Source: an uncultured virus (IMG/VR IMGVR_UViG_3300013232_000003)
Lineage: Duplodnaviria; Heunggongvirae; Uroviricota; Caudoviricetes
IMG/VR virus record: IMGVR_UViG_3300013232_000003
Span: 62,001 to 120,546 of that record
Reading direction: 5' to 3' (one strand)
DNA length: 58,546 bases
Shown here: piece after piece, positions 1 to 58,546 of the stretch
Position numbering within the stretch: position 1 is the stretch's first letter
How the letters are laid out: each line of letters opens with the position of its first letter
Position numbers and translations under genes: made by a program
Notes under the pieces: model-generated
Seen by the model: the letters and a program-made list of their open reading frames with translations, nothing else
Databases searched by the model: none
Told to the model about the DNA's origin: nothing

Positions 1-15
1 AGGAGAAAAGAAAGA

Positions 16-624
16 ATGGACACCCTGATCCAACAGTACCGAAGAGAAATCTCCCGGTTAGAAGGAGAGTTGTTAAGGGTTCGTTACTTAAATGAACAGT
101 TGTCGAAGGAAATAAAAAGGTTGGATAGAGGGTTGGAAGAAGCCAACTCCACAATTCTTGAACGAGATATGCAGATCATTGAACTGCGGGACGAGCCGCG
201 TCTAACTGGAGACAAAGCCTGTAAGTTAATATCTCATATCCTTGCAGTAGTGCTGGACGGAACGGGGGTCGACTACCGTACCAAAGAAGGGTTCGTAAAA
301 TGGGGAGTAGTCGAACGGGATATCCACAAGGCGGTTTCCTCCGAGATCGAACGACTCGACAAGGGGTGGGAAGAAGCAAACAGCGCCCTACTGGACAAAT
401 CCATAGAACTGGTGGGAGTCAAAGATGAACTGGCCAGAGCCAACATCCAGGTCTCCGTCCTCTCCAAGCTTTTGAAAGAAGTGATGGACCAACCAGGGGC
501 AATACAGACCTGCACCCGGTACTGGAGCATTAGAGCGGTTCTGGAAGGGGGATGGAATGAACCAGAAGAACATCACCCACCTGCTGAAAATGCTGGGTGC
601 GGAGAAGATCAACAGCAATCCTGA
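16..624 (+). CDS. hypothetical coiled-coil protein with internal repeat
   Basis: AGGAG RBS at 1-5; heptad-rich; internal repeat SKEIKRLDRGLEEANS / SSEIERLDKGWEEANS. Confidence 0.7.
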   Translation: MDTLIQQYRREISRLEGELLRVRYLNEQLSKEIKRLDRGLEEANSTILERDMQIIELRDEPRLTGDKACKLISHILAVVLDGTGVDYRTKEGFVKWGVVERDIHKAVSSEIERLDKGWEEANSALLDKSIELVGVKDELARANIQVSVLSKLLKEVMDQPGAIQTCTRYWSIRAVLEGGWNEPEEHHPPAENAGCGEDQQQS

Positions 625-667
625 CTGGGTGATGTCCGGTTGCCCCTTCTACCAAATTTATATTTGA
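557..667 (+). pseudogene. orphan 5' remnant of a primase gene (36 codons)
   Basis: MNQKNITHLLKMLGAEKINSNPDWVMSGCPF aligns with the primase N-terminus at 1147 (QAKHIAAMLKLLGSEKISDWNHNPDWIMGTCVF); stops at the HNH cassette; not in the ORF track. Confidence 0.8.
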
Positions 668-692
668 CTTAGTGGGCAGTTTCCTCTACGCT
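664..692 (+). promoter_or_regulatory. sigma70-type promoter of the HNH cassette
   Basis: TTGACT-17 bp-TACGCT, followed by AAGGAGG RBS and GTG at 714. Confidence 0.6.
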
Positions 693-713
693 AAAAGAAA
701 GGAGGGGGAAACT

Positions 714-1157
714 GTGAAACCCGTAAAGCTTAGAGAACTGTCCCCAGAAAACAAACGTAACTACGACCGTTGGTCGAACATGAAGCAAAGATGTCGCAAC
801 CCAACTAGTCCAGAATGGAAAAACTATGGGGCTAGAGGCATAGGCATACACAAGCGATGGGATTCCTTCTGGAACTTCTGTGAGGATATAGGTGTAGCTC
901 CTCCCGGAAAGTCCTTGGATCGAATCGACAACAACGGAGACTACGGCCCCGATAATTTCCGGTGGGCCACGCCGTCCGAACAAACGTACAACAGGAGAAA
1001 GTATCCAAGAACAAAATATAAAGTAACCCCGCAAGTAGTTAGGAGAGCGCGTTCTCTTCAAAAGAAAGGATTCACCACACGGGCCGTGGCTAAAACATTA
1101 GGCATTGGGAAAACTTCCGCCCACAAAATCTTTCAGGGAGTATACGGTGCAGGCTAA
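714..1157 (+). mobile_element. free-standing HNH-type homing endonuclease with C-terminal HTH
   Basis: RWSNMKQRC.NP...NYGARGI...SLDRIDNNGDYGPDNFRWAT motif; HTH-like tail (TTRAVAKTLGIGKTSAHKI); start moved to GTG 714 on RBS. Confidence 0.85.
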
Positions 1158-2121
1158 ACATATAGCCGCGATGTTGAAATTGCTGGGCTCGGAAAAAATA
1201 TCGGACTGGAATCACAACCCAGACTGGATCATGGGTACCTGCGTGTTTGCTCCGTACCAGGGTCACAAAGGTAGGAAGGACAACCGACCCTCCTTCGGCG
1301 TGAAGGTAGACAAGATCTCCGGGTATCACTGCTTCGCTTGTGGGAGAAAGGGGAGGCTGTCGATGCTCCCATCGTACTTGGAGATGATCTCGGGCCGGGA
1401 TTTGAAATCGATTAGACAATTCGTCATGGAGCACGAGCACCTTGGGCTCGAGGAGTACGAGATGGAGGAAGAAGAAGCCGACGTCCACATCATGCCCGAG
1501 GGTGTGATGAACAGATTCGTTCGGCTCCAATCCCGAGGGCTAATCGGACTCAACTACTTGCAGAGCCGAGGGATGACCAAGGAAAGCATCGTGCGCTTCG
1601 GATTGAAGTACGACCCCACGAAGAACCGGATCATCTTCCCCGTGAGAAATCCTGCGGGCGATTTGATTGGAGTCCGCGGGCGTACTACGCAAAAGGAAGT
1701 CGAACCCAAGTACCTATCCTACAAGGACATGATGACCGGCCCGGAACCCAAGCGGTGCGGTTACTGGTTCGGGATGCAGTTCCAGCCTTCACCGGGCAAG
1801 CTGCTCATCCTGGTTGAAGGGGAACTGGATGCCATCATGACCCGGCAGGCCCTGGGTAAGGGAACGGTCTGGGCAGCTCAAGGAGCCAGCATCCCCAAGC
1901 GTCAGGTCGAGACCATCAGATCCATGACCACCAACCCCATCCTGATTCTCTTCGACAACGACCAGGCTGGGCATGACGCAGCAGAAAGGCTGGCGCAAGA
2001 GATCCGAGGGTTCGTCCCAAGAATCTTCATGGTGAAGAACTACCGGGGAAAGAACGACCCCGCGGACATGGCTCGGGACGGGGTGCTTCTCAAAGCCCTT
2101 CGATCGATGGAGGAGTCATGA
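1147..2121 (+). CDS. DNA primase (Zn finger + TOPRIM)
   Basis: C..H/HCFACG Zn finger, YLQSRG, RIIFP, LILVEGELDAI, FDNDQAG, NDPAD; GTG 1147 with GGGAG RBS. Confidence 0.92.
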   Translation: MQAKHIAAMLKLLGSEKISDWNHNPDWIMGTCVFAPYQGHKGRKDNRPSFGVKVDKISGYHCFACGRKGRLSMLPSYLEMISGRDLKSIRQFVMEHEHLGLEEYEMEEEEADVHIMPEGVMNRFVRLQSRGLIGLNYLQSRGMTKESIVRFGLKYDPTKNRIIFPVRNPAGDLIGVRGRTTQKEVEPKYLSYKDMMTGPEPKRCGYWFGMQFQPSPGKLLILVEGELDAIMTRQALGKGTVWAAQGASIPKRQVETIRSMTTNPILILFDNDQAGHDAAERLAQEIRGFVPRIFMVKNYRGKNDPADMARDGVLLKALRSMEES

Positions 2122-2492
2122 CCAGAATGAAAACCTACCGTCTCCCGAGTGGAGTTCTCTATCACACTGATAATGGAAGGGAGCAAGAGAAATTGGACAA
2201 CATGGAGTTCGATCACGATGGCTCTGCTGCCGCACGGGAAGTATACCGCAAGCAAGGGAGGATCGATGCTTACAAACTGATGAAGCAAGTCGTGGCCAAC
2301 TTTATCTCCACGGATTCAAGTTGTCCTCCGGAGTTGTTGAAGGCAGAGAAGTACGTGGTTGAAGGAATCATCCAGAAGTTCAACGACATCTTGGAATGGG
2401 AGGAACTCGGTGAGAACAGCGGAAGAAATGGCGAAGGAAACCCTGCGGATAGCTGTGGAAGTGTTCGGTCTGAGGCTGGAACCAGCGGGTGA
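2118..2492 (+). CDS. hypothetical protein
   Basis: ATGA overlap with primase; GGAGG RBS. Confidence 0.6.
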   Translation: MTRMKTYRLPSGVLYHTDNGREQEKLDNMEFDHDGSAAAREVYRKQGRIDAYKLMKQVVANFISTDSSCPPELLKAEKYVVEGIIQKFNDILEWEELGENSGRNGEGNPADSCGSVRSEAGTSG

Positions 2493-2721
2493 TCTCTTCG
2501 GCAGTGCTCGTATGGGAGACATGCCCCGGCTCGAGATCGCCTCGAAGTTCGTTATCTACGAGGAAGAGACTCTGCTTCGTCTCGAGTTGGCGAAGACACC
2601 GGCCAGTCAGAACATTACGCACACACACGCCAACATCAACAGGAATCTCCACGAGTGGGTTGGACCTAAACCGGCGTTTGAAGACACCGGGGCTCCTGTC
2701 GGAGTGCCTGACCCCGTGTAA
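2410..2721 (+). CDS. hypothetical protein
   Basis: GGGAGG RBS before GTG 2410; fills gap before the promoter. Confidence 0.55.
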   Translation: MRTAEEMAKETLRIAVEVFGLRLEPAGDLFGSARMGDMPRLEIASKFVIYEEETLLRLELAKTPASQNITHTHANINRNLHEWVGPKPAFEDTGAPVGVPDPV

Positions 2722-2730
2722 ATATGGGAC

Positions 2731-2759
2731 TTGACAAAACCCGCAAAGTGTGAGATAAT
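2731..2759 (+). promoter_or_regulatory. sigma70-type promoter
   Basis: TTGACA-17 bp-GATAAT in intergenic gap. Confidence 0.8.
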
Positions 2760-2883
2760 AGTTGTGTCGAATCGGGGAAAGGAGGGATGGCTACAGAGCA
2801 TAATCCGAAGTGCCGAAGGCACAGCAAACCGTCCCTGTGTGGACACCAACAAGGTCCCTGAAAGGACCAACGAAAGGAACGTC

Positions 2884-3642
2884 ATGAAAGTTGCAAAGAA
2901 GCCCGCCCCTACCGCTACTGTTGTGAAGAAGGCTGCCCCTGCTCCGGCGGCCGCTCCGGCCAAGAAAGACTGGTTCATGACCGGGGACAAGGGATTCGAA
3001 AAGAAGCACCAGCTCGATGCCGCCCACAAGCTCCGTCAGGAGAAGGGCATTCGCCGGTTTCGTCTCCAGGCCGGGGAAGAAGCAAATGTCGTGTTCGTCG
3101 ACAACGAAGGATTTTTCGTTCTTGAGCATCAGGTGGCTCCGGGTGGTCGTTGGCAGGACAGCGTATATCTGACCTGCGTTCGCGAGTTCGAAGCGTGTCA
3201 GGTCTGCCAGCAGGGGCACAAGCCGATCTTCACCTGCTACTTCACCATCATCGACATGCGGAAGTACACCCGTAAGGATGGCACTGAATCGACTCACCGG
3301 AAAGTTCTCATGCCGGTGAAGGGTGCTGCTCTCCAGGTCGTGGAAGAACTCAAGAAGGAATACGGGGATCTCACGGGCATCGCGTTCAAGGTACGTCGCC
3401 TCTCCAAGGATGACCCAAACTGTGGGCGTGACTTCAAGAAGCTCGGCCGATACAACATCGTCGGGAAACTCGGAGCGGAAGAAGCCAAAGCGTACGAGTA
3501 CAAAAAGATCATGGCTCCTCCAGAAGGTGATGACTTCAAGGCCGCGGGTCTGACAGTCACGAAGTCGGTTGGTTCTTCCGACGACGTGGATGCAGAGCTG
3601 GATGAAGAGTCTGATGATTCTGTGGAGGCTATGCTCGATTAA
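2884..3642 (+). CDS. single-stranded DNA-binding protein (phage type)
   Basis: Ala/Lys/Pro-rich N-terminus, H..C..CQVC Zn motif, strongly acidic C-tail (DDVDAELDEESDDSVEAMLD); ATG 2884 with GAAAGGA RBS; next to helicase. Confidence 0.7.
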   Translation: MKVAKKPAPTATVVKKAAPAPAAAPAKKDWFMTGDKGFEKKHQLDAAHKLRQEKGIRRFRLQAGEEANVVFVDNEGFFVLEHQVAPGGRWQDSVYLTCVREFEACQVCQQGHKPIFTCYFTIIDMRKYTRKDGTESTHRKVLMPVKGAALQVVEELKKEYGDLTGIAFKVRRLSKDDPNCGRDFKKLGRYNIVGKLGAEEAKAYEYKKIMAPPEGDDFKAAGLTVTKSVGSSDDVDAELDEESDDSVEAMLD

Positions 3643-4983
3643 ATGACGACGCCCATCCTGAGTAAAGAGACGCTCTCGGTTTCAGGCTGGGCGACCGTTC
3701 GTCTGCACAATAAGGCGGAGGCTCTTCGGAGTCTCCGCCTTATCCCTACGGCAGGTGAGAACAATCCTCCCGAGTTCGACAGGCCTCTTCCCCAATACCA
3801 AGAGATGCCTGACGGGACTGTTCTCATCCCGCGGGCTCTTGCAGGGGACGACCGCCTAGTGATTGCTGATCCCGGCTGGCAGATGATGAACCGGGCCTCA
3901 GAAATGAAATCGATTTCATTCCGCACTGGTCAGAAGGAAACCATCGACGCTTGGAAGGCGGGGCTGTCCAATGGGAGCCCCTACGGTGGCATCATTCAAG
4001 CTGTCACCGGAGCTGGCAAGACCTTCATGGGCATCAAGATCGCGATGGATCTGGGCATGAAGACCCTGATCATCGTGCCTCGTACCAGTCTCATGCAGCA
4101 GTGGAAGGACAAGGTTCTCCAGTACACGAACATCCCAGAAGAACGCATCGGCATCGTCCAAGGCACTCAGTTCGATATCGGGGGCAAGGACATCGTGATC
4201 GCAATGATTCACACGCTGGCTCAGAAGGCCGATCGGTTTACCCCGCGCCTCTTCACTAACTTCGGTCTGGTTATCTACGACGAGACCCATGTCCTTGGGG
4301 CCGAGACCTTCTCAAAGACAGCGCCGCTGTTCTGGTGCAAGTACCGATTGGGATTGAGTGCTACCCCCCGCCGCAGCGACGGCATGGACGACGTGTTCTT
4401 CTGGCACATTGGGAAAGTCACCGCCAGATTCACCCGGCTCCAAGCTGATGCTCGAGTACGGATGCTGCCGTATCGTGGTGGTGACGCTGGTCACGAGGGT
4501 TGCTTCTTCGGGGGCAATCTGAACCTTGGTCGGTACTTCAACCGACTCATGAAGTCCCCGAGCAGGACCACCCTCATCGGTGAGATTCTCATGAGGCTTT
4601 ACAACAACGACGAAGAGATCCTCCTGCTTGCCGATCGCATCCAGATGTTGAATAACCTCAAGCAGTACATGATCAACAAGGGGGTACCGGCAAATGAAAT
4701 TGGGCTCCTTACGGGGTCTATCAAGCAGCTCGATAAGAAGGTCATCCTCGGCACGTACGGATCTGCTGGTATGGGAGTTGATATCCCCCGCCTTTCGGCG
4801 CTGGTTCTTGCGACACCTCGAGCCGAGATCGAGCAGGCTGTTGGTCGTGTACTTCGCCAAGGTACGCCGATCGTTGTGGATGTAGTGGACACCTCCTCTG
4901 GGATCATGAAAGGCTGGGCAAAGGCCCGCTTGAAGTTCTACAAGAAAATCTCGGGAGACATAAAGATACACTGCGAACTCTAG
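3643..4983 (+). CDS. superfamily 2 (DExH) DNA helicase
   Basis: AVTGAGKT, DETH, LSATPRR, GVDIP, QAVGRVLR motifs. Confidence 0.92.
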   Translation: MTTPILSKETLSVSGWATVRLHNKAEALRSLRLIPTAGENNPPEFDRPLPQYQEMPDGTVLIPRALAGDDRLVIADPGWQMMNRASEMKSISFRTGQKETIDAWKAGLSNGSPYGGIIQAVTGAGKTFMGIKIAMDLGMKTLIIVPRTSLMQQWKDKVLQYTNIPEERIGIVQGTQFDIGGKDIVIAMIHTLAQKADRFTPRLFTNFGLVIYDETHVLGAETFSKTAPLFWCKYRLGLSATPRRSDGMDDVFFWHIGKVTARFTRLQADARVRMLPYRGGDAGHEGCFFGGNLNLGRYFNRLMKSPSRTTLIGEILMRLYNNDEEILLLADRIQMLNNLKQYMINKGVPANEIGLLTGSIKQLDKKVILGTYGSAGMGVDIPRLSALVLATPRAEIEQAVGRVLRQGTPIVVDVVDTSSGIMKGWAKARLKFYKKISGDIKIHCEL

Positions 4984-4992
4984 GAGTACCCA

Positions 4993-5643
4993 ATGTCGTA
5001 CCAACAGGAGTACTACCAAAAACACCGGGAACGCATTCTCAAGGACCGCGCCTTGAGGTACGCAAGCGACGAGCAGTATCGAAGCGTAACGCTTGCCAGA
5101 GCCCGGATTTCGAGCGCGAATAGGAGAGCCGTGACGAAGTCGCTGTCCGACACGGTAGTGGTTGCAGGCAGACGAGAGAAGTCTTTCAGAATGATGGAGC
5201 TGCCTAAATACATAAACCGCAGCTACAGTGTCCTACGGCAATGGCTTCGTAGCGGAATCGTGCCGAACCCCTGCTATAAAGATGAAGCAGGGAAGGTAGT
5301 ATTCCCATGGTCCCAAGCAGAGTTGCTGAGATATCTAGTTAGTCACACGGATGGGGGGTTACTAGAAGTCACCTACCCAGAGATGAAAACCGTCCTTCAC
5401 AAGCTCTGGAGGACCCAGTTCAGGGTGTTCGTTGTGATAAAAGAGCTAGAAGGAATCAGGAATGGCAAACGACGAAGAGTTCACCACCAGAGTCGTGGAA
5501 AGCCTGCTCAAGCAGAGGCAAAACAACGGACTCCGATCGGCAAACGGGTTTCTTCGACACGGAAGCCCAATCCCTATGACAGCAAAGGAGCTGCCAGAGG
5601 TGGTCGCAAAGTTCGCAGGGAAGACAAAGGCGTTAAAGCTTGA
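4993..5643 (+). CDS. putative DNA-binding protein (MerR-like HTH)
   Basis: AGGAG RBS; ELPKYINRSYSVLRQWLRSGIVP resembles MerR/excisionase HTH; last ~60 aa overlap the next gene. Confidence 0.55.
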   Translation: MSYQQEYYQKHRERILKDRALRYASDEQYRSVTLARARISSANRRAVTKSLSDTVVVAGRREKSFRMMELPKYINRSYSVLRQWLRSGIVPNPCYKDEAGKVVFPWSQAELLRYLVSHTDGGLLEVTYPEMKTVLHKLWRTQFRVFVVIKELEGIRNGKRRRVHHQSRGKPAQAEAKQRTPIGKRVSSTRKPNPYDSKGAARGGRKVRREDKGVKA

Positions 5644-5848
5644 AGAACTCAAGTACAGCCTCCTCGATGGAACGGACGCCGTGCGGTTCGACGCCAGGGT
5701 ATCCTTCTTTCTAACCATCGAAGAAATGGAAGCCACTACCCTAAAGAAGTTGATCGATTTGCTTGATGCGACCATGGTCCAGATCACCCAGGAAACAGAG
5801 ACGGCCAAGGCAAAAAGGCCTGTGAAGCGAACCATCATCATCGACTAA
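5462..5848 (+). CDS. hypothetical protein ending in KRTIIID
   Basis: AAGGA upstream; typical codon usage; abuts next gene's RBS. Confidence 0.65.
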   Translation: MANDEEFTTRVVESLLKQRQNNGLRSANGFLRHGSPIPMTAKELPEVVAKFAGKTKALKLEELKYSLLDGTDAVRFDARVSFFLTIEEMEATTLKKLIDLLDATMVQITQETETAKAKRPVKRTIIID

Positions 5849-5855
5849 GGAGAAC

Positions 5856-6305
5856 GTGATGCCGATCAAGATGAACAAGAACGCCAGCATCATCCGCAAG
5901 GCCGCAGAAAAGAAATTGATTGGAAAAAAGGGAACCATGGTCATGACCAAGGACAACACCTCCAAGTCTGCCCCGGTGGGAGATGTCGTGAAGTCGGCCG
6001 AGAAGCTGGCTGAAGTACGAGTCGGTATCGGTTCAACCCTCAACATGGGCAACTACGAGAGCCTGCGTCTCGGCGTGGACATCTCTCTTCCCAGCACTGA
6101 AAAGGATCTCGAGAAGACGTTCAACAAAGCCTTGGAGCTGGCTGAGAAGAACTTGGAGCGGATGATCACGAAGTTCAAAGGCCCGCAGAATCAGGTTCTC
6201 CAGCCCGGCAGCTCGAAGCGTTCAGCACAGGAAGTTCTCGACGATGATGAGATTGACGAGGACGATCTGGAGTCGGACAACCCGGACGACGAAGTGGAGC
6301 TCTAA
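5856..6305 (+). CDS. conserved phage hypothetical protein with acidic tail
   Basis: AAGGAG RBS; GSTLNMGNYESLRL motif; acidic C-terminus; directly upstream of RecA. Confidence 0.75.
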   Translation: MMPIKMNKNASIIRKAAEKKLIGKKGTMVMTKDNTSKSAPVGDVVKSAEKLAEVRVGIGSTLNMGNYESLRLGVDISLPSTEKDLEKTFNKALELAEKNLERMITKFKGPQNQVLQPGSSKRSAQEVLDDDEIDEDDLESDNPDDEVEL

Positions 6306-7396
6306 TGAAGGCATCCGACATGGTGACCAAGATGAACAAGGAGTTCCCCCACTCGGTTAGGGAGGGGGTGTCCCTCAGGGACATGACAGTTCCGCGGCTA
6401 CCATCTGGATGCTTCTCCTTCGATCTGATTACCGGAGGGGGTATTCCCATGAGCCGTGTCTCCGTACTGCACGGGGACAAGAGCAGCGGCAAGAGTACCT
6501 TCGCCCTCAGGGTGGCCGGGAACTTCCAGAAGATGTATCCACATCTGACAGTGCTCTACGTGGACTTCGAGAACACCTTCGACTATGCCTGGGCCAAGTT
6601 CTTCCTCAACCCGGAGAAGAACTTCGTGCTGATCTCCCCGGACTACGGAGAGCAGGGTATCGACATGGTGAAGGCCTTCGCTACCAAGACCGAGGACGTG
6701 GGGCTCATCATCGTGGACTCCCTCGCTTCGATCATCCCCACCGCGGAGGCAGAAGCAGGGGCCACGGAGAACCCGCAGATCGGCCTTCAGGTCAAGCAGA
6801 TCAACCGTATGATCCGAGGGCTGCTCCCTCCGATGACCATGGCCAAAAAGATGGGCAGGGACATGACGATCCTGTTCATCAATCAGGTCAGGGCAAACAT
6901 GAACGCCGGGAAGTTCGGGGCGCAGACCTCACAGCCGGGTGGGAAGTATCTCGGGCACGTTGCATCTCTCGACTGCCGGTTCTACGCCAAGGAGTACAAG
7001 AAGAAGGGCACGGTGGCCTATGCTGTTTTGCAGTCCGTGGTGGTGGACAAGAACAAGGTGGGCCTGCCCAAACGATCAAGCGACTTCCTCACGTTCCTCA
7101 CCCGCTACGGCAAGTTCAAGCCGGGGGATGTTGACGAGATCAAGACCGTGATCGCGTACGCCAAACGGGCAGGTCTCATCGAACGGGACGGTGCCACTTG
7201 GAAGATCAAGCTGGTGAAGAAAGCCAAGAAAGGCGAAGCGGAAGCTGAACCGTTGACCTTTCCAAAGCTCGACGCCTTGATTGCCGCACTGGAAGAACAA
7301 CCGAGACTGTTCGCCAAAGTGAAATCGATTACACTTCGCACCTGCATTGAGAACCCCGTGCTGCTGGGGGATGCACAAGCAGAGGAGAGTGTATGA
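6305..7396 (+). CDS. recA: RecA/UvsX-like recombinase
   Basis: FDLITGGGIP, Walker A GDKSSGKST, YVDFE, IIVDSLAS, FINQVR, PGG, KNKV. Confidence 0.92.
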   Translation: MKASDMVTKMNKEFPHSVREGVSLRDMTVPRLPSGCFSFDLITGGGIPMSRVSVLHGDKSSGKSTFALRVAGNFQKMYPHLTVLYVDFENTFDYAWAKFFLNPEKNFVLISPDYGEQGIDMVKAFATKTEDVGLIIVDSLASIIPTAEAEAGATENPQIGLQVKQINRMIRGLLPPMTMAKKMGRDMTILFINQVRANMNAGKFGAQTSQPGGKYLGHVASLDCRFYAKEYKKKGTVAYAVLQSVVVDKNKVGLPKRSSDFLTFLTRYGKFKPGDVDEIKTVIAYAKRAGLIERDGATWKIKLVKKAKKGEAEAEPLTFPKLDALIAALEEQPRLFAKVKSITLRTCIENPVLLGDAQAEESV

Positions 7397-7908
7397 TCTA
7401 CTCCTGCGACCTCTGTGGGAAGGTGTACGAGGACAAACCAGACCCCATGGCTTTGATCTCCAGGGTGTGCTCCTTGGACTGTCTTGAAGAACATGCTGTA
7501 CGGTGCAAAGGGTTTGGCACTTTCGACAAAGTGAACAGAAGGGAGATAGCACCACACCTAACGCCCAAACCCGGCACTGTGAAGGTGTTTGCTGACAGTA
7601 TGAGATCCTACCGTAGTCGTGCAGAAGTGAAGATGGCCCAGGTATTGACCTCCATGGGGGCTATCTATGACTACGAACCGCTAGTGTTCTACATGACGAT
7701 CAAGAACAAGGTGGCAGGGTATGTGCCCGACTTCCTAACCCCGGGGCTGCTAATAGAGGTAAAGGGGATGTGGACCACGGAAGGGAAACAGAAGGTGAAG
7801 GCCTTCCGCGGAACCTTTCCTGAGATCACACTCCTCGTGTTCAACGACAAGGTGATCGATCGACTGAAACGAGAAGCCAATGCCAGAGTACGCAGCAATC
7901 GTAGGTGA
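7393..7908 (+). CDS. PD-(D/E)XK endonuclease (endonuclease I-like) with N-terminal Zn finger
   Basis: YRSRAE, YDYEP, YVPDF, LIEVKG; N-terminal CDLC/CSLDC. Confidence 0.8.
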   Translation: MIYSCDLCGKVYEDKPDPMALISRVCSLDCLEEHAVRCKGFGTFDKVNRREIAPHLTPKPGTVKVFADSMRSYRSRAEVKMAQVLTSMGAIYDYEPLVFYMTIKNKVAGYVPDFLTPGLLIEVKGMWTTEGKQKVKAFRGTFPEITLLVFNDKVIDRLKREANARVRSNRR

Positions 7909-8836
7909 CCATCTGATCCAGTCGTACCCTCCCGTAGACGAAGGGAGGTTGTTCGACCCAACGATCCATGTGTCGAACCTAATCGACTTCTGCCCAAAAG
8001 AGTTCTGGCTCTGTCGGGAGCACGGGAGAAGCTACCACCAACGGATGTACATCGGAGTCAGAACGGGATGGGACTTCGACCTGGGCCACGCCATCCAACG
8101 CATTCAGGCTGAACGGCTATCCCTACGAGGAGTGCTCTATGGCACCTGGAAATGCCTACACTGCGGAACTCTTGAGTTACGGTACTATCGAAAGGGCGTT
8201 CGGTGTTCCTCTTGCCGAGCAAAGGCTTCCACCCCTGTCGATACTACGCTTGTCAGGGAAATCGGAGTTATCAGCGTTGTTGGAAATGTTGATCTGTTCC
8301 CTATCGTCCAACTCAATCCCCCCAAGCTCGCCGTCTGCGACTCCAAGTCCATTAAGGCTGAGGACTTCGATAAGCTCAACGGGCCGCACGTGGGCTACCG
8401 TAGGCAGGTCCAACTATACATGGGTCTTATCGCCAGAGGGGCTAAAACCCTGCCTCACGTTCGAGTCATCGACCCCTTCCCGGAGGTATGCACGGAGACG
8501 GCGGTAATCGCCTATGCCTCCAAGGGCTCGCGGCCGATGCCATTCAAGCAGTTCGACGTACAGCAAGACCCAGAGTTCATTGCCAACGTGGAAGAGAAAC
8601 TCCAATCGCTTTCAATTCATGTGTTGGAGGGAACCTGTCCACCGCAGCAGTGCGGATCGATGTACGACATGATGGCCAAGAAGTGCGCCGTCCGGGACAT
8701 CTGCTTCATGTACAACCAAGGTCAAGAACCCCCGCCACCGGAGCCTCCTCTGGAATTTCCAGACCATGCCCTGATTCCAAGGGTAGATGCCAAATTCTCC
8801 AGAACCCGACGAGTCGTAAAGGAGCCCAAGCGATGA
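7880..8836 (+). CDS. Cas4/RecB-like PD-(D/E)XK exonuclease
   Basis: N-terminal SNLIDFCPK, GNVD..DSKS, QVQLYM, C-terminal Cys cluster typical of Fe-S staple nucleases. Confidence 0.75.
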   Translation: MPEYAAIVGDHLIQSYPPVDEGRLFDPTIHVSNLIDFCPKEFWLCREHGRSYHQRMYIGVRTGWDFDLGHAIQRIQAERLSLRGVLYGTWKCLHCGTLELRYYRKGVRCSSCRAKASTPVDTTLVREIGVISVVGNVDLFPIVQLNPPKLAVCDSKSIKAEDFDKLNGPHVGYRRQVQLYMGLIARGAKTLPHVRVIDPFPEVCTETAVIAYASKGSRPMPFKQFDVQQDPEFIANVEEKLQSLSIHVLEGTCPPQQCGSMYDMMAKKCAVRDICFMYNQGQEPPPPEPPLEFPDHALIPRVDAKFSRTRRVVKEPKR

Positions 8837-9075
8837 TGAGGAGAACCTATACCGTTACTATTGGGTTGAAGTTCAACGACCTGACGCTGGAAGAAGCTCA
8901 TAACCTCGAGACCTTCATGGACGGGTTGGCTGCCAGAGAGGAATGGGGTGAACCAGAGATTTCGTGGGATTTGCGACTGCTTGGGATGCGTAACCCCAAA
9001 GTGGAAAAGAAACCCATGACCGCTAAGAGACTTCTAGAGCTTGAGAAAGAACACGCCGGGAAGGAGAAGAAGTGA
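8833..9075 (+). CDS. hypothetical protein
   Basis: AAGGAG RBS; ATGA overlap; start trimmed from the listed 8488 ORF. Confidence 0.6.
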   Translation: MMRRTYTVTIGLKFNDLTLEEAHNLETFMDGLAAREEWGEPEISWDLRLLGMRNPKVEKKPMTAKRLLELEKEHAGKEKK

Positions 9076-9449
9076 CCGACCTCCAAGAACTTCAGGCAGA
9101 GACTCTCAAGAAGATAAAGCTTGCCATGTTGATCCCTATCAGCAAAGCTCTGATCGACGATTTCACGATCGATCGTGGCTCGGATCTTTACGCTGGGATG
9201 TACTACGACAAGCTGAAGAACATCTTCTGGGGGAAGTGGGCAGAAAGTACTGTGGTTGCTAAATACCCACAGAATTGGTGGGAGCATCTCAAAGAACGTT
9301 GGATGCCCTACAAGCTTCGGAAGAAGTTCCCGATCAAGTACACAGAAGTCCGAGCTCAAGGTGGAGTAGTGTTCCCTGTAACCAAACTACCAAATGGGAC
9401 GTTCATCTGGAGAAGCGGGAACGAAGTATACGACGAGGAGAAGAAATGA
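9072..9449 (+). CDS. hypothetical protein
   Basis: AAGGAG RBS; coupled overlaps on both sides. Confidence 0.7.
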   Translation: MTDLQELQAETLKKIKLAMLIPISKALIDDFTIDRGSDLYAGMYYDKLKNIFWGKWAESTVVAKYPQNWWEHLKERWMPYKLRKKFPIKYTEVRAQGGVVFPVTKLPNGTFIWRSGNEVYDEEKK

Positions 9450-9970
9450 AATTGATTGGAATAGATCCGGGGCTTGATGGTGCCGTGGCGATCATTCACA
9501 CGGCCAGCGGTCTGGTCCTGATCAACGACACCCCCATTACCACAATGACCAACGCCGGGGGCAAGAAGAAGCGCACGTTCCTGGCCCAGGAGATGGCCGA
9601 TCTTCTCATCCCGTTCGAAGACGACGACGTACACGTGTTCATCGAACAGGTCGGGGCCATGCCCAAACAGGGTGTTTCCTCCGTGTTCTCTTTCGGCAGG
9701 GGGTATGGGATATGGATTGGTATTACCGCCGCGCTGAGACTGCCCACAACATTCGTAACACCTCAACGGTGGAAGAAGGTGATTATGGATGGGATCGCGG
9801 ACAAGAATGCTGCGAGGCTCAGAGCACAGCAGCTTTTCCCAGCGGTTGCCCCTGCCATGAAGCTGGTGAAGCACGACGGACGCGCAGAAGCGCTTCTGAT
9901 TGCGGAGTACGGCCGTAGATCTCTTGGGCTCCAGTACAAACAGAAGGAACTGCCACTCAAAAAGAGGTAG
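9446..9970 (+). CDS. ruvC: RuvC-like Holliday junction resolvase
   Basis: IGIDPGLDGA, FIEQV, FSFGRGYG, DGRAEALLIA; ATG 9446 with GAGGAG RBS. Confidence 0.88.
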   Translation: MKLIGIDPGLDGAVAIIHTASGLVLINDTPITTMTNAGGKKKRTFLAQEMADLLIPFEDDDVHVFIEQVGAMPKQGVSSVFSFGRGYGIWIGITAALRLPTTFVTPQRWKKVIMDGIADKNAARLRAQQLFPAVAPAMKLVKHDGRAEALLIAEYGRRSLGLQYKQKELPLKKR

Positions 9971-9975
9971 TCATC

Positions 9976-10461
9976 ATGTCTCACAAACGGGCTTGCCTGC
10001 TTCCCAAGCAGGGGTATCTCTTCGGTGCCCCCCGGAGAGTGGGATACATCGAGGTATCCCCTAGGTTGGTGGACGCTCCTCTTCTACAAAACGCGTTGGA
10101 CTGTTTCAGATTGAAGCTGCTGGACGTTGCCCAACAGTTCCACAAGCATTGCTTCCTCCTTACTGTGGAAGGGGAGAATCTCCCGGAAATACCAGATGGG
10201 TTCAAGCCTCCCATCTACATGCTGGAGGTAAGCGAAGTAGCTCCTAGATTTGAAACCATCAGAAGCTGGAACCCTGGATTTCTACCTCCGGTAGTTGTTT
10301 CTCCAGCGATGCGACGATTCACGTTGAGATCGGTGGAAGGACTGGCCGTTCTAGAAGACACCGCTGGAGATACCGGGCCAGTTTCCAGAGACTCTCGACT
10401 TTACCGGCAGATGACCCCTGTATACTGGGTGTCTGAAAGCGATGACCCTTCAAGGCTATAG
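9976..10461 (+). CDS. hypothetical protein
   Basis: GAGG RBS; in gene string. Confidence 0.55.
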   Translation: MSHKRACLLPKQGYLFGAPRRVGYIEVSPRLVDAPLLQNALDCFRLKLLDVAQQFHKHCFLLTVEGENLPEIPDGFKPPIYMLEVSEVAPRFETIRSWNPGFLPPVVVSPAMRRFTLRSVEGLAVLEDTAGDTGPVSRDSRLYRQMTPVYWVSESDDPSRL

Positions 10462-10469
10462 GAGAGCGC

Positions 10470-10688
10470 ATGAGACGAAAAGGAAAGGAACCGTTTGCCG
10501 TGTCGTCTATAGGGAAGAACACCTACTACGCTACCCGAGGGAAGGTGCATCTGAAACATCCCGAAGAGTTCGAAGGCCAGATGACCTACTGCGGGTTGGA
10601 CCCTCACGACATGAACCACGTCACCACCGATGATGCAGAGGCCACCTGCCAACGCTGCTTGGCATACAAACACAAGCCCAAGCCATGA
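10470..10688 (+). CDS. small Cys/His-rich hypothetical protein
   Basis: AGGAG RBS; H..YCG..TCQRC. Confidence 0.6.
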   Translation: MRRKGKEPFAVSSIGKNTYYATRGKVHLKHPEEFEGQMTYCGLDPHDMNHVTTDDAEATCQRCLAYKHKPKP

Positions 10689-11122
10689 GAACGGAACTGG
10701 TAGTTGTAGTTTCCACGATCGGGCTACTGTGTGCTCTGGCAGCCGTAGAGATGTATAGGAAGTACTTCCCAAAATCCCACAGGTCATCGGGGATGACTGA
10801 GGAACAGTTTCAGGAGTACTGCCGTATCACCGAGAGGATCAAACGGGATGCTCTGGAAGTCCAAAAGCCAAAGCCCAAGAAAAAAGAACCGGTCTACCAC
10901 TGCGTCCTCAGTGTGACCATGACGAATAACTCGACCGAAGAGTGGTCGAACACCAGTTGGACCGGAGTGGCCCGGGAGTTCTACAGTTGGTACTTCGGAC
11001 GACCGCAGAGCGAGTGCTTCATAATGAAATCGATTGGAAAGGACGACCAGCGTTCAAGACAGACGGTAATCCTTCGCAAGAACATCTACTCCATCCACAC
11101 CTTCTGGAGAGTAAAAGCATGA
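10685..11122 (+). CDS. membrane-anchored hypothetical protein
   Basis: N-terminal hydrophobic segment; ATGA overlaps on both sides. Confidence 0.6.
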   Translation: MRTELVVVVSTIGLLCALAAVEMYRKYFPKSHRSSGMTEEQFQEYCRITERIKRDALEVQKPKPKKKEPVYHCVLSVTMTNNSTEEWSNTSWTGVAREFYSWYFGRPQSECFIMKSIGKDDQRSRQTVILRKNIYSIHTFWRVKA

Positions 11123-11442
11123 CTGGCGCTAAATGGGACGATGGGAAAGCGGAGTACGCCTTCCTGCAAAGCGAAGTGATTGAAGAAGTCCTCAAGATCT
11201 ACGCAGGCGGGGCCAAGAAGTACGGGCTTGGGAATTACCAGAAGGGCATCCACTACAGCCGGGTGTTCTCCGCGGCGATGAGACATCTGTGGGCTTGGTG
11301 GAGGGGTCAGGACCTCGACGAGGAGAGCGGGCTGTCCCATCTCAGTCACGCTTTGTGGAACATAATGACCCTGCTAGAATACGTCAAACGGGGCACCTAC
11401 AGCGGCTTTGACGACAGGGGGAACTACCGTGGCGGTCAGTGA
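11119..11442 (+). CDS. dATP/dGTP diphosphohydrolase-like domain protein (DUF5664 type)
   Basis: KWDDGK, GAKKYG..NYQKG, AAMRHL..W..GQDLDEESGLSHLSHA; start trimmed to ATG 11119. Confidence 0.85.
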   Translation: MTGAKWDDGKAEYAFLQSEVIEEVLKIYAGGAKKYGLGNYQKGIHYSRVFSAAMRHLWAWWRGQDLDEESGLSHLSHALWNIMTLLEYVKRGTYSGFDDRGNYRGGQ

Positions 11443-12055
11443 CGAGTACAACGAAATCAGAGCTAGATACGACGAGATCATTAGAGTGCCGATGAACGAG
11501 TTTGTCCCACGATCCTCGATCAACTACGTGGCTGTGGCAAACCAAGACAATGATCAGATCGAGACGAGCGTAACCACAACCACGGGGTCTTCTTCAGGAG
11601 ACGGTACTTGGATCACGATCCCGGATCTGACGGCCCCGATGCCCGAGCCGAATCCTATCAGGTACACCCGTTATGCTCCTACTTGGTCTGGTGATTCGAT
11701 AGTGGTAGGGCCTCCGAGCCCACAAGCCCCATTCACTATTTCAGATGAGGCCATGGAACGGCTGCGCCGGATAGTTGCCCCTCAACCAGTACAGCCAGTA
11801 GTTCCGGCCCCGGCGGAATCTTTGAGTGAAATGATCAAGGCCGTCCACTTCTACCCAGGGGGCCAGTGCGTGATCCTGGTAAATGGCCCCAAGATCAATG
11901 GGGGAGACACCAGCGATCCGATGAAGCAGCAACTCTCTCCCGAGCAGATCAAGCGTCTAGATCGGGAGCTAAAGGCGGCAATCATTAGGGCTTTCGATCT
12001 GGTGATCGATGCCAGAAAATTGCCCGAGTTCAAACGCACCCTCATCGTGGACTGA
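11429..12055 (+). CDS. hypothetical protein, Pro/Thr-rich, ending in KRTLIVD
   Basis: AGGGG RBS before GTG 11429. Confidence 0.65.
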   Translation: MAVSDEYNEIRARYDEIIRVPMNEFVPRSSINYVAVANQDNDQIETSVTTTTGSSSGDGTWITIPDLTAPMPEPNPIRYTRYAPTWSGDSIVVGPPSPQAPFTISDEAMERLRRIVAPQPVQPVVPAPAESLSEMIKAVHFYPGGQCVILVNGPKINGGDTSDPMKQQLSPEQIKRLDRELKAAIIRAFDLVIDARKLPEFKRTLIVD

Positions 12056-12056
12056 C

Positions 12057-12284
12057 ATGATTCTCTGTAAAAAGTGTGCTTTCGAGTTGGACGGGAAATG
12101 CCGACTGTACCCTCCCCAAATGAAAACGCACTTTGTCTCCCCGGACGACCAATTTGCTCCGGCGGACAAAAGAGCCGCAGGGTTCTACGTTTCCCACACT
12201 GCGGAGTATCCTTCCGTGAGTGATGAAGGACACGGGTGCTTCCAAGGAAAACTCACCGGGACTTACCAACAGGAGCTGCTATGA
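12057..12284 (+). CDS. small Cys-rich protein
   Basis: CKKC..GKCRLYPP..GCFQG. Confidence 0.65.
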   Translation: MILCKKCAFELDGKCRLYPPQMKTHFVSPDDQFAPADKRAAGFYVSHTAEYPSVSDEGHGCFQGKLTGTYQQELL

Positions 12285-12628
12285 CGATCAAGACCAAGAA
12301 GGACAGACCCGCCAGCCTTGCAGGACACACCTACTGCTTGGTTACTGGATGTGGTGAAATCTTTGTAACGATCAACAACGACGACGATGGACCGTTTGAG
12401 GTGTTCCTACGGCTGGGCAAGGCTGGAGGGTGCTCTGCGTGTACGAGTGAAGCAGTCGGACGCATGGCCTCGCTCGCCTTCCGTCTAGGAGGCACCCCAA
12501 GGCATGTTATCAAGCAGTTGTCTGGAATCTCCTGCCACCAGCCTGCGGGTATTGGGGACCACAGGGTTCTGTCCTGTGCCGATGCCGTGGCTACCGCGAT
12601 CCGGATGCACACCGAGACAGAGAAATGA
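12281..12628 (+). CDS. stand-alone TSCPD-domain protein (class II ribonucleotide reductase C-terminal/NrdJb-like)
   Basis: TGCGEIFVTIN, PFEVF..GKAGGC, EAVGRMASLAFR, IKQLSGISC, LSCAD; AGGAG RBS. Confidence 0.85.
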   Translation: MTIKTKKDRPASLAGHTYCLVTGCGEIFVTINNDDDGPFEVFLRLGKAGGCSACTSEAVGRMASLAFRLGGTPRHVIKQLSGISCHQPAGIGDHRVLSCADAVATAIRMHTETEK

Positions 12629-12906
12629 AGGGCATCGGCCGCTGGCCAGACGGCACTCTTCGAGACCCATTTGGTAATCTAGCCGACGACCCTATCCCAC
12701 TTCCACGTAGGGAGAGAAGACCTATGAAAAAGAAAATCCACTTGATTGGAACTAAGAAAAACCTCGAGCAAGTAGTGGCTGAAGACTTCTACGAGTTTGA
12801 CGACATCCGAGGAATGGGTGACGAGCAGTGCCAGGGACTGGGCGAAACCATCGTAGACATGCTCACCACTGGTTGTGTCACGATCAACGTGCAGACCCTG
12901 CCATGA
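12625..12906 (+). CDS. hypothetical protein
   Basis: ATGA overlap; alternative start at 12724 with GGAG RBS. Confidence 0.55.
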   Translation: MKGIGRWPDGTLRDPFGNLADDPIPLPRRERRPMKKKIHLIGTKKNLEQVVAEDFYEFDDIRGMGDEQCQGLGETIVDMLTTGCVTINVQTLP

Positions 12907-13076
12907 AGCGAGCCAAGAAGGCAGAAGTGACGGTGCAGACAGTCGAACAGAAGATACGATCGGTAGTCTGTCCACACTGCCACACTACACTCAAGGGAAT
13001 AGGCGGCGGGGACTACACAAAGCGTATCTCTTGCTGGGAGTGTAATAATCCAATCGATTTGATTCAACCGGAGTAG
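12903..13076 (+). CDS. small Zn-ribbon protein
   Basis: CPHC...CWEC; ATGA overlap. Confidence 0.6.
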   Translation: MKRAKKAEVTVQTVEQKIRSVVCPHCHTTLKGIGGGDYTKRISCWECNNPIDLIQPE

Positions 13077-13081
13077 AAAAG

Positions 13082-13321
13082 ATGCCCTGTGATCCACTCG
13101 TAGACCGGAATGGACTCCTAGTGGGGTTCGTTTGCTCCCCTTCCATGTTCGAGCCTATTCAACTGGCCCGTGGGATCTGGATGCTCTGGGACGATTATTT
13201 CGGGCCGACCTTCTACACCCGGAAGGATATGGAGAAAGAAATCGACGACTGGTACGAGAAACCGAGAATCGTGAAGCTATTCGACGAATGGCTCGCCGCC
13301 TACAAAAAGGAGAAAAAATGA
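13082..13321 (+). CDS. hypothetical protein
   Basis: GGAG RBS; coupled to next gene. Confidence 0.6.
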   Translation: MPCDPLVDRNGLLVGFVCSPSMFEPIQLARGIWMLWDDYFGPTFYTRKDMEKEIDDWYEKPRIVKLFDEWLAAYKKEKK

Positions 13322-13572
13322 CCTGTCCACACTGCAAGTATGAACACACGGAACACTTCAGCTTCAAGGGCAAGAAGGACGTCATCGGGGACAAAGGAGA
13401 CTTCTTCTACTACAAGAAGCGGATGCGCCGGGAGGGTTACAAGCCCTACCACAAGGTGGAAAAGGTGGATGTATACGCCTGTCCTTCCTGTGGGGCGCTC
13501 TTCATCCACCATGAGGATCACAATCCCTTCATCACGGAGGAGAAGACCGATGGCACTGAAGAAAAACTGTAG
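13318..13572 (+). CDS. small Zn-ribbon protein
   Basis: MTCPHC...ACPSCG; AAGGAG RBS. Confidence 0.65.
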   Translation: MTCPHCKYEHTEHFSFKGKKDVIGDKGDFFYYKKRMRREGYKPYHKVEKVDVYACPSCGALFIHHEDHNPFITEEKTDGTEEKL

Positions 13573-13699
13573 CACCTGCCTTCACGCGGAGCCTTCCGAC
13601 ATCGAAGACAAGATCTTCTGCACCGCGGACCTCTCTCCGCACTTCGAGGAGAACGATGTCGAGCCTGAAACGTGGTGCTACTGCTACGAGGAGGGATAA
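13550..13699 (+). CDS. small Cys-rich protein
   Basis: CSTCLH..FC..WCYCYE; GGAGG RBS. Confidence 0.6.
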   Translation: MALKKNCSTCLHAEPSDIEDKIFCTADLSPHFEENDVEPETWCYCYEEG

Positions 13700-14133
13700 T
13701 GTCCATCAAGTACGCCAGCTTTACCGTGAACATCCACGGTTTGGACACGGACATAAATCACATTCTGTTCCTCAAAGGATGGATCAGAGAGGCTGTCCTT
13801 GCCTCCCTGAAGGGAAAGGCCACGGATAGGTTCAACTGGAGGAATGAGTTCGACTCCGACCTCGAAGTAGTTCTCGAGGAGACCGCGGGGATAGACCCAG
13901 AGTACAAAGCGCCGGTCTGCAAGAACTGCCAGCACTGGAATCTGACAGGCACGGTACTGTCCCCTGAATACAACCTCGGCAGGTGCAACTCTCCCAAGTT
14001 CGTTTACGGTTATGGGAGCACACAGCACGATCCAGATGGGATCGCCGTGGAGGACGACGAGGGGTGGGGTACAGTATGCGGCCCGGAGTTCGGGTGCATC
14101 CACTACGAGGAGCGAAGCAATGACCCTGAATGA
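13699..14133 (+). CDS. hypothetical protein with C-terminal Cys-rich domain
   Basis: GAGGAGG RBS; CKNCQHW..GRC..GCIHYE. Confidence 0.7.
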   Translation: MSIKYASFTVNIHGLDTDINHILFLKGWIREAVLASLKGKATDRFNWRNEFDSDLEVVLEETAGIDPEYKAPVCKNCQHWNLTGTVLSPEYNLGRCNSPKFVYGYGSTQHDPDGIAVEDDEGWGTVCGPEFGCIHYEERSNDPE

Positions 14134-14368
14134 AGCCGCCAGAAATGGCATCGCTAGAGTCAGAAAGGAAGTCTGGATCAGCCCCACGGGCTATCTCAAG
14201 ATCGACCTGTTCCCAGAAGGAAATGGGTATGGTCCTTGGGCTCATCTTTACGATCGTGGGGTTCAAGAAGTACTCGGGGAGTCTACTCCTCAAGACATCT
14301 TGTCTTTCCAAATCATGGACACAGACTTCGTGCCCTACTATGGGGAACTCGATGCAGGCGATGTGTAG
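14120..14368 (+). CDS. hypothetical protein
   Basis: GAGGAG RBS before ATG 14120. Confidence 0.6.
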   Translation: MTLNEAARNGIARVRKEVWISPTGYLKIDLFPEGNGYGPWAHLYDRGVQEVLGESTPQDILSFQIMDTDFVPYYGELDAGDV

Positions 14369-14522
14369 AGACTGTCGATTCTTCACTCCCGACCGAGGGA
14401 TGTGGTGCATGAACGGATGGTCCAAAGACGGGAGCACGGGGTGGTGCTCCTGGGACCCCGTGAAAGTCTTCAAAGAGGAAAAAGAAGGGTGCCATCACTG
14501 GGATAGGGGGTGTATCCGATGA
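14352..14522 (+). CDS. small Cys-rich protein
   Basis: CRDCRFF..WC..GWC..GCHHW. Confidence 0.55.
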   Translation: MQAMCRDCRFFTPDRGMWCMNGWSKDGSTGWCSWDPVKVFKEEKEGCHHWDRGCIR

Positions 14523-15184
14523 ATGTAGTTGAACAGTCCGTGGAATTAATGGGGGACATCGACGGTGAAGAAATCCTCTGGAAGATCGAAGCAGCCGCCC
14601 GTAACTGCTACAAGAGCGAAGGCCGTAACGAAGAACGCTCCATCGAAAAGCGTAATGCACTTATCCGTCACGCTGTTCAGAGAGGGCATACCTCTGTACT
14701 TGAGCATGGAGTTCTCTCCTTTAGAGTCATCTGTGATCGAGGCGTATCTCACGAATGGGTACGACATCGAATCGGTTGGTCTTACTCTCAAGAATCGACA
14801 CGGTACTGCAATTACGGTCATGCCGAAGGGATCACAGTAATCTGGCCGACCCACAAGTTGGGACCGTATGTCCGGGACTTCACCTCCGAAGGCTATCCAG
14901 ATCGGTGCATCTGGATGGATGCGATGAGAAGCATGGAGAAGTACTACCTCCAACTCCTTGAGCTGGGGTGGAAGCCAGAAGATGCTCGAGATCCTTTGGG
15001 CATCGCGCTGAAAACGGAGATCGTCTGCACTGCCAACATCGTGGCGCTGCGGCACTTCTTCAAAATGCGCTGTGCTCCTGGAGCGCACCCAAAGATCCGG
15101 ATTCTGGCCGGGGAGCTTCTATACAAGGCCAGCGGGAAAATCCCCATCGTGTTCGATGACCTCAGGGAAAAATTCATCGGATAA
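14519..15184 (+). CDS. thyX: FAD-dependent thymidylate synthase
   Basis: GHTSVLEH and HEWVRHRIGWSYSQESTRY ThyX motif; AHPKIR. Confidence 0.95.
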   Translation: MNVVEQSVELMGDIDGEEILWKIEAAARNCYKSEGRNEERSIEKRNALIRHAVQRGHTSVLEHGVLSFRVICDRGVSHEWVRHRIGWSYSQESTRYCNYGHAEGITVIWPTHKLGPYVRDFTSEGYPDRCIWMDAMRSMEKYYLQLLELGWKPEDARDPLGIALKTEIVCTANIVALRHFFKMRCAPGAHPKIRILAGELLYKASGKIPIVFDDLREKFIG

Positions 15185-15213
15185 ACTGAAATCGATTTCA
15201 AAAGGGAGCCGCC

Positions 15214-15435
15214 GTGGACGAAGAATTGAACCTCCTGAAGAAGAAGCTCATCATCAAGGTGTTCGGGCTGCTGTTCATCGCTGGGTTCATCGTGGGGTTT
15301 CTTCTCCTCGGCGGCTGTACCGTGAGGGTCTCCGGGGAGATGTCCATCATGAAGAAGTGGGACCGGCCGGAAGAAGTGTACACCGTGAAACAAGAAACTG
15401 CCCCGCAAGCACCGGCAGTTGACAAAACCAAATGA
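15214..15435 (+). CDS. putative small lipoprotein
   Basis: KKK + hydrophobic stretch + LLGGC lipobox; GGGAG RBS. Confidence 0.55.
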   Translation: MDEELNLLKKKLIIKVFGLLFIAGFIVGFLLLGGCTVRVSGEMSIMKKWDRPEEVYTVKQETAPQAPAVDKTK

Positions 15436-15447
15436 GTGTGGAATAAT
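15419..15447 (+). promoter_or_regulatory. sigma70-type promoter of DNA polymerase
   Basis: TTGACA-17 bp-AATAAT; shares TTGACAAAACC..GTGTG with the 2731 promoter; AAGGAG RBS follows. Confidence 0.7.
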
Positions 15448-15473
15448 GTGTACTCAACATCAAGGAGAAACGC

Positions 15474-18400
15474 GTGGCCTTTCCGAAGAAATGCAAAGAG
15501 TCGGAGTGCCCGTACCACGCAGATAGAGGCGAAGTTCCATATGATGGACCCACGGCCACTGAACTCATCATCGTCGGAGAGAGTCCTGGTTTTGAAGAGA
15601 ACCGCATCGGTCGGCCCTTTTCAGGGATATCTGGCCGTTTCCTCATGGCCCTTCTGCGCCACATCGGTCTCGAACGGGACGAAGTTCTCCTCACCAACGC
15701 CGCCCGCTGCCGCATCGACAAGGACAAAGACAGCATCAAGAACCAGAACCTTGCGCTGAAGACCTGCCGCAAGAAGCTGGAACGTGTGATCCACAACGTC
15801 CGTCCGCGGGTCATCGTTGCCCTGGGTGGGGTTGCCCTTCGGCAGCTCACAGGTAAACAGAAGATCATGGAGAACCGGGGCAAGTTCTTCGACTCCCCGG
15901 AGTTCGACTGCAAGATCTTCGCGACGGTACACCCCGCGTGGATTCTCAGGCAGGGTGCCAGAGACGGGTTCTGGGATCAACCGATCGAGAAGATGAGCGC
16001 GACGGAGCGCATCCTGTTCATGGACTTCGAACAGGTCCAGAAGTACCTCAAGGACCCATCCATAGCTGGGATCAACACCGAGCGGTACACCAAAGGCAGA
16101 AAGTCCGATCTGGCGAAGCTCAAGGCAGCGGAAGTGCTGGCCGTGGACTTCGAGACAAACGGGCTGGATATCGAGAGCCCCAACACGAGAATCTTGAGCA
16201 TCGGGTTCTCCGCGGAAGAAGGGAAATCGATTGTATTTTTGCCAAAGAGAGATGGAAGTTTTCCCGAGCCGGTCCTCCAACTCCTCAGCGATCCTAACAT
16301 CACCAAGATCGTGGCAGCCAGACCCTTTGAAGAGCGGTGCGCCGTTAAGCTGGGACACCCCATGCCAGGGGACACCGTCCACGACGTTCTTTCAATGGCT
16401 CACGTCCTCGACGAGAACTTTTCAGGCGGATATAGCCTTGAGAAGGTTGCGGATCTCTACACTGGGCTCAAAAACATCAAGTCCATAGCTCAGGGGATGC
16501 GGGCCAACCTCGAGGAAGTGGACAAAGAAACGCTGGTCAAGTACAACGGGGTTGACTGCGATGCTACCTTGCGAGCTTTCCACATCATGCGCCGGATGCT
16601 CAGTAAAGATCCGGCTCTTGCCAATTACTACACCCACTTCACGCAAAAGATGCAGTCCATGTTCGCGGACCTGCACCACAACGGATGCCTCATCGACACC
16701 GAGGCTCTTGGCAGGGGTGAACGTGAACTGGAGGCAATCGCAGAGGCTTCCGAGAGGGAGGCTCTCAGGCTCATCCCAACAGCGATCACGACTGAAGAAA
16801 AGCACGAAGGGAAGCTGAGGCTCTCCCGTGATGCCCTCGTCCGGGACTACCTGTTTACCCACCCGGAAGGGAAGCGGCTCACGCCCAACCCGAAGTACCT
16901 GACTCCGAAGAAGAAAGAGCCGCAGATCACGGAGGATCACCTCAAACAGTTCCGCGGTCGGTTCATTGAGAACTACCTGCGGATGAAGAAGGCCAAGAAG
17001 ATCCTCTCCACATACCTCAAGAAGCTCTGGGTTCAAATGCACCACGACGGTCGTGTGTATCCCGACACGATCTTCACCCGCACGGTGACCGGTCGAACCG
17101 TCATGGTAAATCCCGCGATCCAGACGATCCCCCAGCGTGGGGAGTTCGCCAAGCACGTGAAGAAGGCCTTCGTGGCTGACCCAGGATGGGTCATGGGGGC
17201 CAGAGACCTCTCCCAGTCCGAGATCCGCATAGTGGGCTGGCTGGCACAGGACCCCAACATCCTAGGTGCCCTAGCGGCCAACGTAGACGTCCACACGAAG
17301 ACCGCGGCGATCATCAACAAGGTCCCGATCGAACAGGTCACGAAGGACATGCGCCAGAAAGCCAAGGCGTGTATCGCCGAGGGCGAACTGGTATCGGTCA
17401 AAAGCCCCAACGGGTGGTTTGCCTTCGTTCCGATCGAGAAGGTGGAACGGGACATGAAGGTATGGGATGGACAGGAGTGGGTTTCACACGATGGGGTCAT
17501 CTTCCAAGGGGAACGAGAGGTAATCACGTATGACGGTCTCACCGCAACGCCAGACCACACCGTCTTTCTTGAGGCAGGGGGACATTGTGACTTCGAGCAA
17601 GCCAAGGCCGAAGTCAGAGGCATTGCTACTGGCGATGCTGCGTTCGAAGGTAGTTGGGAGCCTTTCTATAACGGGAACCCACATCATTCCCGGAAAGCAC
17701 CGAAAAGTCCAAGCCCTGTGCCGCGTATGTGGAAAGACAAGTTTCCTGTCGGTAGACAACGTCCTCTCTGGAAGAACAAAGAACTGCCTCTGTCAGAAAG
17801 GGGTGAAATACAACCGGGATGCGAGAGCCGTTGTGTTGGGCGACCGGTACGATGCTATTCTTCAGAGAACTACCAATCCAACCAGTCGCTACTGGCCCAA
17901 CTACGGTGGCAGGGGGATCAAACTGAGATTCAGCTCCCGAGAATCCTTCATTTCCTGGATGCTCAAAAACCTGCCCCACCCGACGTACAAAGGTGTGCAG
18001 ATCGACAGACAAAACAACAACGGGCATTACGAGCCGGGAAACCTACGATTGGTTTCGCAGTTGATGAACCTCACGAACAAGCGAACCAGTGTGAAGGTCC
18101 CCTTCAAGTCTGTCTTGATAAATGCCCAGCATCTCTGGCACGTCTTGAAGACGATGTATCCCAGGTACCCGTTCAGCAGCGAGTGGACCAGCAAGTTAGC
18201 GAGAAGGGGGATGTCAGGGGACAAGATACTGGCGATGGGGATGAAGCGTCTGTACGAAGGGTGGTCAGGGTCTATGATATCCGAAACGCCGGACCCCGCC
18301 ATCGTTTCACTGTACAGGGAAAAATTGTCTCGAACTGCAATTTCGGGTTCATTTATGGGATGAGCGCCAAGAAGTTCCAGGGATACGCCAAGGACGAGTA

Positions 18401-19067
18401 CGGGATCGAACTGTCCCTTGAACAGTGCGAGGCCGTGCGGCAAGCGTTCTTCGCTCATCCTCATGGATACTACAAGCTGCTCGACTTCCACCGTAAACAG
18501 GAGAGTGAGGCACAGCACCGCGGGTATGTTCGTTCACCGATCGGCCGTATCCGAAGGCTACCCAACGCGCAGCAGAGCAAAGACCGCATGGCCATGGGCG
18601 AAGCGTTCAGACAGGGGATCAACTTCCCCGTGCAGTCCTTCTCGTCTGACCTTGGACTCGTGGGCATGTGGTTCTTCTGGAAGTGGGTGAAGAAGAACAA
18701 CCTCGAGGACAAGATCAAGATCATGTGGTTCATCCACGACGCGGTGGTATTCCAAGCCACAGCGGAGGAGTTCCCCAGGGCGATGCGGATGCTCAAGTAC
18801 GCTATGGAGACGATGGCGGTGAAGTACATGAAGAAGCACTTCGATCTCGACGTTGGCTACCCTGTCGCATCAGACGGGAAGGCTGGGTCTGGGTGGGCAA
18901 CCTTGCAGGAGTTCTGCGATCTCTGCGGAGCAGTGAAGATGGAAGGCACCTGCCGGAAGTGCCGAGACGTACAGCTCAAGGCGGCGGAAGACGCCGAGAA
19001 GAAGAGAAGAGAAGAAACAGCAGCCGCTGGTAGAACTAGAATCAGACGCACCCTCGTGCTAAACTAA
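15474..19067 (+). CDS. polA: family A DNA polymerase with N-terminal family-4 uracil-DNA glycosylase domain, 3'-5' exonuclease and intein
   Basis: UDG: IIVGESPG, GRPFSGISG, HPAWILR; exo: VDFET, YNGVD; pol: TVTGR, DLSQSEIR, KA-[intein]-CNFGFIYG, NFPVQS, IHDA. Confidence 0.95.
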   Translation: MAFPKKCKESECPYHADRGEVPYDGPTATELIIVGESPGFEENRIGRPFSGISGRFLMALLRHIGLERDEVLLTNAARCRIDKDKDSIKNQNLALKTCRKKLERVIHNVRPRVIVALGGVALRQLTGKQKIMENRGKFFDSPEFDCKIFATVHPAWILRQGARDGFWDQPIEKMSATERILFMDFEQVQKYLKDPSIAGINTERYTKGRKSDLAKLKAAEVLAVDFETNGLDIESPNTRILSIGFSAEEGKSIVFLPKRDGSFPEPVLQLLSDPNITKIVAARPFEERCAVKLGHPMPGDTVHDVLSMAHVLDENFSGGYSLEKVADLYTGLKNIKSIAQGMRANLEEVDKETLVKYNGVDCDATLRAFHIMRRMLSKDPALANYYTHFTQKMQSMFADLHHNGCLIDTEALGRGERELEAIAEASEREALRLIPTAITTEEKHEGKLRLSRDALVRDYLFTHPEGKRLTPNPKYLTPKKKEPQITEDHLKQFRGRFIENYLRMKKAKKILSTYLKKLWVQMHHDGRVYPDTIFTRTVTGRTVMVNPAIQTIPQRGEFAKHVKKAFVADPGWVMGARDLSQSEIRIVGWLAQDPNILGALAANVDVHTKTAAIINKVPIEQVTKDMRQKAKACIAEGELVSVKSPNGWFAFVPIEKVERDMKVWDGQEWVSHDGVIFQGEREVITYDGLTATPDHTVFLEAGGHCDFEQAKAEVRGIATGDAAFEGSWEPFYNGNPHHSRKAPKSPSPVPRMWKDKFPVGRQRPLWKNKELPLSERGEIQPGCESRCVGRPVRCYSSENYQSNQSLLAQLRWQGDQTEIQLPRILHFLDAQKPAPPDVQRCADRQTKQQRALRAGKPTIGFAVDEPHEQANQCEGPLQVCLDKCPASLARLEDDVSQVPVQQRVDQQVSEKGDVRGQDTGDGDEASVRRVVRVYDIRNAGPRHRFTVQGKIVSNCNFGFIYGMSAKKFQGYAKDEYGIELSLEQCEAVRQAFFAHPHGYYKLLDFHRKQESEAQHRGYVRSPIGRIRRLPNAQQSKDRMAMGEAFRQGINFPVQSFSSDLGLVGMWFFWKWVKKNNLEDKIKIMWFIHDAVVFQATAEEFPRAMRMLKYAMETMAVKYMKKHFDLDVGYPVASDGKAGSGWATLQEFCDLCGAVKMEGTCRKCRDVQLKAAEDAEKKRREETAAAGRTRIRRTLVLN
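17370..18335 (+). mobile_element. intein (322 aa) in polymerase motif B
   Basis: Starts CIAEGELV, block B TPDH, ends VYDIRNAGPRHRFTVQGKIVSN followed by Cys+1; removal restores RQKAKACNFGFIYG. Confidence 0.93.
17530..18363 (+). CDS. HNH homing endonuclease in +1 frame overlapping the intein
   Basis: CRVCG..KNCLC, ILQRTTNP..WPNYGGRGI, QIDRQNNNGHYEPGNLRLVS..N..NKR; GAGAGG RBS 9 nt before ATG 17530. Confidence 0.88.
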   Translation: MTVSPQRQTTPSFLRQGDIVTSSKPRPKSEALLLAMLRSKVVGSLSITGTHIIPGKHRKVQALCRVCGKTSFLSVDNVLSGRTKNCLCQKGVKYNRDARAVVLGDRYDAILQRTTNPTSRYWPNYGGRGIKLRFSSRESFISWMLKNLPHPTYKGVQIDRQNNNGHYEPGNLRLVSQLMNLTNKRTSVKVPFKSVLINAQHLWHVLKTMYPRYPFSSEWTSKLARRGMSGDKILAMGMKRLYEGWSGSMISETPDPAIVSLYREKLSRTAISGSFMG

Positions 19068-19096
19068 CCACTCAACCATGAAAGGACGGATGACAC

Positions 19097-19645
19097 ATGG
19101 CACCAGCTTTTACCCCCGAAGAAGCATCGTGGATTGCCAGGGCGAACGCAGTAGTCGAAGGGCGGAGACACCTGTCTGAAGAAGAGTTCGACGTAGCGGT
19201 TACTGCCGAGGCTGACGCGGTATCCTTGAACATCTTGAACCGTGCCCACTGGCTCAAGGACATGGGCAAGACGATGCAGGCCAAAGAGAAAAAGAAACAC
19301 GAAGCTCTCGCCGCCGAGAAGGTTTCACGCAGCGAACTGGTGATGGCGCTGATGGGCTTCTGTACCATGGAAACTTACAACACCCTGATGGTCTACACCA
19401 TGGCCTTGATGAAGGTGTTGGAAGACAAGGGGCTCATGACCAAAGAAGAGATCAGGGCGCAGATCGCAAACTTCGCCAAGGCAAACGACGAAGGAGAAGA
19501 CGCCCAAGCCATGCTGGAGAAAGCCGAAAAGGAAGCCGCCAGTGTTGCTCCTGCCAACCCGGAAGAAGCCACGGCCGCGGTGAAGGAAGCGGCATCCCTT
19601 GTGGACCCGCCGATCTCCATCCCGGGCAACGACACTGTGAACTAG
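19097..19645 (+). CDS. hypothetical protein
   Basis: AAAGGA RBS; typical codon usage; last gene of the + arm. Confidence 0.75.
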   Translation: MAPAFTPEEASWIARANAVVEGRRHLSEEEFDVAVTAEADAVSLNILNRAHWLKDMGKTMQAKEKKKHEALAAEKVSRSELVMALMGFCTMETYNTLMVYTMALMKVLEDKGLMTKEEIRAQIANFAKANDEGEDAQAMLEKAEKEAASVAPANPEEATAAVKEAASLVDPPISIPGNDTVN

Positions 19646-19668
19646 AAATTGAAATCGATTGGAATTCG

Positions 19669-19700
19669 GCCCACCCCTCACCGGGGGTGGGCTTTTTTTT
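19669..19700 (+). terminator. rho-independent terminator at the convergence of the two gene arms
   Basis: GCCCACCCC-TCACC-GGGGTGGGC followed by T9. Confidence 0.92.
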
Positions 19701-19720
19701 GGCCTTCTCGCGCCCAGGCG

Positions 19721-19948
19721 CTACGCCACCGACGCTTTCGCGTCGGACCCAGGCAGCTCCGTGACCGTGACCTCTGTTTCTGGCCCGGCCGTAACGTCGG
19801 TGCCTTGAATCGCGTACATCTTTCCACCAAAGCGGGACATGAGGGTGGTGGTCTTGCTGCCACGAGTTTTGGAGTAAATGGTCATGTCCTTGAGCTTTTT
19901 GGCAGTGCCAGCGGATTCCTTTACTGCCTTACCCAGACGCGCTCTCAT
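19721..19948 (-). CDS. small tail-associated hypothetical protein
   Basis: ATGA-coupled last gene of the tail operon. Confidence 0.6.
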   Translation of the reverse strand: MRARLGKAVKESAGTAKKLKDMTIYSKTRGSKTTTLMSRFGGKMYAIQGTDVTAGPETEVTVTELPGSDAKASVA

Positions 19949-20265
19949 AGTATTAGCTCCCTGTACTGTTCTACTTGCACTTCGTCCTTTGCGGATGAAG
20001 GTGTGAGAGTGATGGTGCGAGACGTAATCAAGTGCGTCCCGTATATGCTGAACCTCTGAAAAGTGAAATTGCCTGTAAAATCCCCGCCGACTCCACCAAT
20101 AGGATCGTGAGGCATGGCCAAGGTCCTGTTCTGGACGATGTACGTGTACTTGGCAAGCTCCTGCTTCGCCCTGATCGTTGCCGTGGCCTCGTCGGGGATG
20201 AGGCTGTCAGAGATGACAGGGGCCTTCCTGTCTCCCGTTCCGTACTTCACTTTGATATGGACCAT
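19945..20265 (-). CDS. putative tail-tip/hub C-terminal module
   Basis: AAGGAGG RBS; ISDSLI...ATIRAKQEL...LITSRTITL pattern resembles hub protein C-termini. Confidence 0.55.
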   Translation of the reverse strand: MVHIKVKYGTGDRKAPVISDSLIPDEATATIRAKQELAKYTYIVQNRTLAMPHDPIGGVGGDFTGNFTFQRFSIYGTHLITSRTITLTPSSAKDEVQVEQYRELIL

Positions 20266-20274
20266 AGAGCCTCC

Positions 20275-23166
20275 TTACACAATCCCGGACGCACGGTACG
20301 TATTGTACGTGTCTTGGGACACATAGTACGTGATCGAGATGTCGATCTCAATCCTGCTGAGCAAGAACTTCTTGGTGCTGTACTCTGGAACGGTGTACTT
20401 GTCGTTGGTGGTCTCAGAGTCGTATACCCCGGAACCACCAGAGATACCCGCTCGGTTGTCCTTGTAGTTCTCGGACAGGATATCCACATCATGCTGCCCA
20501 GCGGCAAGCCCGGAGAACTCGGCCGTTCCACGGACATCGGTGGTGGCCTGTTGCCCGCCTATCTTGACCGTGGCACCAACGACCGGGACGTTCTCATCTT
20601 GCTTGTCCACGATCGTGATCTTCTGGGTTCTCGAAGAGTTCAACGCCCAGGTCCACGGAACGTAGACCTCCATGATGTCAGAGTAGAACCGATCCTTGTC
20701 GTTCCAGTCGGTCCCGCTCAACTTCTCAGTGCCTCCAGTAATCTTCACGTCCTCGATGTGCCAAGCAAAGACATTGTTGTTGGAGTTGGTGACTACCAAG
20801 GAGGCATCGTTCCCCGCGTTGGACATATCAGTGTCCGTGGCCCCGAACGCATCACAGTTGTCCGCCTCCCCCCAGTCTGAGATGGTAGCTCCGTTGGTAA
20901 GCTCCCACTTCTTCGTTGCAGGGTCGGCCCAACCTACAATACGGACAGGGGTAAGGGCTATAAGATCTCCAGTGGCCGCGGCAGTGCCGGTGCTCTCCGC
21001 CTTGAAGACGATCTTAGTAGAAGCTGCCAAAGATCCGTAGGTAGCGTTTATGACCACCGTACCACTGGACTTGGCAGTGACCTCCGTGGTCGCTTCCCCA
21101 CTGGAATCGGTCGTTCCACTGGCCTCGGAAAGAGTGCCGGTGCCCTTCTCCTTCGTGAACGCGATGGTCTTATTCTCCATGGCAGTTCCAGCCTCATTGG
21201 TCAAAGTGGCTGTAACCGTTGAGGTCTCTCCTACAGTGAGAGAGCTAGGGTCGGCAGTAAGGGACAAACCCACTTCCCCGTCCACACCCTTCGCGGGGTC
21301 TCCCTCTCCAACCACTATCTCACAGGAGTCCATCAACTTTCCTTCACTCTCCGAATCGTACTTAGCGGTGACGATGACGGTGTAGTCCTCGTTGATAGCC
21401 GTGTACGTACCCTTGTTGATACCGTAGGGCACGTAGTCGACATAGGCTGTTCCAGAAGCCACACCCATATCCTGGCTCACGACAATCGTGTTTCCCTCGA
21501 AATTGGACACCGTGAGAGTGTTGCCCTGGAACGTAACCTTCGACACCGACTTGATGGGGTAGTTGACTGAGATGGTCTTGGAGTCGGAAATGCTACCGGC
21601 CTCGTCAGTGATGGCGGTGTTGTCCGCCTTCATGGTGAGTGTGCCTTTGTTTGGGGTCAGAGTGTACGTAATACCAGAGGTCACCCCAAAGGAAACATCG
21701 TCAGAAGTATCTTCCGTGCCTTGGTCGTCCACGTCATAGCAGATGCAGGTGACGACACTCTCAGCCCCCTGTTCGATAGTCCCAGGTTCAGCAGAAATAG
21801 TTAGGGACGGGGAGGTTATCTCAGCAGCCCCGTCGTCGATGTCTATCGAGCACAAAGCGTTGTAGTCACTGTCTTTACCCATGACAGCCCCGAGGTAGAT
21901 CTTGTCGTTGTCCTTAGTGTTGTTCGCCGTGTACTCAAACGTGCATTTCCCACCCCAATCGTACTCGACTTTCAAGGGCATCGTGGAGCTTCCAAAATCT
22001 TGGGCGTCGTCTGTCGTGTCAAGGGTAACGCTAGTTCCAGAAATTGTCGCCTTGCCATTCCACTCAAAACCGCTGGAGCCCACTACTTCAATGCTCCGTA
22101 TCTTGATGATGGGATTGCTCAAGGAGAATGTAGTAGAAGTGGAAGAGGTAACCTCTTCTTCCACATTGCTAGTTCTTACGAGCGTTGCCGATCCTGGGTA
22201 GATATTGCCGTTTCCTGCTTGAATGTAGAAGTAAGCCGTCTCCCCAGTGATAGGTGCCCCATCTGCATCAGAAGCCGTGAAAGTTACAATCGATTTCTCT
22301 TTTGGCTTGAGCGAGGCAGGTTCCGGGGTAAGAGTGAGAGAGCACCCCTCGTAATCCCCACGGCCAACGGTGATAGGCCAGTCATCTGTGCCAGAGGCCC
22401 ACTCCGCGTTGATGTAGGCAACACCACTATCCCCTTCCTCTGGAAGGAAGTAGAAATTCACGGAGGTCTCCTGCCCCTTCGCATTGGGTATCGGGATCAA
22501 CCCCGATCTACACTGGTACCCCGTGTCCTCCTTGAAGTACAACTTTCCAGTTGCCACTGAAGTGCCATCATCATTCTTCTCTGTGGTGTCCGCGGCTTCG
22601 GCCTTGTCATAGGCTTCGTCGGTGCCCATGTGCTCCCACCACTTGTCATCGGTCTGCTGTCCCACCGACACGGCAACGGTCTGCTGAGGCTCATATTCGA
22701 CGTAGCATTTAGTGTGGTAGAACCCGTAAAGGTCCCAGCCACTAGGGGCGTCGTGTGATCTCCAGCCATCTTTGATATGAACTCTATTCTCCTCAAACTC
22801 GAGGTAGGATGCGGGTACCTGATAAAGCTTTGCTTCGTCCTCGTACACCCCGATCAGACTGGTGATCCAGTACTGAGTCTGGAAATAATTGGTCTTGGAC
22901 AAGGACACTTCCTCAATAGATTCCCCTTCGATCGTCTCAAGATAGAAAGGGTTGTCGGAGTTGGTGTCCTTAATCCGACAGGTAAGCGTTCCAAACGTCT
23001 CACCATCGGAGTCCATTGTCGATGGGCCAGTCAAGTCGATGGTGGGAAACACCTTTTCAACACGTTCATCTCCGGTACCTGTGATTTCGACGTAGTTATA
23101 CCCATCGGGGTACTCCATCGACTCACTGAGCTGAGTGACCTCGTTGTAGTTATTTACCGTTGCCAT
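20275..23166 (-). CDS. virion tail protein with Big_1/Ig-like domains
   Basis: Repeated LTADPSSL..STVTATL..GTTDSSGEAT Ig motifs; carboxypeptidase-regulatory-like VGATVKI..TTDVRG. Confidence 0.75.
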   Translation of the reverse strand: MATVNNYNEVTQLSESMEYPDGYNYVEITGTGDERVEKVFPTIDLTGPSTMDSDGETFGTLTCRIKDTNSDNPFYLETIEGESIEEVSLSKTNYFQTQYWITSLIGVYEDEAKLYQVPASYLEFEENRVHIKDGWRSHDAPSGWDLYGFYHTKCYVEYEPQQTVAVSVGQQTDDKWWEHMGTDEAYDKAEAADTTEKNDDGTSVATGKLYFKEDTGYQCRSGLIPIPNAKGQETSVNFYFLPEEGDSGVAYINAEWASGTDDWPITVGRGDYEGCSLTLTPEPASLKPKEKSIVTFTASDADGAPITGETAYFYIQAGNGNIYPGSATLVRTSNVEEEVTSSTSTTFSLSNPIIKIRSIEVVGSSGFEWNGKATISGTSVTLDTTDDAQDFGSSTMPLKVEYDWGGKCTFEYTANNTKDNDKIYLGAVMGKDSDYNALCSIDIDDGAAEITSPSLTISAEPGTIEQGAESVVTCICYDVDDQGTEDTSDDVSFGVTSGITYTLTPNKGTLTMKADNTAITDEAGSISDSKTISVNYPIKSVSKVTFQGNTLTVSNFEGNTIVVSQDMGVASGTAYVDYVPYGINKGTYTAINEDYTVIVTAKYDSESEGKLMDSCEIVVGEGDPAKGVDGEVGLSLTADPSSLTVGETSTVTATLTNEAGTAMENKTIAFTKEKGTGTLSEASGTTDSSGEATTEVTAKSSGTVVINATYGSLAASTKIVFKAESTGTAAATGDLIALTPVRIVGWADPATKKWELTNGATISDWGEADNCDAFGATDTDMSNAGNDASLVVTNSNNNVFAWHIEDVKITGGTEKLSGTDWNDKDRFYSDIMEVYVPWTWALNSSRTQKITIVDKQDENVPVVGATVKIGGQQATTDVRGTAEFSGLAAGQHDVDILSENYKDNRAGISGGSGVYDSETTNDKYTVPEYSTKKFLLSRIEIDISITYYVSQDTYNTYRASGIV

Positions 23167-23167
23167 T

Positions 23168-26100
23168 TCACACCACCGTTAGGGTAAAGGTTTTGGACAC
23201 GGACAGGGGCTGCTGGTCGGTAACCTTGACCGTGAAGGTATACCCCCCGGGTGCGTACGGTATGCCATACACATTCCCGCCTTCGTCTAGTTCCATTCCA
23301 GGAGGAAGTGTACCATCCGTCTGCTCGAAGTCGTAAGGGAATACTCCCCCCTCAACATCGATAGGTACGAACTGAACAGTGCCAGTGGTCGAATAGATGA
23401 AGTACTTTTCAAACGTGGGTGAGGAGGTTATCTTGAGCTCCGCGATGGATTCGGGAATGGGTATCTCTGGAAGAACGGTATCACCCAAGTACTCGGTCAG
23501 CCCACCACCAGTGAAAGTGAACCCAGTGAACAAGTTGGTTGTAGCGGTTACTCCTAACCATCCTGCGTCACGAACGAACTGATTGAAATAGGAGATGGCT
23601 AGAAGCCGATCGGACGCCGCGGTCTGGTAAGTTATCTTCACCACGCAGTTCTCCACGGGAAGCGCGTTCTGCACCGTGATCTCGTTGGCTCTCGCGTCCG
23701 TGCTTATGGTTATGGTCCCTGGAACCCACGCTTTGTTTTTCCCGTTCAAGCAGGTGATGGACGCAACGCTGGAGATCTTCGGCCCATGGGTCTTTATCTT
23801 GGTTTTTGAACTCGATTTGAATCTCCAAGAGATGTTTCCGGAAGATCCAGAAACTCTGGAAATAATGACAGCCTCCTGCTTTGTGGAGTTGGTTGGGGAT
23901 GCAACCCCCATGATTTTGGTCTGAAGATCGACCTTCTTCCCCGCGGAATCGAATCCGCTGAATGTACAGAGAGCCAAGGTACCCCCGGAGTATAGATATA
24001 ATTTCTCGTTGATAACGGAAAGCCCGTGGCCCTGCCCATCGAACTTCACGATAGTGGCCCCGTGAATATCGTTATCCGTCAACCCAGCAGGGGGCGTGAT
24101 CTTATGCCAAGTAGCCCCAGAGTCGGAGGAGAATACCCCCATGTTGCCGTAGGTATTTCCTTGGACTCCGCCTCCTCCACCACTGCCCCATGGGAAGTAA
24201 TAATCGTTAGCGCCGTAGTATGCAGGATCAGCAGATTGAGATATGGCTGATCCCACGACTACACCAAGGCCAAGATATTCCTTTAGAAATATCTTGGCAG
24301 CCTTTATCCCCAACGTAGGGTGTGTAAAGGCGTGTTTCGACGTAGCCCAATGTTCTACTCCTAAAGGTTCTAGAGATACTACGTCTTTAATGACGAGATC
24401 GGCGTATCCGGTTTTACCTTCAGGAAGAGTGGCCGTGCATATTGCTTGATAATGAATACCACGAGTACCACCACCGGTAACTACCTCTTCATTATAGATA
24501 CCACTGACAGAAACATATCCATTCATATTCATAAAGACGATTTCTGTAGCGTACCCAAAGTACGGACGGTTATACTCCGAGTTTGCTGGCCAAATAATGT
24601 AGTTTACTCGGTACTGGTAATTAGGCCCAACATTTGCCCCAACGTACCCTGCGGTGTGTACCGACGAAGGCATAGCCGGGCGTCTGCCACGAGCTAACAA
24701 CTCTGCCTTGACCTCGTTTGAGCTTGATTCAACGAATTCGATCATATCGTCCGTGCTATTAGTTACAGGGGAGTCTGGCATATAGCCGATAGTGCTGCCA
24801 TCATCTATGAGTCCAAAACTAGCAGACCTCAACGACCATAGCTTCATCCCTGGAGGTATGTTGACCAAACTTCCATCGGAAGTATTGACTCCGAGCGTCG
24901 GAGGTTGTACATGGGTTACTCTCTCAAATCCCATAGTCAAGAAGGTACTCTCCGTGACAATCGCCCACATGCCGGTGCCCAAATCCCCCAACGTGTCCGA
25001 TGGAGTGTGCGATGGAGGTGGGGTCCATTGACTAGGATCGCATACCTCTCCGTCATGCACATTCGGTTCGACCGAATAGCCATAGTTGGTAGGATTTTGG
25101 ACTTTGGTCCAGTGTAGAGTCACCACGAACTCGAAAGCATACAGTATCGTGTCGTTCCCAATGTATGTCCCGGTCTCCCCGTCGCTGTGAAACAAATGGC
25201 CATGGTTTACCGGACGACCGGGAGGAGCCTTGTGTGCCGACGCTGCGTAATCCGCATCGTGATGCCAGTACCACCCCTGGCCTTTAACCATCTCTCCATT
25301 ATGCCGCTCGCTGCGCTTGGGAACCCCCACGCGTAGATCTAGCTCTGAGAAGCTATTCATTAGAACCACTCTGCCTTTATCACAGTACACCGGAGTGCGT
25401 GGGAACTCAATTATAGTAGGGTAGCCCGATGAATTAGGGGAGTTGTACGGGATTCTTCGGGTATTCATTTTCACGCGATAGTGCCCATTAAACCTCCCGT
25501 CTACTTCTTGGTACCACTCCTTGGGGGTTACGTACATAGCGTGAACCGTTTCACCCTTGTCCCATGTCTTGTGGAGTTGGTAGAGCGAGTAATTGGTCCA
25601 AAAGGATACGACTGGGGTGAGATCGTTGACCCCTCGTCCCGATGCTCCCTTAGTGTAGATGTACGTATTAGCTACGGTACTGCCCCAAGGATCTGAGATG
25701 CTTCCTGGAACTTCTTCGACACCCGCGAGTGTGGGAACCCCGACCAAGTTGACCGTGATGCGAGCCAGCGTGGGATTCAGCGAAACCCGATTCCCGGCAT
25801 CCATGGCCCAAGCGTAGGCAGTCTTCAAACCCTCCGTGGCATCCAAGAAGGTGTAGCTGGACTGGTACGGAGTGACGGGGTTGGTTTTCGCCGGGACAGT
25901 TTTCCATCGGGGGTCGTTGGAGTACGGCGCGGGGGTGGCTGACTCCACAATCATGTACTTCGTGACGGGGAGGTACCCTGTACCAACTAAAGTTTTGATC
26001 TTGACCTTAAACGAGCTCGACGTCTCAGCCGTGAAGGTAAAGTCCTCGATCCTGGGCAGTGCTTGAGCAGGCGGAGCGTCCAACGCCTTGCCAACCGGAA

Positions 26101-26785
26101 TAGTTCCATCCTCACCGAATACCTCGGTCATGCCCAATGCCCCAGCGCTGATGTTTCCTTTCACGTCCATAGCCCAACCGTAGATCTCGAACCGATAGTG
26201 AGCGATGTCCTTAGAATCGCTGGTGGTATGCCAGTGCTCCACGGCCTTCGAAGAATCAAGAGGGAATCTAGTGTAGGTGGAGGGGTACCATCCAGTAGAC
26301 GTCTTCTCCGGGGTATCGTTGGTGTAGGTGATCATGTACCCAAGCACGCCGGAAGTATCTGTAGCGGTGAAGGTCTGAGGCACGACATCAAACGTGGACG
26401 AAGACGCTGGAAGCGTAAAGGTGACCGTTGGCCCTTCGCTATCCGCGGTTTCGACCGGGGGATCGGGGATCGTTACCGGATCGGTAGGGGGAATATCTTC
26501 GAGAGAACTGCCGACGTACTTCCCAGCCGCCGTGGGGAACCCGTAGGATTTCTCACCCCAACTCGTTATAGGCATCTGGGGAAAGGCATTATCATATAGG
26601 GCCTTTGCTTTGCCAGAAGCGTATCTCAAGAAGTACCCCGAGATCTTCTCGAGAACTTTCTCAGCGCGAATGCACAGCTTCGTGGCAAGCTTGTACTTCT
26701 TGGGATTCCCATAGGCGTCGTACGGGTTGTCTGGCCCGTAAACTTCGGTGGAAGAAGTCTTACTAGGTGTTTCGGTTCCCGCCAT
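23168..26785 (-). CDS. large virion/receptor-binding protein with Ig-like, Asp-box and C-terminal putative Ig domain
   Basis: Two YxWAMDxxGN.S repeats, SSDSGATW Asp-box, GGVFPY..GTLPPGM..GIP..PGGYTFTVKVTD. Confidence 0.75.
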   Translation of the reverse strand: MAGTETPSKTSSTEVYGPDNPYDAYGNPKKYKLATKLCIRAEKVLEKISGYFLRYASGKAKALYDNAFPQMPITSWGEKSYGFPTAAGKYVGSSLEDIPPTDPVTIPDPPVETADSEGPTVTFTLPASSSTFDVVPQTFTATDTSGVLGYMITYTNDTPEKTSTGWYPSTYTRFPLDSSKAVEHWHTTSDSKDIAHYRFEIYGWAMDVKGNISAGALGMTEVFGEDGTIPVGKALDAPPAQALPRIEDFTFTAETSSSFKVKIKTLVGTGYLPVTKYMIVESATPAPYSNDPRWKTVPAKTNPVTPYQSSYTFLDATEGLKTAYAWAMDAGNRVSLNPTLARITVNLVGVPTLAGVEEVPGSISDPWGSTVANTYIYTKGASGRGVNDLTPVVSFWTNYSLYQLHKTWDKGETVHAMYVTPKEWYQEVDGRFNGHYRVKMNTRRIPYNSPNSSGYPTIIEFPRTPVYCDKGRVVLMNSFSELDLRVGVPKRSERHNGEMVKGQGWYWHHDADYAASAHKAPPGRPVNHGHLFHSDGETGTYIGNDTILYAFEFVVTLHWTKVQNPTNYGYSVEPNVHDGEVCDPSQWTPPPSHTPSDTLGDLGTGMWAIVTESTFLTMGFERVTHVQPPTLGVNTSDGSLVNIPPGMKLWSLRSASFGLIDDGSTIGYMPDSPVTNSTDDMIEFVESSSNEVKAELLARGRRPAMPSSVHTAGYVGANVGPNYQYRVNYIIWPANSEYNRPYFGYATEIVFMNMNGYVSVSGIYNEEVVTGGGTRGIHYQAICTATLPEGKTGYADLVIKDVVSLEPLGVEHWATSKHAFTHPTLGIKAAKIFLKEYLGLGVVVGSAISQSADPAYYGANDYYFPWGSGGGGGVQGNTYGNMGVFSSDSGATWHKITPPAGLTDNDIHGATIVKFDGQGHGLSVINEKLYLYSGGTLALCTFSGFDSAGKKVDLQTKIMGVASPTNSTKQEAVIISRVSGSSGNISWRFKSSSKTKIKTHGPKISSVASITCLNGKNKAWVPGTITISTDARANEITVQNALPVENCVVKITYQTAASDRLLAISYFNQFVRDAGWLGVTATTNLFTGFTFTGGGLTEYLGDTVLPEIPIPESIAELKITSSPTFEKYFIYSTTGTVQFVPIDVEGGVFPYDFEQTDGTLPPGMELDEGGNVYGIPYAPGGYTFTVKVTDQQPLSVSKTFTLTVV

Positions 26786-26815
26786 ACTGACCTCCCAAAA
26801 ATGAAATCGATTGGA

Positions 26816-28600
26816 TTAAGTATAGCGCAGAGCGTCGGATAGCGTGAGCGTATTGGCCACCTTGTGGGTGTTGGGAATGATCGGGTCTGACACAACAGAA
26901 CCGCTCCCAGTTCCGATGCTGTTCGTGGCAGTGACGATGAAGAAGTACTCAACCCCTTGTGCGAGCCCGGAGATCACCAAGGGGCTCGAAGCTCCAGTTG
27001 CCGTAAACGCGGTTCCGATAGCTTTCACGGAGTAGCTGGTTACGACATCCCCACCGTTGTACGTCGGGGCATCGAAAGCCACAGACACCGACGTCTTGGA
27101 CGGAGTGCAAACCACATTCTTTGGCGGGCCTGGAAACGTGGGTTCCACGAACCCGTGGCTCAACTGGTTCAACACAGCAATATCGAAATGAGCAGTCACT
27201 TCCCCAAGCCCGTACTTGTTGAAGGAGACCAAGTAGGCCCCAGTGTACCCAGCTCCATACGTGTCATACCCGGTAAGCTCTTTATCTAGCCCAGTAGCTC
27301 GAAGAATATGGCACGTTCCGTACCCAGAGTAGGCGTTATAGTAGTCGTCGTACTCCATCAAGTCTTCAATGGCGAAAGAAGCAAACGCGAAGGCGCGTCC
27401 GGGACTATGGAGGTACCCCAGGTCTATCATGAGAGTATAACCAAGCACCGGGGATATATCCGTATCATCGATACCTTGCCCAAAGCACAAGTTCACACAG
27501 TTCAAACTACCGGTAGTCCTATTACTGTCAGGCCCAGTCCACGACTCCAGCGCAAAGTATGGATCGTCCCAAACCTTGGACGGAGGCAATGGAGTCCTGC
27601 GCTTATAGGTAGTGAAAAACACAGGCTCAGACTCAGGCCCTTCCCCGGTCGCGTTAGTAGCACTAACCGTGATCTTGTACAGCACGCCATCTACTAGTTT
27701 GGCGGTGTTGGAAAACTCGTCGACCGAAAACGTATTGACCCCTACGCTTGGGGAGACTTCCCACTTTACAGCCTCATACCCATAGATACAGATCTGCGGG
27801 CGAGCGTAGATGGTGTACTTCTTTGGAGTGTCCGAAATGGGAGGGTACCACACCATCCAAAATCCCCCCGATGAGCCATTGGCCGTGACGCCAACATCGT
27901 ATGGAGCGAGAGGAAGCCCTACCCACGGGGCTGGAGTAGCTGAGGCAGTAGGATCAGACCACACCCCATATCCAGTGCCACCGGCAGGATATGGTACTGG
28001 ATTGTGCCACAACCACCTACCATCCTGTCCGTAAGTTTCGGTGTGAGCAGATATCTGAAAGGTATAGTCCACCCCGTTAGTGAGAAAGGTCATCCGTAGT
28101 GGGGACTTCGTGCTTCTGCACCAGTAGTAGTACTTCCCCGAGCTTTGGGAATACACCTTGCCAACATAGAAATCGATTGGATAATGCCCAGGATTCTCAG
28201 GTGGCAGAAACTCTACGAGCGCCGACTTATCATAGGCCGTTACTCGCGTGATGATGGGAGGCCCGGCCAGCAAGGACTTGTCACTCGTGGCGAAGTCACG
28301 GATAGTCAGTTCATCGGCGAAGTCTGAGTCCGATACCTGCTTGAACCGGGCCTCGATGTAGTCGGTCATCGAGAGTTGCTCTGACACTTGCACCTTGTAC
28401 TCGACGTCGACCGTGATGTATTCAGTCGGGGTGGACTCCTCGCTCTCTCCCGCGGAGTTCTCAGCCTTGGCCACGAAGTAGTAGTTCTTACCCACCTGAA
28501 GCCCGTCTACCGTGACGGTCTTCTTCTCAGACACGGCTTCCTTGTTCTCCGCGGCCTGCCCACCAACGACGATCGCCTTTACTCTATAGGTAGTACTCAT
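26816..28600 (-). CDS. fibronectin type III repeat tail protein
   Basis: Several FN3 motifs (GL..GV.Y.F.V.A.N..G.G..S); starts with a half FN3 domain. Confidence 0.8.
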   Translation of the reverse strand: MSTTYRVKAIVVGGQAAENKEAVSEKKTVTVDGLQVGKNYYFVAKAENSAGESEESTPTEYITVDVEYKVQVSEQLSMTDYIEARFKQVSDSDFADELTIRDFATSDKSLLAGPPIITRVTAYDKSALVEFLPPENPGHYPIDFYVGKVYSQSSGKYYYWCRSTKSPLRMTFLTNGVDYTFQISAHTETYGQDGRWLWHNPVPYPAGGTGYGVWSDPTASATPAPWVGLPLAPYDVGVTANGSSGGFWMVWYPPISDTPKKYTIYARPQICIYGYEAVKWEVSPSVGVNTFSVDEFSNTAKLVDGVLYKITVSATNATGEGPESEPVFFTTYKRRTPLPPSKVWDDPYFALESWTGPDSNRTTGSLNCVNLCFGQGIDDTDISPVLGYTLMIDLGYLHSPGRAFAFASFAIEDLMEYDDYYNAYSGYGTCHILRATGLDKELTGYDTYGAGYTGAYLVSFNKYGLGEVTAHFDIAVLNQLSHGFVEPTFPGPPKNVVCTPSKTSVSVAFDAPTYNGGDVVTSYSVKAIGTAFTATGASSPLVISGLAQGVEYFFIVTATNSIGTGSGSVVSDPIIPNTHKVANTLTLSDALRYT

Positions 28601-31600
28601 ACCAGTGTCACCGTGGCCCTTCCATCTCCAGCAACAACGTCCACGATCTCCGGGGCGTCAGGGACGTATTCAGTTCCAGCGCCCTCGGTTGAATCCGAGT
28701 ACCGATAGATGACTCGCAATGTACCACTCTTGGTGCAGGTGAGAACCCCGCCTACCACCGCGGCGAGCTGGGACACGATGTCTACCGGCTCTGTGGTCTC
28801 TACGTCGAGGTTGGAGCCCAACACCTTGAAGTCCGCGACCTCCCAACTCAACGTCACACTCTTGGCGTCACAGAGCTCTTGGGCGATGGCCTTGGCAGTC
28901 GTATCCGTAGTCCACTCCTTAGTGATGGGCTTGGCATACGGCAGGGACAACCTAGCTGGACGGTTCCTTCCCCACGAGGAGAGGGAAACTTTATCGTAGG
29001 TCACGGTGTAGTCCCGCTTCTCCAGGAAGAACTTGCCCTGGAGTTTCCACGACGTGGCCCCTTTGATGCGGGTGTACACCGCGAATCTCTCGATCTCGAA
29101 GTTGCGAGAGATGTCTGAACAATCCACCGAATCGTAGAGCGAGGTGCCATCTCTCCACTCGTCGTATCCTACCCAATCGATATCGACCTCCGCGCAGAAG
29201 CTGTCCAGGCTGTACGTGATGGTGCAGCTTGCCACCTTCTGGGTACAGTCGTACCCATCGAGGGTCATCTGGTACTCCATGTCGATGACCGTAGTGTCTA
29301 GGCTCTCTTCCAAGTTGAACTGAAGCGTCTTGGCAGTAAACAGCCTCGTGTACTCCACGAGACTATAACGAGCGTCGAAGGACAGGAAGGCTGTCTCCCG
29401 AAGCGTGTTCTCCAGCCTCAACGCGGTTCCGTACCTATTCGTAAACATGAATATGGACCGCATCAAGCTGAAGTTGATGGCCGTGCCCGTTGCGGCGTAC
29501 ACTCTAATGGGCTCCAGTTCCAGGAACAGGTTCTGGCTGATGTACACGGTGTCCTTGATCGTGTTCTGAATGTTAAAAGAGTTGTTCAGATCGTTGACCC
29601 GAATAATGTTGTTCCTGAGCTCTGGGTCCAAGAACACGGCCAGATAGTATTTGCTAAGCCCAGAGAACTCGCACTCGTCCGGATTCCGAGCAGTTAGCCT
29701 ATCACCAACTGCCAAGGCCTCCATGAAGCTCTTGTTGGCGACACTGTAATCCCAAGACACTGCGTCCGAAAGGATCAACGGCTCGGACATCGTGGAGTAC
29801 TTATCCAATTGCGGCGTTGCGTACGATCCCATGCTCATGGGCTCGATAAACGACCTACCAAACGTCTTGGAAGCGACGACATCATCAGACATCGACAACG
29901 AATTCCCAAACTTTGGATTGGATATGTGCTTCCTTGTCAGAGAGTCCGAGAAGTTGGAGAACAGCTCGAGGAATGGGAACTCCCGGGAGATGATCGGTGC
30001 AGGGGAGTTTACCTCCATTGCGTTGGTGCTCTTGCGCCCTAGCACAAGAGCCCGGTCTAGTTGATCGTTGACCGAAACCGACTCGGCTACCTTGCGGGAG
30101 AGCACCACCGAAGCAGACACGGTGTCGGATACCGTCAGGGTCTCGGAGGACGACCTACCGAAAACTACCGACCGATCGGTAAGCTCTCCGATCCCAAGGT
30201 GCATCACGAAGTCTTCAAGGTGGGAGGTGATCGGATCGTAGTAGTCCGATACCGTCAGGCTCTCCGTGATGTACTCAATGCGTGCGAACAAGTAGTCGAT
30301 GGCATCGGTGATGGACACCGACTCCGCGACAGCCTTGCTGCCCAAACGATCCCGCAGCAGCAGATCCGTAACCGAAATCGAACTTGCCAGCGTACGGTCG
30401 AGCGTGAAGGAACGGGCAACCGCGTCTGCTACGGACAGAGAGGAGCTGGCACGTCCGGTGATGTTTACGGACGGATCTTGAGCAGACGAAATTGAAATCG
30501 ATTCGACAATTCCATAGTCCCGCGTGATCTGTCTGCGGAGCTCATCAGTGACGGCCAGGGTCTCAGCTACCGTGCGCGAATACTCCTGGCCCACGAAGTC
30601 GGAGATCGTCAGGGACTCACTGATCGGACTGGCCGTGATGGTGTTCGCGGAAACCATCGTGTCCAGCAGCGTAAGAGCTTCGGCAACGATCGTCTCCCGG
30701 TGCCGGTGTAGTACATCGGAGATCTCGAGGGTGTAGTGGAATGGGGGGTGTGCCACGTTCCACGAAAGCTCTACCTTGCTATCGGATATAGTGATGGGGT
30801 TCGCGTGTTTGTGTGTATAGTTACGACCAACCCTCACGGTATCGGAAACGGATAACGTGTTGTCCGTAGGGAGGGCTCTGGTTCTCACGCTTGGGCGCTT
30901 GACGGTGGAGTTAAGCGTCAGGGATTCGGAGAATCCCTCGCCAAGGATTATGAAATATTGAACCTCGTCTCTCCAGTCATACGACTGGATGTGGTTGTAC
31001 TGGTGGACCCTCTGTTTTTGAAGGGTTGTGTCGGTTTCCCATGAAGGGGTTGGAACACCACTCACTCCACCCGTCCACCACCCATATTTTTTGCTGCGGG
31101 AAGACGGGGGAGCTTGCCCCCCAAACTGCTGGAATTTGAGAATGATCCACGCGATACCTGTGCCACCATGGGGATCATTTTGAACAAGGTAGCCACCACA
31201 ATCGCCATGACCACCATAACCGCATCCGTCATGAACCCGTTCGTAGGACGTGCCAGTAGCCGGGAACCCATCTTGATTGTAGGTCCAGAGAGAGCCACCA
31301 TTTCCGCTCTCGGCCCAAGCGAGACCTTCACTCTCGTAGTAGGGTCCGTTGCCAATGCCAGGGTCAATCCCAGCAAGCAATATCCCCGACATCGCGATCG
31401 CCCCGCCGTGCGTCCCATCACGTCCTGGATTTGCTAGTCCAGAACCAGAACCACCGTACCCGGGATCGAAGGTACCTCCTTCAACGAAGATGCCTGTTCC
31501 ACCGGTGTACGGGGGATCGTTCGGGGACGCGATTCTGCCCAGCCCGGCCATATAGCCTACGGCCAATCCTCCAGGGTTATTCTGTCCGACACCGCCGCCA

Positions 31601-33765
31601 CCGCCGCCTTGACCCCCGTTATTGCCTGGGATGGAGTCAGTACCAGCACCACCTCCTAGAGCATGAACTCCAATGACAATGGTGTCTTCACCGTTCCATC
31701 CGTAATTGAGGAACGCCCCCTGACCACTACCACGGCCACCACCCCCAACGGTGACCTCGTAGTACGTGTTCATCCTCACCAGCTTAGTGGTCTCACGGAC
31801 ATCACCACCACCGCCACCACCGCCAGCCGTTCCACCACCACCGCCCCCACCGCCGATCCCAAGTAGCGTGACGGTGACATAACCACATTTTCCAGCGCTG
31901 GGGGAGGCCGAAGGCTTCGAGGATTCCTCCCCGGCGTCTCCGTACATGGACATGGTTTCGGAGATCTTAGCGTTCCGAGTAGTACGATACCGAACCAAAG
32001 TGTCAGTGACAGTAAGGTCTTCCATGCAACTGGACCGGTTATGCACACGAGTCCAGTTGTCGTGAATATCCAATGGGTTGTGGAAGTGCCTATCCCAAGC
32101 CTTGTGGCAGGTTTCGGTCAACGTCATGGGGTTCATCAGCTTCTTGTTGAACTGACGAGTCCCCTTGGTAACGTCGCTGATCGTGATGGAGTTCGCGTGT
32201 ACCGGAGGTGACAGAACAAACCCGCGCTTCTGAATATCGCTCAGCACCAGTGCTGGGTTGTGGATGAAGTGCTTGACGTTGATCCCGCGGCGAACTACAT
32301 CCGCAGCCGTCAGGGTACTCGGAAATTTGCGGGTGATGTTTACATACTGAAGCTTGAGCCGATCTTCGAACACAAGCCGGGTCTGCTCCCGCAGCAGGGG
32401 CATATTGAGTAGGACCTTAGAGGTCTGGAATGCCTCCTGCTGGCCAAGCATCCAGTCTGCGTACTTCTTGATGTCGGTCTCTTTCCACGGTTGCTTGTAA
32501 ACGAAGATGTCGGAAATGCCACCGTTAATGCGGCCGCCAGTTGTCCCGTTTCTGTACCGACGAATGCCCCAATACGTCGCTGCCCCGGAGTTGTACGGTC
32601 CCATGGAACCAGAACCGACTAGCCTGCCGTTGACGAATATCTTTCGATTATTAGTGATCGGGCCAACGGTCAGACAAAGATGATGCCACTTGTTGGGGGT
32701 TACCACTCCTGGGATACTGACAATGTCGGTGTATCCCTGAGCGAAAACGGTAACGGACCCAGTGACAGGGTCGAAATACATTCCTTGAGCGTAGTTGGTG
32801 GTGGCGGAAGTATTCTCACACCAGAGATACCCAATAGTGGTCTGGGTATTGTCGTAGAACACCATCGCAGAAATCGTGAAGGAACTCATAGCCCCCAAGT
32901 TAGAAGGGGGAGATTCGAGCAGAGCGTACCCGTAGAATGTAGTAATGGGCTGTGGGGTCCGACCCATACTGGGGTACAAGTCAGTTACTCTCGATGGGGG
33001 ATACCCAAAGGGATAGCTGAGGTTGGCGGCTGTGATCTTATCTATGCACCCATCGCGTCCGGTCGGGATGTACACATGGCATTGAGCCGGGTCCAGGGCC
33101 AACAGCTCTCGAGGATCTCCCTTTCTGCCGTTGAAAGGGGTGACGGCCTCAAGAGTGCTGGTGCGGAAGAGCCTGGGTCTGTTACTTCTAACCGGTGCCG
33201 GAATGAACGTCGGCTTGTACCTGGACTGCGTGAACGTGGACCACTCGTAGTAGTTCCGAATCTCCTCCTGAGACAGAGGAGTTTTGAAGAGCCCGAAGTC
33301 CTCTACTTCTCCCAAGAACGGATTTGACGTAGCTCCGTTCCCGCGGAACACGCCGACTGAGGACTGGTTAAGCGTGAGGGTTCCAACGGTTGTCTCGTCG
33401 GAGAGAACGCGGATTCCATTGACGTAGACATGACGGAGAGCCTTGCTCTCCTGGACAACGACAGCTTGGTTCCACGTATCAAGTGGGAACGTGCCAGTAC
33501 CGCACGACATCGTGACCGCGGTGCTCGCGTCGTCCCGCAGTTTGAAGATCAACTGGCTGTTGGTCTTGTCAATCTCCAGTGAAAGGTACGGAGTACCGCT
33601 GTCGGACTTGCCTTCGCTGTACAGGCAAAGCGTGGCTTCCGAAGACGAACTGTCGGCCTTTGCAAATAGGCTGATGGAGAAGGCATCCAGATTGCCGATC
33701 TGGACTGAGTCTACCGAGATGAAGTCAGCGGCAGTTCCCCCAAAGCGAAACGAATTACCGCTCAT
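28597..33765 (-). CDS. large tail protein: LamG domains, Gly-rich domain, ~21-aa repeats, hub-like C-terminal region
   Basis: LamG motifs (WNQAVVV..YVNG, KWHHLCLT..FVNG), GGGGGGG..GGGGGG segment, E.L.VSD repeats. Confidence 0.8.
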   Translation of the reverse strand: MSGNSFRFGGTAADFISVDSVQIGNLDAFSISLFAKADSSSSEATLCLYSEGKSDSGTPYLSLEIDKTNSQLIFKLRDDASTAVTMSCGTGTFPLDTWNQAVVVQESKALRHVYVNGIRVLSDETTVGTLTLNQSSVGVFRGNGATSNPFLGEVEDFGLFKTPLSQEEIRNYYEWSTFTQSRYKPTFIPAPVRSNRPRLFRTSTLEAVTPFNGRKGDPRELLALDPAQCHVYIPTGRDGCIDKITAANLSYPFGYPPSRVTDLYPSMGRTPQPITTFYGYALLESPPSNLGAMSSFTISAMVFYDNTQTTIGYLWCENTSATTNYAQGMYFDPVTGSVTVFAQGYTDIVSIPGVVTPNKWHHLCLTVGPITNNRKIFVNGRLVGSGSMGPYNSGAATYWGIRRYRNGTTGGRINGGISDIFVYKQPWKETDIKKYADWMLGQQEAFQTSKVLLNMPLLREQTRLVFEDRLKLQYVNITRKFPSTLTAADVVRRGINVKHFIHNPALVLSDIQKRGFVLSPPVHANSITISDVTKGTRQFNKKLMNPMTLTETCHKAWDRHFHNPLDIHDNWTRVHNRSSCMEDLTVTDTLVRYRTTRNAKISETMSMYGDAGEESSKPSASPSAGKCGYVTVTLLGIGGGGGGGGTAGGGGGGGDVRETTKLVRMNTYYEVTVGGGGRGSGQGAFLNYGWNGEDTIVIGVHALGGGAGTDSIPGNNGGQGGGGGGVGQNNPGGLAVGYMAGLGRIASPNDPPYTGGTGIFVEGGTFDPGYGGSGSGLANPGRDGTHGGAIAMSGILLAGIDPGIGNGPYYESEGLAWAESGNGGSLWTYNQDGFPATGTSYERVHDGCGYGGHGDCGGYLVQNDPHGGTGIAWIILKFQQFGGQAPPSSRSKKYGWWTGGVSGVPTPSWETDTTLQKQRVHQYNHIQSYDWRDEVQYFIILGEGFSESLTLNSTVKRPSVRTRALPTDNTLSVSDTVRVGRNYTHKHANPITISDSKVELSWNVAHPPFHYTLEISDVLHRHRETIVAEALTLLDTMVSANTITASPISESLTISDFVGQEYSRTVAETLAVTDELRRQITRDYGIVESISISSAQDPSVNITGRASSSLSVADAVARSFTLDRTLASSISVTDLLLRDRLGSKAVAESVSITDAIDYLFARIEYITESLTVSDYYDPITSHLEDFVMHLGIGELTDRSVVFGRSSSETLTVSDTVSASVVLSRKVAESVSVNDQLDRALVLGRKSTNAMEVNSPAPIISREFPFLELFSNFSDSLTRKHISNPKFGNSLSMSDDVVASKTFGRSFIEPMSMGSYATPQLDKYSTMSEPLILSDAVSWDYSVANKSFMEALAVGDRLTARNPDECEFSGLSKYYLAVFLDPELRNNIIRVNDLNNSFNIQNTIKDTVYISQNLFLELEPIRVYAATGTAINFSLMRSIFMFTNRYGTALRLENTLRETAFLSFDARYSLVEYTRLFTAKTLQFNLEESLDTTVIDMEYQMTLDGYDCTQKVASCTITYSLDSFCAEVDIDWVGYDEWRDGTSLYDSVDCSDISRNFEIERFAVYTRIKGATSWKLQGKFFLEKRDYTVTYDKVSLSSWGRNRPARLSLPYAKPITKEWTTDTTAKAIAQELCDAKSVTLSWEVADFKVLGSNLDVETTEPVDIVSQLAAVVGGVLTCTKSGTLRVIYRYSDSTEGAGTEYVPDAPEIVDVVAGDGRATVTLV
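29700..30940 (-). repeat. ~21-aa degenerate protein repeats (xE[ST][LI][TS][VIL][ST]D)
   Basis: e.g. SESLTISD, AETLAVTD, AESVSITD, TESLTVSD, SETLTVSD, AESVSVND; second block near 31940-32370. Confidence 0.75.
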
Positions 33766-36458
33766 CTGCCCTTGCCTTTGTCCACCGCCCCGGAAATGGT
33801 TCCACTATTCCCCGCACCGCTTATGTCGAGCGGGGTTGTGCCTATAGGTTCGATACACGCGGCCATGCCTCGAGGACCGAAGAACTCCTTCAAGCTCCCC
33901 CGATCGACGGCGGGCCGGGTGCTGCCAAGGTTACGGAAGATCCCGCGGGGGCGGTAGGTTTTCCATGGGATCGTCAGCACCAACCTGTCGGTCACGATCT
34001 CCGTGGCCGATCTGTAGAACCCAATGATCTCCGCGATGGAGAAGGCTCTTGGGAATCGTGCGATGTCCTGGAGTGCTCCCTTGAAGGGCAGGGTGACGTC
34101 CCCGACCCCATCCCGGAAGGCCCCAATAGCGGATTGGTCACAGGTGAAGGTGCCGATGGTAGTGCTGTCCATATCGGAAAGCACTCCGTCGATGAAGATC
34201 GCCCTGCACGACTTCGAGTACTGGATACACACGAAGTGGAACCAGACGTTTGGCTTCGCCGTTGCGGTTGAAGTCAGGGTGAACGTGGACATGACATCAT
34301 CACGGAAGTTCCAACGCAGGGCTCCCGTGGCCGTCGAAATTGAAATCGATTGGAAAGGTGCCGTGTTCCCGTTGCGGGTCTCTGAGAGAATGGTTTGGTA
34401 TGTTTCCCCGCTGGTGTCGTCGTACTTCGCCCAACCCATGACGGTTCGTTCTTCCGAGTTCGGCAGATTGGATGCGTCTGGGAACGTGAGATAGTCAGCG
34501 GAGGTCCCACCAAATAGACACGCGGGACGATTCACTCCAGCAACGGGCGTCTGGCCAACCGTACCGACCACGGTGCCGTGGACCCCGTTTCCAGACTCAT
34601 CCTTCGCGAAGACGTTTCCGTAATAGTCAGACCCCACGCCATTCAAGCGGTGCAAGGTCAACGGACGGTTCTTGAAGTAGAACCCAACATCCTCTCTTGG
34701 GTAGAGCTTATGTGTCGCAGACTTCCTAGCCCTTATCATGATGGGCTTGTACCACGGGGAGTTCCTGTGGTAGTTGTCCGCGTAGAAGTTGCAGAACAAC
34801 CGCGGGGGATCTGCCTTCGGAATGCACGCCCATCTGTAGTAATCGAGTACCTCTTGAGCGAGCATACCTCTACGAAGCATCACAGCTTGCTGCATACTGC
34901 CCTTGAACGGATTTGCCCATCCACCGCTATAGGAGAGGTAGACTCCAAATAAACAGTAGTTGTAGCTCGAATACGCGTCGGCGGTGCTATCGGTATGGTC
35001 CACCAACTTCCCGTCGAGATAAAGATCAATCCAATTGGTGTTCCGGCGGGTGAAGACAACGTGGTGCCATCTGCCGAACTGAACGGAGCCAATCTGGGAG
35101 TACAGGTTGAAAGACAGATAGTTCACCCCGTTCGAGGCATACGCCCGAAGCCTCATGTTTGGAAGGTCTACATAGAGCCCCCCAGCCGAGTGCGATGGAT
35201 TATAGAACAACTCTTCGTAGATGAATGCTGGCCCAGCTACGGTGGCGTCCAGATTGAACCATATAGAAAAGGTGAAGTCAGACACGGCATGGTTAGCGAA
35301 AAGGCTAGTCGCTTGGACAATTGCCCGGGATATATAGTCGGCGGTTGTCCCACCAAACTTGAGCCCTCCGCCGAACTTTCCAGTGCCCTGAACCACGTTT
35401 CCAAACTTAGTCGCTACTTCACCCCCACCAGAGGTATACGTTGGCCCACCACCAAGATTATGAACGGTGGACCCAGCCAACGTCTGCATTGGGAGATAGG
35501 CCGCTAACCGCGACTGGCCTAGGAACGCCCGGTGGTCACTTCTATCCAACTGCAATGGACTAGTGCTACTCCTTCGGAACTGGGTGACCGGACGATTCTT
35601 GTACGTGTAGAGCAGGTCGACCGGGGTTGTCGCCTCAGTGAGTTTTCGACCACCAGATCCAAGAGGATCAATGCGATCGGACACCGTCATGAAGTTCAAG
35701 AACCCGCCGCCAAGCAGCCCACTGGCAGGTCCGATGTGGCTCTTCCAGGGCAGTGGCTCAGTGGACCACCTGTAGTACTCCCAGATTTCTTCCTGGGAGA
35801 AGGCCCGCTTGTAGACCCCGAACTCCTCGATCCGCCCCGTGAACTGATTTATCCCGGAGGTGTGCCATGCGAGGCCCATGTTCGAATAAGTGTTAGCTGT
35901 GGACAAAGTGGCAATCGTAATCAGGTTCGTGGCCTGATGAACGCCATCAATGTACAAATGCCGCTCCGACTTGGACACCTGAACCAGAGCCACATGATGC
36001 CACTGATCCATCTGGAGAGTTCCAGCGGGCGTCTCCACCGTCGCCTGAGTGGAAGACGAGTCAGTCATGTTTACTGCCAGTGCCCGGTTCGTCTGGTTCA
36101 CATAGAACTTGAGGTAGTTGGCAGTGGTACTACTCGTACCTTCCGAATAGATCATAGGAGCTGCCTGTGCCGTGATCTCAGGGTAGATCCAGGCAGAGAT
36201 AGTAAAGGCCACCTCGTTGGACATCTTGTAGGTGTTGAAGTAGATGTAGTTGTTCGAGGCCATGAATCGGTAGGCTGGACCTCCCCATCTACCTCGACTA
36301 GAGCCGAGAGTCCCGGAGACTACAGTGCCAGTGGCATTCCCACTAAGGTCGCGGACAGACTGGTTGAGAGGAAGCAGCAACGAGCACGTAGCTGTTCCAA
36401 AGAACTCCTTTAAGCTGCCCCGCCTTGCGGCGGGGCGCTTGAACTTGCGAACGTCCAC
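33762..36458 (-). CDS. LamG/concanavalin A-like repeat tail protein
   Basis: Three LamG domains (FTISAWI..QWHHVALV..LYIDG etc.) plus the start of a fourth at the C-terminus. Confidence 0.85.
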   Translation of the reverse strand: MDVRKFKRPAARRGSLKEFFGTATCSLLLPLNQSVRDLSGNATGTVVSGTLGSSRGRWGGPAYRFMASNNYIYFNTYKMSNEVAFTISAWIYPEITAQAAPMIYSEGTSSTTANYLKFYVNQTNRALAVNMTDSSSTQATVETPAGTLQMDQWHHVALVQVSKSERHLYIDGVHQATNLITIATLSTANTYSNMGLAWHTSGINQFTGRIEEFGVYKRAFSQEEIWEYYRWSTEPLPWKSHIGPASGLLGGGFLNFMTVSDRIDPLGSGGRKLTEATTPVDLLYTYKNRPVTQFRRSSTSPLQLDRSDHRAFLGQSRLAAYLPMQTLAGSTVHNLGGGPTYTSGGGEVATKFGNVVQGTGKFGGGLKFGGTTADYISRAIVQATSLFANHAVSDFTFSIWFNLDATVAGPAFIYEELFYNPSHSAGGLYVDLPNMRLRAYASNGVNYLSFNLYSQIGSVQFGRWHHVVFTRRNTNWIDLYLDGKLVDHTDSTADAYSSYNYCLFGVYLSYSGGWANPFKGSMQQAVMLRRGMLAQEVLDYYRWACIPKADPPRLFCNFYADNYHRNSPWYKPIMIRARKSATHKLYPREDVGFYFKNRPLTLHRLNGVGSDYYGNVFAKDESGNGVHGTVVGTVGQTPVAGVNRPACLFGGTSADYLTFPDASNLPNSEERTVMGWAKYDDTSGETYQTILSETRNGNTAPFQSISISTATGALRWNFRDDVMSTFTLTSTATAKPNVWFHFVCIQYSKSCRAIFIDGVLSDMDSTTIGTFTCDQSAIGAFRDGVGDVTLPFKGALQDIARFPRAFSIAEIIGFYRSATEIVTDRLVLTIPWKTYRPRGIFRNLGSTRPAVDRGSLKEFFGPRGMAACIEPIGTTPLDISGAGNSGTISGAVDKGKGR

Positions 36459-36461
36459 GGG

Positions 36462-36860
36462 TTAGAGCCCCGTGTAGTACACGCCTTGATACGACGCTGC
36501 TCCAACGTCGAGCACTGCCCCGGTGTTGTTCTTGACCATCAGCTTCCAACGGGCCGGAGGAATGAACCGGGCATGGTAGACCGGATTGTCCACCGACATG
36601 TCGATAGCTGGAAGGATGAGGTACGGGGTGGTCCAGACGCTGTAGTCCGTGCCGCCATCGATAGAGGCGACGATACGGGCGTCACACCACGCCGTGGCCG
36701 CGGCCGTACCCCCGACCTTGATCTCGATAACGACCTCGTCGTAGAGGTTGGTCGTGTTGTCGATTGCGTCACTGGTGGCCGTACCCGCGTTTGCGAGGGT
36801 TGCCAGACCTGTGATCGTAATCGTTTGTTCGGTTCCGAATGCCTGCCTAAAATCCGCCAT
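36462..36860 (-). CDS. virion structural protein
   Basis: AGGGGG RBS; beta-rich; in tail operon. Confidence 0.7.
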   Translation of the reverse strand: MADFRQAFGTEQTITITGLATLANAGTATSDAIDNTTNLYDEVVIEIKVGGTAAATAWCDARIVASIDGGTDYSVWTTPYLILPAIDMSVDNPVYHARFIPPARWKLMVKNNTGAVLDVGAASYQGVYYTGL

Positions 36861-36892
36861 AGTCGTTTACCCCCCTTCTACCTCACTGCGGC

Positions 36893-37483
36893 TTAGGTGA
36901 ACGACAGTTCGATCTCGACGTTCACAACGTCATCGATCTCAACCGCGATCGGTGCGCTGAAGGCCGAGTAGCTCATCAGGTAGTCCCCAGAGGCGTGGTT
37001 GCTCTTGGTGTTGTTGCTCATGAGGCACGCGCCGTAGAGCGTACCAGAGGCCGTGTTGAACGTGAACGCGGCCTTGCTGGCGATGTTCGTGATCTTGGCC
37101 AGCGACCCATCGAGCACCCCGGACCACGTGACGCGGTTCGCGTTGGTGTAGTTCGTGTACTCCGTGTTGATCGTGTCGAAGAAGGTATCGTAGACCTGCG
37201 TGGCCGAAGGAGCCACCGGGACGCCACCGTTCTTCGCGCCGTTGTCGTTGTTGACCAGACCGACGTACCACGCAGTCTTCGCCGTACCACTGGCCAGACC
37301 GGTGCTCAGCAGGTACCGCTTGCCTTCGGTCGTGACGAGGTTCTTGCTCTCGTGCTCCCCGATCAGCTCGCCCTTGCGGTAGTGCTTCAGCCGGTACACG
37401 CCCTTGATCTCGATGTCCCCAGACAGGATACGCTGGCGGATCATCCCGATGGTCATCTTGTCCTGCACCTTTACTTGGCTCAT
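36893..37483 (-). CDS. virion structural protein (probably abundant)
   Basis: AAGGAG RBS; NLVTTEG motif; strongly C/G-ending codons like the major tail gene. Confidence 0.75.
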   Translation of the reverse strand: MSQVKVQDKMTIGMIRQRILSGDIEIKGVYRLKHYRKGELIGEHESKNLVTTEGKRYLLSTGLASGTAKTAWYVGLVNNDNGAKNGGVPVAPSATQVYDTFFDTINTEYTNYTNANRVTWSGVLDGSLAKITNIASKAAFTFNTASGTLYGACLMSNNTKSNHASGDYLMSYSAFSAPIAVEIDDVVNVEIELSFT

Positions 37484-37525
37484 GTGCTTCTCCTTCTTGG
37501 GTTCGAGTTGCTTCCGTTTGTTGGT

Positions 37526-37555
37526 ATTCTATCAAGAGGATGCCGGTTTTGGTAA
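37526..37555 (-). promoter_or_regulatory. possible internal promoter (extended -10)
   Basis: TTACCA-18 bp-TAGAAT with TGn; shares CAAAACC with the other promoters; lies in an 89-bp intergenic gap. Confidence 0.45.
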
Positions 37556-37572
37556 CCTATATTCGCCCTCCT

Positions 37573-39213
37573 CTATTTGAACACCCTGAGTATTCTGTGC
37601 GTAACCGTGCCTACCGGAACGGTCTGGTAATTGGACGGGGGAGTCCATCTCACCCAGGCGTAGGCGGTGTCCCCTGGCTCGATCCTGCCCAAGTCCAGAT
37701 CGATCTGGTTGTACCCGTAGTCCAACAGCCGAGCTTCAGCTTCAGTCTGACCCGCGGTGGCATAGGTCATTTTGGGAGTTCCGGCAGACGACGTAAACCG
37801 CACCGTGACGTACCCCGCTTCGGCCATGTCGTTACGGAATCCGATCTTCTGGTAAACGTGGTTGAAAGTGCTGTTACGAGACGGCAGCACAAGTTCGGTT
37901 CCGTCTTCCGTAAGGTCGGAGCCATTGATGCTGATCGTGATTCCCAAAAGCAGGTTCTCTCGCAGTTCCTGCTTGGCGGAAAACATCGGGAAGAGGGTCT
38001 CCCACTTGTTCCAAACGGTGGAAGTCTCGCTGTAGTAGTAGACGTTGGACCCAGCCCCGTAGATGAACGCAAACCCGGAGGCGAATCTATTGTGAGGAAA
38101 CAGGGACAGCCCATCCGGCCCTTGATAGTGAGGAGTGAGCAGACCAGTTATTGAACTGCTTGCCGACACGGGGTAATAAGACGATGCCCAAGAAGGGCTC
38201 CCAGCCGCGATGGCGTTTGAGGACACCCGAAGTATGACACGATCATAGTGCTCGTCTGCCGGGGAACTAGCGTTGGTTTCCAAATAGGCCATACCGCCGA
38301 AGTTGTTACCACTGACTCCAGGGGCGGGGTAGATAGGTGTTCCCCACGTTCCGGTGTCTACGTCTCCCCTAACTAGGGTTGGGGTGGTTATGTATGTGCC
38401 ACGTTGGTACGTTAGCTCCAAATTCATACCACCGGTCGGCGCACGTCGGAGATAGAGCTGGGGATTGATCGTGTTGGAGGAGGAGTTGTAGAACTCCCCG
38501 AGGCTTGTCCAAGTGCCGTTGGTATTGCGTCGTACGACCTGGACGCGGTACCTCAGATCGTTGCTGCAATACGCTATCACAGGCTCATAGGTGGTTGGGT
38601 GGAACGTGAGAGAGAATGCCCCCGCGTACTCCGAGCTAAACTGCATGGCTGGAGTTCCAGCCACGGAAATCACATCGATTTCACTTCCCCACCCAGAGGA
38701 ACTGTTCCACACCAACATGTAGATCTTCTTGTCAGTGTTAAGCTCTGCCCACAAAAGCACTATCTCGTCGGTGCCACCAGCCCCAGCCCGCCAATATGAC
38801 TTTAACCAAGTGTACCCAGAAGAAACGGAGCGATCACCAGAAGGAGCTAAACTGGTACTCCACGTGCCATTAGAGGCCCGAGTGTACAGGTATATCCTGT
38901 TCTTGTATGAAGAAGTGAGGGTGGACCCCAACACGAACAGCTTGGTACCAGCAGGATTCATGTGGCATTGGTGCCCACCTCCAATGGGATAATCCGAGCC
39001 CGTGAGCTGTAGAGTTTCGAAAGCCCACGTGGCTCCGTAATCGTCGCTGTACGCGGCCATATGGGCGTATGGGGCAGACGACTTGCCGTACGAAAAGTAC
39101 AGCCGGTTCCTGCTGGTGAGCACGAGCCCAGGCATAACATGTTTAGCGTTCCCACTGAACATGCTCTGGCCGCCAACGTAGGCGTTGGCTACTACCAGTA
39201 CGCTTGTTCCCAC
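37573..39213 (-). CDS. tail protein with BNR/Asp-box beta-propeller-like region
   Basis: YSDDYGATW Asp-box; repeated NGTWS/T motifs. Confidence 0.7.
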   Translation of the reverse strand: MGTSVLVVANAYVGGQSMFSGNAKHVMPGLVLTSRNRLYFSYGKSSAPYAHMAAYSDDYGATWAFETLQLTGSDYPIGGGHQCHMNPAGTKLFVLGSTLTSSYKNRIYLYTRASNGTWSTSLAPSGDRSVSSGYTWLKSYWRAGAGGTDEIVLLWAELNTDKKIYMLVWNSSSGWGSEIDVISVAGTPAMQFSSEYAGAFSLTFHPTTYEPVIAYCSNDLRYRVQVVRRNTNGTWTSLGEFYNSSSNTINPQLYLRRAPTGGMNLELTYQRGTYITTPTLVRGDVDTGTWGTPIYPAPGVSGNNFGGMAYLETNASSPADEHYDRVILRVSSNAIAAGSPSWASSYYPVSASSSITGLLTPHYQGPDGLSLFPHNRFASGFAFIYGAGSNVYYYSETSTVWNKWETLFPMFSAKQELRENLLLGITISINGSDLTEDGTELVLPSRNSTFNHVYQKIGFRNDMAEAGYVTVRFTSSAGTPKMTYATAGQTEAEARLLDYGYNQIDLDLGRIEPGDTAYAWVRWTPPSNYQTVPVGTVTHRILRVFK

Positions 39214-40449
39214 TTAGACGGTGTCTCCGCTCACTCCGATGTCTACGGAGTTGGCCAAGTGAGGAGTACACGCCGCTGGCACAGTCTCCTTGATCCAGAT
39301 CGACTTTGACGCACTGACCGTGTTGAACGTCACGGTATCCCCAGCCTGGAAGGTTCCACCCCAAGCCCCGGTGGCGATCTGGAAGTGATAGCTCGAGCCA
39401 TTGGCTGGGCTGGCGGCCCCGTTTACATTATAGGAACCTGCCACGTTCCCAATGTAGGCCCCAGTGATCGAGAAGGCTGTGGAGCTAGAGAAGAGCAGAG
39501 TCCACGACTCGTCCCGAGTACCAACCGGGAAGAGCTTCAAGTTGTTGGCCGGGGTGAACGTCCCACTGGCGCTGGTCTTGACCACCGTGTTGTAGGCGCA
39601 TCCAACATCACCAAGCGAAACGCACATGCAGACGTTGGTTTTGACGATCTCGAATACAGAAGTAGCATCCGGGGTGGTGGTCCACGCGTACTCGACAGTG
39701 ATCGTGCTAGTAGTGTTGGCCGTGATACGCCGCCACTGGCCAGACCCAGTCCCACTCTTGATATGAACTCGACGGCCGACATTGGCATCCGAAGTCATGC
39801 CTGCAAGAGGACTTCCAATGGTGGTAGAGGTTACGTACGCAGGGTCTGCGTAGGTGTCTGAAGCAAGAGCGTTCTTGGAGTAAGCATACTGAACAGGCGT
39901 GCCAGAAAACCCGATTGTAGCTACGGCTCCGGCCCAAGAAACGCTGTCGATCGTGAGGAACTCACGGTTTCCAGTCCCGTTGAGATAATCAGAAATCAGC
40001 AGCACCCCACCTACCTGGAAATACTCCCCGGTAGAGCCATTGCCTTCAACGCGAACTTGAAGGGACGTTGCGTTGGCCGCAATGTCGGAGTCGAGATATC
40101 CGGTCCCTGACCAGCCTGAATTGACTACTCCACTCTGAACGTCCGTGGGTGTGCCAGCCTTGATAAGGAAGGCATCCCCCGCGGCCGAGAAGTTCTCCAT
40201 GAACGCCTTCCCTGATAGTAGGGTCAGGCTGGCATCAGCATACTTCCAAGGGAGGGTTCCAGTGCCAGCTTCGTTCTTGATGAAGACTTTCCGATACCGT
40301 GTTAGGCCAGCCACCCGCTCGAGACCCGTCACGTCGGGAAACAGGGAAGCCGTGACGGTTGTATCGGTCAAACGACCTCCGTTTTGAGCTGCCACATCGC
40401 TGTTTACAGCAGACTTTTTAAGGCTGAGGTCGCTTGTCGCTACTGGCAT
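39214..40449 (-). CDS. tail-tip structural protein
   Basis: NGGR..LFPDV...RYRKVFIKN N-terminus; GTGSGQWRRITAN motif; downstream of Dit-like gene. Confidence 0.75.
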   Translation of the reverse strand: MPVATSDLSLKKSAVNSDVAAQNGGRLTDTTVTASLFPDVTGLERVAGLTRYRKVFIKNEAGTGTLPWKYADASLTLLSGKAFMENFSAAGDAFLIKAGTPTDVQSGVVNSGWSGTGYLDSDIAANATSLQVRVEGNGSTGEYFQVGGVLLISDYLNGTGNREFLTIDSVSWAGAVATIGFSGTPVQYAYSKNALASDTYADPAYVTSTTIGSPLAGMTSDANVGRRVHIKSGTGSGQWRRITANTTSTITVEYAWTTTPDATSVFEIVKTNVCMCVSLGDVGCAYNTVVKTSASGTFTPANNLKLFPVGTRDESWTLLFSSSTAFSITGAYIGNVAGSYNVNGAASPANGSSYHFQIATGAWGGTFQAGDTVTFNTVSASKSIWIKETVPAACTPHLANSVDIGVSGDTV

Positions 40450-40463
40450 TTTCCTGCCTCCCG

Positions 40464-40850
40464 TTAAAGCGCTACGCGCATTTTGATGGTGCCATAGTAC
40501 CAGAAATCATTATCTGGGGCACTAGCAGGGGTCACCTGTTGGAACGAAAGAACCGGTGGTTCCTCATTCCTGAACTGCCCGTTTACAGTAGTTCCGTCTG
40601 GCATTTCTATAACGACCGTGGCCGCTGGATTGGTATTGAACAGAGCGAACAAAGCCTTCACGGTCTCACGGCGCTGCCACCCAGTGGTAGAAGTTCCCTC
40701 CAGCGTAAGAGGTCCTCCACTGTAGGTGCGATAGTTTTGGACCACGAGATTTCCGTAGATGGTCCGATCCGCCGTGCCAGCGGCGTAGGTGTTCTGGTAC
40801 TCGTCGGACCACAACATGTCTCGGTCCAGGGTTACATCCCCGATCTTCAT
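40464..40850 (-). CDS. distal tail (Dit-like) protein
   Basis: Immediately after the tape measure gene; WSDEY...RTIYGNLVVQ...PLTL pattern. Confidence 0.65.
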   Translation of the reverse strand: MKIGDVTLDRDMLWSDEYQNTYAAGTADRTIYGNLVVQNYRTYSGGPLTLEGTSTTGWQRRETVKALFALFNTNPAATVVIEMPDGTTVNGQFRNEEPPVLSFQQVTPASAPDNDFWYYGTIKMRVAL

Positions 40851-43800
40851 CGCACCGTCCTCCCCTCACGCCGATTCACTTCGTTAATGGCGTCCACAAG
40901 CTTTTTCTTGTTGATCTCAGTAGTACGCACCTCGACTACTCTCTCCCCGATCATCAGGTTCAAGTTCACCGTGTCACCAGTCCCACTGGTAGAATCGGAA
41001 GCGATCACTGGGCCGCCCGTTGCCATTGCTACCTTGGGGGCCACACTCACCGCCGCGTTGGCCATCCGATCCAATGGCATCACGGAGGGGGGTACAGCCA
41101 TCTGGTTCAGGGCAGAAATGAAATCGATCCCGTATCGCTTGACGGCTTCCTTGCGGATCACGAACTCCCCGGACTCCGCAATGATATCGATCCGGTCCCC
41201 ACCGCCATACCCAGGAAGATGCCCACCTGTGGAGAACCCCAGCCCACCTCCTGTAGGAAGTAGGTTAACCGGGTTCTTGAACCTTCTCTTATGACTAGAC
41301 GAGGAAGAAGCTTTGAACTTGGACGATTGTGGTTGCGAAGGAGCCGATGCCCCACTGGCAAAACGCCCTTTAACCTGACCGCCTTTGGCAAACCCAAGAC
41401 CTCCGTTAGAAGGCAAGAGTGTGATTGGGTTCTTGAACTTTTTCTTGTGCTTGGACGAAGACGTCGCCTTGAGCTTAGACGAATCAGTTTTAACAGAAGC
41501 CGAAGCTCCGTTGGCAAAGCGTCCTTTAACTAGACCCCCTTTAGCAAATCCGGTGGCGGTGTTGCCCTCCCGCAGCGCGTCCTTCATCTTTTGAACAGCG
41601 GAATCAAGGTCTTTTTCCGAGATTGTGGTCATGGCATCATAGAAATCTGAGTAGATCTCCTCACCCTTGGGGGACTCGAGCAGTTTCTCCGAAAGAGCCT
41701 TGCCCTCCTCTACGGCCTGCAAGGTCTCTTCCACCGAGTTCTTATAAGCTTCGCTCGTCCTGTCCGCGCCCGGCCTGTCAACCACTTCGTCGAGTGAATC
41801 CCTAAAGGACCCGTCGAGGAATTTAGTAGCCTCTCTGACGACTGACGGTGGAAGCGGGGTAGGAGTTTTCTTTGAATCGACCTTCGACGCATCGCCAGCC
41901 GCTTCTGCTCCGGGGGGTTTTGGCAAAGCATCCGGAGTTCTGGACGAAGTGAGGCCCACGGACTCCGCCAAGCTATCCAGTTCAGCCTGGGTAATCGTGT
42001 CTTGGTACTTAGCAGCCTCGGTCCCCGGCACTGGTGCTTCATTGACATTGGATTTCTTGCTAGTAGGCTGCTCGTTGATGTAGGAACTGTCCTTGCCAAA
42101 TTCCTCATATAGATCAGAGAAAGACGCGTCCGCCGCTTTCTCTGTGGATACCTTAGGGGGCTCCGGAGGCTGAGCCACTTTGACCATTCCTTTGGTAGCA
42201 GCGACCTCACGCATCTTGGCTACTGTGGCCTCAGGAGCTGCCTTATCAAAATAATCCGTCGATGCGATCTCGTGGTTGCTATCAATAATCACGAGACGAC
42301 CATCCGGGAGCTTTCTGACATTATCCAGGTGAAGATCCGTAATCATCTGCACCTGCTTGCCATCGTTCACATAGCGATAGTAGGTCTGTGGGTCCCCCTC
42401 AGCCTGAGTGTACCCGCGGTCGGTCATAGTGCGGACAACTTCCTCTACTGTAGGAGCCACGGTTCCAGCGTCGTTTTGTACCCAGGTCGCTTGCTTGCGT
42501 CCGAACTGGTCGATCCAATGCCCGGCATCTTCCATAGATGCCAGATCCCCAGGGTTCACGGCTTGATCGTCATAGATCTTCCGTGCTCTCCGATACTGGA
42601 AATCCGCCTCTGTCTCATTAGGCCTAGGCTTACTGATCTTCAGGATCTTTGGGCTATCCCCCCGCTGTTCGGCACCAAACGCGTTTATCTCCACACCGCT
42701 GCCCAACTGCTTGAGGCCAGCAAGATCAGGACCCTCGAAGGTCAAAAGGCCAGTCTTTGGATCTACCACTTGGTTGAGACGGAACCGGCGGTTGGGGTCC
42801 GGATGAGCAAGGTCGTAGGCTGCTCGGAACCGAGTCCACTCTGGTTCCGTAATTTCGAGATACTCCTGGGTCGCGGGCGGAACGGCAGCAGCCACGTCCT
42901 TCGGTTTTGAAATCGATTTCATTTTCTCAAACTTCGCCTGGGCGGCTCGCTGTGCAGCCGGAAAGAGCGGGTCCGGTACCCAGTCCCCATTCTTACCACG
43001 AATGTACGCATTGACGATCTTCAGACCGCTGTCAGGCCCGGCGTCACGGAAGGCATAGTTCTTGGTACCCACCTGCTCAGTCTGGAAGTTGCCGACATCG
43101 TCGAGCACAAGGGACTTCTGACGACTGGTAGAATCGGCCGCGGTGTTCCCGCGGGCTCCAATATCTATCATGGCAGCGTTCTCAGCGGCCCTGCGTTTAG
43201 CCGTAGTGGCATCATCCACTACCGTGTCAGGTCCGCTGCGGAGGCTCCTCTTGCCAAACCCTGCGCCCCCAGTGGCCATCAACTCAATGCTTCCATGACC
43301 ATTGGCTACAGCGACTCTCCGGACCAAATCCATGTATGTAGCCCCAGGCATGTCAAGTACGGACAATACCATTGGGCTATGGGAGAACTGAGTTCGTAGC
43401 TTTGCCACATTCAACTGCTGTGGCGTCAGAGCGGAGATAGGCGACATCAGATCTGGAAGAACCGTAGTCCCAGGAGCTGCTTCTACCTCATACAGGGAAG
43501 CGTCTCGATAGGGCCTGCCCTTCGGGTCAAGTGTGCCCTTCTTACCCTCGATCAATTTGGCGTAGTGCATCGCGGCCTTAACGCGATCGGCAAAGTAGGT
43601 GCCCTGCCCTTGCGGGCTCCAGAAACCACCCTGATCCCCAACCTCAGCCACGCCCCAACGCTTCATGGCCTGCTCAGTAGCCTCGAAGGCACCTCTACCA
43701 CGCGATCCCCCGTGCCATAGGATCTCCCCAGAGGTATCGATTGCCAGCTCTTCGAGCACCCTCTCCATGGTGGCTACCCGCTCACGGAGCACCTGACCTT

Positions 43801-46800
43801 CTTTTCCAGTTCTAGCATCCTCGCTCAAGGCCTTGTACTTGGCCTTCAGTCGCTTCATCTGGTTGTACGCATCTACTGTCTTCTGCCCGCGAGTAACAAA
43901 CGCGGACACAGAAGACGCGTCACCAACGGTCTCGTTCACGTTTGAGGAGAGATCTTGTCCTTGACCCTTGCCCTTGCCCTTGCCCTTGTTCTTGCCAGTA
44001 GGCTTAGCAGCCCGTGGACCATGCAGCCCCAAGGCCTCCATGATTGAGAAGGACACCGCCTCCTCGGCCGCTCCTTCGAGTCCACCATTCCAGCCACCCT
44101 TGATCGATCCCACCCCGATGGCCGTTGCTCCTCCAACCAGCTTTTGCTTGAAGTCGCTGGCCCCGAGCTTCTTCGCGAGGCCGACCGTGGGGATCTTTGC
44201 CCCATGGAGAATGGCACCGAACAACGCCGCTTCCGGGTCTCCCGGGTTGCCAGCAAACCACGTCGCGTACTGCTGTGCATACGGAGCTATGGCACTGGTG
44301 AGCTTCCCAGCCGCCGTACCGGCTCGGGCCTTTGCTACTTGGGCAAAGGCCTGCCCAACCGCTTTACCTGCGGGGGCACCAACCGCAAGGGCCGGGAGCA
44401 TGGCCATGAGCCCTTGTCCAAACCCTTCACCCTCTTTGGCCGCAAACGCTTCGCTGCCCATGTTGGCCAGCTTGGCGACGTTGCTGATGGCCGCGTACTT
44501 GGTGTCTCCGCCAAAGGCATCAACGATATACTTCTCGACCTTGGCCAGAGGATTCGCGATGGCTCCTACACCAGTGGACAGACCACCAGCGATCGTGCGA
44601 GCGATGATTCCATCAGAACCCCCAACCCCTCCGCGGCTCGCAAGCTCTTCCAGATTTTCTTTACGGAGATTCTCATCGGTCCAACTTGCTCCGTATGCAG
44701 CCATAGTCTGCACTTCACCCCAGAGATTCTTGAGCTTGCTGGTAAGAGAGCTAGGGGGTTTCTGAACGCTGCCCCCATCCGCAAACATCTGAACCAACCC
44801 ACCCTCAGAGAACATCTTGTTGGGGTTGTAGTAGTTGCGGTAGCCAGAGTACTTCCAATAGTGGCCGGGTGCCTTGCTCTTGACCTTGTTCTTATCCTCA
44901 ATCTTCCCAGAGGTTTTCTCCGTGGAGTCCTCCTCGGAAGAATCGGTGTCTTCTGTCTCGTCTGTTTTTCCAATCGATTTCTTTTTCTTCTTGGTGACTT
45001 CTCCGCCAGTGGCGAACTTGGACACCCGGCCCTCGTTAAGGGCAGCGATGTTGTGAGTCCCATACTTTTTGACGGACTCCTTGCGAAGTACAAATTCTCC
45101 CGGCTCGAGCAGCGCGGGCACGGTGTCACCACCTCCATACCCAGAGATGTGTCCACCGAAGGCTTTTTTCTCCGTCTCTACGGCGGGTCCAGTGCTCGTC
45201 CCCCCTTCCGTATAGGAGGAAGAAGGAATGTAGGTCTTATAGGATTGCTGTACCTTGCTGGCAGTTTCTACAAGCTGGTCCCCAGTGCTCTTGATAGCTG
45301 CGTTATACGCTTCCGAATCAGTCTTGATCTTTTCGATCTGACCAGCCCGCTCGAGAGCCGCGCCTGCAAGAACGTCCTTGAGCTGGGTAGTTGCCTGTGT
45401 GATGTCTGCGGTAATGAACATGGAGAGAGGGTCACCGCTAAGATCATCATACCCAGTATCGATACTGAGCTTAGTCATACTCATGAACTTTTCCGCGAAC
45501 TGGGAAGGAACGCCACTGCTTTCCAGTTCACCGAGTAGAGCCAGGGTAGCCGCCTCTACAAATCTGCTTTGATCCACTTGATCAAGTTTGGAAAATACTG
45601 AGTCGGCCTCCTGCATCACCGATAGGAGTTTGGTCTCCAATGCAGGACCCAGCTTCTCCTTGTAAGGCGCAGTTCCCGGGGAGGCATAAGCGCCCATTCC
45701 GGTAGTGAAGAACGAAGAGTAGTATGCCGCGAGCGCTCTCCTTGATCTACGCTTCTGCTGTTCAGCGTCGGGAGTAAGGAAATCGATGAACTCCCCGGGT
45801 AAGGACAACAGCTTCTTGGCAGACTTGATTGCCCGCTTCGCAAAGCGCTGCTCTTCGGCCAACGCGTCTGCCTTAGTCGCTTCAGCAGCGTGCCCTGCCA
45901 TGGTGGCAGCCTTCTTTTCCTTTTTCTCCTTGGCAGCCTGTTCACGGGCAAGCTTGTCTTCGACCTGATTTTGAAGTTCTTGAACTCGCGCGTCGGCAGT
46001 GGTTTGTACGTCCTTTGGCTCGAGTTCCCCAAGAGCGACTTTGACTTTGTCCAGTGCCTCTAAGAACGCTGCGGTGGCAACCGGCTTGAGCTCGAGACCC
46101 CCAAGCCGATCGATCTCCGCCTTGATTTTGCCAAGTATGTTGTGAGCCTCGCTCTCCGCAGTCTCGAGAGCCTTGACGAATTGGTCCTCCGTCATCATAT
46201 TGGCTTTGAACCGTTCACCAAGAGCCTTCTTCTCGTCCTCGTGAGCCTTGGCCGCAGCTTCGAACATGTCCTTCAGAGCACGCCACTGAGCGTAGGAACC
46301 CTTCTTGGGGTCTGGCAAAACGAAGGCTTCTTTCCCCTCCTTGGCCACATCGGCCATCGCCTTCATTACAGAACTCACCCTGTCAAACTTGGCTTCAAGC
46401 TTTCCGTGGCTGTCCCTGAGCTGGAAGTCGAAATTCTCTTCCTCTTGGGCAACGTCGGCAATTGCGGCCGCGGCCTTCTCAGCTTCAGTCGGGATGTTCG
46501 TGAACACCCCAGCGAAGTTGGGGTGAATCTTGTCAGTACCCGGAGCCAACTTGACGGCAGCGAGCTTGGCCAGACTATCCGTGGCCTTGTCCGCTCCATT
46601 CTTGATCTTGTCCAGATCGTTGATGATCACCAGTCCCTTTTCCTGATCGAAGAAAATCTTCACTGGGAGCTTGGTACGGAGTTGGGAAGCAGAGACCCCC
46701 ATCTGCTGCATGATCTGGTTGGTAGAGACCCCAGCGGCGCGGGCATCGTCCATCCTGTTGGTCAACCGTCCAACTCCGTTGGCGACGTTGTTTACAAGAC

Positions 46801-49800
46801 CTGCGGCCTTCGCGGTCTGGGAGTTGGATACCCCGAGAGAAGAATTGAAATCGATTTGACTTCTATTGCGGCGGGTATCGCTAGTTTCCCGCATCTTGTC
46901 TTCGCGGTAGCGCTTGGCGATAGTGGTTCCCTTAGTGCCGCCGGAGATATCAACTCCTTCTTCGTTCAATCCAGCCTTGTCCAACCCGGACGTTTTTGAA
47001 ATACGTTCCCATCGTGCCTCGATCGAGGCACTGATGGCGTCGAGCTGGCTAAGGTACCCAATGTTGATCCTCTGTCGCTCCGCCACAGCGTCCATCGCGG
47101 CCTTCATTGCGTTCGCGTACATCCGGGACGTGCTGGCGATGTCCTCTTCAACGTCTTTCGTACCCGTGAGCAGTTCACGCAGTTTGTCGTAACCGGTAGG
47201 GTCTTTCTTCGCCCGCTCAGCATTCTCGTCTTGGTACTTCTTTTTGCGTTTGAAGTACTCATCCTGCCCGGCGATCGTGTCCTGCTGGTCCTTGCTCAAA
47301 TTCTTCCAGCTATCCTCACCAAACTTGTGAACGATCTTGATGAGTTCGGCTTGTTTGGCTTGGAGCGCAAGAGCAGACTTTGCAGCCCCCGAAAAATCCC
47401 CAGCCTCTGACAGCTTCCGGTATTCCTCTTGGAGTTCCCGAATCTCCCCTCGTAGGAGTGGGATCTTCTCGAACTCTGGCATGTCAGACGGAGTATTGAG
47501 GTCCTCGAGCACGTCGCGGTTCTTACGCTGCTGCTCGATGAATTCGGATTGCAGCTTGTTGAACTCCGTGTGCATTGCCTGCTGATCGGAAAGAGCTTCC
47601 TGGCGAAGAGTCTTGACGTTCTTTCTAACTTCGTCGAGCGCGATCCCGTAGGCCTGTGCAATCCTCTCTGGCTTCAATTCGTCAGGGATGGTCTCCTTAT
47701 TCAGTAGGAGCTTGTCCGCGTAGGCCTTTACCTTGTCCAGGTTGCCAAGTACTTCCGTGTAGTAGGTCTTAATCAGGCCAAGCTTCTTCTGCGTGCCAGA
47801 TTGCAGAATCTGCACCTCAGCGTTTTGATTGACGTCGAAGTTCACGAAGCCCATTCGAAGTTCGGCAGAGTACTTGGACTGAATCTCGGACAGCGTCTGG
47901 TAGTACTCCCGCATCCGATTGGCCGCTTGCTTCGTGGTCTCCCCGATATAAGCACCGAGCCTACGGCGTTCGGCCTCGGAGTCTGTCAGCGAAGCGGGAA
48001 GAGCTCCCCACTTCATGTTGCTCAGCTTGCGTTGAGCATCAACCACGGCTTGCTGCCGCCTCCTCAGACCTTCCCAATACGACCAAGTTTTTGGCTTGGC
48101 CTCGTCTACTTTGGTTACCATAGTGCTCAAAGTAGACTCGTACTTGGAAAGCTCCCACGTGAGCTTGGACACCTCATCGCTCTGTGCCCGGTACTCAGCA
48201 GACCCCATAAGGTCGAACAAGGACTTCTGAAGATCGGTGTTCTTGCTGACCATTCGGTCGCCCATCATGAACAACATGCCGTTTCTCTGAACTTCTTTCT
48301 GGAAGGCGTTTACCTTCCAGACTTCAGTGGAGTTCAGTAGCTGAGCCATGCTGGCGTACGAACTACGGTAGGCTTCGACCGCGTCCCTGGACAGGTAGAA
48401 CTCATTGAGCGACCGCTGTTGAGCAGCCACCATCTCCTGACCCCAAGTCTTCACGGCCTGAGAAACATCGGACAAGTCATCGGCGAGCAGCCCAGCGATC
48501 CCGGCAATGCCTTCCTTCTTGTTACCAACAGTCTCATCCAAGTATCGGATCAGATCGTCGATGTTGACCTTGTCTCGGCGAAGCTCGGTGTACCCATACA
48601 TGCGGATGGTTTTTACATGGGCCTCGATAGATGCAAAGTTATCCTGTAGCAGCTTCTTGACCCGATCCAACTCCTCTTGGATTTCCGCTCGATTTCCAAA
48701 AAGCCCGAACGACGCGGTGTTGAACCCAAGCTTGGTCTCCAGTTCTCGTTGGAGAATGAAGAGCTTCTGGTTCCGGAAGGACATGATCTTAACTTCTTCA
48801 AGGGCCAGTTCCTTGACCCTCTCTACCCGCTGTTCTCCAGACAGTTTGGCAGAACCTTCGACGGCATCGATCTCCTTGGACATTCCACGGATAACAGAAG
48901 ACATGTCGAAGAACTTCGGGGGCTTGGCAATTTCTTCCTTGAGACCGGCCAGAGCCATTTCGGCGTCTTCGACAACCGTGGTGTATTCTTCCCATGCCTT
49001 GTACGCAGTGTATCCAGCTACCGCGGCGACGGCCACCCCGATAACCCCGATGGCAGCAGACACCCCTTGTAGAGTAAGCACCAGAGCCTCAGCAGTAACC
49101 CCCATCTTGCCCAACAGGCCCACGAATCCGGTGCCTGAGGCCATGGCCGTGGTGATGTACGTGTGCATGGAGGCCATCTGAGTGCCGACAAGCTTTGCGG
49201 CAGTGTTGCCGTTGGCCATGTGAAGAGACAACAGCTTGAATCCTTCAGCCCCGCCAGCGGCTGCAACACCAACCCATCTGAGACCAGTGATCAAGGACTT
49301 GATGGCCCCAAAGCCCGCCCCGACAGAAATAGTGGCAGAGGTCAACAGAGAGAGACCGCTGGCAATACCCGAAACCGCGAAGCTCGTAGTAGCAATTGCT
49401 GTGGACAGAAGGCCCATGGCAGCGGCGGTCTTCAGCCCTGTTGCGAGGAAAGTCTCCGTAAGTTCATTGCCCCCGCGGACCAAGTCCGCGAGTATCTGCA
49501 ACGCACTGGTTCCATACTGGATGAGCTCCTTCAACCCACCAGTTGTACGTTCACCGATGGCGACGTTCAAAGCGGTGAAGGAGTTCTTCAGCTTGGCCAG
49601 AGAACCTTCCAGGCTTTCGGTGCGGGTTTTGGCAACGAGCTGATCCTTTCCGTACTCCTCGGTCTTGTCCATCAAGTCAGTGATGGCGTCCTTGTTATTA
49701 CGGAGCATCTCGAACAGCGCGGCCGCGCCAGCTCCAGCCCGTTGCTGGAAAAGCTGCATGAACTCCTTGGACACTTCTACTTTGGTAGACCCGCGCAGAG

Positions 49801-52800
49801 CCCCTTGAAGTTGTCGGAGTACCTCGATCACGCCGACAAAATTTCCTTCGGCGTCGGAAATCTGTACGTTGAGGCTTCTGAGAACTTCTTCCTCTCTACG
49901 AGTAGGATTGACCAACGCCGTCAACATCCTGCGGAGCGTAGTACCGGCCATCGAGTTCTTGATGCCTGCGTTGGACAGCAAACCAAGAGCGACGGTGGTC
50001 TCTTCCAAGGACATCCCAAGGTTTGCGGCGATGGGACCGACGTACTTCAACGCCTCGGCCATGCCCTTCACTTCGGCAGAGGTGGCGATAGCCGTCGTGG
50101 TGATGACGTTGGTGATCCGTCCCATCTGTTCGGCTTCCAGCCCGAACTGACGCATCGTGGTAACTGCGGTGTTGGCCGCGTCGGCAAGCTTCATCTCCCC
50201 AGCAGCGGCCATATCCATGATGCGGGGAGTAGCCGAGATGACCTCGTTTACTTGCAAACCAGCGTGTGCAAGAACTTTCTGGGTCTCTGCAATGGAGGTG
50301 ACATCGTAGATGGACGTCTGGCTCAACGCAGCCGACTCATCCGCGAGCCGCTTCATGTTCTCCATCTCACGGGTTGCCCCAGCGGTCGTCGCATTGGTCT
50401 CAGCCAACGCGCCCTTCAACAGGGCCATCTGCTTTTCGTACATGGTGGAGTAGTGAACCACCGAGTAGACAATGCCCATCAATGCCGCGCCCTGCATCTG
50501 CAACTGCATGGCGGTATGGCTCAACTGATAGGAGAAGGACATCAGGCTGCGGGACATTGCCTGAATCGGCCCGTGGTACTGCTTGATCGCGGCGAGTTGA
50601 GCGTCCAGGTTCCTGTTGTATGCGGCCTGCATAGGAGCAATAGAGGACTCCGCCCGGGCCTGTGCCTCGCTCACCTTCTTTGAAGACATGATTCTGGCAA
50701 CGTCGTTCTTTACCGCCAGATCCATTCTCTCCTTCTCAAGACGGACCCGTTCGGTGTGGTACTCAACGTCGTTTCCAAGAACCGTCCGCATGGCCTTACG
50801 GGCAGTCTCAGCCTGACTGACGAAGTCGCCCTCGATCGCTGCGCGAGTCTTACCTGACAACCCCTGGAGGAAGTTGAAGGAGTTAGCCGCGTGGTCGCGG
50901 ATGGCCTTCATGCTCTGTTCGATTTCCGGGGTCATTCCACTAAGAGAGGCCGCGGACTGAAGACCACGCATCTGCGTGAGGTAGGCCTCGCGTAGCTGAA
51001 CCTTTGAGGTACCGATAAAGTCGTTGAGGGCCTTGACCTCCGGGGCGAACATCCGGCTTTCGCCGCGTCTGCTTTCCTCCATGATCGCGTTGAGCTCTTT
51101 GCCCATGCGACCGCCGAGAGTCCTCATCGTTTCGGAGGACATCCTCGAGAGCTCTGCCATCTGCTCGCCAAAGTTCTTGGTGAGCAAAGACATGTCCATT
51201 CCGGGCACTGCCTTCTGCTCCGCGAACTGTTTGCGGAGCAGGTCTCCCATATCCCGGGTCTTCACAACGAAGTCGGCAGTTTCTTTCTGGAGGTTGACGG
51301 TATCGATAGTCCGACGCTTTGCCCAGTACTCTCCATACTCGTCCAGTTGGCGGTTCATCACCAAATTGCTGAGGGCCAGTTGGGTTTTGGCCGTGGCGGC
51401 GTTTTCCCTTTCGGTGATGCTGGCAGCGTCCCGAGCAGCTTCTTCGGCAGCGTCCCGTTTGGCCCTGTTGACCGTAGCGTAGGAAGCCTTCCACGAACCA
51501 CCCGGCTGCATCGCGGCTTCCGCGGTGTACTGGCTGAGCAGGGTCTCTTCCTTGATCCCTACAAGAGCGGCCGCGTTGCGCTTCTCCTGCGCCAGGGTGA
51601 TGGAACGAACCTCTTCCCCGTGTTTCTTGATAGCCTCAAGCTCATCGGCGTGTGACGTCTCTCGCGCATCGAACCGCTTCTTGAATCCGGTCAAGAACTC
51701 GTCGGTGATCGCAGAGACGCTCTTTCGCTCTCCACCGTACTCGGCCTTGGAGATGTCCGCTGCGAGGCGTTCCTCAGCGCTGCGACGGATTCTTGCTTCC
51801 ATCTTGGCCAAGCCTTCGGTGCCCAAGACTTGTGCAAGAGTATCCGCGGGATCTTCACCTCGTGCTCTCCGCAGTACGTTCTGGGAGTCGAGGATTTTCT
51901 TGGAGTAGTCAGAGATGTACTTGGCCAGGATATCCCCAGCCTCACTTTTCCCAGTAACCTCTCGGAGCTTGCGCTCAGAAGCAGCAATAGCCTCCGCGTA
52001 GGCCGAAGTGCTGTCGGTGAGCATCTCTCTAGGCGCGGAAAGAGCCCTGGACTTCTCCGCGGCGGTTCTGACCATAAGGTCAGTCTCTTGAGTGATCAAC
52101 CGAATGGATGCTTTAGCCGCCTCGATGGCCGCGTCGGCAAACTGCGGTTGCCTCAACCTAGCGCTGACGTCATCCCTGCGACCAATTTCAGCCGCCAGTT
52201 CAATCCGGGCCTTGCGAATTGCCGAGAACGGGCCACCCTCCGCCGTGATCTGCCTAACAGCAGTGTCGAGAGCGTTTTGCAGACGTTTCTGCACATCCGG
52301 GGCTACGTCTATACGATCCTTGTCCGTGAGCCCCAAGGTGTTGTTGATTATGTCCGACACCCGCGGGGCAATTGGAGCCCTACCTTCTTCCGCTGCCGCT
52401 CGCATCTCGATCTCAAGATCTCCGCGCAGCTTCTTCATCATCACATGGATGGCCTTGGAAGAATCTACACCGGAGGGGTCTAAATTGGACGCCAACTTTT
52501 CAAACTCAACCCGGGTCGCATGGAGCTTTTCGGCAGTGACCTTCCACTTCTTGTACAGGATATTCCTGTTCGTCAGAGTGTCTTCAACGTCCGCTTGCAG
52601 CTCACCGTATGCTCTCTGGAGTTCAGGATTTCCGGTCAGTTTCTGGTCGATGGCCAAAAACCTCTGTTCACGAAGAGTCCCTACTTTTTCACGGTAGTCC
52701 GCTAGTTCGTCCTTCGTGCGTTGTGCATCCTTTACAAGAGCGTCTAGCTCCAACTTGCCCTTGACAGTTGTAGTGGATTTTGGAGGAGTCTTCTTACCCT

Positions 52801-55800
52801 CCGCAGGCCGCATATAGTCCGCGATCTTGGCCGCGAGTACTTCAGCATGAGCCTGTTTATCCCTAATCAACTTTTCCAGATCTTGAACTTGAGTTCCAAA
52901 CTTCTTAGCAGCAAACATCTCTAGACGACTGAGAGCCTGGGTGTACTGGGCATCCGCGGCCTCGAACCGGGCCGAACGATCAGCTTCCAGCAGTGCCGTT
53001 CTGGTGAGACCTCTTCCCAACGCGGCGAACTTTCCAAGCACGCCAGACTGTTTGGCAGCAAGGTTATCCATACCGGTCTTCATCTGCCGTTCAAGATCAG
53101 CGATCAGTTCCTTGCGGGCATCCACGACGCCAGCGAACAGCCCCGATATGGCGCTTGCTGCGGATTGCTGGCTGAAGATGGTCTTGTTGAGATAGGCCGT
53201 AGCCGCCTTTGCCGTGGGGAAGACTTGCGGAAACGCATCGGCGATGTGCCTCATATACGTAGAGGAGACGCGGTCCATCTCCCCACTTGGAAGCTTCGCG
53301 ATCTGCCCTTCCAGCTTTACCTTCCCGGCAAGTATCTCCTGCTCGACCTTCTCGATGAGAGCTGAATACGGTCCCATCGACGCGCCAAGGATGCGGGCCA
53401 CTTCCCTTGTGGAAGAATTACGGCTGGCCTCTTCAACAGCGGCGCGGATCTTTGCCACTGCTTCCGGGGTAGAAGCTCCGGAACTCTTGATGCGCTGAGA
53501 GATCGTCTCCTCGACGTTCTTACGAAGAACCTCGTTCTTCTCGAAAGCATCAACCATTGTCTCCCGGAACTTGGTGAACCCTGCGGTTGTCCCAAAGCCA
53601 GCTACCGCCGTTCTGGCCTGATCAACAGTGACGCCCTGTTGGGCAGCAAACCGTTCTCCCTCCGCTTTAACACGGGCCGCAAATTGGGCACCGGTCAGTG
53701 CATTCTCAGTTGGTACCTTCAACGCGGCAATGATGCTGTCGTACTGCCCGAGAGCCAGCTTCATCCGGAGGGTCATCTGCATCTGTTGTTCAGGAGTCAA
53801 CACGAGCTTTGGCTCGGCCGCTTGCGGCTTCAACGCCTTCTGGAAGTTGGCACGTGTAGCCGCCGTCAAGTCTTTGATTTCCTTCTCTAGACGGAAGAAC
53901 TCCGCGTTGCCCGCTCCGATCTCCATCTCGAACTTGCGCCATGAGGCTCGGGCTTCGGACACAATGGGTCCGAGCTTCGCTTTCCCCATGGACTCACGGA
54001 GAGCTCTGGCTTCATCTGATAGAAATCCACCGAACTGACGGTGCTGGAGGATGTCTTTCACCAACCCAACTTCTTTAGCAGGAACGGCGGCGTCAGAGAG
54101 TATCTTTTTCATCCGCGCAAGATGAGCTTGATATGCGGCAGAATTCGACTTGACTTCTTTTTCTACAATCGCTTCCCGCTCTTTGAAAAGAGAGCTTCGC
54201 TTCTCCAAGCTCTCCTTTGGCCACACATCCCCAGAGGGTGCCTTCTGAGGAGCCAACGACTTCCTGAGCTCCGCAAACGCTTCCTTCTCCTTGCCCTGAA
54301 ACAAGTGTCGGAGTTCTTCCCGGGCGGAGGTAATGTCATAGAGTTTGGACACGGCGTCGGCGGCGGCTTTTTCATCCGCAGTCATCAAGGACCGTATACT
54401 CCGTAATATCCTCTGTGCATCCGCGGGGTCTATCCCACCCTCTGGGGTAAGCTTGGCTCCGATCAACGATCCAGCATCCATCGCCTTCATGTATGCGGTG
54501 TATTCTGGTCCTCCTTGCATGGAGTCCAAGCGTGCCCGAAGTCGGAGGTATTCCGGGTCCGTACTTGCAGTCTGGTGCATGGGTCGAGACTGACCAGGGC
54601 CTCCCATGAAGTCATCCATGGCCTTTACGGCAGCTCTATAAGAATTGGCCAAAGAGCGTTCTTGGGGTGCCAGTTCCTCAAAAGCCTTTTCTACGGACAG
54701 CGCTTCAATTCTCCGTAGCGCAGCCCCGGTTCTTCCCTTTCCGGCCAGCTTTTGCAACTGGACTAACTCGCGGGAGGTCTCGGCATCGGGAAAGAGGTAC
54801 TTCCCATAGGAGTCCATCAACTTGACGAGCTTCTTCACAGGATCGACACGAGCCCGGTCACGTGTCAATCTTTCCCCAACTTCAGCCCCGGGCACCGGAG
54901 TCCCAGCAGCCGAAGGTATTGAGAACTTCCTCAACATCGCCTCGGCCCAAGCAGGACTACCAACCACATTGGCCTTCAACTGGAAATCAGTCTCTTGAGG
55001 CAGCGAAGAAGGAGCTGACATGGCAGAACGCAGCTCGTCCATCATGCCCTTCAACTGCTTCTGTCCAGGCCCACCGCCAAACGCCTTCTTCAGTCCAGTA
55101 GCCCAGTCCTTTGCGAACTTGTCACGGGATTTCTCAAGCTCATCCAGATCACGACGGCTATCAACGATCGAGGTTTGTCCCGCCCTGAGAAGCTCCCTGA
55201 GGTCGTTGAACTGTCCCATCTCCTTCTTGAAGGCGGTGGTCAACACTTGTGGGAGTGCGTTGAACTCTGATTTAAGCAGAGCCGCAGCTCTTGCTTCTAT
55301 CGCCGCGTCAAATGCCGTTTTAGCAGCTTTGTTCTTGGCTTCCAGCTCTGTTACCTTGGCCGCAGAACTAGCCAGCATGTTGGTCATTTCCTGTTGGGAA
55401 TCGACCAGCAGTTGGGTCCGAGTAGCGACACTTTCGTTGCGGATCTTCTGTGCTTGAATGAAGGCTTGATCAATGGTGTCATCCCCGGTCATCCCGGAAA
55501 TGACTTCTCGAGTTCCACGACGAGCGCTGTTTATATCTTTGAAAAGACCGCGGATGACAGCCTCATTGGCTTTGTTGGAACGAACCGACTGGCGGGCCAG
55601 TTCGAACGCTTCTTCATCAGCGGCCTTACTGCGAGCAAATTCAGAAAGACGGTTTTGCAGTAATGTGCGCCCGACCATACGGCGCTGGTTCATTACATAT
55701 TCTGCATCCAGTTTGGTAGTGGATTCCACTACTGCCTTGGACATGGTGCTCTTGTGCTTCTCCCAAGCGTCTTCTATGGCAGCATCAATGGCTGATTCAC

Positions 55801-56395
55801 TGGGGAACAGGCCAGAAGCGATGGCCATGGCACGAAGCTTTTGGGCACCTCCGGTATGGATGGGATCGTTGATAGACTTAAGCTCGGTGGCCAGACGGGC
55901 ACGAACACGACCTACCTTGGTGGTGAGAGAGGCCATCCCTTTTTCGAGCTGATCAGCTTTGGCCTCGATCCCGGTTTGACCCCCAGAGGTAGGATCACCA
56001 ATCAACACTTTGTTGACGGTGGCCATGACGCCCTTGGACACGTCCTGCAATGCCAGTAGTGACTGACTGAGCTGCTTGACCGCGGAGGTCATGGAGGTAA
56101 ACAGGACGGAGCCAGACTCTTCGGTTCCACCCATCAAGCCCTGGCGAAGGACTTCCTGACTAGCGGCCAGATCCGTCTTCATCTTGGCGAGGAATCCGGT
56201 GAACGCATCAGACGAGGCTTTCATCTGTGCCGAAACACCAGAGAACATCGTGGTCATCTGGGCAGTGGTTTCCTGAGTGGCCTTCGCCATCTCAGCCATG
56301 CCCTTAGTCCACTCTGTCAGATCGATACGGGCCTTCGACAGAATTTCGAAGGTTGCCTTCCTAGCCGCGGAGGTGCTGCCCCGATCCTTCCCCAT
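40847..56395 (-). CDS. giant tape measure protein (5182 aa) with C-terminal accessory domains
   Basis: After tail tube and chaperone genes; Ala-rich helical; TP901-type core (~49600-50450: LAHAGL..MAAAGE..ALKYVGP..LSNAGIK..AGTTLR); F[AS]xGG..GEFV modules. Confidence 0.92.
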   Translation of the reverse strand: MGKDRGSTSAARKATFEILSKARIDLTEWTKGMAEMAKATQETTAQMTTMFSGVSAQMKASSDAFTGFLAKMKTDLAASQEVLRQGLMGGTEESGSVLFTSMTSAVKQLSQSLLALQDVSKGVMATVNKVLIGDPTSGGQTGIEAKADQLEKGMASLTTKVGRVRARLATELKSINDPIHTGGAQKLRAMAIASGLFPSESAIDAAIEDAWEKHKSTMSKAVVESTTKLDAEYVMNQRRMVGRTLLQNRLSEFARSKAADEEAFELARQSVRSNKANEAVIRGLFKDINSARRGTREVISGMTGDDTIDQAFIQAQKIRNESVATRTQLLVDSQQEMTNMLASSAAKVTELEAKNKAAKTAFDAAIEARAAALLKSEFNALPQVLTTAFKKEMGQFNDLRELLRAGQTSIVDSRRDLDELEKSRDKFAKDWATGLKKAFGGGPGQKQLKGMMDELRSAMSAPSSLPQETDFQLKANVVGSPAWAEAMLRKFSIPSAAGTPVPGAEVGERLTRDRARVDPVKKLVKLMDSYGKYLFPDAETSRELVQLQKLAGKGRTGAALRRIEALSVEKAFEELAPQERSLANSYRAAVKAMDDFMGGPGQSRPMHQTASTDPEYLRLRARLDSMQGGPEYTAYMKAMDAGSLIGAKLTPEGGIDPADAQRILRSIRSLMTADEKAAADAVSKLYDITSAREELRHLFQGKEKEAFAELRKSLAPQKAPSGDVWPKESLEKRSSLFKEREAIVEKEVKSNSAAYQAHLARMKKILSDAAVPAKEVGLVKDILQHRQFGGFLSDEARALRESMGKAKLGPIVSEARASWRKFEMEIGAGNAEFFRLEKEIKDLTAATRANFQKALKPQAAEPKLVLTPEQQMQMTLRMKLALGQYDSIIAALKVPTENALTGAQFAARVKAEGERFAAQQGVTVDQARTAVAGFGTTAGFTKFRETMVDAFEKNEVLRKNVEETISQRIKSSGASTPEAVAKIRAAVEEASRNSSTREVARILGASMGPYSALIEKVEQEILAGKVKLEGQIAKLPSGEMDRVSSTYMRHIADAFPQVFPTAKAATAYLNKTIFSQQSAASAISGLFAGVVDARKELIADLERQMKTGMDNLAAKQSGVLGKFAALGRGLTRTALLEADRSARFEAADAQYTQALSRLEMFAAKKFGTQVQDLEKLIRDKQAHAEVLAAKIADYMRPAEGKKTPPKSTTTVKGKLELDALVKDAQRTKDELADYREKVGTLREQRFLAIDQKLTGNPELQRAYGELQADVEDTLTNRNILYKKWKVTAEKLHATRVEFEKLASNLDPSGVDSSKAIHVMMKKLRGDLEIEMRAAAEEGRAPIAPRVSDIINNTLGLTDKDRIDVAPDVQKRLQNALDTAVRQITAEGGPFSAIRKARIELAAEIGRRDDVSARLRQPQFADAAIEAAKASIRLITQETDLMVRTAAEKSRALSAPREMLTDSTSAYAEAIAASERKLREVTGKSEAGDILAKYISDYSKKILDSQNVLRRARGEDPADTLAQVLGTEGLAKMEARIRRSAEERLAADISKAEYGGERKSVSAITDEFLTGFKKRFDARETSHADELEAIKKHGEEVRSITLAQEKRNAAALVGIKEETLLSQYTAEAAMQPGGSWKASYATVNRAKRDAAEEAARDAASITERENAATAKTQLALSNLVMNRQLDEYGEYWAKRRTIDTVNLQKETADFVVKTRDMGDLLRKQFAEQKAVPGMDMSLLTKNFGEQMAELSRMSSETMRTLGGRMGKELNAIMEESRRGESRMFAPEVKALNDFIGTSKVQLREAYLTQMRGLQSAASLSGMTPEIEQSMKAIRDHAANSFNFLQGLSGKTRAAIEGDFVSQAETARKAMRTVLGNDVEYHTERVRLEKERMDLAVKNDVARIMSSKKVSEAQARAESSIAPMQAAYNRNLDAQLAAIKQYHGPIQAMSRSLMSFSYQLSHTAMQLQMQGAALMGIVYSVVHYSTMYEKQMALLKGALAETNATTAGATREMENMKRLADESAALSQTSIYDVTSIAETQKVLAHAGLQVNEVISATPRIMDMAAAGEMKLADAANTAVTTMRQFGLEAEQMGRITNVITTTAIATSAEVKGMAEALKYVGPIAANLGMSLEETTVALGLLSNAGIKNSMAGTTLRRMLTALVNPTRREEEVLRSLNVQISDAEGNFVGVIEVLRQLQGALRGSTKVEVSKEFMQLFQQRAGAGAAALFEMLRNNKDAITDLMDKTEEYGKDQLVAKTRTESLEGSLAKLKNSFTALNVAIGERTTGGLKELIQYGTSALQILADLVRGGNELTETFLATGLKTAAAMGLLSTAIATTSFAVSGIASGLSLLTSATISVGAGFGAIKSLITGLRWVGVAAAGGAEGFKLLSLHMANGNTAAKLVGTQMASMHTYITTAMASGTGFVGLLGKMGVTAEALVLTLQGVSAAIGVIGVAVAAVAGYTAYKAWEEYTTVVEDAEMALAGLKEEIAKPPKFFDMSSVIRGMSKEIDAVEGSAKLSGEQRVERVKELALEEVKIMSFRNQKLFILQRELETKLGFNTASFGLFGNRAEIQEELDRVKKLLQDNFASIEAHVKTIRMYGYTELRRDKVNIDDLIRYLDETVGNKKEGIAGIAGLLADDLSDVSQAVKTWGQEMVAAQQRSLNEFYLSRDAVEAYRSSYASMAQLLNSTEVWKVNAFQKEVQRNGMLFMMGDRMVSKNTDLQKSLFDLMGSAEYRAQSDEVSKLTWELSKYESTLSTMVTKVDEAKPKTWSYWEGLRRRQQAVVDAQRKLSNMKWGALPASLTDSEAERRRLGAYIGETTKQAANRMREYYQTLSEIQSKYSAELRMGFVNFDVNQNAEVQILQSGTQKKLGLIKTYYTEVLGNLDKVKAYADKLLLNKETIPDELKPERIAQAYGIALDEVRKNVKTLRQEALSDQQAMHTEFNKLQSEFIEQQRKNRDVLEDLNTPSDMPEFEKIPLLRGEIRELQEEYRKLSEAGDFSGAAKSALALQAKQAELIKIVHKFGEDSWKNLSKDQQDTIAGQDEYFKRKKKYQDENAERAKKDPTGYDKLRELLTGTKDVEEDIASTSRMYANAMKAAMDAVAERQRINIGYLSQLDAISASIEARWERISKTSGLDKAGLNEEGVDISGGTKGTTIAKRYREDKMRETSDTRRNRSQIDFNSSLGVSNSQTAKAAGLVNNVANGVGRLTNRMDDARAAGVSTNQIMQQMGVSASQLRTKLPVKIFFDQEKGLVIINDLDKIKNGADKATDSLAKLAAVKLAPGTDKIHPNFAGVFTNIPTEAEKAAAAIADVAQEEENFDFQLRDSHGKLEAKFDRVSSVMKAMADVAKEGKEAFVLPDPKKGSYAQWRALKDMFEAAAKAHEDEKKALGERFKANMMTEDQFVKALETAESEAHNILGKIKAEIDRLGGLELKPVATAAFLEALDKVKVALGELEPKDVQTTADARVQELQNQVEDKLAREQAAKEKKEKKAATMAGHAAEATKADALAEEQRFAKRAIKSAKKLLSLPGEFIDFLTPDAEQQKRRSRRALAAYYSSFFTTGMGAYASPGTAPYKEKLGPALETKLLSVMQEADSVFSKLDQVDQSRFVEAATLALLGELESSGVPSQFAEKFMSMTKLSIDTGYDDLSGDPLSMFITADITQATTQLKDVLAGAALERAGQIEKIKTDSEAYNAAIKSTGDQLVETASKVQQSYKTYIPSSSYTEGGTSTGPAVETEKKAFGGHISGYGGGDTVPALLEPGEFVLRKESVKKYGTHNIAALNEGRVSKFATGGEVTKKKKKSIGKTDETEDTDSSEEDSTEKTSGKIEDKNKVKSKAPGHYWKYSGYRNYYNPNKMFSEGGLVQMFADGGSVQKPPSSLTSKLKNLWGEVQTMAAYGASWTDENLRKENLEELASRGGVGGSDGIIARTIAGGLSTGVGAIANPLAKVEKYIVDAFGGDTKYAAISNVAKLANMGSEAFAAKEGEGFGQGLMAMLPALAVGAPAGKAVGQAFAQVAKARAGTAAGKLTSAIAPYAQQYATWFAGNPGDPEAALFGAILHGAKIPTVGLAKKLGASDFKQKLVGGATAIGVGSIKGGWNGGLEGAAEEAVSFSIMEALGLHGPRAAKPTGKNKGKGKGKGQGQDLSSNVNETVGDASSVSAFVTRGQKTVDAYNQMKRLKAKYKALSEDARTGKEGQVLRERVATMERVLEELAIDTSGEILWHGGSRGRGAFEATEQAMKRWGVAEVGDQGGFWSPQGQGTYFADRVKAAMHYAKLIEGKKGTLDPKGRPYRDASLYEVEAAPGTTVLPDLMSPISALTPQQLNVAKLRTQFSHSPMVLSVLDMPGATYMDLVRRVAVANGHGSIELMATGGAGFGKRSLRSGPDTVVDDATTAKRRAAENAAMIDIGARGNTAADSTSRQKSLVLDDVGNFQTEQVGTKNYAFRDAGPDSGLKIVNAYIRGKNGDWVPDPLFPAAQRAAQAKFEKMKSISKPKDVAAAVPPATQEYLEITEPEWTRFRAAYDLAHPDPNRRFRLNQVVDPKTGLLTFEGPDLAGLKQLGSGVEINAFGAEQRGDSPKILKISKPRPNETEADFQYRRARKIYDDQAVNPGDLASMEDAGHWIDQFGRKQATWVQNDAGTVAPTVEEVVRTMTDRGYTQAEGDPQTYYRYVNDGKQVQMITDLHLDNVRKLPDGRLVIIDSNHEIASTDYFDKAAPEATVAKMREVAATKGMVKVAQPPEPPKVSTEKAADASFSDLYEEFGKDSSYINEQPTSKKSNVNEAPVPGTEAAKYQDTITQAELDSLAESVGLTSSRTPDALPKPPGAEAAGDASKVDSKKTPTPLPPSVVREATKFLDGSFRDSLDEVVDRPGADRTSEAYKNSVEETLQAVEEGKALSEKLLESPKGEEIYSDFYDAMTTISEKDLDSAVQKMKDALREGNTATGFAKGGLVKGRFANGASASVKTDSSKLKATSSSKHKKKFKNPITLLPSNGGLGFAKGGQVKGRFASGASAPSQPQSSKFKASSSSSHKRRFKNPVNLLPTGGGLGFSTGGHLPGYGGGDRIDIIAESGEFVIRKEAVKRYGIDFISALNQMAVPPSVMPLDRMANAAVSVAPKVAMATGGPVIASDSTSGTGDTVNLNLMIGERVVEVRTTEINKKKLVDAINEVNRREGRTVR
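41237..41548 (-). repeat. tandem 156-bp (52-aa) duplication in the tape measure C-terminus
   Basis: FAKGGLVKGRFANG...FKNPITLLPSNGGLG / FAKGGQVKGRFASG...FKNPVNLLPTGGGLG. Confidence 0.85.
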
Positions 56396-56406
56396 TTTGC
56401 CCTCTC

Positions 56407-56760
56407 CTACAGATCCTTGAACCCCGACCTGAATGCTTGAAGCAGCGCCAGCGCATCCCCGTCAGGATTCTCCTTCACGGGAGCGGATGCCTTGTCCAAG
56501 CTTTTCATGTAGTCAGAAAAGTTTTGGCCAGTACCCCTAGCTGCCATCATGCGAGAGACCGTGTCTTGCTTCAGGTCGTTCGCATCGAGCCGAAGGATAC
56601 TGGCCACGAATGCCTCCATTGTACAGATCGGGTAGGTCTTTACCTCCTCCCAGCTATGGCCCCGCGATATAAGGAACTGCGCGAGGTCAACTAGGCTGTT
56701 TTCTTCTCCTCCGCCTTGTCCGCCTTGAACTTTTCCAGCAGCGCCTGGGCGTTTTTTTTT
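56407..56760 (-). CDS. tail assembly chaperone, -1 frameshift extension (gpGT-like)
   Basis: A AAA AAA AAC slippery run at 56751-56760; the -1 frame is open (KRPGAAGK...LISRGHSWEEVKTY..MEAFV) to 56407. Confidence 0.85.
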   Translation of the reverse strand, partial: KKKRPGAAGKVQGGQGGGEENSLVDLAQFLISRGHSWEEVKTYPICTMEAFVASILRLDANDLKQDTVSRMMAARGTGQNFSDYMKSLDKASAPVKENPDGDALALLQAFRSGFKDL

Positions 56761-57089
56761 GTTTTCTCCCCGAAGTTCTGCTCAACGATAATTGTCGCCA
56801 GCCCAAGTCCGTCCGGGGTGGAGATGGTGTCGAACCACTCCCGGTCTTTCTTGAGCACCATCATCATGAGCTGGAGCACCTCCTCGAAGGCCACCTTGAA
56901 GGCCAGCGAGATTTCATCCGTGGTGTTGATCTCCGTGAGCCCCTCTTGCTGAAGTTTGGAGATAATGGTGGTGACCGCCTCGCTGAACACCGTCAGTTTC
57001 CCGAACGGTATGGGCGAGACGGCCACCTCACTTCCATCCTCAAGCTTGTAGGTGACCCCTGGGAAGAGCTTTTTGAGCTCGTCAGCCAT
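56691..57089 (-). CDS. tail assembly chaperone (gpG-like)
   Basis: Between tail tube and tape measure genes; GAGGGGG RBS; contains the slippery site. Confidence 0.85.
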   Translation of the reverse strand: MADELKKLFPGVTYKLEDGSEVAVSPIPFGKLTVFSEAVTTIISKLQQEGLTEINTTDEISLAFKVAFEEVLQLMMMVLKKDREWFDTISTPDGLGLATIIVEQNFGEKTKKNAQALLEKFKADKAEEKKTA

Positions 57090-57136
57090 GGTATCGTCTA
57101 CCCCCCTCGTGCTCGATTACAACTGGTTGAACTGCA

Positions 57137-58216
57137 TTACACCTTGGTCCGGGTCTCGAGCTGGACCAGCGGGTACCCGTCGACCTTCAGGAAGTCGATC
57201 GTGAACTGCATCTGGGTCCAGTCCGTCCCGATGAGGTTGAAGTCGCCGGTCGGGGCGATACGGCAGTAGCCGATGACATCCACCGGAACGCCAGCCGCGG
57301 GGTTCGCCACGTAGTAGACCCAACCCTTCAGGTTCGCCGTCTGGAAGGCCTGGACGACGTCCTTGTTGCCGGTCTTACCGGAAACGGTGCAGGTGGTGAT
57401 CGTGCCGATGGTCGTCAGGAACATGACCAGACCGGCCGCCGAGTCGAGCATGTAGTCCGTGCCCTCGACCTTGGAATCGGCCACGAACGCCGTGATGTCC
57501 GTGACGCGAAGGCCAGCCGGGTCAACAGCCGCCACCGAGAAGGAGAACTCGTCGCCCTTGTCGAGGTTGGCCGCGGCATCGATCGTGAAATCGAGACCGG
57601 TGTCCGCCGCGACGTTGAGGACGTTGAACGGGGTCGCGTCGGTGACGACGATGCCAGCCGACCACGTGCCACTGCCCACGCGGGTCTGGACTTCGGCCGC
57701 GCCGGAAGCGCCCTCGAGCGAGCAGCGAACGGTGTAGGACAGGCTCGTGCCCGCCGTCTGCGTGCCAGACAGCGTACCGACCGCCGTACCGCTGTTGTTA
57801 GGGTCCGCGGTCACCGCGCTGTTGGTCTTGACCGCTGCCCCACCGCTGAGGTTGATCGGGTACCAGACGTTGAGCGCCGTGAAGAGGGACTTCTGAACCG
57901 CCTGAGCGACGACCGTGGCCGAAGAAGCCGCCGACACCGCGGTGTCCATGAAGAACTTCTGGAGGTTGGACGAGTTCGGCTCATCCAGGGTGAACGTGCC
58001 CGACGCCGAGGTCTTCGTCACGACCGACGCATCGACGAGGCCGATGCCGTCGCGGCTGGACTGGTGCTCGATCTTCTCAACCGCGAGAGAGACGGCAACC
58101 GCCGGGGCGTTGCCGAGGTCCTGGAACCCACCGGCCGCCAGAGTCGCGAGCGAACCGACGTTGTCCGGAAGGAACGTGATCTTGCCTTTTCCTAGGGTGT
58201 AATCCCGAGTAGCCAT
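57137..58216 (-). CDS. major tail (tube) protein
   Basis: YTLGKGKI..DLGNAP..EKIEHQSSR N-terminus, APTGDFNLIG.DW C-terminus; high-expression codon bias; GGAGG RBS. Confidence 0.85.
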   Translation of the reverse strand: MATRDYTLGKGKITFLPDNVGSLATLAAGGFQDLGNAPAVAVSLAVEKIEHQSSRDGIGLVDASVVTKTSASGTFTLDEPNSSNLQKFFMDTAVSAASSATVVAQAVQKSLFTALNVWYPINLSGGAAVKTNSAVTADPNNSGTAVGTLSGTQTAGTSLSYTVRCSLEGASGAAEVQTRVGSGTWSAGIVVTDATPFNVLNVAADTGLDFTIDAAANLDKGDEFSFSVAAVDPAGLRVTDITAFVADSKVEGTDYMLDSAAGLVMFLTTIGTITTCTVSGKTGNKDVVQAFQTANLKGWVYYVANPAAGVPVDVIGYCRIAPTGDFNLIGTDWTQMQFTIDFLKVDGYPLVQLETRTKV

Positions 58217-58229
58217 TGGTGCTTCCTCC

Positions 58230-58546
58230 TTAGTTGTCCGTTTTACTGCCTGTGTTTGGGCGGAACGGCCTTTTTACCCACTTCGCCTCTCTGGTGTATT
58301 GGAACATATACACCAGTTCGACGTCCAGCACACCCTTGTCATACACTACGAAAGTCACAGCGTCAAGCCAGTACTTAACTACGAGGTTACCTTCTTCGTT
58401 GCAGAACAGCTCGTCAACCTCAATGGCATCTGTGATCTTGTCAAGATACTCGTTGGCGGCTTCATACGCTTCCTTGGGGTCAGCCTGAAACCAGTAGCTG
58501 ATTGATACGGGGAAAGTCCTGAGAGTCCAGCCCCTTCTTTCGAGCC
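58230..58546 (-). CDS. partial gene, probably tail terminator/completion protein
   Basis: Open frame from the window edge (LERRGWTLRTFPVSISYWFQ...TDN*), ending at the tail tube gene RBS; 5' end outside the window. Confidence 0.6.
   Translation of the reverse strand, partial: LERRGWTLRTFPVSISYWFQADPKEAYEAANEYLDKITDAIEVDELFCNEEGNLVVKYWLDAVTFVVYDKGVLDVELVYMFQYTREAKWVKRPFRPNTGSKTDN

Follow-up and report, generated by a model that had tools for sequence, protein, structure and literature searches.

A dispersed palindrome array in a large siphovirus lineage and its candidate ParB/KorB-type binding protein

The palindrome array along the genome

The stretch of DNA analysed here (the window, 58,546 nt) is part of the genome of the phage under study, G000, which measures 120,405 bp without terminal overlap. 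It carries, among others, primase, helicase, recA, thyX, DNA polymerase A and tail genes, and is interspersed with a 14-letter palindrome which recurs about every 2.5 kb through ~120 kb of the genome, also within genes. The sites and elements are given below in window coordinates; no strand is assigned to the sites or to the site-free stretch.

1403–1416, site in the primase gene, LKSIR frame
3905–3918, perfect palindrome in the helicase gene
4993–5643, plus strand, MerR/Xis-like helix-turn-helix (HTH) gene (phrog_19880; alignment), disfavoured rival binder
5911–5924, site close to the 5' end of a 149-aa gene
7320–7333, site within recA
8601–8614, site overlooked in the earlier sequence-only reading
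9447–9460, site that contributes the TGA stop codon of ORF 9072–9449
11025–11038, site in a dGTP diphosphohydrolase-like ORF
13049–13062, site on or close to a gene junction
15187–15200, perfect palindrome, intergenic, 3' of thyX and 5' of an RBS-like stretch
16222–16235, site within the DNA polymerase A gene
19650–19663, intergenic site at the convergence of two gene arms, adjoining a hairpin with a T-run
22285–22298, site within a tail gene
23807–23820, site within a tail gene, overlooked in the earlier sequence-only reading
26802–26815, intergenic site
28168–28181, site within an fn3 tail gene
30493–30506, site within a laminin-G tail gene
34341–34354, site within a laminin-G tail gene
38670–38683, site within a 546-aa gene
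41119–41132, weak site (3 mismatches), tape measure gene
42908–42921, perfect palindrome, tape measure gene
44969–44982, site, tape measure gene
46846–46859, final site ahead of the site-free stretch
46860–58546, site-free stretch, which covers the tail tube genes and the 5' portion of the 5182-aa tape measure gene

A sequence-only reading of the window had described about 20 operator-like sites. The motif is present at each of these 20 positions, but the one at 41119 is weaker and those at 8601 and 23807 had been missed, so that 21 sites lie within two mismatches of the palindrome or its TGAAATCGATTGGA form. Exact copies of TGAAATCGATT number 11 on the plus strand, as reported, plus three on the minus strand, the latter being the three perfect palindromes; these and the three intergenic sites (15187, 19650, 26802) were found as described. 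Likewise, the reported lack of sites after 47 kb holds, no site with up to two mismatches being present beyond 46860. On the circular map, this site-free stretch is 11.9 kb long (with a uniform rate, P would be about 0.006), and since it is tolerated, full tiling is not required. The tape measure protein gave only weak matches in cultured phages, and no long internal duplication was found in it that could explain the gap.

The array also extends outside the window (G000:C1:337-61207). Genome-wide, 14, 37 and 46 sites are found at 0, ≤1 and ≤2 mismatches, respectively, compared with 0.03, 0.8 and 4.4 sites under synonymous codon resampling and 0.1, 0.55 and 3.4 under a 5th-order Markov null, the scored motif forms having been picked from the same data. 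The highest count in any null run was 7 (40 runs per null). The array exceeds the null about tenfold, and about 45-fold when ≤1 mismatch is allowed. The comparison with a codon-preserving null proposed by the sequence-only reading came out in favour of enrichment (46 sites versus 4.4 expected at ≤2 mismatches). Including 4–5 A/T-rich bases flanking each side, the full site spans ~22 bp. About 40% of the sites fall on gene junctions, three- to fourfold the chance level. Copies inside genes are read in two frames, with none in the one opening with TGA (12 + 9 + 0, n = 21), in agreement with the earlier view that the signal resides at the DNA level. Asymmetric sites were proposed to face mostly the plus strand; genome-wide, however, their orientation is 10 versus 8, with 6:4 in the rightward arm and 4:4 in the leftward arms. 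The accompanying statement that they differ from oriented stoperators is thus borne out.

Array variants in relatives

Comparison of RecA sequences in IMG/VR yielded no close relatives of G000. Among cultured phages, lineage-specific versions of TG[A/C]A-N6-T[T/G]CA tile all nine of the distant relatives examined (SM1, HJ05, DLP5, L338C, JP1, RcZahn and three Vibrio phages), and all nine encode a protein referred to here as c69. The array-bearing cultured phages include those of Pseudomonas, Rhizobium (L338C), Vibrio and Stenotrophomonas, and the host of RcZahn is Rhodobacter; overall, cultured members of the lineage span at least six host genera of Alpha- and Gammaproteobacteria. In eight out of nine long genomes, the sites are spaced more evenly than in a null with matched numbers at junctions and within genes (P ≤ 0.001), with P = 0.06 in the ninth, G041. 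The site sequence itself varies: a central CG occurs in 38/45 sites of G000, but in 0/36 of DLP5, 0/29 of RcZahn, 3/82 of G041 and 0/28 of KarBoss, being rare or absent in 6 of the 11 genomes tabulated (it is replaced in DLP5, RcZahn, L338C, KarBoss and G041), and two lineages (L465 and L464) carry a 13-bp version.

At new, non-redundant c69 loci, at least two sites were detected in 38 out of 50 (240 sites versus 31 in shuffles), and six of the remaining 12 display a clear variant dyad; no dyad was found at the distant loci L479 and L480 (13 and 21 kb). In a Paracoccus isolate assembly, the one host assembly concerned, all 48 copies of the site reside on a 96-kb phage contig encoding c69, with the remaining 5.3 Mb free of them. 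No clade member devoid of c69 was encountered, and therefore co-occurrence alone could reflect shared ancestry. No description of the array was found in the literature on Samunavirus, DLP5, VHS1/SIO-2, L338C/RcZahn/JP1, DUF3102 and dispersed phage palindromes in connection with ParB, a search covering few subscription journals and no supplements, and the string 'palindrom' is absent from the DLP3 paper (PMC7326821).

The candidate binder c69

The unannotated gene c69 is located outside the window on the plus strand (G000:C1:43392-44366), among replication genes, and has counterparts in SM1 (gp050), DLP5 (gp066) and RcZahn (gp66); in the close relatives P0066-P0068, c69 shows 82–88% identity. 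A perfect palindrome at G000:C1:42818 lies ahead of a promoter-like element of c69; in G000, the nearest upstream site is 561 nt away from the gene with one gene in between. A site within 200 nt upstream of c69 is present at 24/28 loci and at 26/47 new loci (3.8 expected), whereas for 16 other gene families this share is 0–38%. Variant motifs likewise occur upstream of c69 in L465, L464, L531, L460 and L463, usually 8–20 nt ahead of a TTGAC-like hexamer. In total, a sigma70-like -35 box follows 27 out of 401 sites (2.7 expected), while none of the 49 G000 sites passed a strict promoter filter. Taken together, the c69 product is likely the binder of the palindromes.

An AF2 model of c69 (pLDDT 84.7) most closely matched the ParB DNA-binding domain 6s6h (Z 7.0, rmsd 10.8, 119 aligned), followed by Spo0J 1vz0 (Z 6.0, rmsd 3.0, 91 aligned) and KorB (8qa8, Z 5.8; 1r71, Z 5.0), with VirB and SopB lower and the RuBisCO factor Raf1 ranked amid the ParB entries; all Z-scores are below 8, a range graded as common by the comparison tool. 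Foldseek, Pfam and PDB sequence searches with c69 gave nothing relevant. By alignment, no CTPase (ParB_N) domain is present in c69, and matches to PF02195 in G000 were confined to 20060-20323, a separate gene. A homodimer was predicted with a score of 0.48 (best control 0.01), a mark reached by 20/30 solved dimers and 1/23 monomers, with its interface at residues 133–182, contacts agreeing to at least 62% and pLDDT of at least 76; this score may stem from resemblance to solved ribbon-helix-helix (RHH) dimers. Both the ParB/KorB-type fold and the homodimer are thus predictions, the latter fitting the dimeric binder postulated by the sequence-only reading.

Half-sites in G000 are paired about randomly (GA/GA 18, GA/CC 18, CC/CC 1, other 12; n = 49), and a second c69 paralogue sought to account for the TCC half-site was not found. 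A relation between protein and half-site was examined at the near-invariant G-W-x-K pattern, where, in the training set, Ala coincided with TGAA in 6/6 cases versus 1/22 others. This pairing has two independent origins (AU p 3e-7; tree built without the duplicate G020), leaving just two independent pairs (sign test p 0.5). A code set beforehand, in which Ala in G-W-x-K predicts TGAA and Thr/Ser predicts TGCA, failed out of sample: the Ala lineage L474 carries TGCA, and the Thr/Ser lineages L554, L513 and L470 carry mostly TGAA. The residue is Ala in L454 (56% A) and Thr in L444, and among 50 lineages no protein column was clearly ahead of others as determinant.

Alternative explanations and proposed function

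Operators of the LacI/GalR/CcpA family possess an invariant central CG and even length, and their consensus TGWAANCGNTTWCA, on which the sequence-only reading based its family assignment, matches the sites of G000 and, less closely, those of SM1 and JP1. Binding by a host regulator of this family, as decoy or by co-option, is nevertheless hardly credible: the central CG is replaced in relatives, 13-bp versions exist, hosts are spread over two proteobacterial classes, the site goes together with the promoter of c69, and the confinement of all Paracoccus copies to phage DNA speaks against the decoy idea. Moreover, the LacI-type HTH PF00356 was absent at E ≤ 1 from all five genomes searched, with control genomes positive, which extends the earlier observation that the window lacks such a gene; of the proteins suggested for a search of the full genome (LacI, ParB or HTH), G000 has a ParB_N gene, and the candidate c69 is ParB-like by its predicted fold. 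It is also highly improbable that the MerR/Xis-like protein binds the sites in the manner of RacA, which has a MerR-like domain and recognises a TG/CA-ended 14-bp palindrome in 25 regions (PMC4914108). Conserved copies of the MerR/Xis-like gene occur in G000, the G001 clade, SM1, HJ05, SIO-2 and DLP5; however, a first look, possibly limited in sensitivity, detected it in 3/5 complete genomes and not in the array-bearing RcZahn and G041, and none of 20 cases showed a site upstream of it.

Other explanations retain c69 as the binder. In one, c69 would recruit a separate, CTPase-like ParB_N protein that spreads from the sites for DNA modification, partition or packaging. In the SM1/G001 clade, c69 is followed by a ParB_N gene and a ParB-ParB-methyltransferase-like gene, the ParB_N gene of G000 adjoins terminase and a site falls on its ribosome-binding region, and heavy modification of DLP5 DNA has been reported (PMC5834331). 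Against such a split ParB, which appears improbable, stand a site upstream of ParB_N in just 2/23 cases, a lack of room for an HTH domain, by alignment, in these ParB_N proteins (a model is confident for residues 21–113 only), close ParB_N homologues in 435 phage records versus 59 for c69, and the array-bearing RcZahn and SIO-2, in which a loose first look that could miss ParB_N did not detect it. Only a very small chance is given to the sites marking phage DNA as self via c69 for a non-transcription process (nuclease protection, recombination, replication restart or packaging): even spacing across late genes exceeds the needs of promoter control and genes for HNH, endonuclease I, RuvC and RecA are present in the phages, but the 11.9-kb gap is tolerated. 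Less remote, yet still unlikely, is an array serving immunity or silencing in a plasmid-like prophage or carrier state, with c69 dimers acting as promoter blocks or transcription roadblocks like symmetric stoperators. DLP5, which has both array and c69, reportedly replicates as a phagemid prophage (PMC5834331), lysogens of DLP3 are stable (PMC7326821), the Paracoccus contig was present in an isolate assembly, the tyrosine integrase PF00589 was not found in G000 (serine recombinases being covered by ORF scans only), and junctions are enriched in sites. On the other hand, site orientation is independent of transcription, few sites are promoter-proximal, c69 sits among replication genes, and an abstract presents the relative UF_RH6 as a lytic phage. 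This explanation overlaps with the preferred one, differing mainly in when c69 would act; of the functions offered by the sequence-only reading, silencing and organisation remain.

The array thus most likely represents docking points for an unannotated, two-armed, phage-encoded DNA-binding protein. We infer that a c69 homodimer would bind the palindromes, each subunit contacting one half-site through a ParB/KorB-type HTH domain, while a C-terminal RHH-like domain would hold the dimer together; tails predicted to be disordered, acidic and Lys/Ala-rich complete the subunit, which lacks a ParB CTPase domain. Positioned just upstream of the -35 box, the dimer would repress its own promoter and, likewise, some other sigma70-type promoters. 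In addition, c69 would occupy evenly spaced sites every 2–3 kb across all genes and there most likely serve as a sequence-anchored organiser, bridging or compacting phage DNA and dampening transcription over the whole genome, acting like plasmid KorB minus the sliding clamp. As a whole, this picture of c69, an autoregulated repressor that would also organise the genome in the manner of a KorB lacking the clamp, is regarded as on balance probable.

KorB of plasmid RK2 is a CTPase sliding clamp acting with KorA, with operators both near and distant from promoters and repression from promoter-adjacent ones (PMC11790492). Its likeness to c69 includes the ParB-family DNA-binding domain suggested by the fold matches 8qa8 and 1r71; unlike KorB, c69 lacks ParB_N, is predicted to dimerise through an RHH-like tail and has 26–82 sites set at even intervals along a phage genome, and no cognate ParA/IncC was found among 141 (Pfam) or 96 (PHROGs) G000 ORF stretches. 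The half-site may resemble the P1 ParB box A heptamer. ParB-parS and Noc-NBS similarly employ a dimeric ParB-type HTH on a palindrome, and in ParB a second helix (G201 to R204) also touches DNA (PMC7383237); the G-W-x-K of c69 may correspond to this helix by pattern match. In contrast to ParB-parS, c69 has neither a CTPase domain nor an adjacent ParA, the shared TTTCA run points outward rather than inward, and the sites are spread over the whole genome, not grouped at an origin. Cluster O mycobacteriophages (PMC4351075) carry 17-bp dyads (>30 palindromes genome-wide, about a third in genes) that, like the array sites, are dispersed, unoriented and mostly away from promoters, with no integrase and no binder named in that text; they share an AAA ATPase family with the array phages, but dyad sequence and spacer differ (Catdawg), and Catdawg matched c69 in low-complexity sequence only, with no homologous binder found. 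Cluster A stoperators, too, are many repressor sites over a phage genome, yet asymmetric and transcription-oriented in the same source, whereas the array sites are symmetric and unoriented. Finally, ram sites of Bacillus subtilis RacA are 14-bp TG/CA-ended palindromes at ~25 places that organise DNA, while RacA has a MerR-like fold and ram is GC-rich (PMC4914108).

Dispersed phage palindrome arrays have already been reported with no binder named, such as those of Cluster O (PMC4351075). What is new is a named candidate binder with its putative operator and natural sequence variants in cultured phages, some of which grow on harmless hosts (RcZahn on Rhodobacter, L338C on Rhizobium), making array function directly testable. 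More tentatively, a CTPase-less ParB-type protein might act throughout this large siphovirus lineage as a sequence-anchored phage nucleoid protein, the array being a genome-wide organising code, not an operator set, with its even 2–3 kb spacing kept despite the coding cost and the dimer, possibly together with a separate ParB CTPase module, folding and marking the whole phage chromosome. Lineage-specific protein/site pairs could serve as orthogonal DNA-binding parts. If true, the proposed role of c69 would extend the ParB/KorB family by a member lacking the clamp, and could account for the silence of the plasmid-like prophage in phages such as DLP5.

Extent and placement of the palindromic array

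The array of palindromic sites of about 14 bp is real. Its motif is present at all 20 coordinates listed in the sequence-only reading, whose 11 exact plus-strand copies of TGAAATCGATT and three perfect palindromes were recovered, and two further sites were found at 8601 and 23807. The complete genome (G000; 120,546 bp with terminal repeats, the window covering bases 62001-120546) contains 14, 37 and 46 sites at 0, ≤1 and ≤2 mismatches, respectively. Synonymous-codon resampling with the proteins kept yields 0.03, 0.8 and 4.4 sites and a 5th-order Markov null 0.1, 0.55 and 3.4 (40 runs each); hence, the enrichment holds against a codon-preserving null (46 vs. 4.4 at ≤2 mismatches). Half-sites read TGAAATC or TCCAATC with A/T-rich flanks, and both classes combine almost randomly within sites. 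Since asymmetric sites are unoriented genome-wide (10 vs. 8 by orientation), the previously described preference for the plus strand is a local bias of the window and not a property of the genome.

Of the 49 G000 sites, 20 fall at the 3′ end of a gene or at a gene junction, against 5.4 expected, and 21 are located well inside genes, where more than one frame is indeed used, namely two, the TGA-opening frame never being among them. Several sites supply the stop codon of a gene or share bases with an ATG, which may be a route by which sites arise cheaply at gene junctions.

Sites often giving a gene's TGA stop or overlapping an ATG
G000:C1:42818, 56397, 57460, 71447
SM1 (Pseudomonas phage) 3840, 80846

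Spacing in G000 is evener (CV 0.53) than in a null matched for junction and in-gene sites (CV 0.99). The same applies at P ≤ 0.001 to eight of nine long genomes, the relative G041 giving P = 0.06; for phage L338C, 99 of 110 kb were covered. A site-free stretch of 11.9 kb is the sole such gap in G000, and the largest internal gaps of eight relatives measure 4-7 kb. G000 is a siphovirus: it has a head of HK97 type and genes for RecA, ThyX and a PolA that includes a UDG domain.

Features of G000
Window 46860-58546 plus G000 1-336: site-free stretch; 5′ part of the tape measure gene and tail tube genes
Window 40847-56395, minus strand: tape measure protein, 5182 aa; PhageMin_Tail at residues 2021-2216
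Window 10942-11442: dATP/dGTP diphosphohydrolase domain
G000 1146-3019: glycosyltransferase and methyltransferase genes
G000:C1:20415-23259: papain-family peptidase and outer-membrane beta-barrel gene, late arm
G000:C1:46211-53146: DUF1257-like, DUF2997-like and AAA ATPase genes, common to the SM1 group

The 5182-aa tape measure protein, whose C-terminal 2383 aa weakly match just three cultured records, implies a predicted tail of unusual length. Judged by gene content, the diphosphohydrolase domain together with the glycosyltransferase and methyltransferase may indicate that the DNA or the virion is modified, and the beta-barrel gene suggests a diderm host. Cluster O mycobacteriophages, with a dyad array of their own, encode the AAA ATPase as well.

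The array in related phages

The first relatives were chosen through the motif itself: IMG/VR motif scans, after which 21 records were fetched (one, G013, turned out unrelated), revealed the array also in viruses with just 25-37% protein identity to G000. These fall into one group with Pseudomonas phage SM1 (Samunavirus) and with Aeromonas phage HJ05; there are ~30 copies of TGCAA[G/A]CG[C/T]TTGCA in SM1 and ~26 of TTGCAAC..GTTGCAA type in HJ05. The candidate binder c69 (see below) matches 59 cultured-phage records, and a 14-bp dyad array occurs in all nine such phages scanned: SM1, HJ05, DLP5 (TGCAAT..ATTGCA, 27 copies), L338C (TGCAAC..GTTGCA, 43), JP1 (TTGCAAA..TTTGCAA, 33), RcZahn, SIO-2 and, over 60 kb each, KarBoss and VP-RY-9. 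RHph_I4 possesses c69 and stands outside this count.

By c69 homology, 134 further loci were fetched and 50 kept (≥5 kb, readable core, ≤90% identity). At least two family sites are present in 38 of them, with 240 sites vs. 31 in shuffles; the remaining 12 display a clear variant dyad (six), a weak one (two) or none (four). In the lineage of loci L465 and L464, the dyad is 13 bp long (TGCAAC-N-GTTGCA), one base below the family norm, and still lies upstream of c69. In the distant locus L481, TCCAAT..ATTGGA occurs twice; its half-site belongs to the class that is the minor one in G000. A Paracoccus isolate assembly contains a 96-kb phage contig (L562; G042 contig 206) with 48 exact dyads, the exact dyad being absent from the rest of the assembly; this contig is possibly an extrachromosomal prophage.

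Candidate binders of the sites

According to protein clustering, four candidate binders are common to G000 and its SM1/HJ05-group relatives.

Candidate binders and frequency of a site ≤200 nt upstream of their genes
G000:43392-44366: c69, 324 aa, unannotated; 24/28 training loci and 26/47 new loci (3.8 expected; nine of the 47 scored with their own dyad)
G000:C1:19655-20392, minus strand: ParB_N protein, two genes upstream of the small terminase; 2/23
Window 4993-5643: MerR-like HTH protein; 0/20
Replication initiator; 2/11
Sixteen other families; 3/8 at most

The site upstream of c69 mostly directly precedes a TTGAC-like −35 box, and variant motifs occupy the same position. In G000 it is 561 nt away, with TTGACA-17-GATAAT after the site and one short gene in between; in the relative G002 the distance is 485 nt. 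From this position we infer the pattern of an autoregulated repressor, suggesting that c69 is controlled by the array's binder, most simply c69 itself. In loose searches, neither the ParB_N nor the MerR-like gene was detected in array-bearing RcZahn, nor ParB_N in SIO-2, nor the MerR-like gene in G041. Upstream position is a sharper test than such absences. Overall, c69, which lacks a CTPase domain, is a stronger candidate than the ParB_N gene. The operator-like shape of the sites had also raised a host regulator of the LacI family as binder, which is unlikely: no LacI domain was found in the five genomes searched, dyads in the Paracoccus assembly occur only on the phage contig, and the central CG is lost in several relatives. 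Clade members lacking c69 did not turn up, so co-occurrence of c69 and array partly reflects shared ancestry.

A residue-to-base rule for c69 looked strong in training and failed a pre-registered test on newly fetched loci; among 50 lineages, no alignment column stood out. Of 401 sites, just 27 stand before a sigma70-like promoter, where 2.7 would be expected; under a strict filter, none of the 49 G000 sites does.

A perfect palindrome (20404) lies at the ribosome-binding region of the G000 ParB_N gene, the product of which has an RHH-like C-terminus by pattern. Directly after c69, G001:C1:32053-37787 (a relative) and SM1 gp051-gp055 carry ParB_N, ParB-ParB-methyltransferase-like, second methyltransferase and helicase-like genes, likely a DNA modification block, which apart from ParB_N is absent from G000.

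Predicted structure and proposed role of c69

When an AF2 model of the c69 core (pLDDT 84.7) is compared with 48,161 solved chains, the fold scores are middling. The parS-bound DNA-binding domain of ParB ranks first (6s6h; Z 7.0, rmsd 10.8, 119 aligned), and further rows include Spo0J (1vz0; Z 6.0, rmsd 3.0, 91 aligned), Raf1 (Z 6.0, among the top rows) and KorB (8qa8, Z 5.8; 1r71, Z 5.0); residues 133-179 match the MazE9 N-terminal domain with Z 3.8. Foldseek, Pfam and PDB sequence searches returned no relevant match, the ESM Atlas unnamed viral clusters, and a viral library homologous SM1 gp050 with DUF3102 proteins listed weakly. The family is large, with 502 clusters at E ≤ 1e-30, although low-complexity tails may inflate this number. 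Homodimer prediction scored 0.48 (best control 0.01), passing a mark attained by 20/30 solved dimers and 1/23 monomers, with contact agreement of at least 62% and pLDDT of at least 76. The predicted interface spans residues 133-182 with cross-strand pairs at ~138-141, as in RHH dimers, and the pass may reflect mere likeness to solved RHH dimers.

The c69 system would work like KorB at dispersed OB operators (PMC11790492). A CTPase domain is absent from c69 by alignment and domain search, and c69 does not qualify as a ParB/KorB clamp. Cluster O dyads, described without a binder (PMC4351075), resemble the G000 array but share neither its sequence nor a detectable binder; in mycobacteriophage Catdawg, the AAA ATPase is shared, the c69 match is low-complexity only and the dyad differs. 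For ParB residue contacts and for RacA, the comparison draws on PMC7383237 and PMC4914108, respectively. Searches of mainly open-access literature on these phages and arrays yielded no description of the array or c69.

In the proposed mechanism, a c69 dimer would bind every palindrome and, from immediately upstream of the −35 box, repress the c69 promoter together with some others of sigma70 type. Over the rest of the genome it would occupy evenly spaced positions, where repression of initiation could not be the purpose; there, c69 would most likely use a flexible linker and basic tails to bridge or compact DNA, and most likely dampen transcription. Since persistence as a phagemid is reported for DLP5 (PMC5834331) and lysogen formation for DLP3 (PMC7326821), the system may by analogy silence a plasmid-like prophage. 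The array and its proposed binder can already be tested in cultured phages.

Follow-up and report, generated by a model that had tools for sequence, protein, structure and literature searches.

Within the 58,546-nt stretch of uncultured viral DNA analysed here (the window), the gene for a DNA polymerase is interrupted by an intein, and most of this intein can also be read one base later as a second long open reading frame. This raises the question of whether one piece of DNA serves as two genes, an intein and an independently translated nuclease, or whether the second frame is an accident, an error or a remnant. We consider it very likely that the locus is a class-1 type intein in PolA, in which the Hint ends are functional and the centre is a stop-free linker, and that the +1 frame is a separate nuclease gene, most likely internally initiated and most likely encoding a homing endonuclease. 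The features on which this reading is built are collected in Table 1.

Table 1. Features of the intein-interrupted polymerase gene and of the nuclease ORF in its +1 frame (window positions)
Feature	Position	Strand	Basis
Intein-interrupted polymerase precursor gene: UDG (family 4), 3'-5' exonuclease, DNA polymerase (family A)	15474..19067	+	ORF, 1197 aa; Pfam
Intein, 322 aa / 966 nt, in the polymerase frame at motif B	17370..18335	+	Cys1, TPDH and SN/C read from the sequence; Hint-fold model
N-terminal splicing domain, residues 1-85; TPDH at 17547-17558	17370..17624	+	pLDDT 89-98 over residues 1-80
Shine-Dalgarno-like GAGAGGT, made by intein codons R-E-V	17515..17521	+	8 nt upstream of the ATG at 17530
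Nuclease gene, +1 frame, 277 aa	17530..18363	+	ORF; PHROG HNH families, best E 4.1e-26; 165 homologues; AF2 pLDDT 91.3
Intein-frame filler, residues 86-290 (~205 aa), stop-free, apparently otherwise unconstrained	17625..18239	+	pLDDT 35-54; shuffles; ω
Nuclease core, residues 49-195: YGGRGI, IDRxNNNGHYEPGNLRLV, NxxN	17674..18114	+	PHROG match span
CxxC...CxC cluster, C64/C67/C86/C88	17719..17793	+	C64 invariant; consensus CxxCG...CxC
C-terminal splicing domain, residues 291-322, blocks F/G, VYDIRNAGPRHRFTVQGKIVSN	18240..18335	+	pLDDT 82-97
C-terminal helix of nuclease, residues 256-275, overlapping the DNA of intein blocks F/G and of the first codons of the extein	18295..18354	+	AF2

The host gene is clearly defined. 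Its frame 0 is open over 1197 uninterrupted codons in the ORF listing, and Pfam recognizes DNA_pol_A (E = 9.7e-57, in two stretches), UDG (6.3e-26), and DNA_pol_A_exo1 (7.6e-9) in the product. The insertion point lies in PolA motif B, between KAKA and (C)NFGFIYGMS, with the two halves of the motif as flanks. Two homologues that lack the intein, P0122 and P0124, have KAKGVNFGFIYGMG here. Together with the two-stretch DNA_pol_A match, this indicates an in-frame insertion at a conserved site, from which the exteins would rejoin into an intact host protein. The 12 closest PolA homologues have no insert and, at 750-858 aa, are too short to hold an intein; judged from these sequences, the distribution of the intein among close polymerase homologues is sporadic. 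A search for near-identical DNA in the GenBank phage collection gave no match, and scans of viral contigs with the nuclease alone and with the N-extein gave no close relatives. No close DNA relative of the phage was thus found, and as a consequence the dN/dS values given below come from more distant relatives of the locus.

The polymerase frame has the hallmarks of an intein at both ends and of nothing recognizable between them. The first residue is Cys (17370-17372, in CIAEG), block B reads TPDH (residues 60-63), and the intein ends in KIVSN immediately before the extein sequence CNFG; the penultimate residue is Ser instead of His, and H, S, or A is found there in relatives. Among 61 aligned inteins, C1, D33, G34, T60, H63, D303, G308, and N322 are invariant. 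In a wide VIA structure search with the intein model, ranks 1-33 were all inteins, Hint, BIL, or Vint domains, 28 chains having Z ≥ 8, with the Mtu RecA intein (2imz_A) as the best match (Z 14.3, rmsd 2.0, 107 residues aligned). The intein profile matched 15 PDB sequences, every one an intein or a BIL domain (E 0.011-0.87), and the only PHROG matches of this frame were phrog_26005 (residues 20-82) and, weakly, phrog_93; no model in Pfam or NCBIfam recognizes the intein. The initial annotation had described a 322-aa intein with normal ends (C1, TPDH, and SN before the C of the extein, without a penultimate His) around a centre of ~200 aa that looked like off-frame sequence and held no recognizable nuclease. 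Both parts of this description stand: the ends can be read directly from the sequence and take a Hint fold in the model, and the centre is modelled as disordered, with PHROG matches that are weak or limited to the N-terminal side. According to the model, the intein is of class-1 type, with only its two ends (~85 and ~32 residues) likely to be functional protein, forming the Hint domain. That the intein splices is to be expected from its intact blocks in a presumably essential replication gene.

The +1 frame, in contrast, encodes a product that is confidently folded in the model. It matches seven PHROG families, five of which are named HNH endonuclease (the best being phrog_374, residues 49-195), and its AF2 model is confident from residue 30 to residue 275. 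Strands 59-64 and 70-74 have pLDDT values of 96-97, and the Cys cluster is probably a zinc ribbon, with zinc binding suggested by the pattern of its residues. At the other end, the 10-residue blocks over residues 251-277 have pLDDT values of 93, 93, and 73. Of 78 clade members, 8 have the motif in this C-terminal tail, as against none of 132 sequences outside the clade, so the overlap with block F is a feature of a sub-clade, not of the family. An alignment of 98 sequences has R106, G126, R128, F134, R160, Y167, P169, and N171 invariant, with N163 and N183 conserved at ≥90%, so that the motif Asn residues are present; the window ORF is full length and carries every invariant residue. At the position of the canonical catalytic His, however, the nuclease reads D159-R160, with R160 invariant, and none of the 98 sequences' invariant residues is a His. 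The nearly invariant H150 lies 10 residues upstream of that position. With an invariant Arg in place of the His and no invariant His elsewhere, nuclease activity is only putative, and the Arg itself is, as far as the alignment tells, a family-wide trait and not a lesion of the window copy.

Comparisons with known folds leave the chemistry of this protein uncertain. The best fold match is PacI (3m7k_A; Z 6.1, rmsd 3.3, 84 residues, model residues 91-189), which is below the stated noise level of the tool (~8), and the second rank is an unrelated axonemal protein, also with Z 6.1; the Gme HNH structure 4h9d_A scores Z 2.9. Foldseek found nothing in the PDB at E ≤ 0.001 with the nuclease model, the nuclease profile matched no PDB sequence, PacI included, and searches of the product against Pfam (E ≤ 10) and NCBIfam (E ≤ 1) gave, respectively, no HNH model and no model of any kind. 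It is thus best described as an apparent HNH-family relative of uncertain chemistry, not a canonical HNH enzyme, its label coming from the PHROG profiles only. Of the earlier claim of a complete HNH endonuclease, the complete nuclease ORF (277 aa, pLDDT 91) was borne out and the canonical motif was not, its His being missing; the HMM search of both frames that had been proposed assigned the +1 product to PHROG HNH families and left Pfam and NCBIfam silent on this product and on the intein. The claim of kinship with an HNH gene near position 714 holds at the level of the broad family (34% identity between the gene at 672..1157 and the +1 product, over residues 104-193 of the latter; E = 1.2e-9), but the tree does not place the two in the same clade.

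Both frames are open over all 834 nt of the nuclease ORF, as had been noted from the outset, and this is more than chance would provide. Synonymous shuffles of the nuclease ORF had a mean of 10.1 frame-0 stops, and none of 20,000 was stop-free; the reverse shuffle gave P = 0.001. The double open frame is therefore beyond chance, and the view that stops have been purged from the intein frame, where about ten would be expected and none is present, is upheld. The frame-specific comparison of dN/dS that had been suggested for homologues indicates, for the relatives, that selection is purifying in the nuclease frame but relaxed in that of the intein: over the centre, the median ω is 0.115 in the former and 1.81 in the latter, and ω was lower in the nuclease frame in all 19 pairs with finite estimates. 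These 19 come from 149 pairs of relatives at 60-98.5% identity, which share branches, and were estimated by NG86, a method that is biased in overlapping genes; the values describe relatives, not the window copy, the closest DNA relative of the window nuclease being 42% identical.

The layout is not peculiar to the window. Defining a nested locus as one in which an ORF of 350 codons or more, in another frame of the same strand, encloses the nuclease, we found nesting in 82 of 243 fetched loci, 74 at +1 and 8 at +2, and Cys1 and the terminal Asn align in 77 of 79 unique host segments. Some of the nested loci come from finished genomes of phages and bacteria, and Streptococcus Javan113 and Gardnerella vB_Gva_AB1 (+1) and Salmonella SE2 (+2) are examples from cultured phages and prophages. 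The host genes of 67 loci comprise 38 PolA genes, 22 helicase genes, and 7 that are unassigned, with several insertion sites. One locus, L079, was dropped from the nested class for having no intein blocks, L171 is partial, and two of six rows of the clade that had been called free-standing were misclassified: L102 is actually nested, with one stop in the host frame, and in L129 the N block, the nuclease, and the C block each occupy a frame of their own.

All 68 of the +1-nested nucleases in the tree fall into one well-supported clade, so the window copy inherited its layout. The initial annotation had proposed that a free-standing HNH gene invaded a mini-intein whose frame was then purged of stops; the purge stands, but a capture local to this gene does not, the arrangement having been inherited with the clade. 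As for the order of events, the nuclease may have invaded a mini-intein, or free-standing forms may have escaped later. Beyond the midpoint root of the tree, 128 of 131 rows are free-standing nucleases. Three further free-standing genes, L167-L169, are close relatives of the window nuclease that lack an intein and share its C-terminal tail; the closest, L167 (49%), is found at exactly this motif-B site in a PolA gene that is truncated. A quick tree placed the three in a starred group with the window nuclease. We considered that they might be nested within the intein clade, as an escape from it would entail, but found no support for this placement: an AU test did not reject the tree with all nested rows kept together (p-AU 0.873), and this constrained tree has a higher likelihood than the unconstrained one (88 rows, after 12 near-identical clade rows were dropped and 21 of ~130 outgroup rows were kept).

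A more far-reaching interpretation, which we find doubtful as a whole, would see in the intein family and its nuclease clade an old and essentially monophyletic partnership, whose two members were transferred jointly between two or more gene families. Its parts would be interlocked, with (K/R)-E-V-I-x-Y-D serving both as the neighbourhood of intein block B and as the ribosome-binding site and start of the nuclease, and with the last nuclease helix, in the sub-clade of the window copy, drawn from blocks F/G. As an enzyme, the nuclease would belong with the PacI-like His-Me fingers that have no His, using the invariant Tyr167 instead, and L167-L169 would be escapees from the intein, the opposite of the usual invasion model.

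If the nuclease is functional, it need not serve the intein. It could instead act, for example, as a DNA-binding or nicking protein in phage-phage competition or in replication, with the intein as a safe site. Consistent with this are the absence of the canonical His, the existence of close free-standing relatives without an intein, and the predominance of free-standing members in the wider family. Against it, nucleases of this clade accompany inteins of this family in two or more gene families and at several insertion sites, only some close homologues of the polymerase carry the intein, and even L167 occupies the identical motif-B position. Together, co-travel, sporadic occurrence, and the position of L167 are consistent with site-specific homing, and we consider a role other than homing unlikely.

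It is less probable still, and in our view distinctly so, that the +1 ORF merely looks intact and is unexpressed or inactive, in an intein that is inherited vertically and has become a mini-intein de facto. Such decay is expected by a published homing-cycle model, as outlined in 10.1101/2025.01.02.630785, no RNA sequencing run was found to contain the window's sampled words, and the canonical position lacks its His. But the ORF is full length with all the residues that are invariant in the alignment, it has kept its Shine-Dalgarno motif and ATG, its model is confident over nearly the whole chain, ω is ~0.12 in relatives, and the Arg is found family-wide, so that no copy-specific lesion is apparent.

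The start of the nuclease is built from intein codons. Its ATG consists of the last letters of the block-B Tyr codon TAT and the G of the following Asp codon, and its TGA stop (18361-18363) lies inside the extein codons for Met-Ser, so that the ORF passes the last intein codon by 28 nt (18336-18363). The previously reported GAGAGG ribosome-binding site and the overlap of the ORF with both splicing regions and the C-extein thus agree with the coordinates. Relatives with the same ATG have AAGGAGGT or AGAGAGGT at the Shine-Dalgarno position. An ATG on the block-B Tyr/His codon with Shine-Dalgarno-like codons upstream occurs in 36 of 69 unique +1-nested inteins, and the remaining ones have other ATGs with a Shine-Dalgarno motif nearby. 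At the motif, 27 codons end in G and 5 in A, compared with 1842:1255 in the exteins (Fisher p 0.0035, related sequences being counted). Homologues that were called as proteins begin at the same Met. No promoter-like site was found in 17000-18600, and the RNA fold around the Shine-Dalgarno motif and ATG is not unusual (z +0.98). Terminator-like sites in 17000-18600 number 4, with 1.5 expected. Taken together, the Shine-Dalgarno motif and ATG suggest that expression of the nuclease is decoupled from translation of the polymerase.

Alternatively, the nuclease might be made by ribosomal frameshifting, as a fusion to the N-extein and the N-terminal domain of the intein. One mRNA carries both frames, there is no promoter-like site within the gene, and the +1 frame is open from 17524, shortly before the ATG (a run of 279 codons). 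Frameshifting is nevertheless very improbable in view of the ATG with its motif at a spacing of 8-10 nt in the same place in 36 of the 69 relatives and nearby in the others, the Met at which called homologues begin, and an unremarkable local RNA fold.

Finally, two compensating frameshifts introduced by sequencing or assembly could mask an ordinary in-frame HNH intein. No sequencing run contained more than 0.09 of the window's sampled words, and an assembly from four runs gave short contigs of relatives and a single identical piece of 151 nt (17528-17678), with no read cover over 18045-18450, which includes the C-side junction (~18150-18260). We regard such an artefact as extremely improbable, even if that junction is uncovered and one homologue (P0093) does run from the nuclease frame directly into block F and the extein, since an accidentally open frame 0 would hold ~10 stops, the two-frame layout recurs in 82 of 243 independent loci including finished genomes, the same intein in an independently assembled 117.7-kb contig (P0183) aligns at the same site without a gap over 322 aa (60% identity), and the identical piece is free of indels on the N side.

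Under the preferred reading of a Hint-type intein that shares its DNA with a separate nuclease gene, ribosomes making the polymerase would read through ~205 filler codons, and the filler would be a disordered linker that leaves with the intein by protein splicing. One base later, the same DNA would specify a 277-aa nuclease in which a Cys cluster at the N-terminal side is followed by a beta-beta-alpha core and a C-terminal domain of helices, most likely produced by internal initiation on the polymerase mRNA, with TAT plus G supplying the start and the R-E-V codons of the intein supplying the ribosome-binding site. This nuclease would most likely be the homing endonuclease of the intein, cutting intein-less polymerase alleles during co-infection, after which repair would copy intein and nuclease together. 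Selection would maintain the amino acids encoded in the nuclease frame, whereas all that it would require of the intein frame is to be free of stops. Keeping frame 0 free of stops is cheap in the +1 register, because a stop arises only when a nuclease codon has T in its third position and AA, AG, or GA follows.

Inteins with a hidden nuclease of this kind escape gene callers and are annotated as decayed inteins or mini-inteins. The window represents one of at least 82 loci at which one nuclease family lies out of frame inside one intein family, and these come from uncultured phages, from prophages, and from phages of Streptococcus, Gardnerella, and Salmonella that are in culture. They form a natural data set on how two proteins share one DNA, one under amino-acid selection and the other required merely to be without stops, on how translation signals are built from the codons of another gene, and on whether inteins gain nucleases by invasion. 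The conserved blocks being all intact, the sequences also suggest that splicing tolerates a disordered insert of ~205 residues, and the family offers candidate site-specific enzymes against conserved polymerase and helicase motifs.

Out-of-frame intein endonucleases were already published in 2025-26 with other nucleases, and the general design is thus known. A 2025 preprint on an endonuclease VII-like system, as far as its description goes, calls the architecture rare, and its authors infer that a free-standing nuclease invaded the intein. As outlined there, the likeness to the window is close: a genuine intein in the extein frame, a structureless middle, a complete nuclease ORF in another frame of the same strand, and host genes that include DNA polymerase. 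Its nuclease is in 'frame 3', however, whereas that of the window belongs to another family and lies in frame 2 (+1), and its second ORFs are described as typically outside the splicing domain, whereas the window ORF begins within block B and extends beyond the intein, over the first 28 nt of the C-extein. In contrast to the rarity reported, we find the nested layout in about a third of the fetched loci and outside actinophages; the preprint's supplements may list related cases. A dnaX intein of cyanobacteria whose LAGLIDADG nuclease is encoded by a +2 ORF (Phillips, DeSimone & Gogarten, 10.64898/2026.09.14.751524) is, in its published outline, similar in having a disordered centre over a folded alternate-frame nuclease, Shine-Dalgarno-like motifs before the start, a sporadic intein among host alleles, and dN/dS that is low for the nuclease but elevated for the intein frame. 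That system is in a cellular gene, with LAGLIDADG at +2, whereas the window has a phage PolA with an HNH-family protein at +1.

Two further systems share single elements. The ShiLan domain of a mycobacteriophage methylase (Arsenault, Gosselin & Gogarten 2025, PMC11855218) is reported to have an alternate-frame HNH-type nuclease in an insertion that is stop-free in the host frame, but, by that account, no detectable splicing domains or ribosome-binding site, and a GTG start is proposed; the window, unlike it, has a Hint fold, Cys1, TxxH, Asn followed by Cys, and an ATG with a Shine-Dalgarno motif. The fractured genes with split inteins outlined by Dassa et al. (2009, PMC2677866) likewise involve replication genes of phages and a nuclease gene with its own translation, placed between the halves of the intein, but their host gene is split into two ORFs and their nuclease belongs to a different family, whereas frame 0 of the window is continuous over 1197 aa; L129, with its three frames, may be of the fractured type.

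As for the nuclease itself, the PacI group (group 20 of the His-Me finger nucleases in Jablonska et al. 2017, PMC5714182) is characterized there as mostly viral and as lacking the His general base, a Tyr taking its role. The window nuclease resembles the group as so characterized in having no His at the general-base position and an invariant Tyr, Y167, in the inter-strand loop. The fold match to PacI is nonetheless weak, tied with an unrelated chain, and no sequence similarity was detected; Y167 is at most a candidate counterpart of PacI's catalytic Tyr. In both its PHROG-HNH family and its +1 register, the locus differs from the published endonuclease VII-like (frame 3) and LAGLIDADG (+2) cases, and it is therefore a variant of the out-of-frame design and not one of the published types.

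Re-reading of the window (positions 62001-120546 of a virus record that is 120,546 bp long and has direct terminal repeats) confirmed that its polymerase is interrupted by an intein with a nuclease ORF in the +1 frame; the coordinates and motifs of the initial annotation are all correct. The core of its interpretation, a genuine intein with a nuclease gene overprinted in its +1 frame, is supported; the nuclease may have come from a free-standing gene that invaded a mini-intein, and is likely to be expressed independently of the polymerase. Pfam assigns the polymerase ORF product to a family-4 UDG, a 3'-5' exonuclease, and a family A DNA polymerase, the last in two stretches. The insert splits polymerase motif B (KAKA and NFGFIYGMS), starts with Cys, ends with KIVSN followed by Cys, and has TPDH at residues 60-63. 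The nuclease ORF begins 160 nt into the intein and ends 28 nt past it.

Polymerase, intein, and nuclease features of the window
Feature	Coordinates	Strand	Description
Polymerase ORF	15474..19067	+	Single ORF, 1197 codons
Intein	17370-18335	+	322 codons, between KAKA and NFGFIYGMS
Nuclease ORF	17530..18363	+	277 codons, +1 frame
SD-like GAGAGGT	17515-17521	+	8 nt 5' of nuclease ATG (17530)

Neither the +1 product nor the intein is recognized by Pfam or NCBIfam. An HMM search for the +1 product returned seven PHROG families, five annotated as HNH endonuclease as the initial annotation would have it (best phrog_374, E 4.1e-26, residues 49-195), and the sole PHROG match of the intein frame is a family of unknown function (residues 20-82). 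We modelled both proteins with AlphaFold2, using 97 homologues for the +1 frame and 60 relatives for the intein frame. The +1 protein has a mean pLDDT of 91.3 and is confidently modelled over residues 30-275, of which the C-terminal helix 256-275 is encoded by the same bases as intein splicing blocks F/G. In the intein frame, residues 1-80 and 291-322 reach pLDDT values of 89-98 and 82-97, as against 35-54 for residues 86-290, the centre that had been said to read like off-frame sequence. Against ~48,000 PDB representatives, the best 33 matches of the intein model are all inteins or other Hint domains, led by the Mtu RecA intein (Z 14.3, rmsd 2.0, 107 residues), and all 15 weak matches of the intein profile to PDB sequences are inteins or BIL domains.

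Foldseek found no PDB match for the nuclease model at E<=0.001. VIA-align gives PacI, an HNH restriction enzyme, as the top match (Z 6.1, rmsd 3.3, 84 residues, model residues 91-189), but an unrelated chain scores equally and the value is under the tool's noise guide. Among 98 aligned nucleases, C64, R106, G126, R128, F134, R160, Y167, P169, and N171 are invariant; no His is, H150 being nearly so, and the position of the canonical HNH general-base His is D159-R160. In the portion available of Jablonska et al. 2017 (PMC5714182), PacI's group is described as devoid of this His, with a loop Tyr taking over its role. The shared absence of the His, together with the weak PacI fold match, suggests PacI-like chemistry via Y167, a lead rather than a result, and the nuclease is therefore not classed as canonical HNH.

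The double open frame is neither chance nor artefact. When the synonymous codons of the nuclease ORF were permuted with its amino acids fixed, the polymerase frame acquired 10.1 stops on average and none of 20,000 shuffles was stop-free, which bears out the proposal that the intein frame was purged of stops. Codons resampled from the window's own usage gave a mean of 12.2 stops and likewise no stop-free sequence, and the reverse shuffle gave P = 0.001. A run search found no sequencing run containing the window; a contig of another data set is identical over 17528-17678, with no indel, whereas nothing covered 18045-18450. Moreover, the polymerase P0183 of a related phage (117.7-kb contig) has the same intein at the same site, 60% identical with 0 gaps in 322 residues. 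P0183 also contains the end of a second, different intein (...VVHN/T) just before TVMVNPAIQ, where the window has no insert.

Elsewhere in the window, two unusually long off-frame open runs on the same strand as their host ORFs could represent other overlapping genes or chance: one of 257 codons at +2 within the 379-codon ORF 6257-7393 (+), and one of 238 codons at +1 within the 496-codon ORF 44048-45535 (+). By far the largest ORF is 40847-56395 (5182 codons, -); the same strand also has ORFs at 28597-33765 (1722 codons) and 23168-26785 (1205 codons).

Nesting is a trait of the whole family. Databases contain 165 homologues of the nuclease, several starting with the +1 reading of block B. We fetched 243 loci encoding relatives, four from annotated phage records and the rest from contigs of viruses, metagenomes, and genomes, and called a nuclease nested if the same strand had, in a different frame, an ORF of 350 or more codons enclosing it. 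This holds for 82 loci, 74 at +1 and eight at +2; the others are free-standing nuclease genes, which serve as a control and whose other frames are open for only ~10-130 codons. The window's intein can be aligned with 77 of the 79 unique host segments, which begin with Cys, end with Asn, and conserve blocks A, B, F, and G; the segment of locus L171 is partial, and L079 proved to be a false call. Pfam was run on 67 nested loci, 10 that were near-identical or came from annotated records being set aside. The exteins of the 67 are family A polymerases (38), SF2 helicases (22), or unassigned (7), with at least three different insertion sites in the polymerases. Among cultured examples, the nuclease is at +1 in Streptococcus prophage Javan113 and in Gardnerella phage vB_Gva_AB1, and at +2 in Salmonella phage SE2; in all three, a CDS annotated as DNA polymerase covers it. 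The annotation of SE2 (NC_016763; locus L083, 987-4086) divides the polymerase into two CDSs, of which the first contains an intein of a different sub-type (CLHRHTQVLT...VAHN/C) with the nuclease in the +2 register. The nuclease matches 153 Salmonella phage records.

Selection was assessed for 149 pairs of +1-nested relatives with 60-98.5% nuclease identity. In the 60 most similar pairs, conservation of the centre is far higher in the nuclease frame than in the intein frame (98% vs 83% in one pair and 87% vs 45% in another). The frame-specific dN/dS comparison called for by the initial annotation agrees: ω is lower in the nuclease frame in 19 of 19 pairs with finite Nei-Gojobori estimates (medians 0.115 and 1.81). 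These values describe the family and not the window's copy, since the same branches recur among the pairs, overlapping genes bias the method, and no close DNA relative of the window's own nuclease was found.

A block-B Tyr or His codon ending in AT, together with the next G, makes up the ATG in 36 of the 69 unique +1-nested inteins, the window's among them. The three intein codons 5' of this ATG mostly encode (K/R/Q)-E-V and read AAGGAGGT, AGAGAGGT or CAGGAGGT. Glu/Lys codons at these positions end in G 27 times and in A five times, compared with 1842 and 1255 in the exteins of the same loci (Fisher p 0.0035, indicative only, the sequences being related). In the 33 relatives that lack this ATG, the Glu is mostly replaced by P, D, or N, and other ATGs lie nearby, often with an SD. 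No promoter-like site was found within the polymerase gene, and the local RNA fold at the nuclease start is unremarkable. Most likely, translation of the nuclease would start internally on the mRNA of the polymerase.

A quick maximum-likelihood tree of 210 nucleases places all 68 +1-nested rows in one clade of 78 (SH-aLRT 100), along with four +2-nested and six "free" rows. Two of the latter are derived nested forms: L102 (1244-2170) has one host-frame stop, and L129 (1918-2942), whose N block, nuclease, and C block each occupy a frame of their own, may be a split or fractured gene. On the other side are 128 free rows and three +2-nested ones, including SE2. The gene near 714 had been placed in the same family as the +1 ORF, which is true of the broad family (34% identity over 90 residues), but this free-standing 161-aa gene (672-1157, +), just upstream of a primase-like ORF (1105-2121), groups with the free-standing majority outside the intein-associated clade.

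Closest to the window's nuclease are L003 and L087, each nested at the same PolA site, and the free-standing L167-L169. The L167 nuclease, 49% identical to the window's, directly follows a truncated PolA ending at the same motif-B position. This position and grouping suggested that nuclease genes may escape from inteins, but a tree constrained to keep all nested rows together had the better likelihood and was not rejected (AU test on a thinned set of 88 rows, p-AU 0.873). The C-terminal tail motif common to the window, L168, and L169 occurs in only eight of the 78 clade rows. On the L167 contig (141-1459, a Pseudomonadota MAG), the PolA ORF ends just after RFQAKA, overlapped by the nuclease start, with neither an intein nor a C-terminal PolA half downstream. 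The 12 closest polymerase homologues of the same UDG-exo-PolA build are 750-858 aa long and therefore lack the intein, and the homologue P0134 has a related one five residues downstream in motif B (NFGF/C...HN/CYGMS); this sporadic pattern fits a mobile element. In the homologue P0093, the called protein passes from the nuclease frame directly into block F and the C-extein.

The general design of an out-of-frame intein nuclease is already published. The available text of Gosselin, Arsenault and Gogarten (bioRxiv 10.1101/2025.01.02.630785) describes endonuclease VII-like genes in "frame 3" of actinophage inteins, and also antisense LAGLIDADG or VSR-like genes, terms such inteins rare, and proposes that free-standing nucleases invaded them. 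Phillips et al. (bioRxiv 10.64898/2026.09.14.751524), in the part available, report a LAGLIDADG gene in a +2 ORF of a cyanobacterial dnaX intein, which shares the disorder-versus-fold and dN/dS contrasts of the family studied here, and credit Gorbalenya 1998 for the idea; Arsenault et al. 2025 (PMC11855218, likewise in part) report a hidden out-of-frame HNH in a non-splicing insert. Our literature search, outside the preprints' supplements, found no paper that places the present nuclease family at +1 within an intein. Compared with the published cases, the window's family differs in nuclease family and register, in a nuclease ORF that overlaps the splicing blocks, in start signals made of intein codons, and in its wide distribution.
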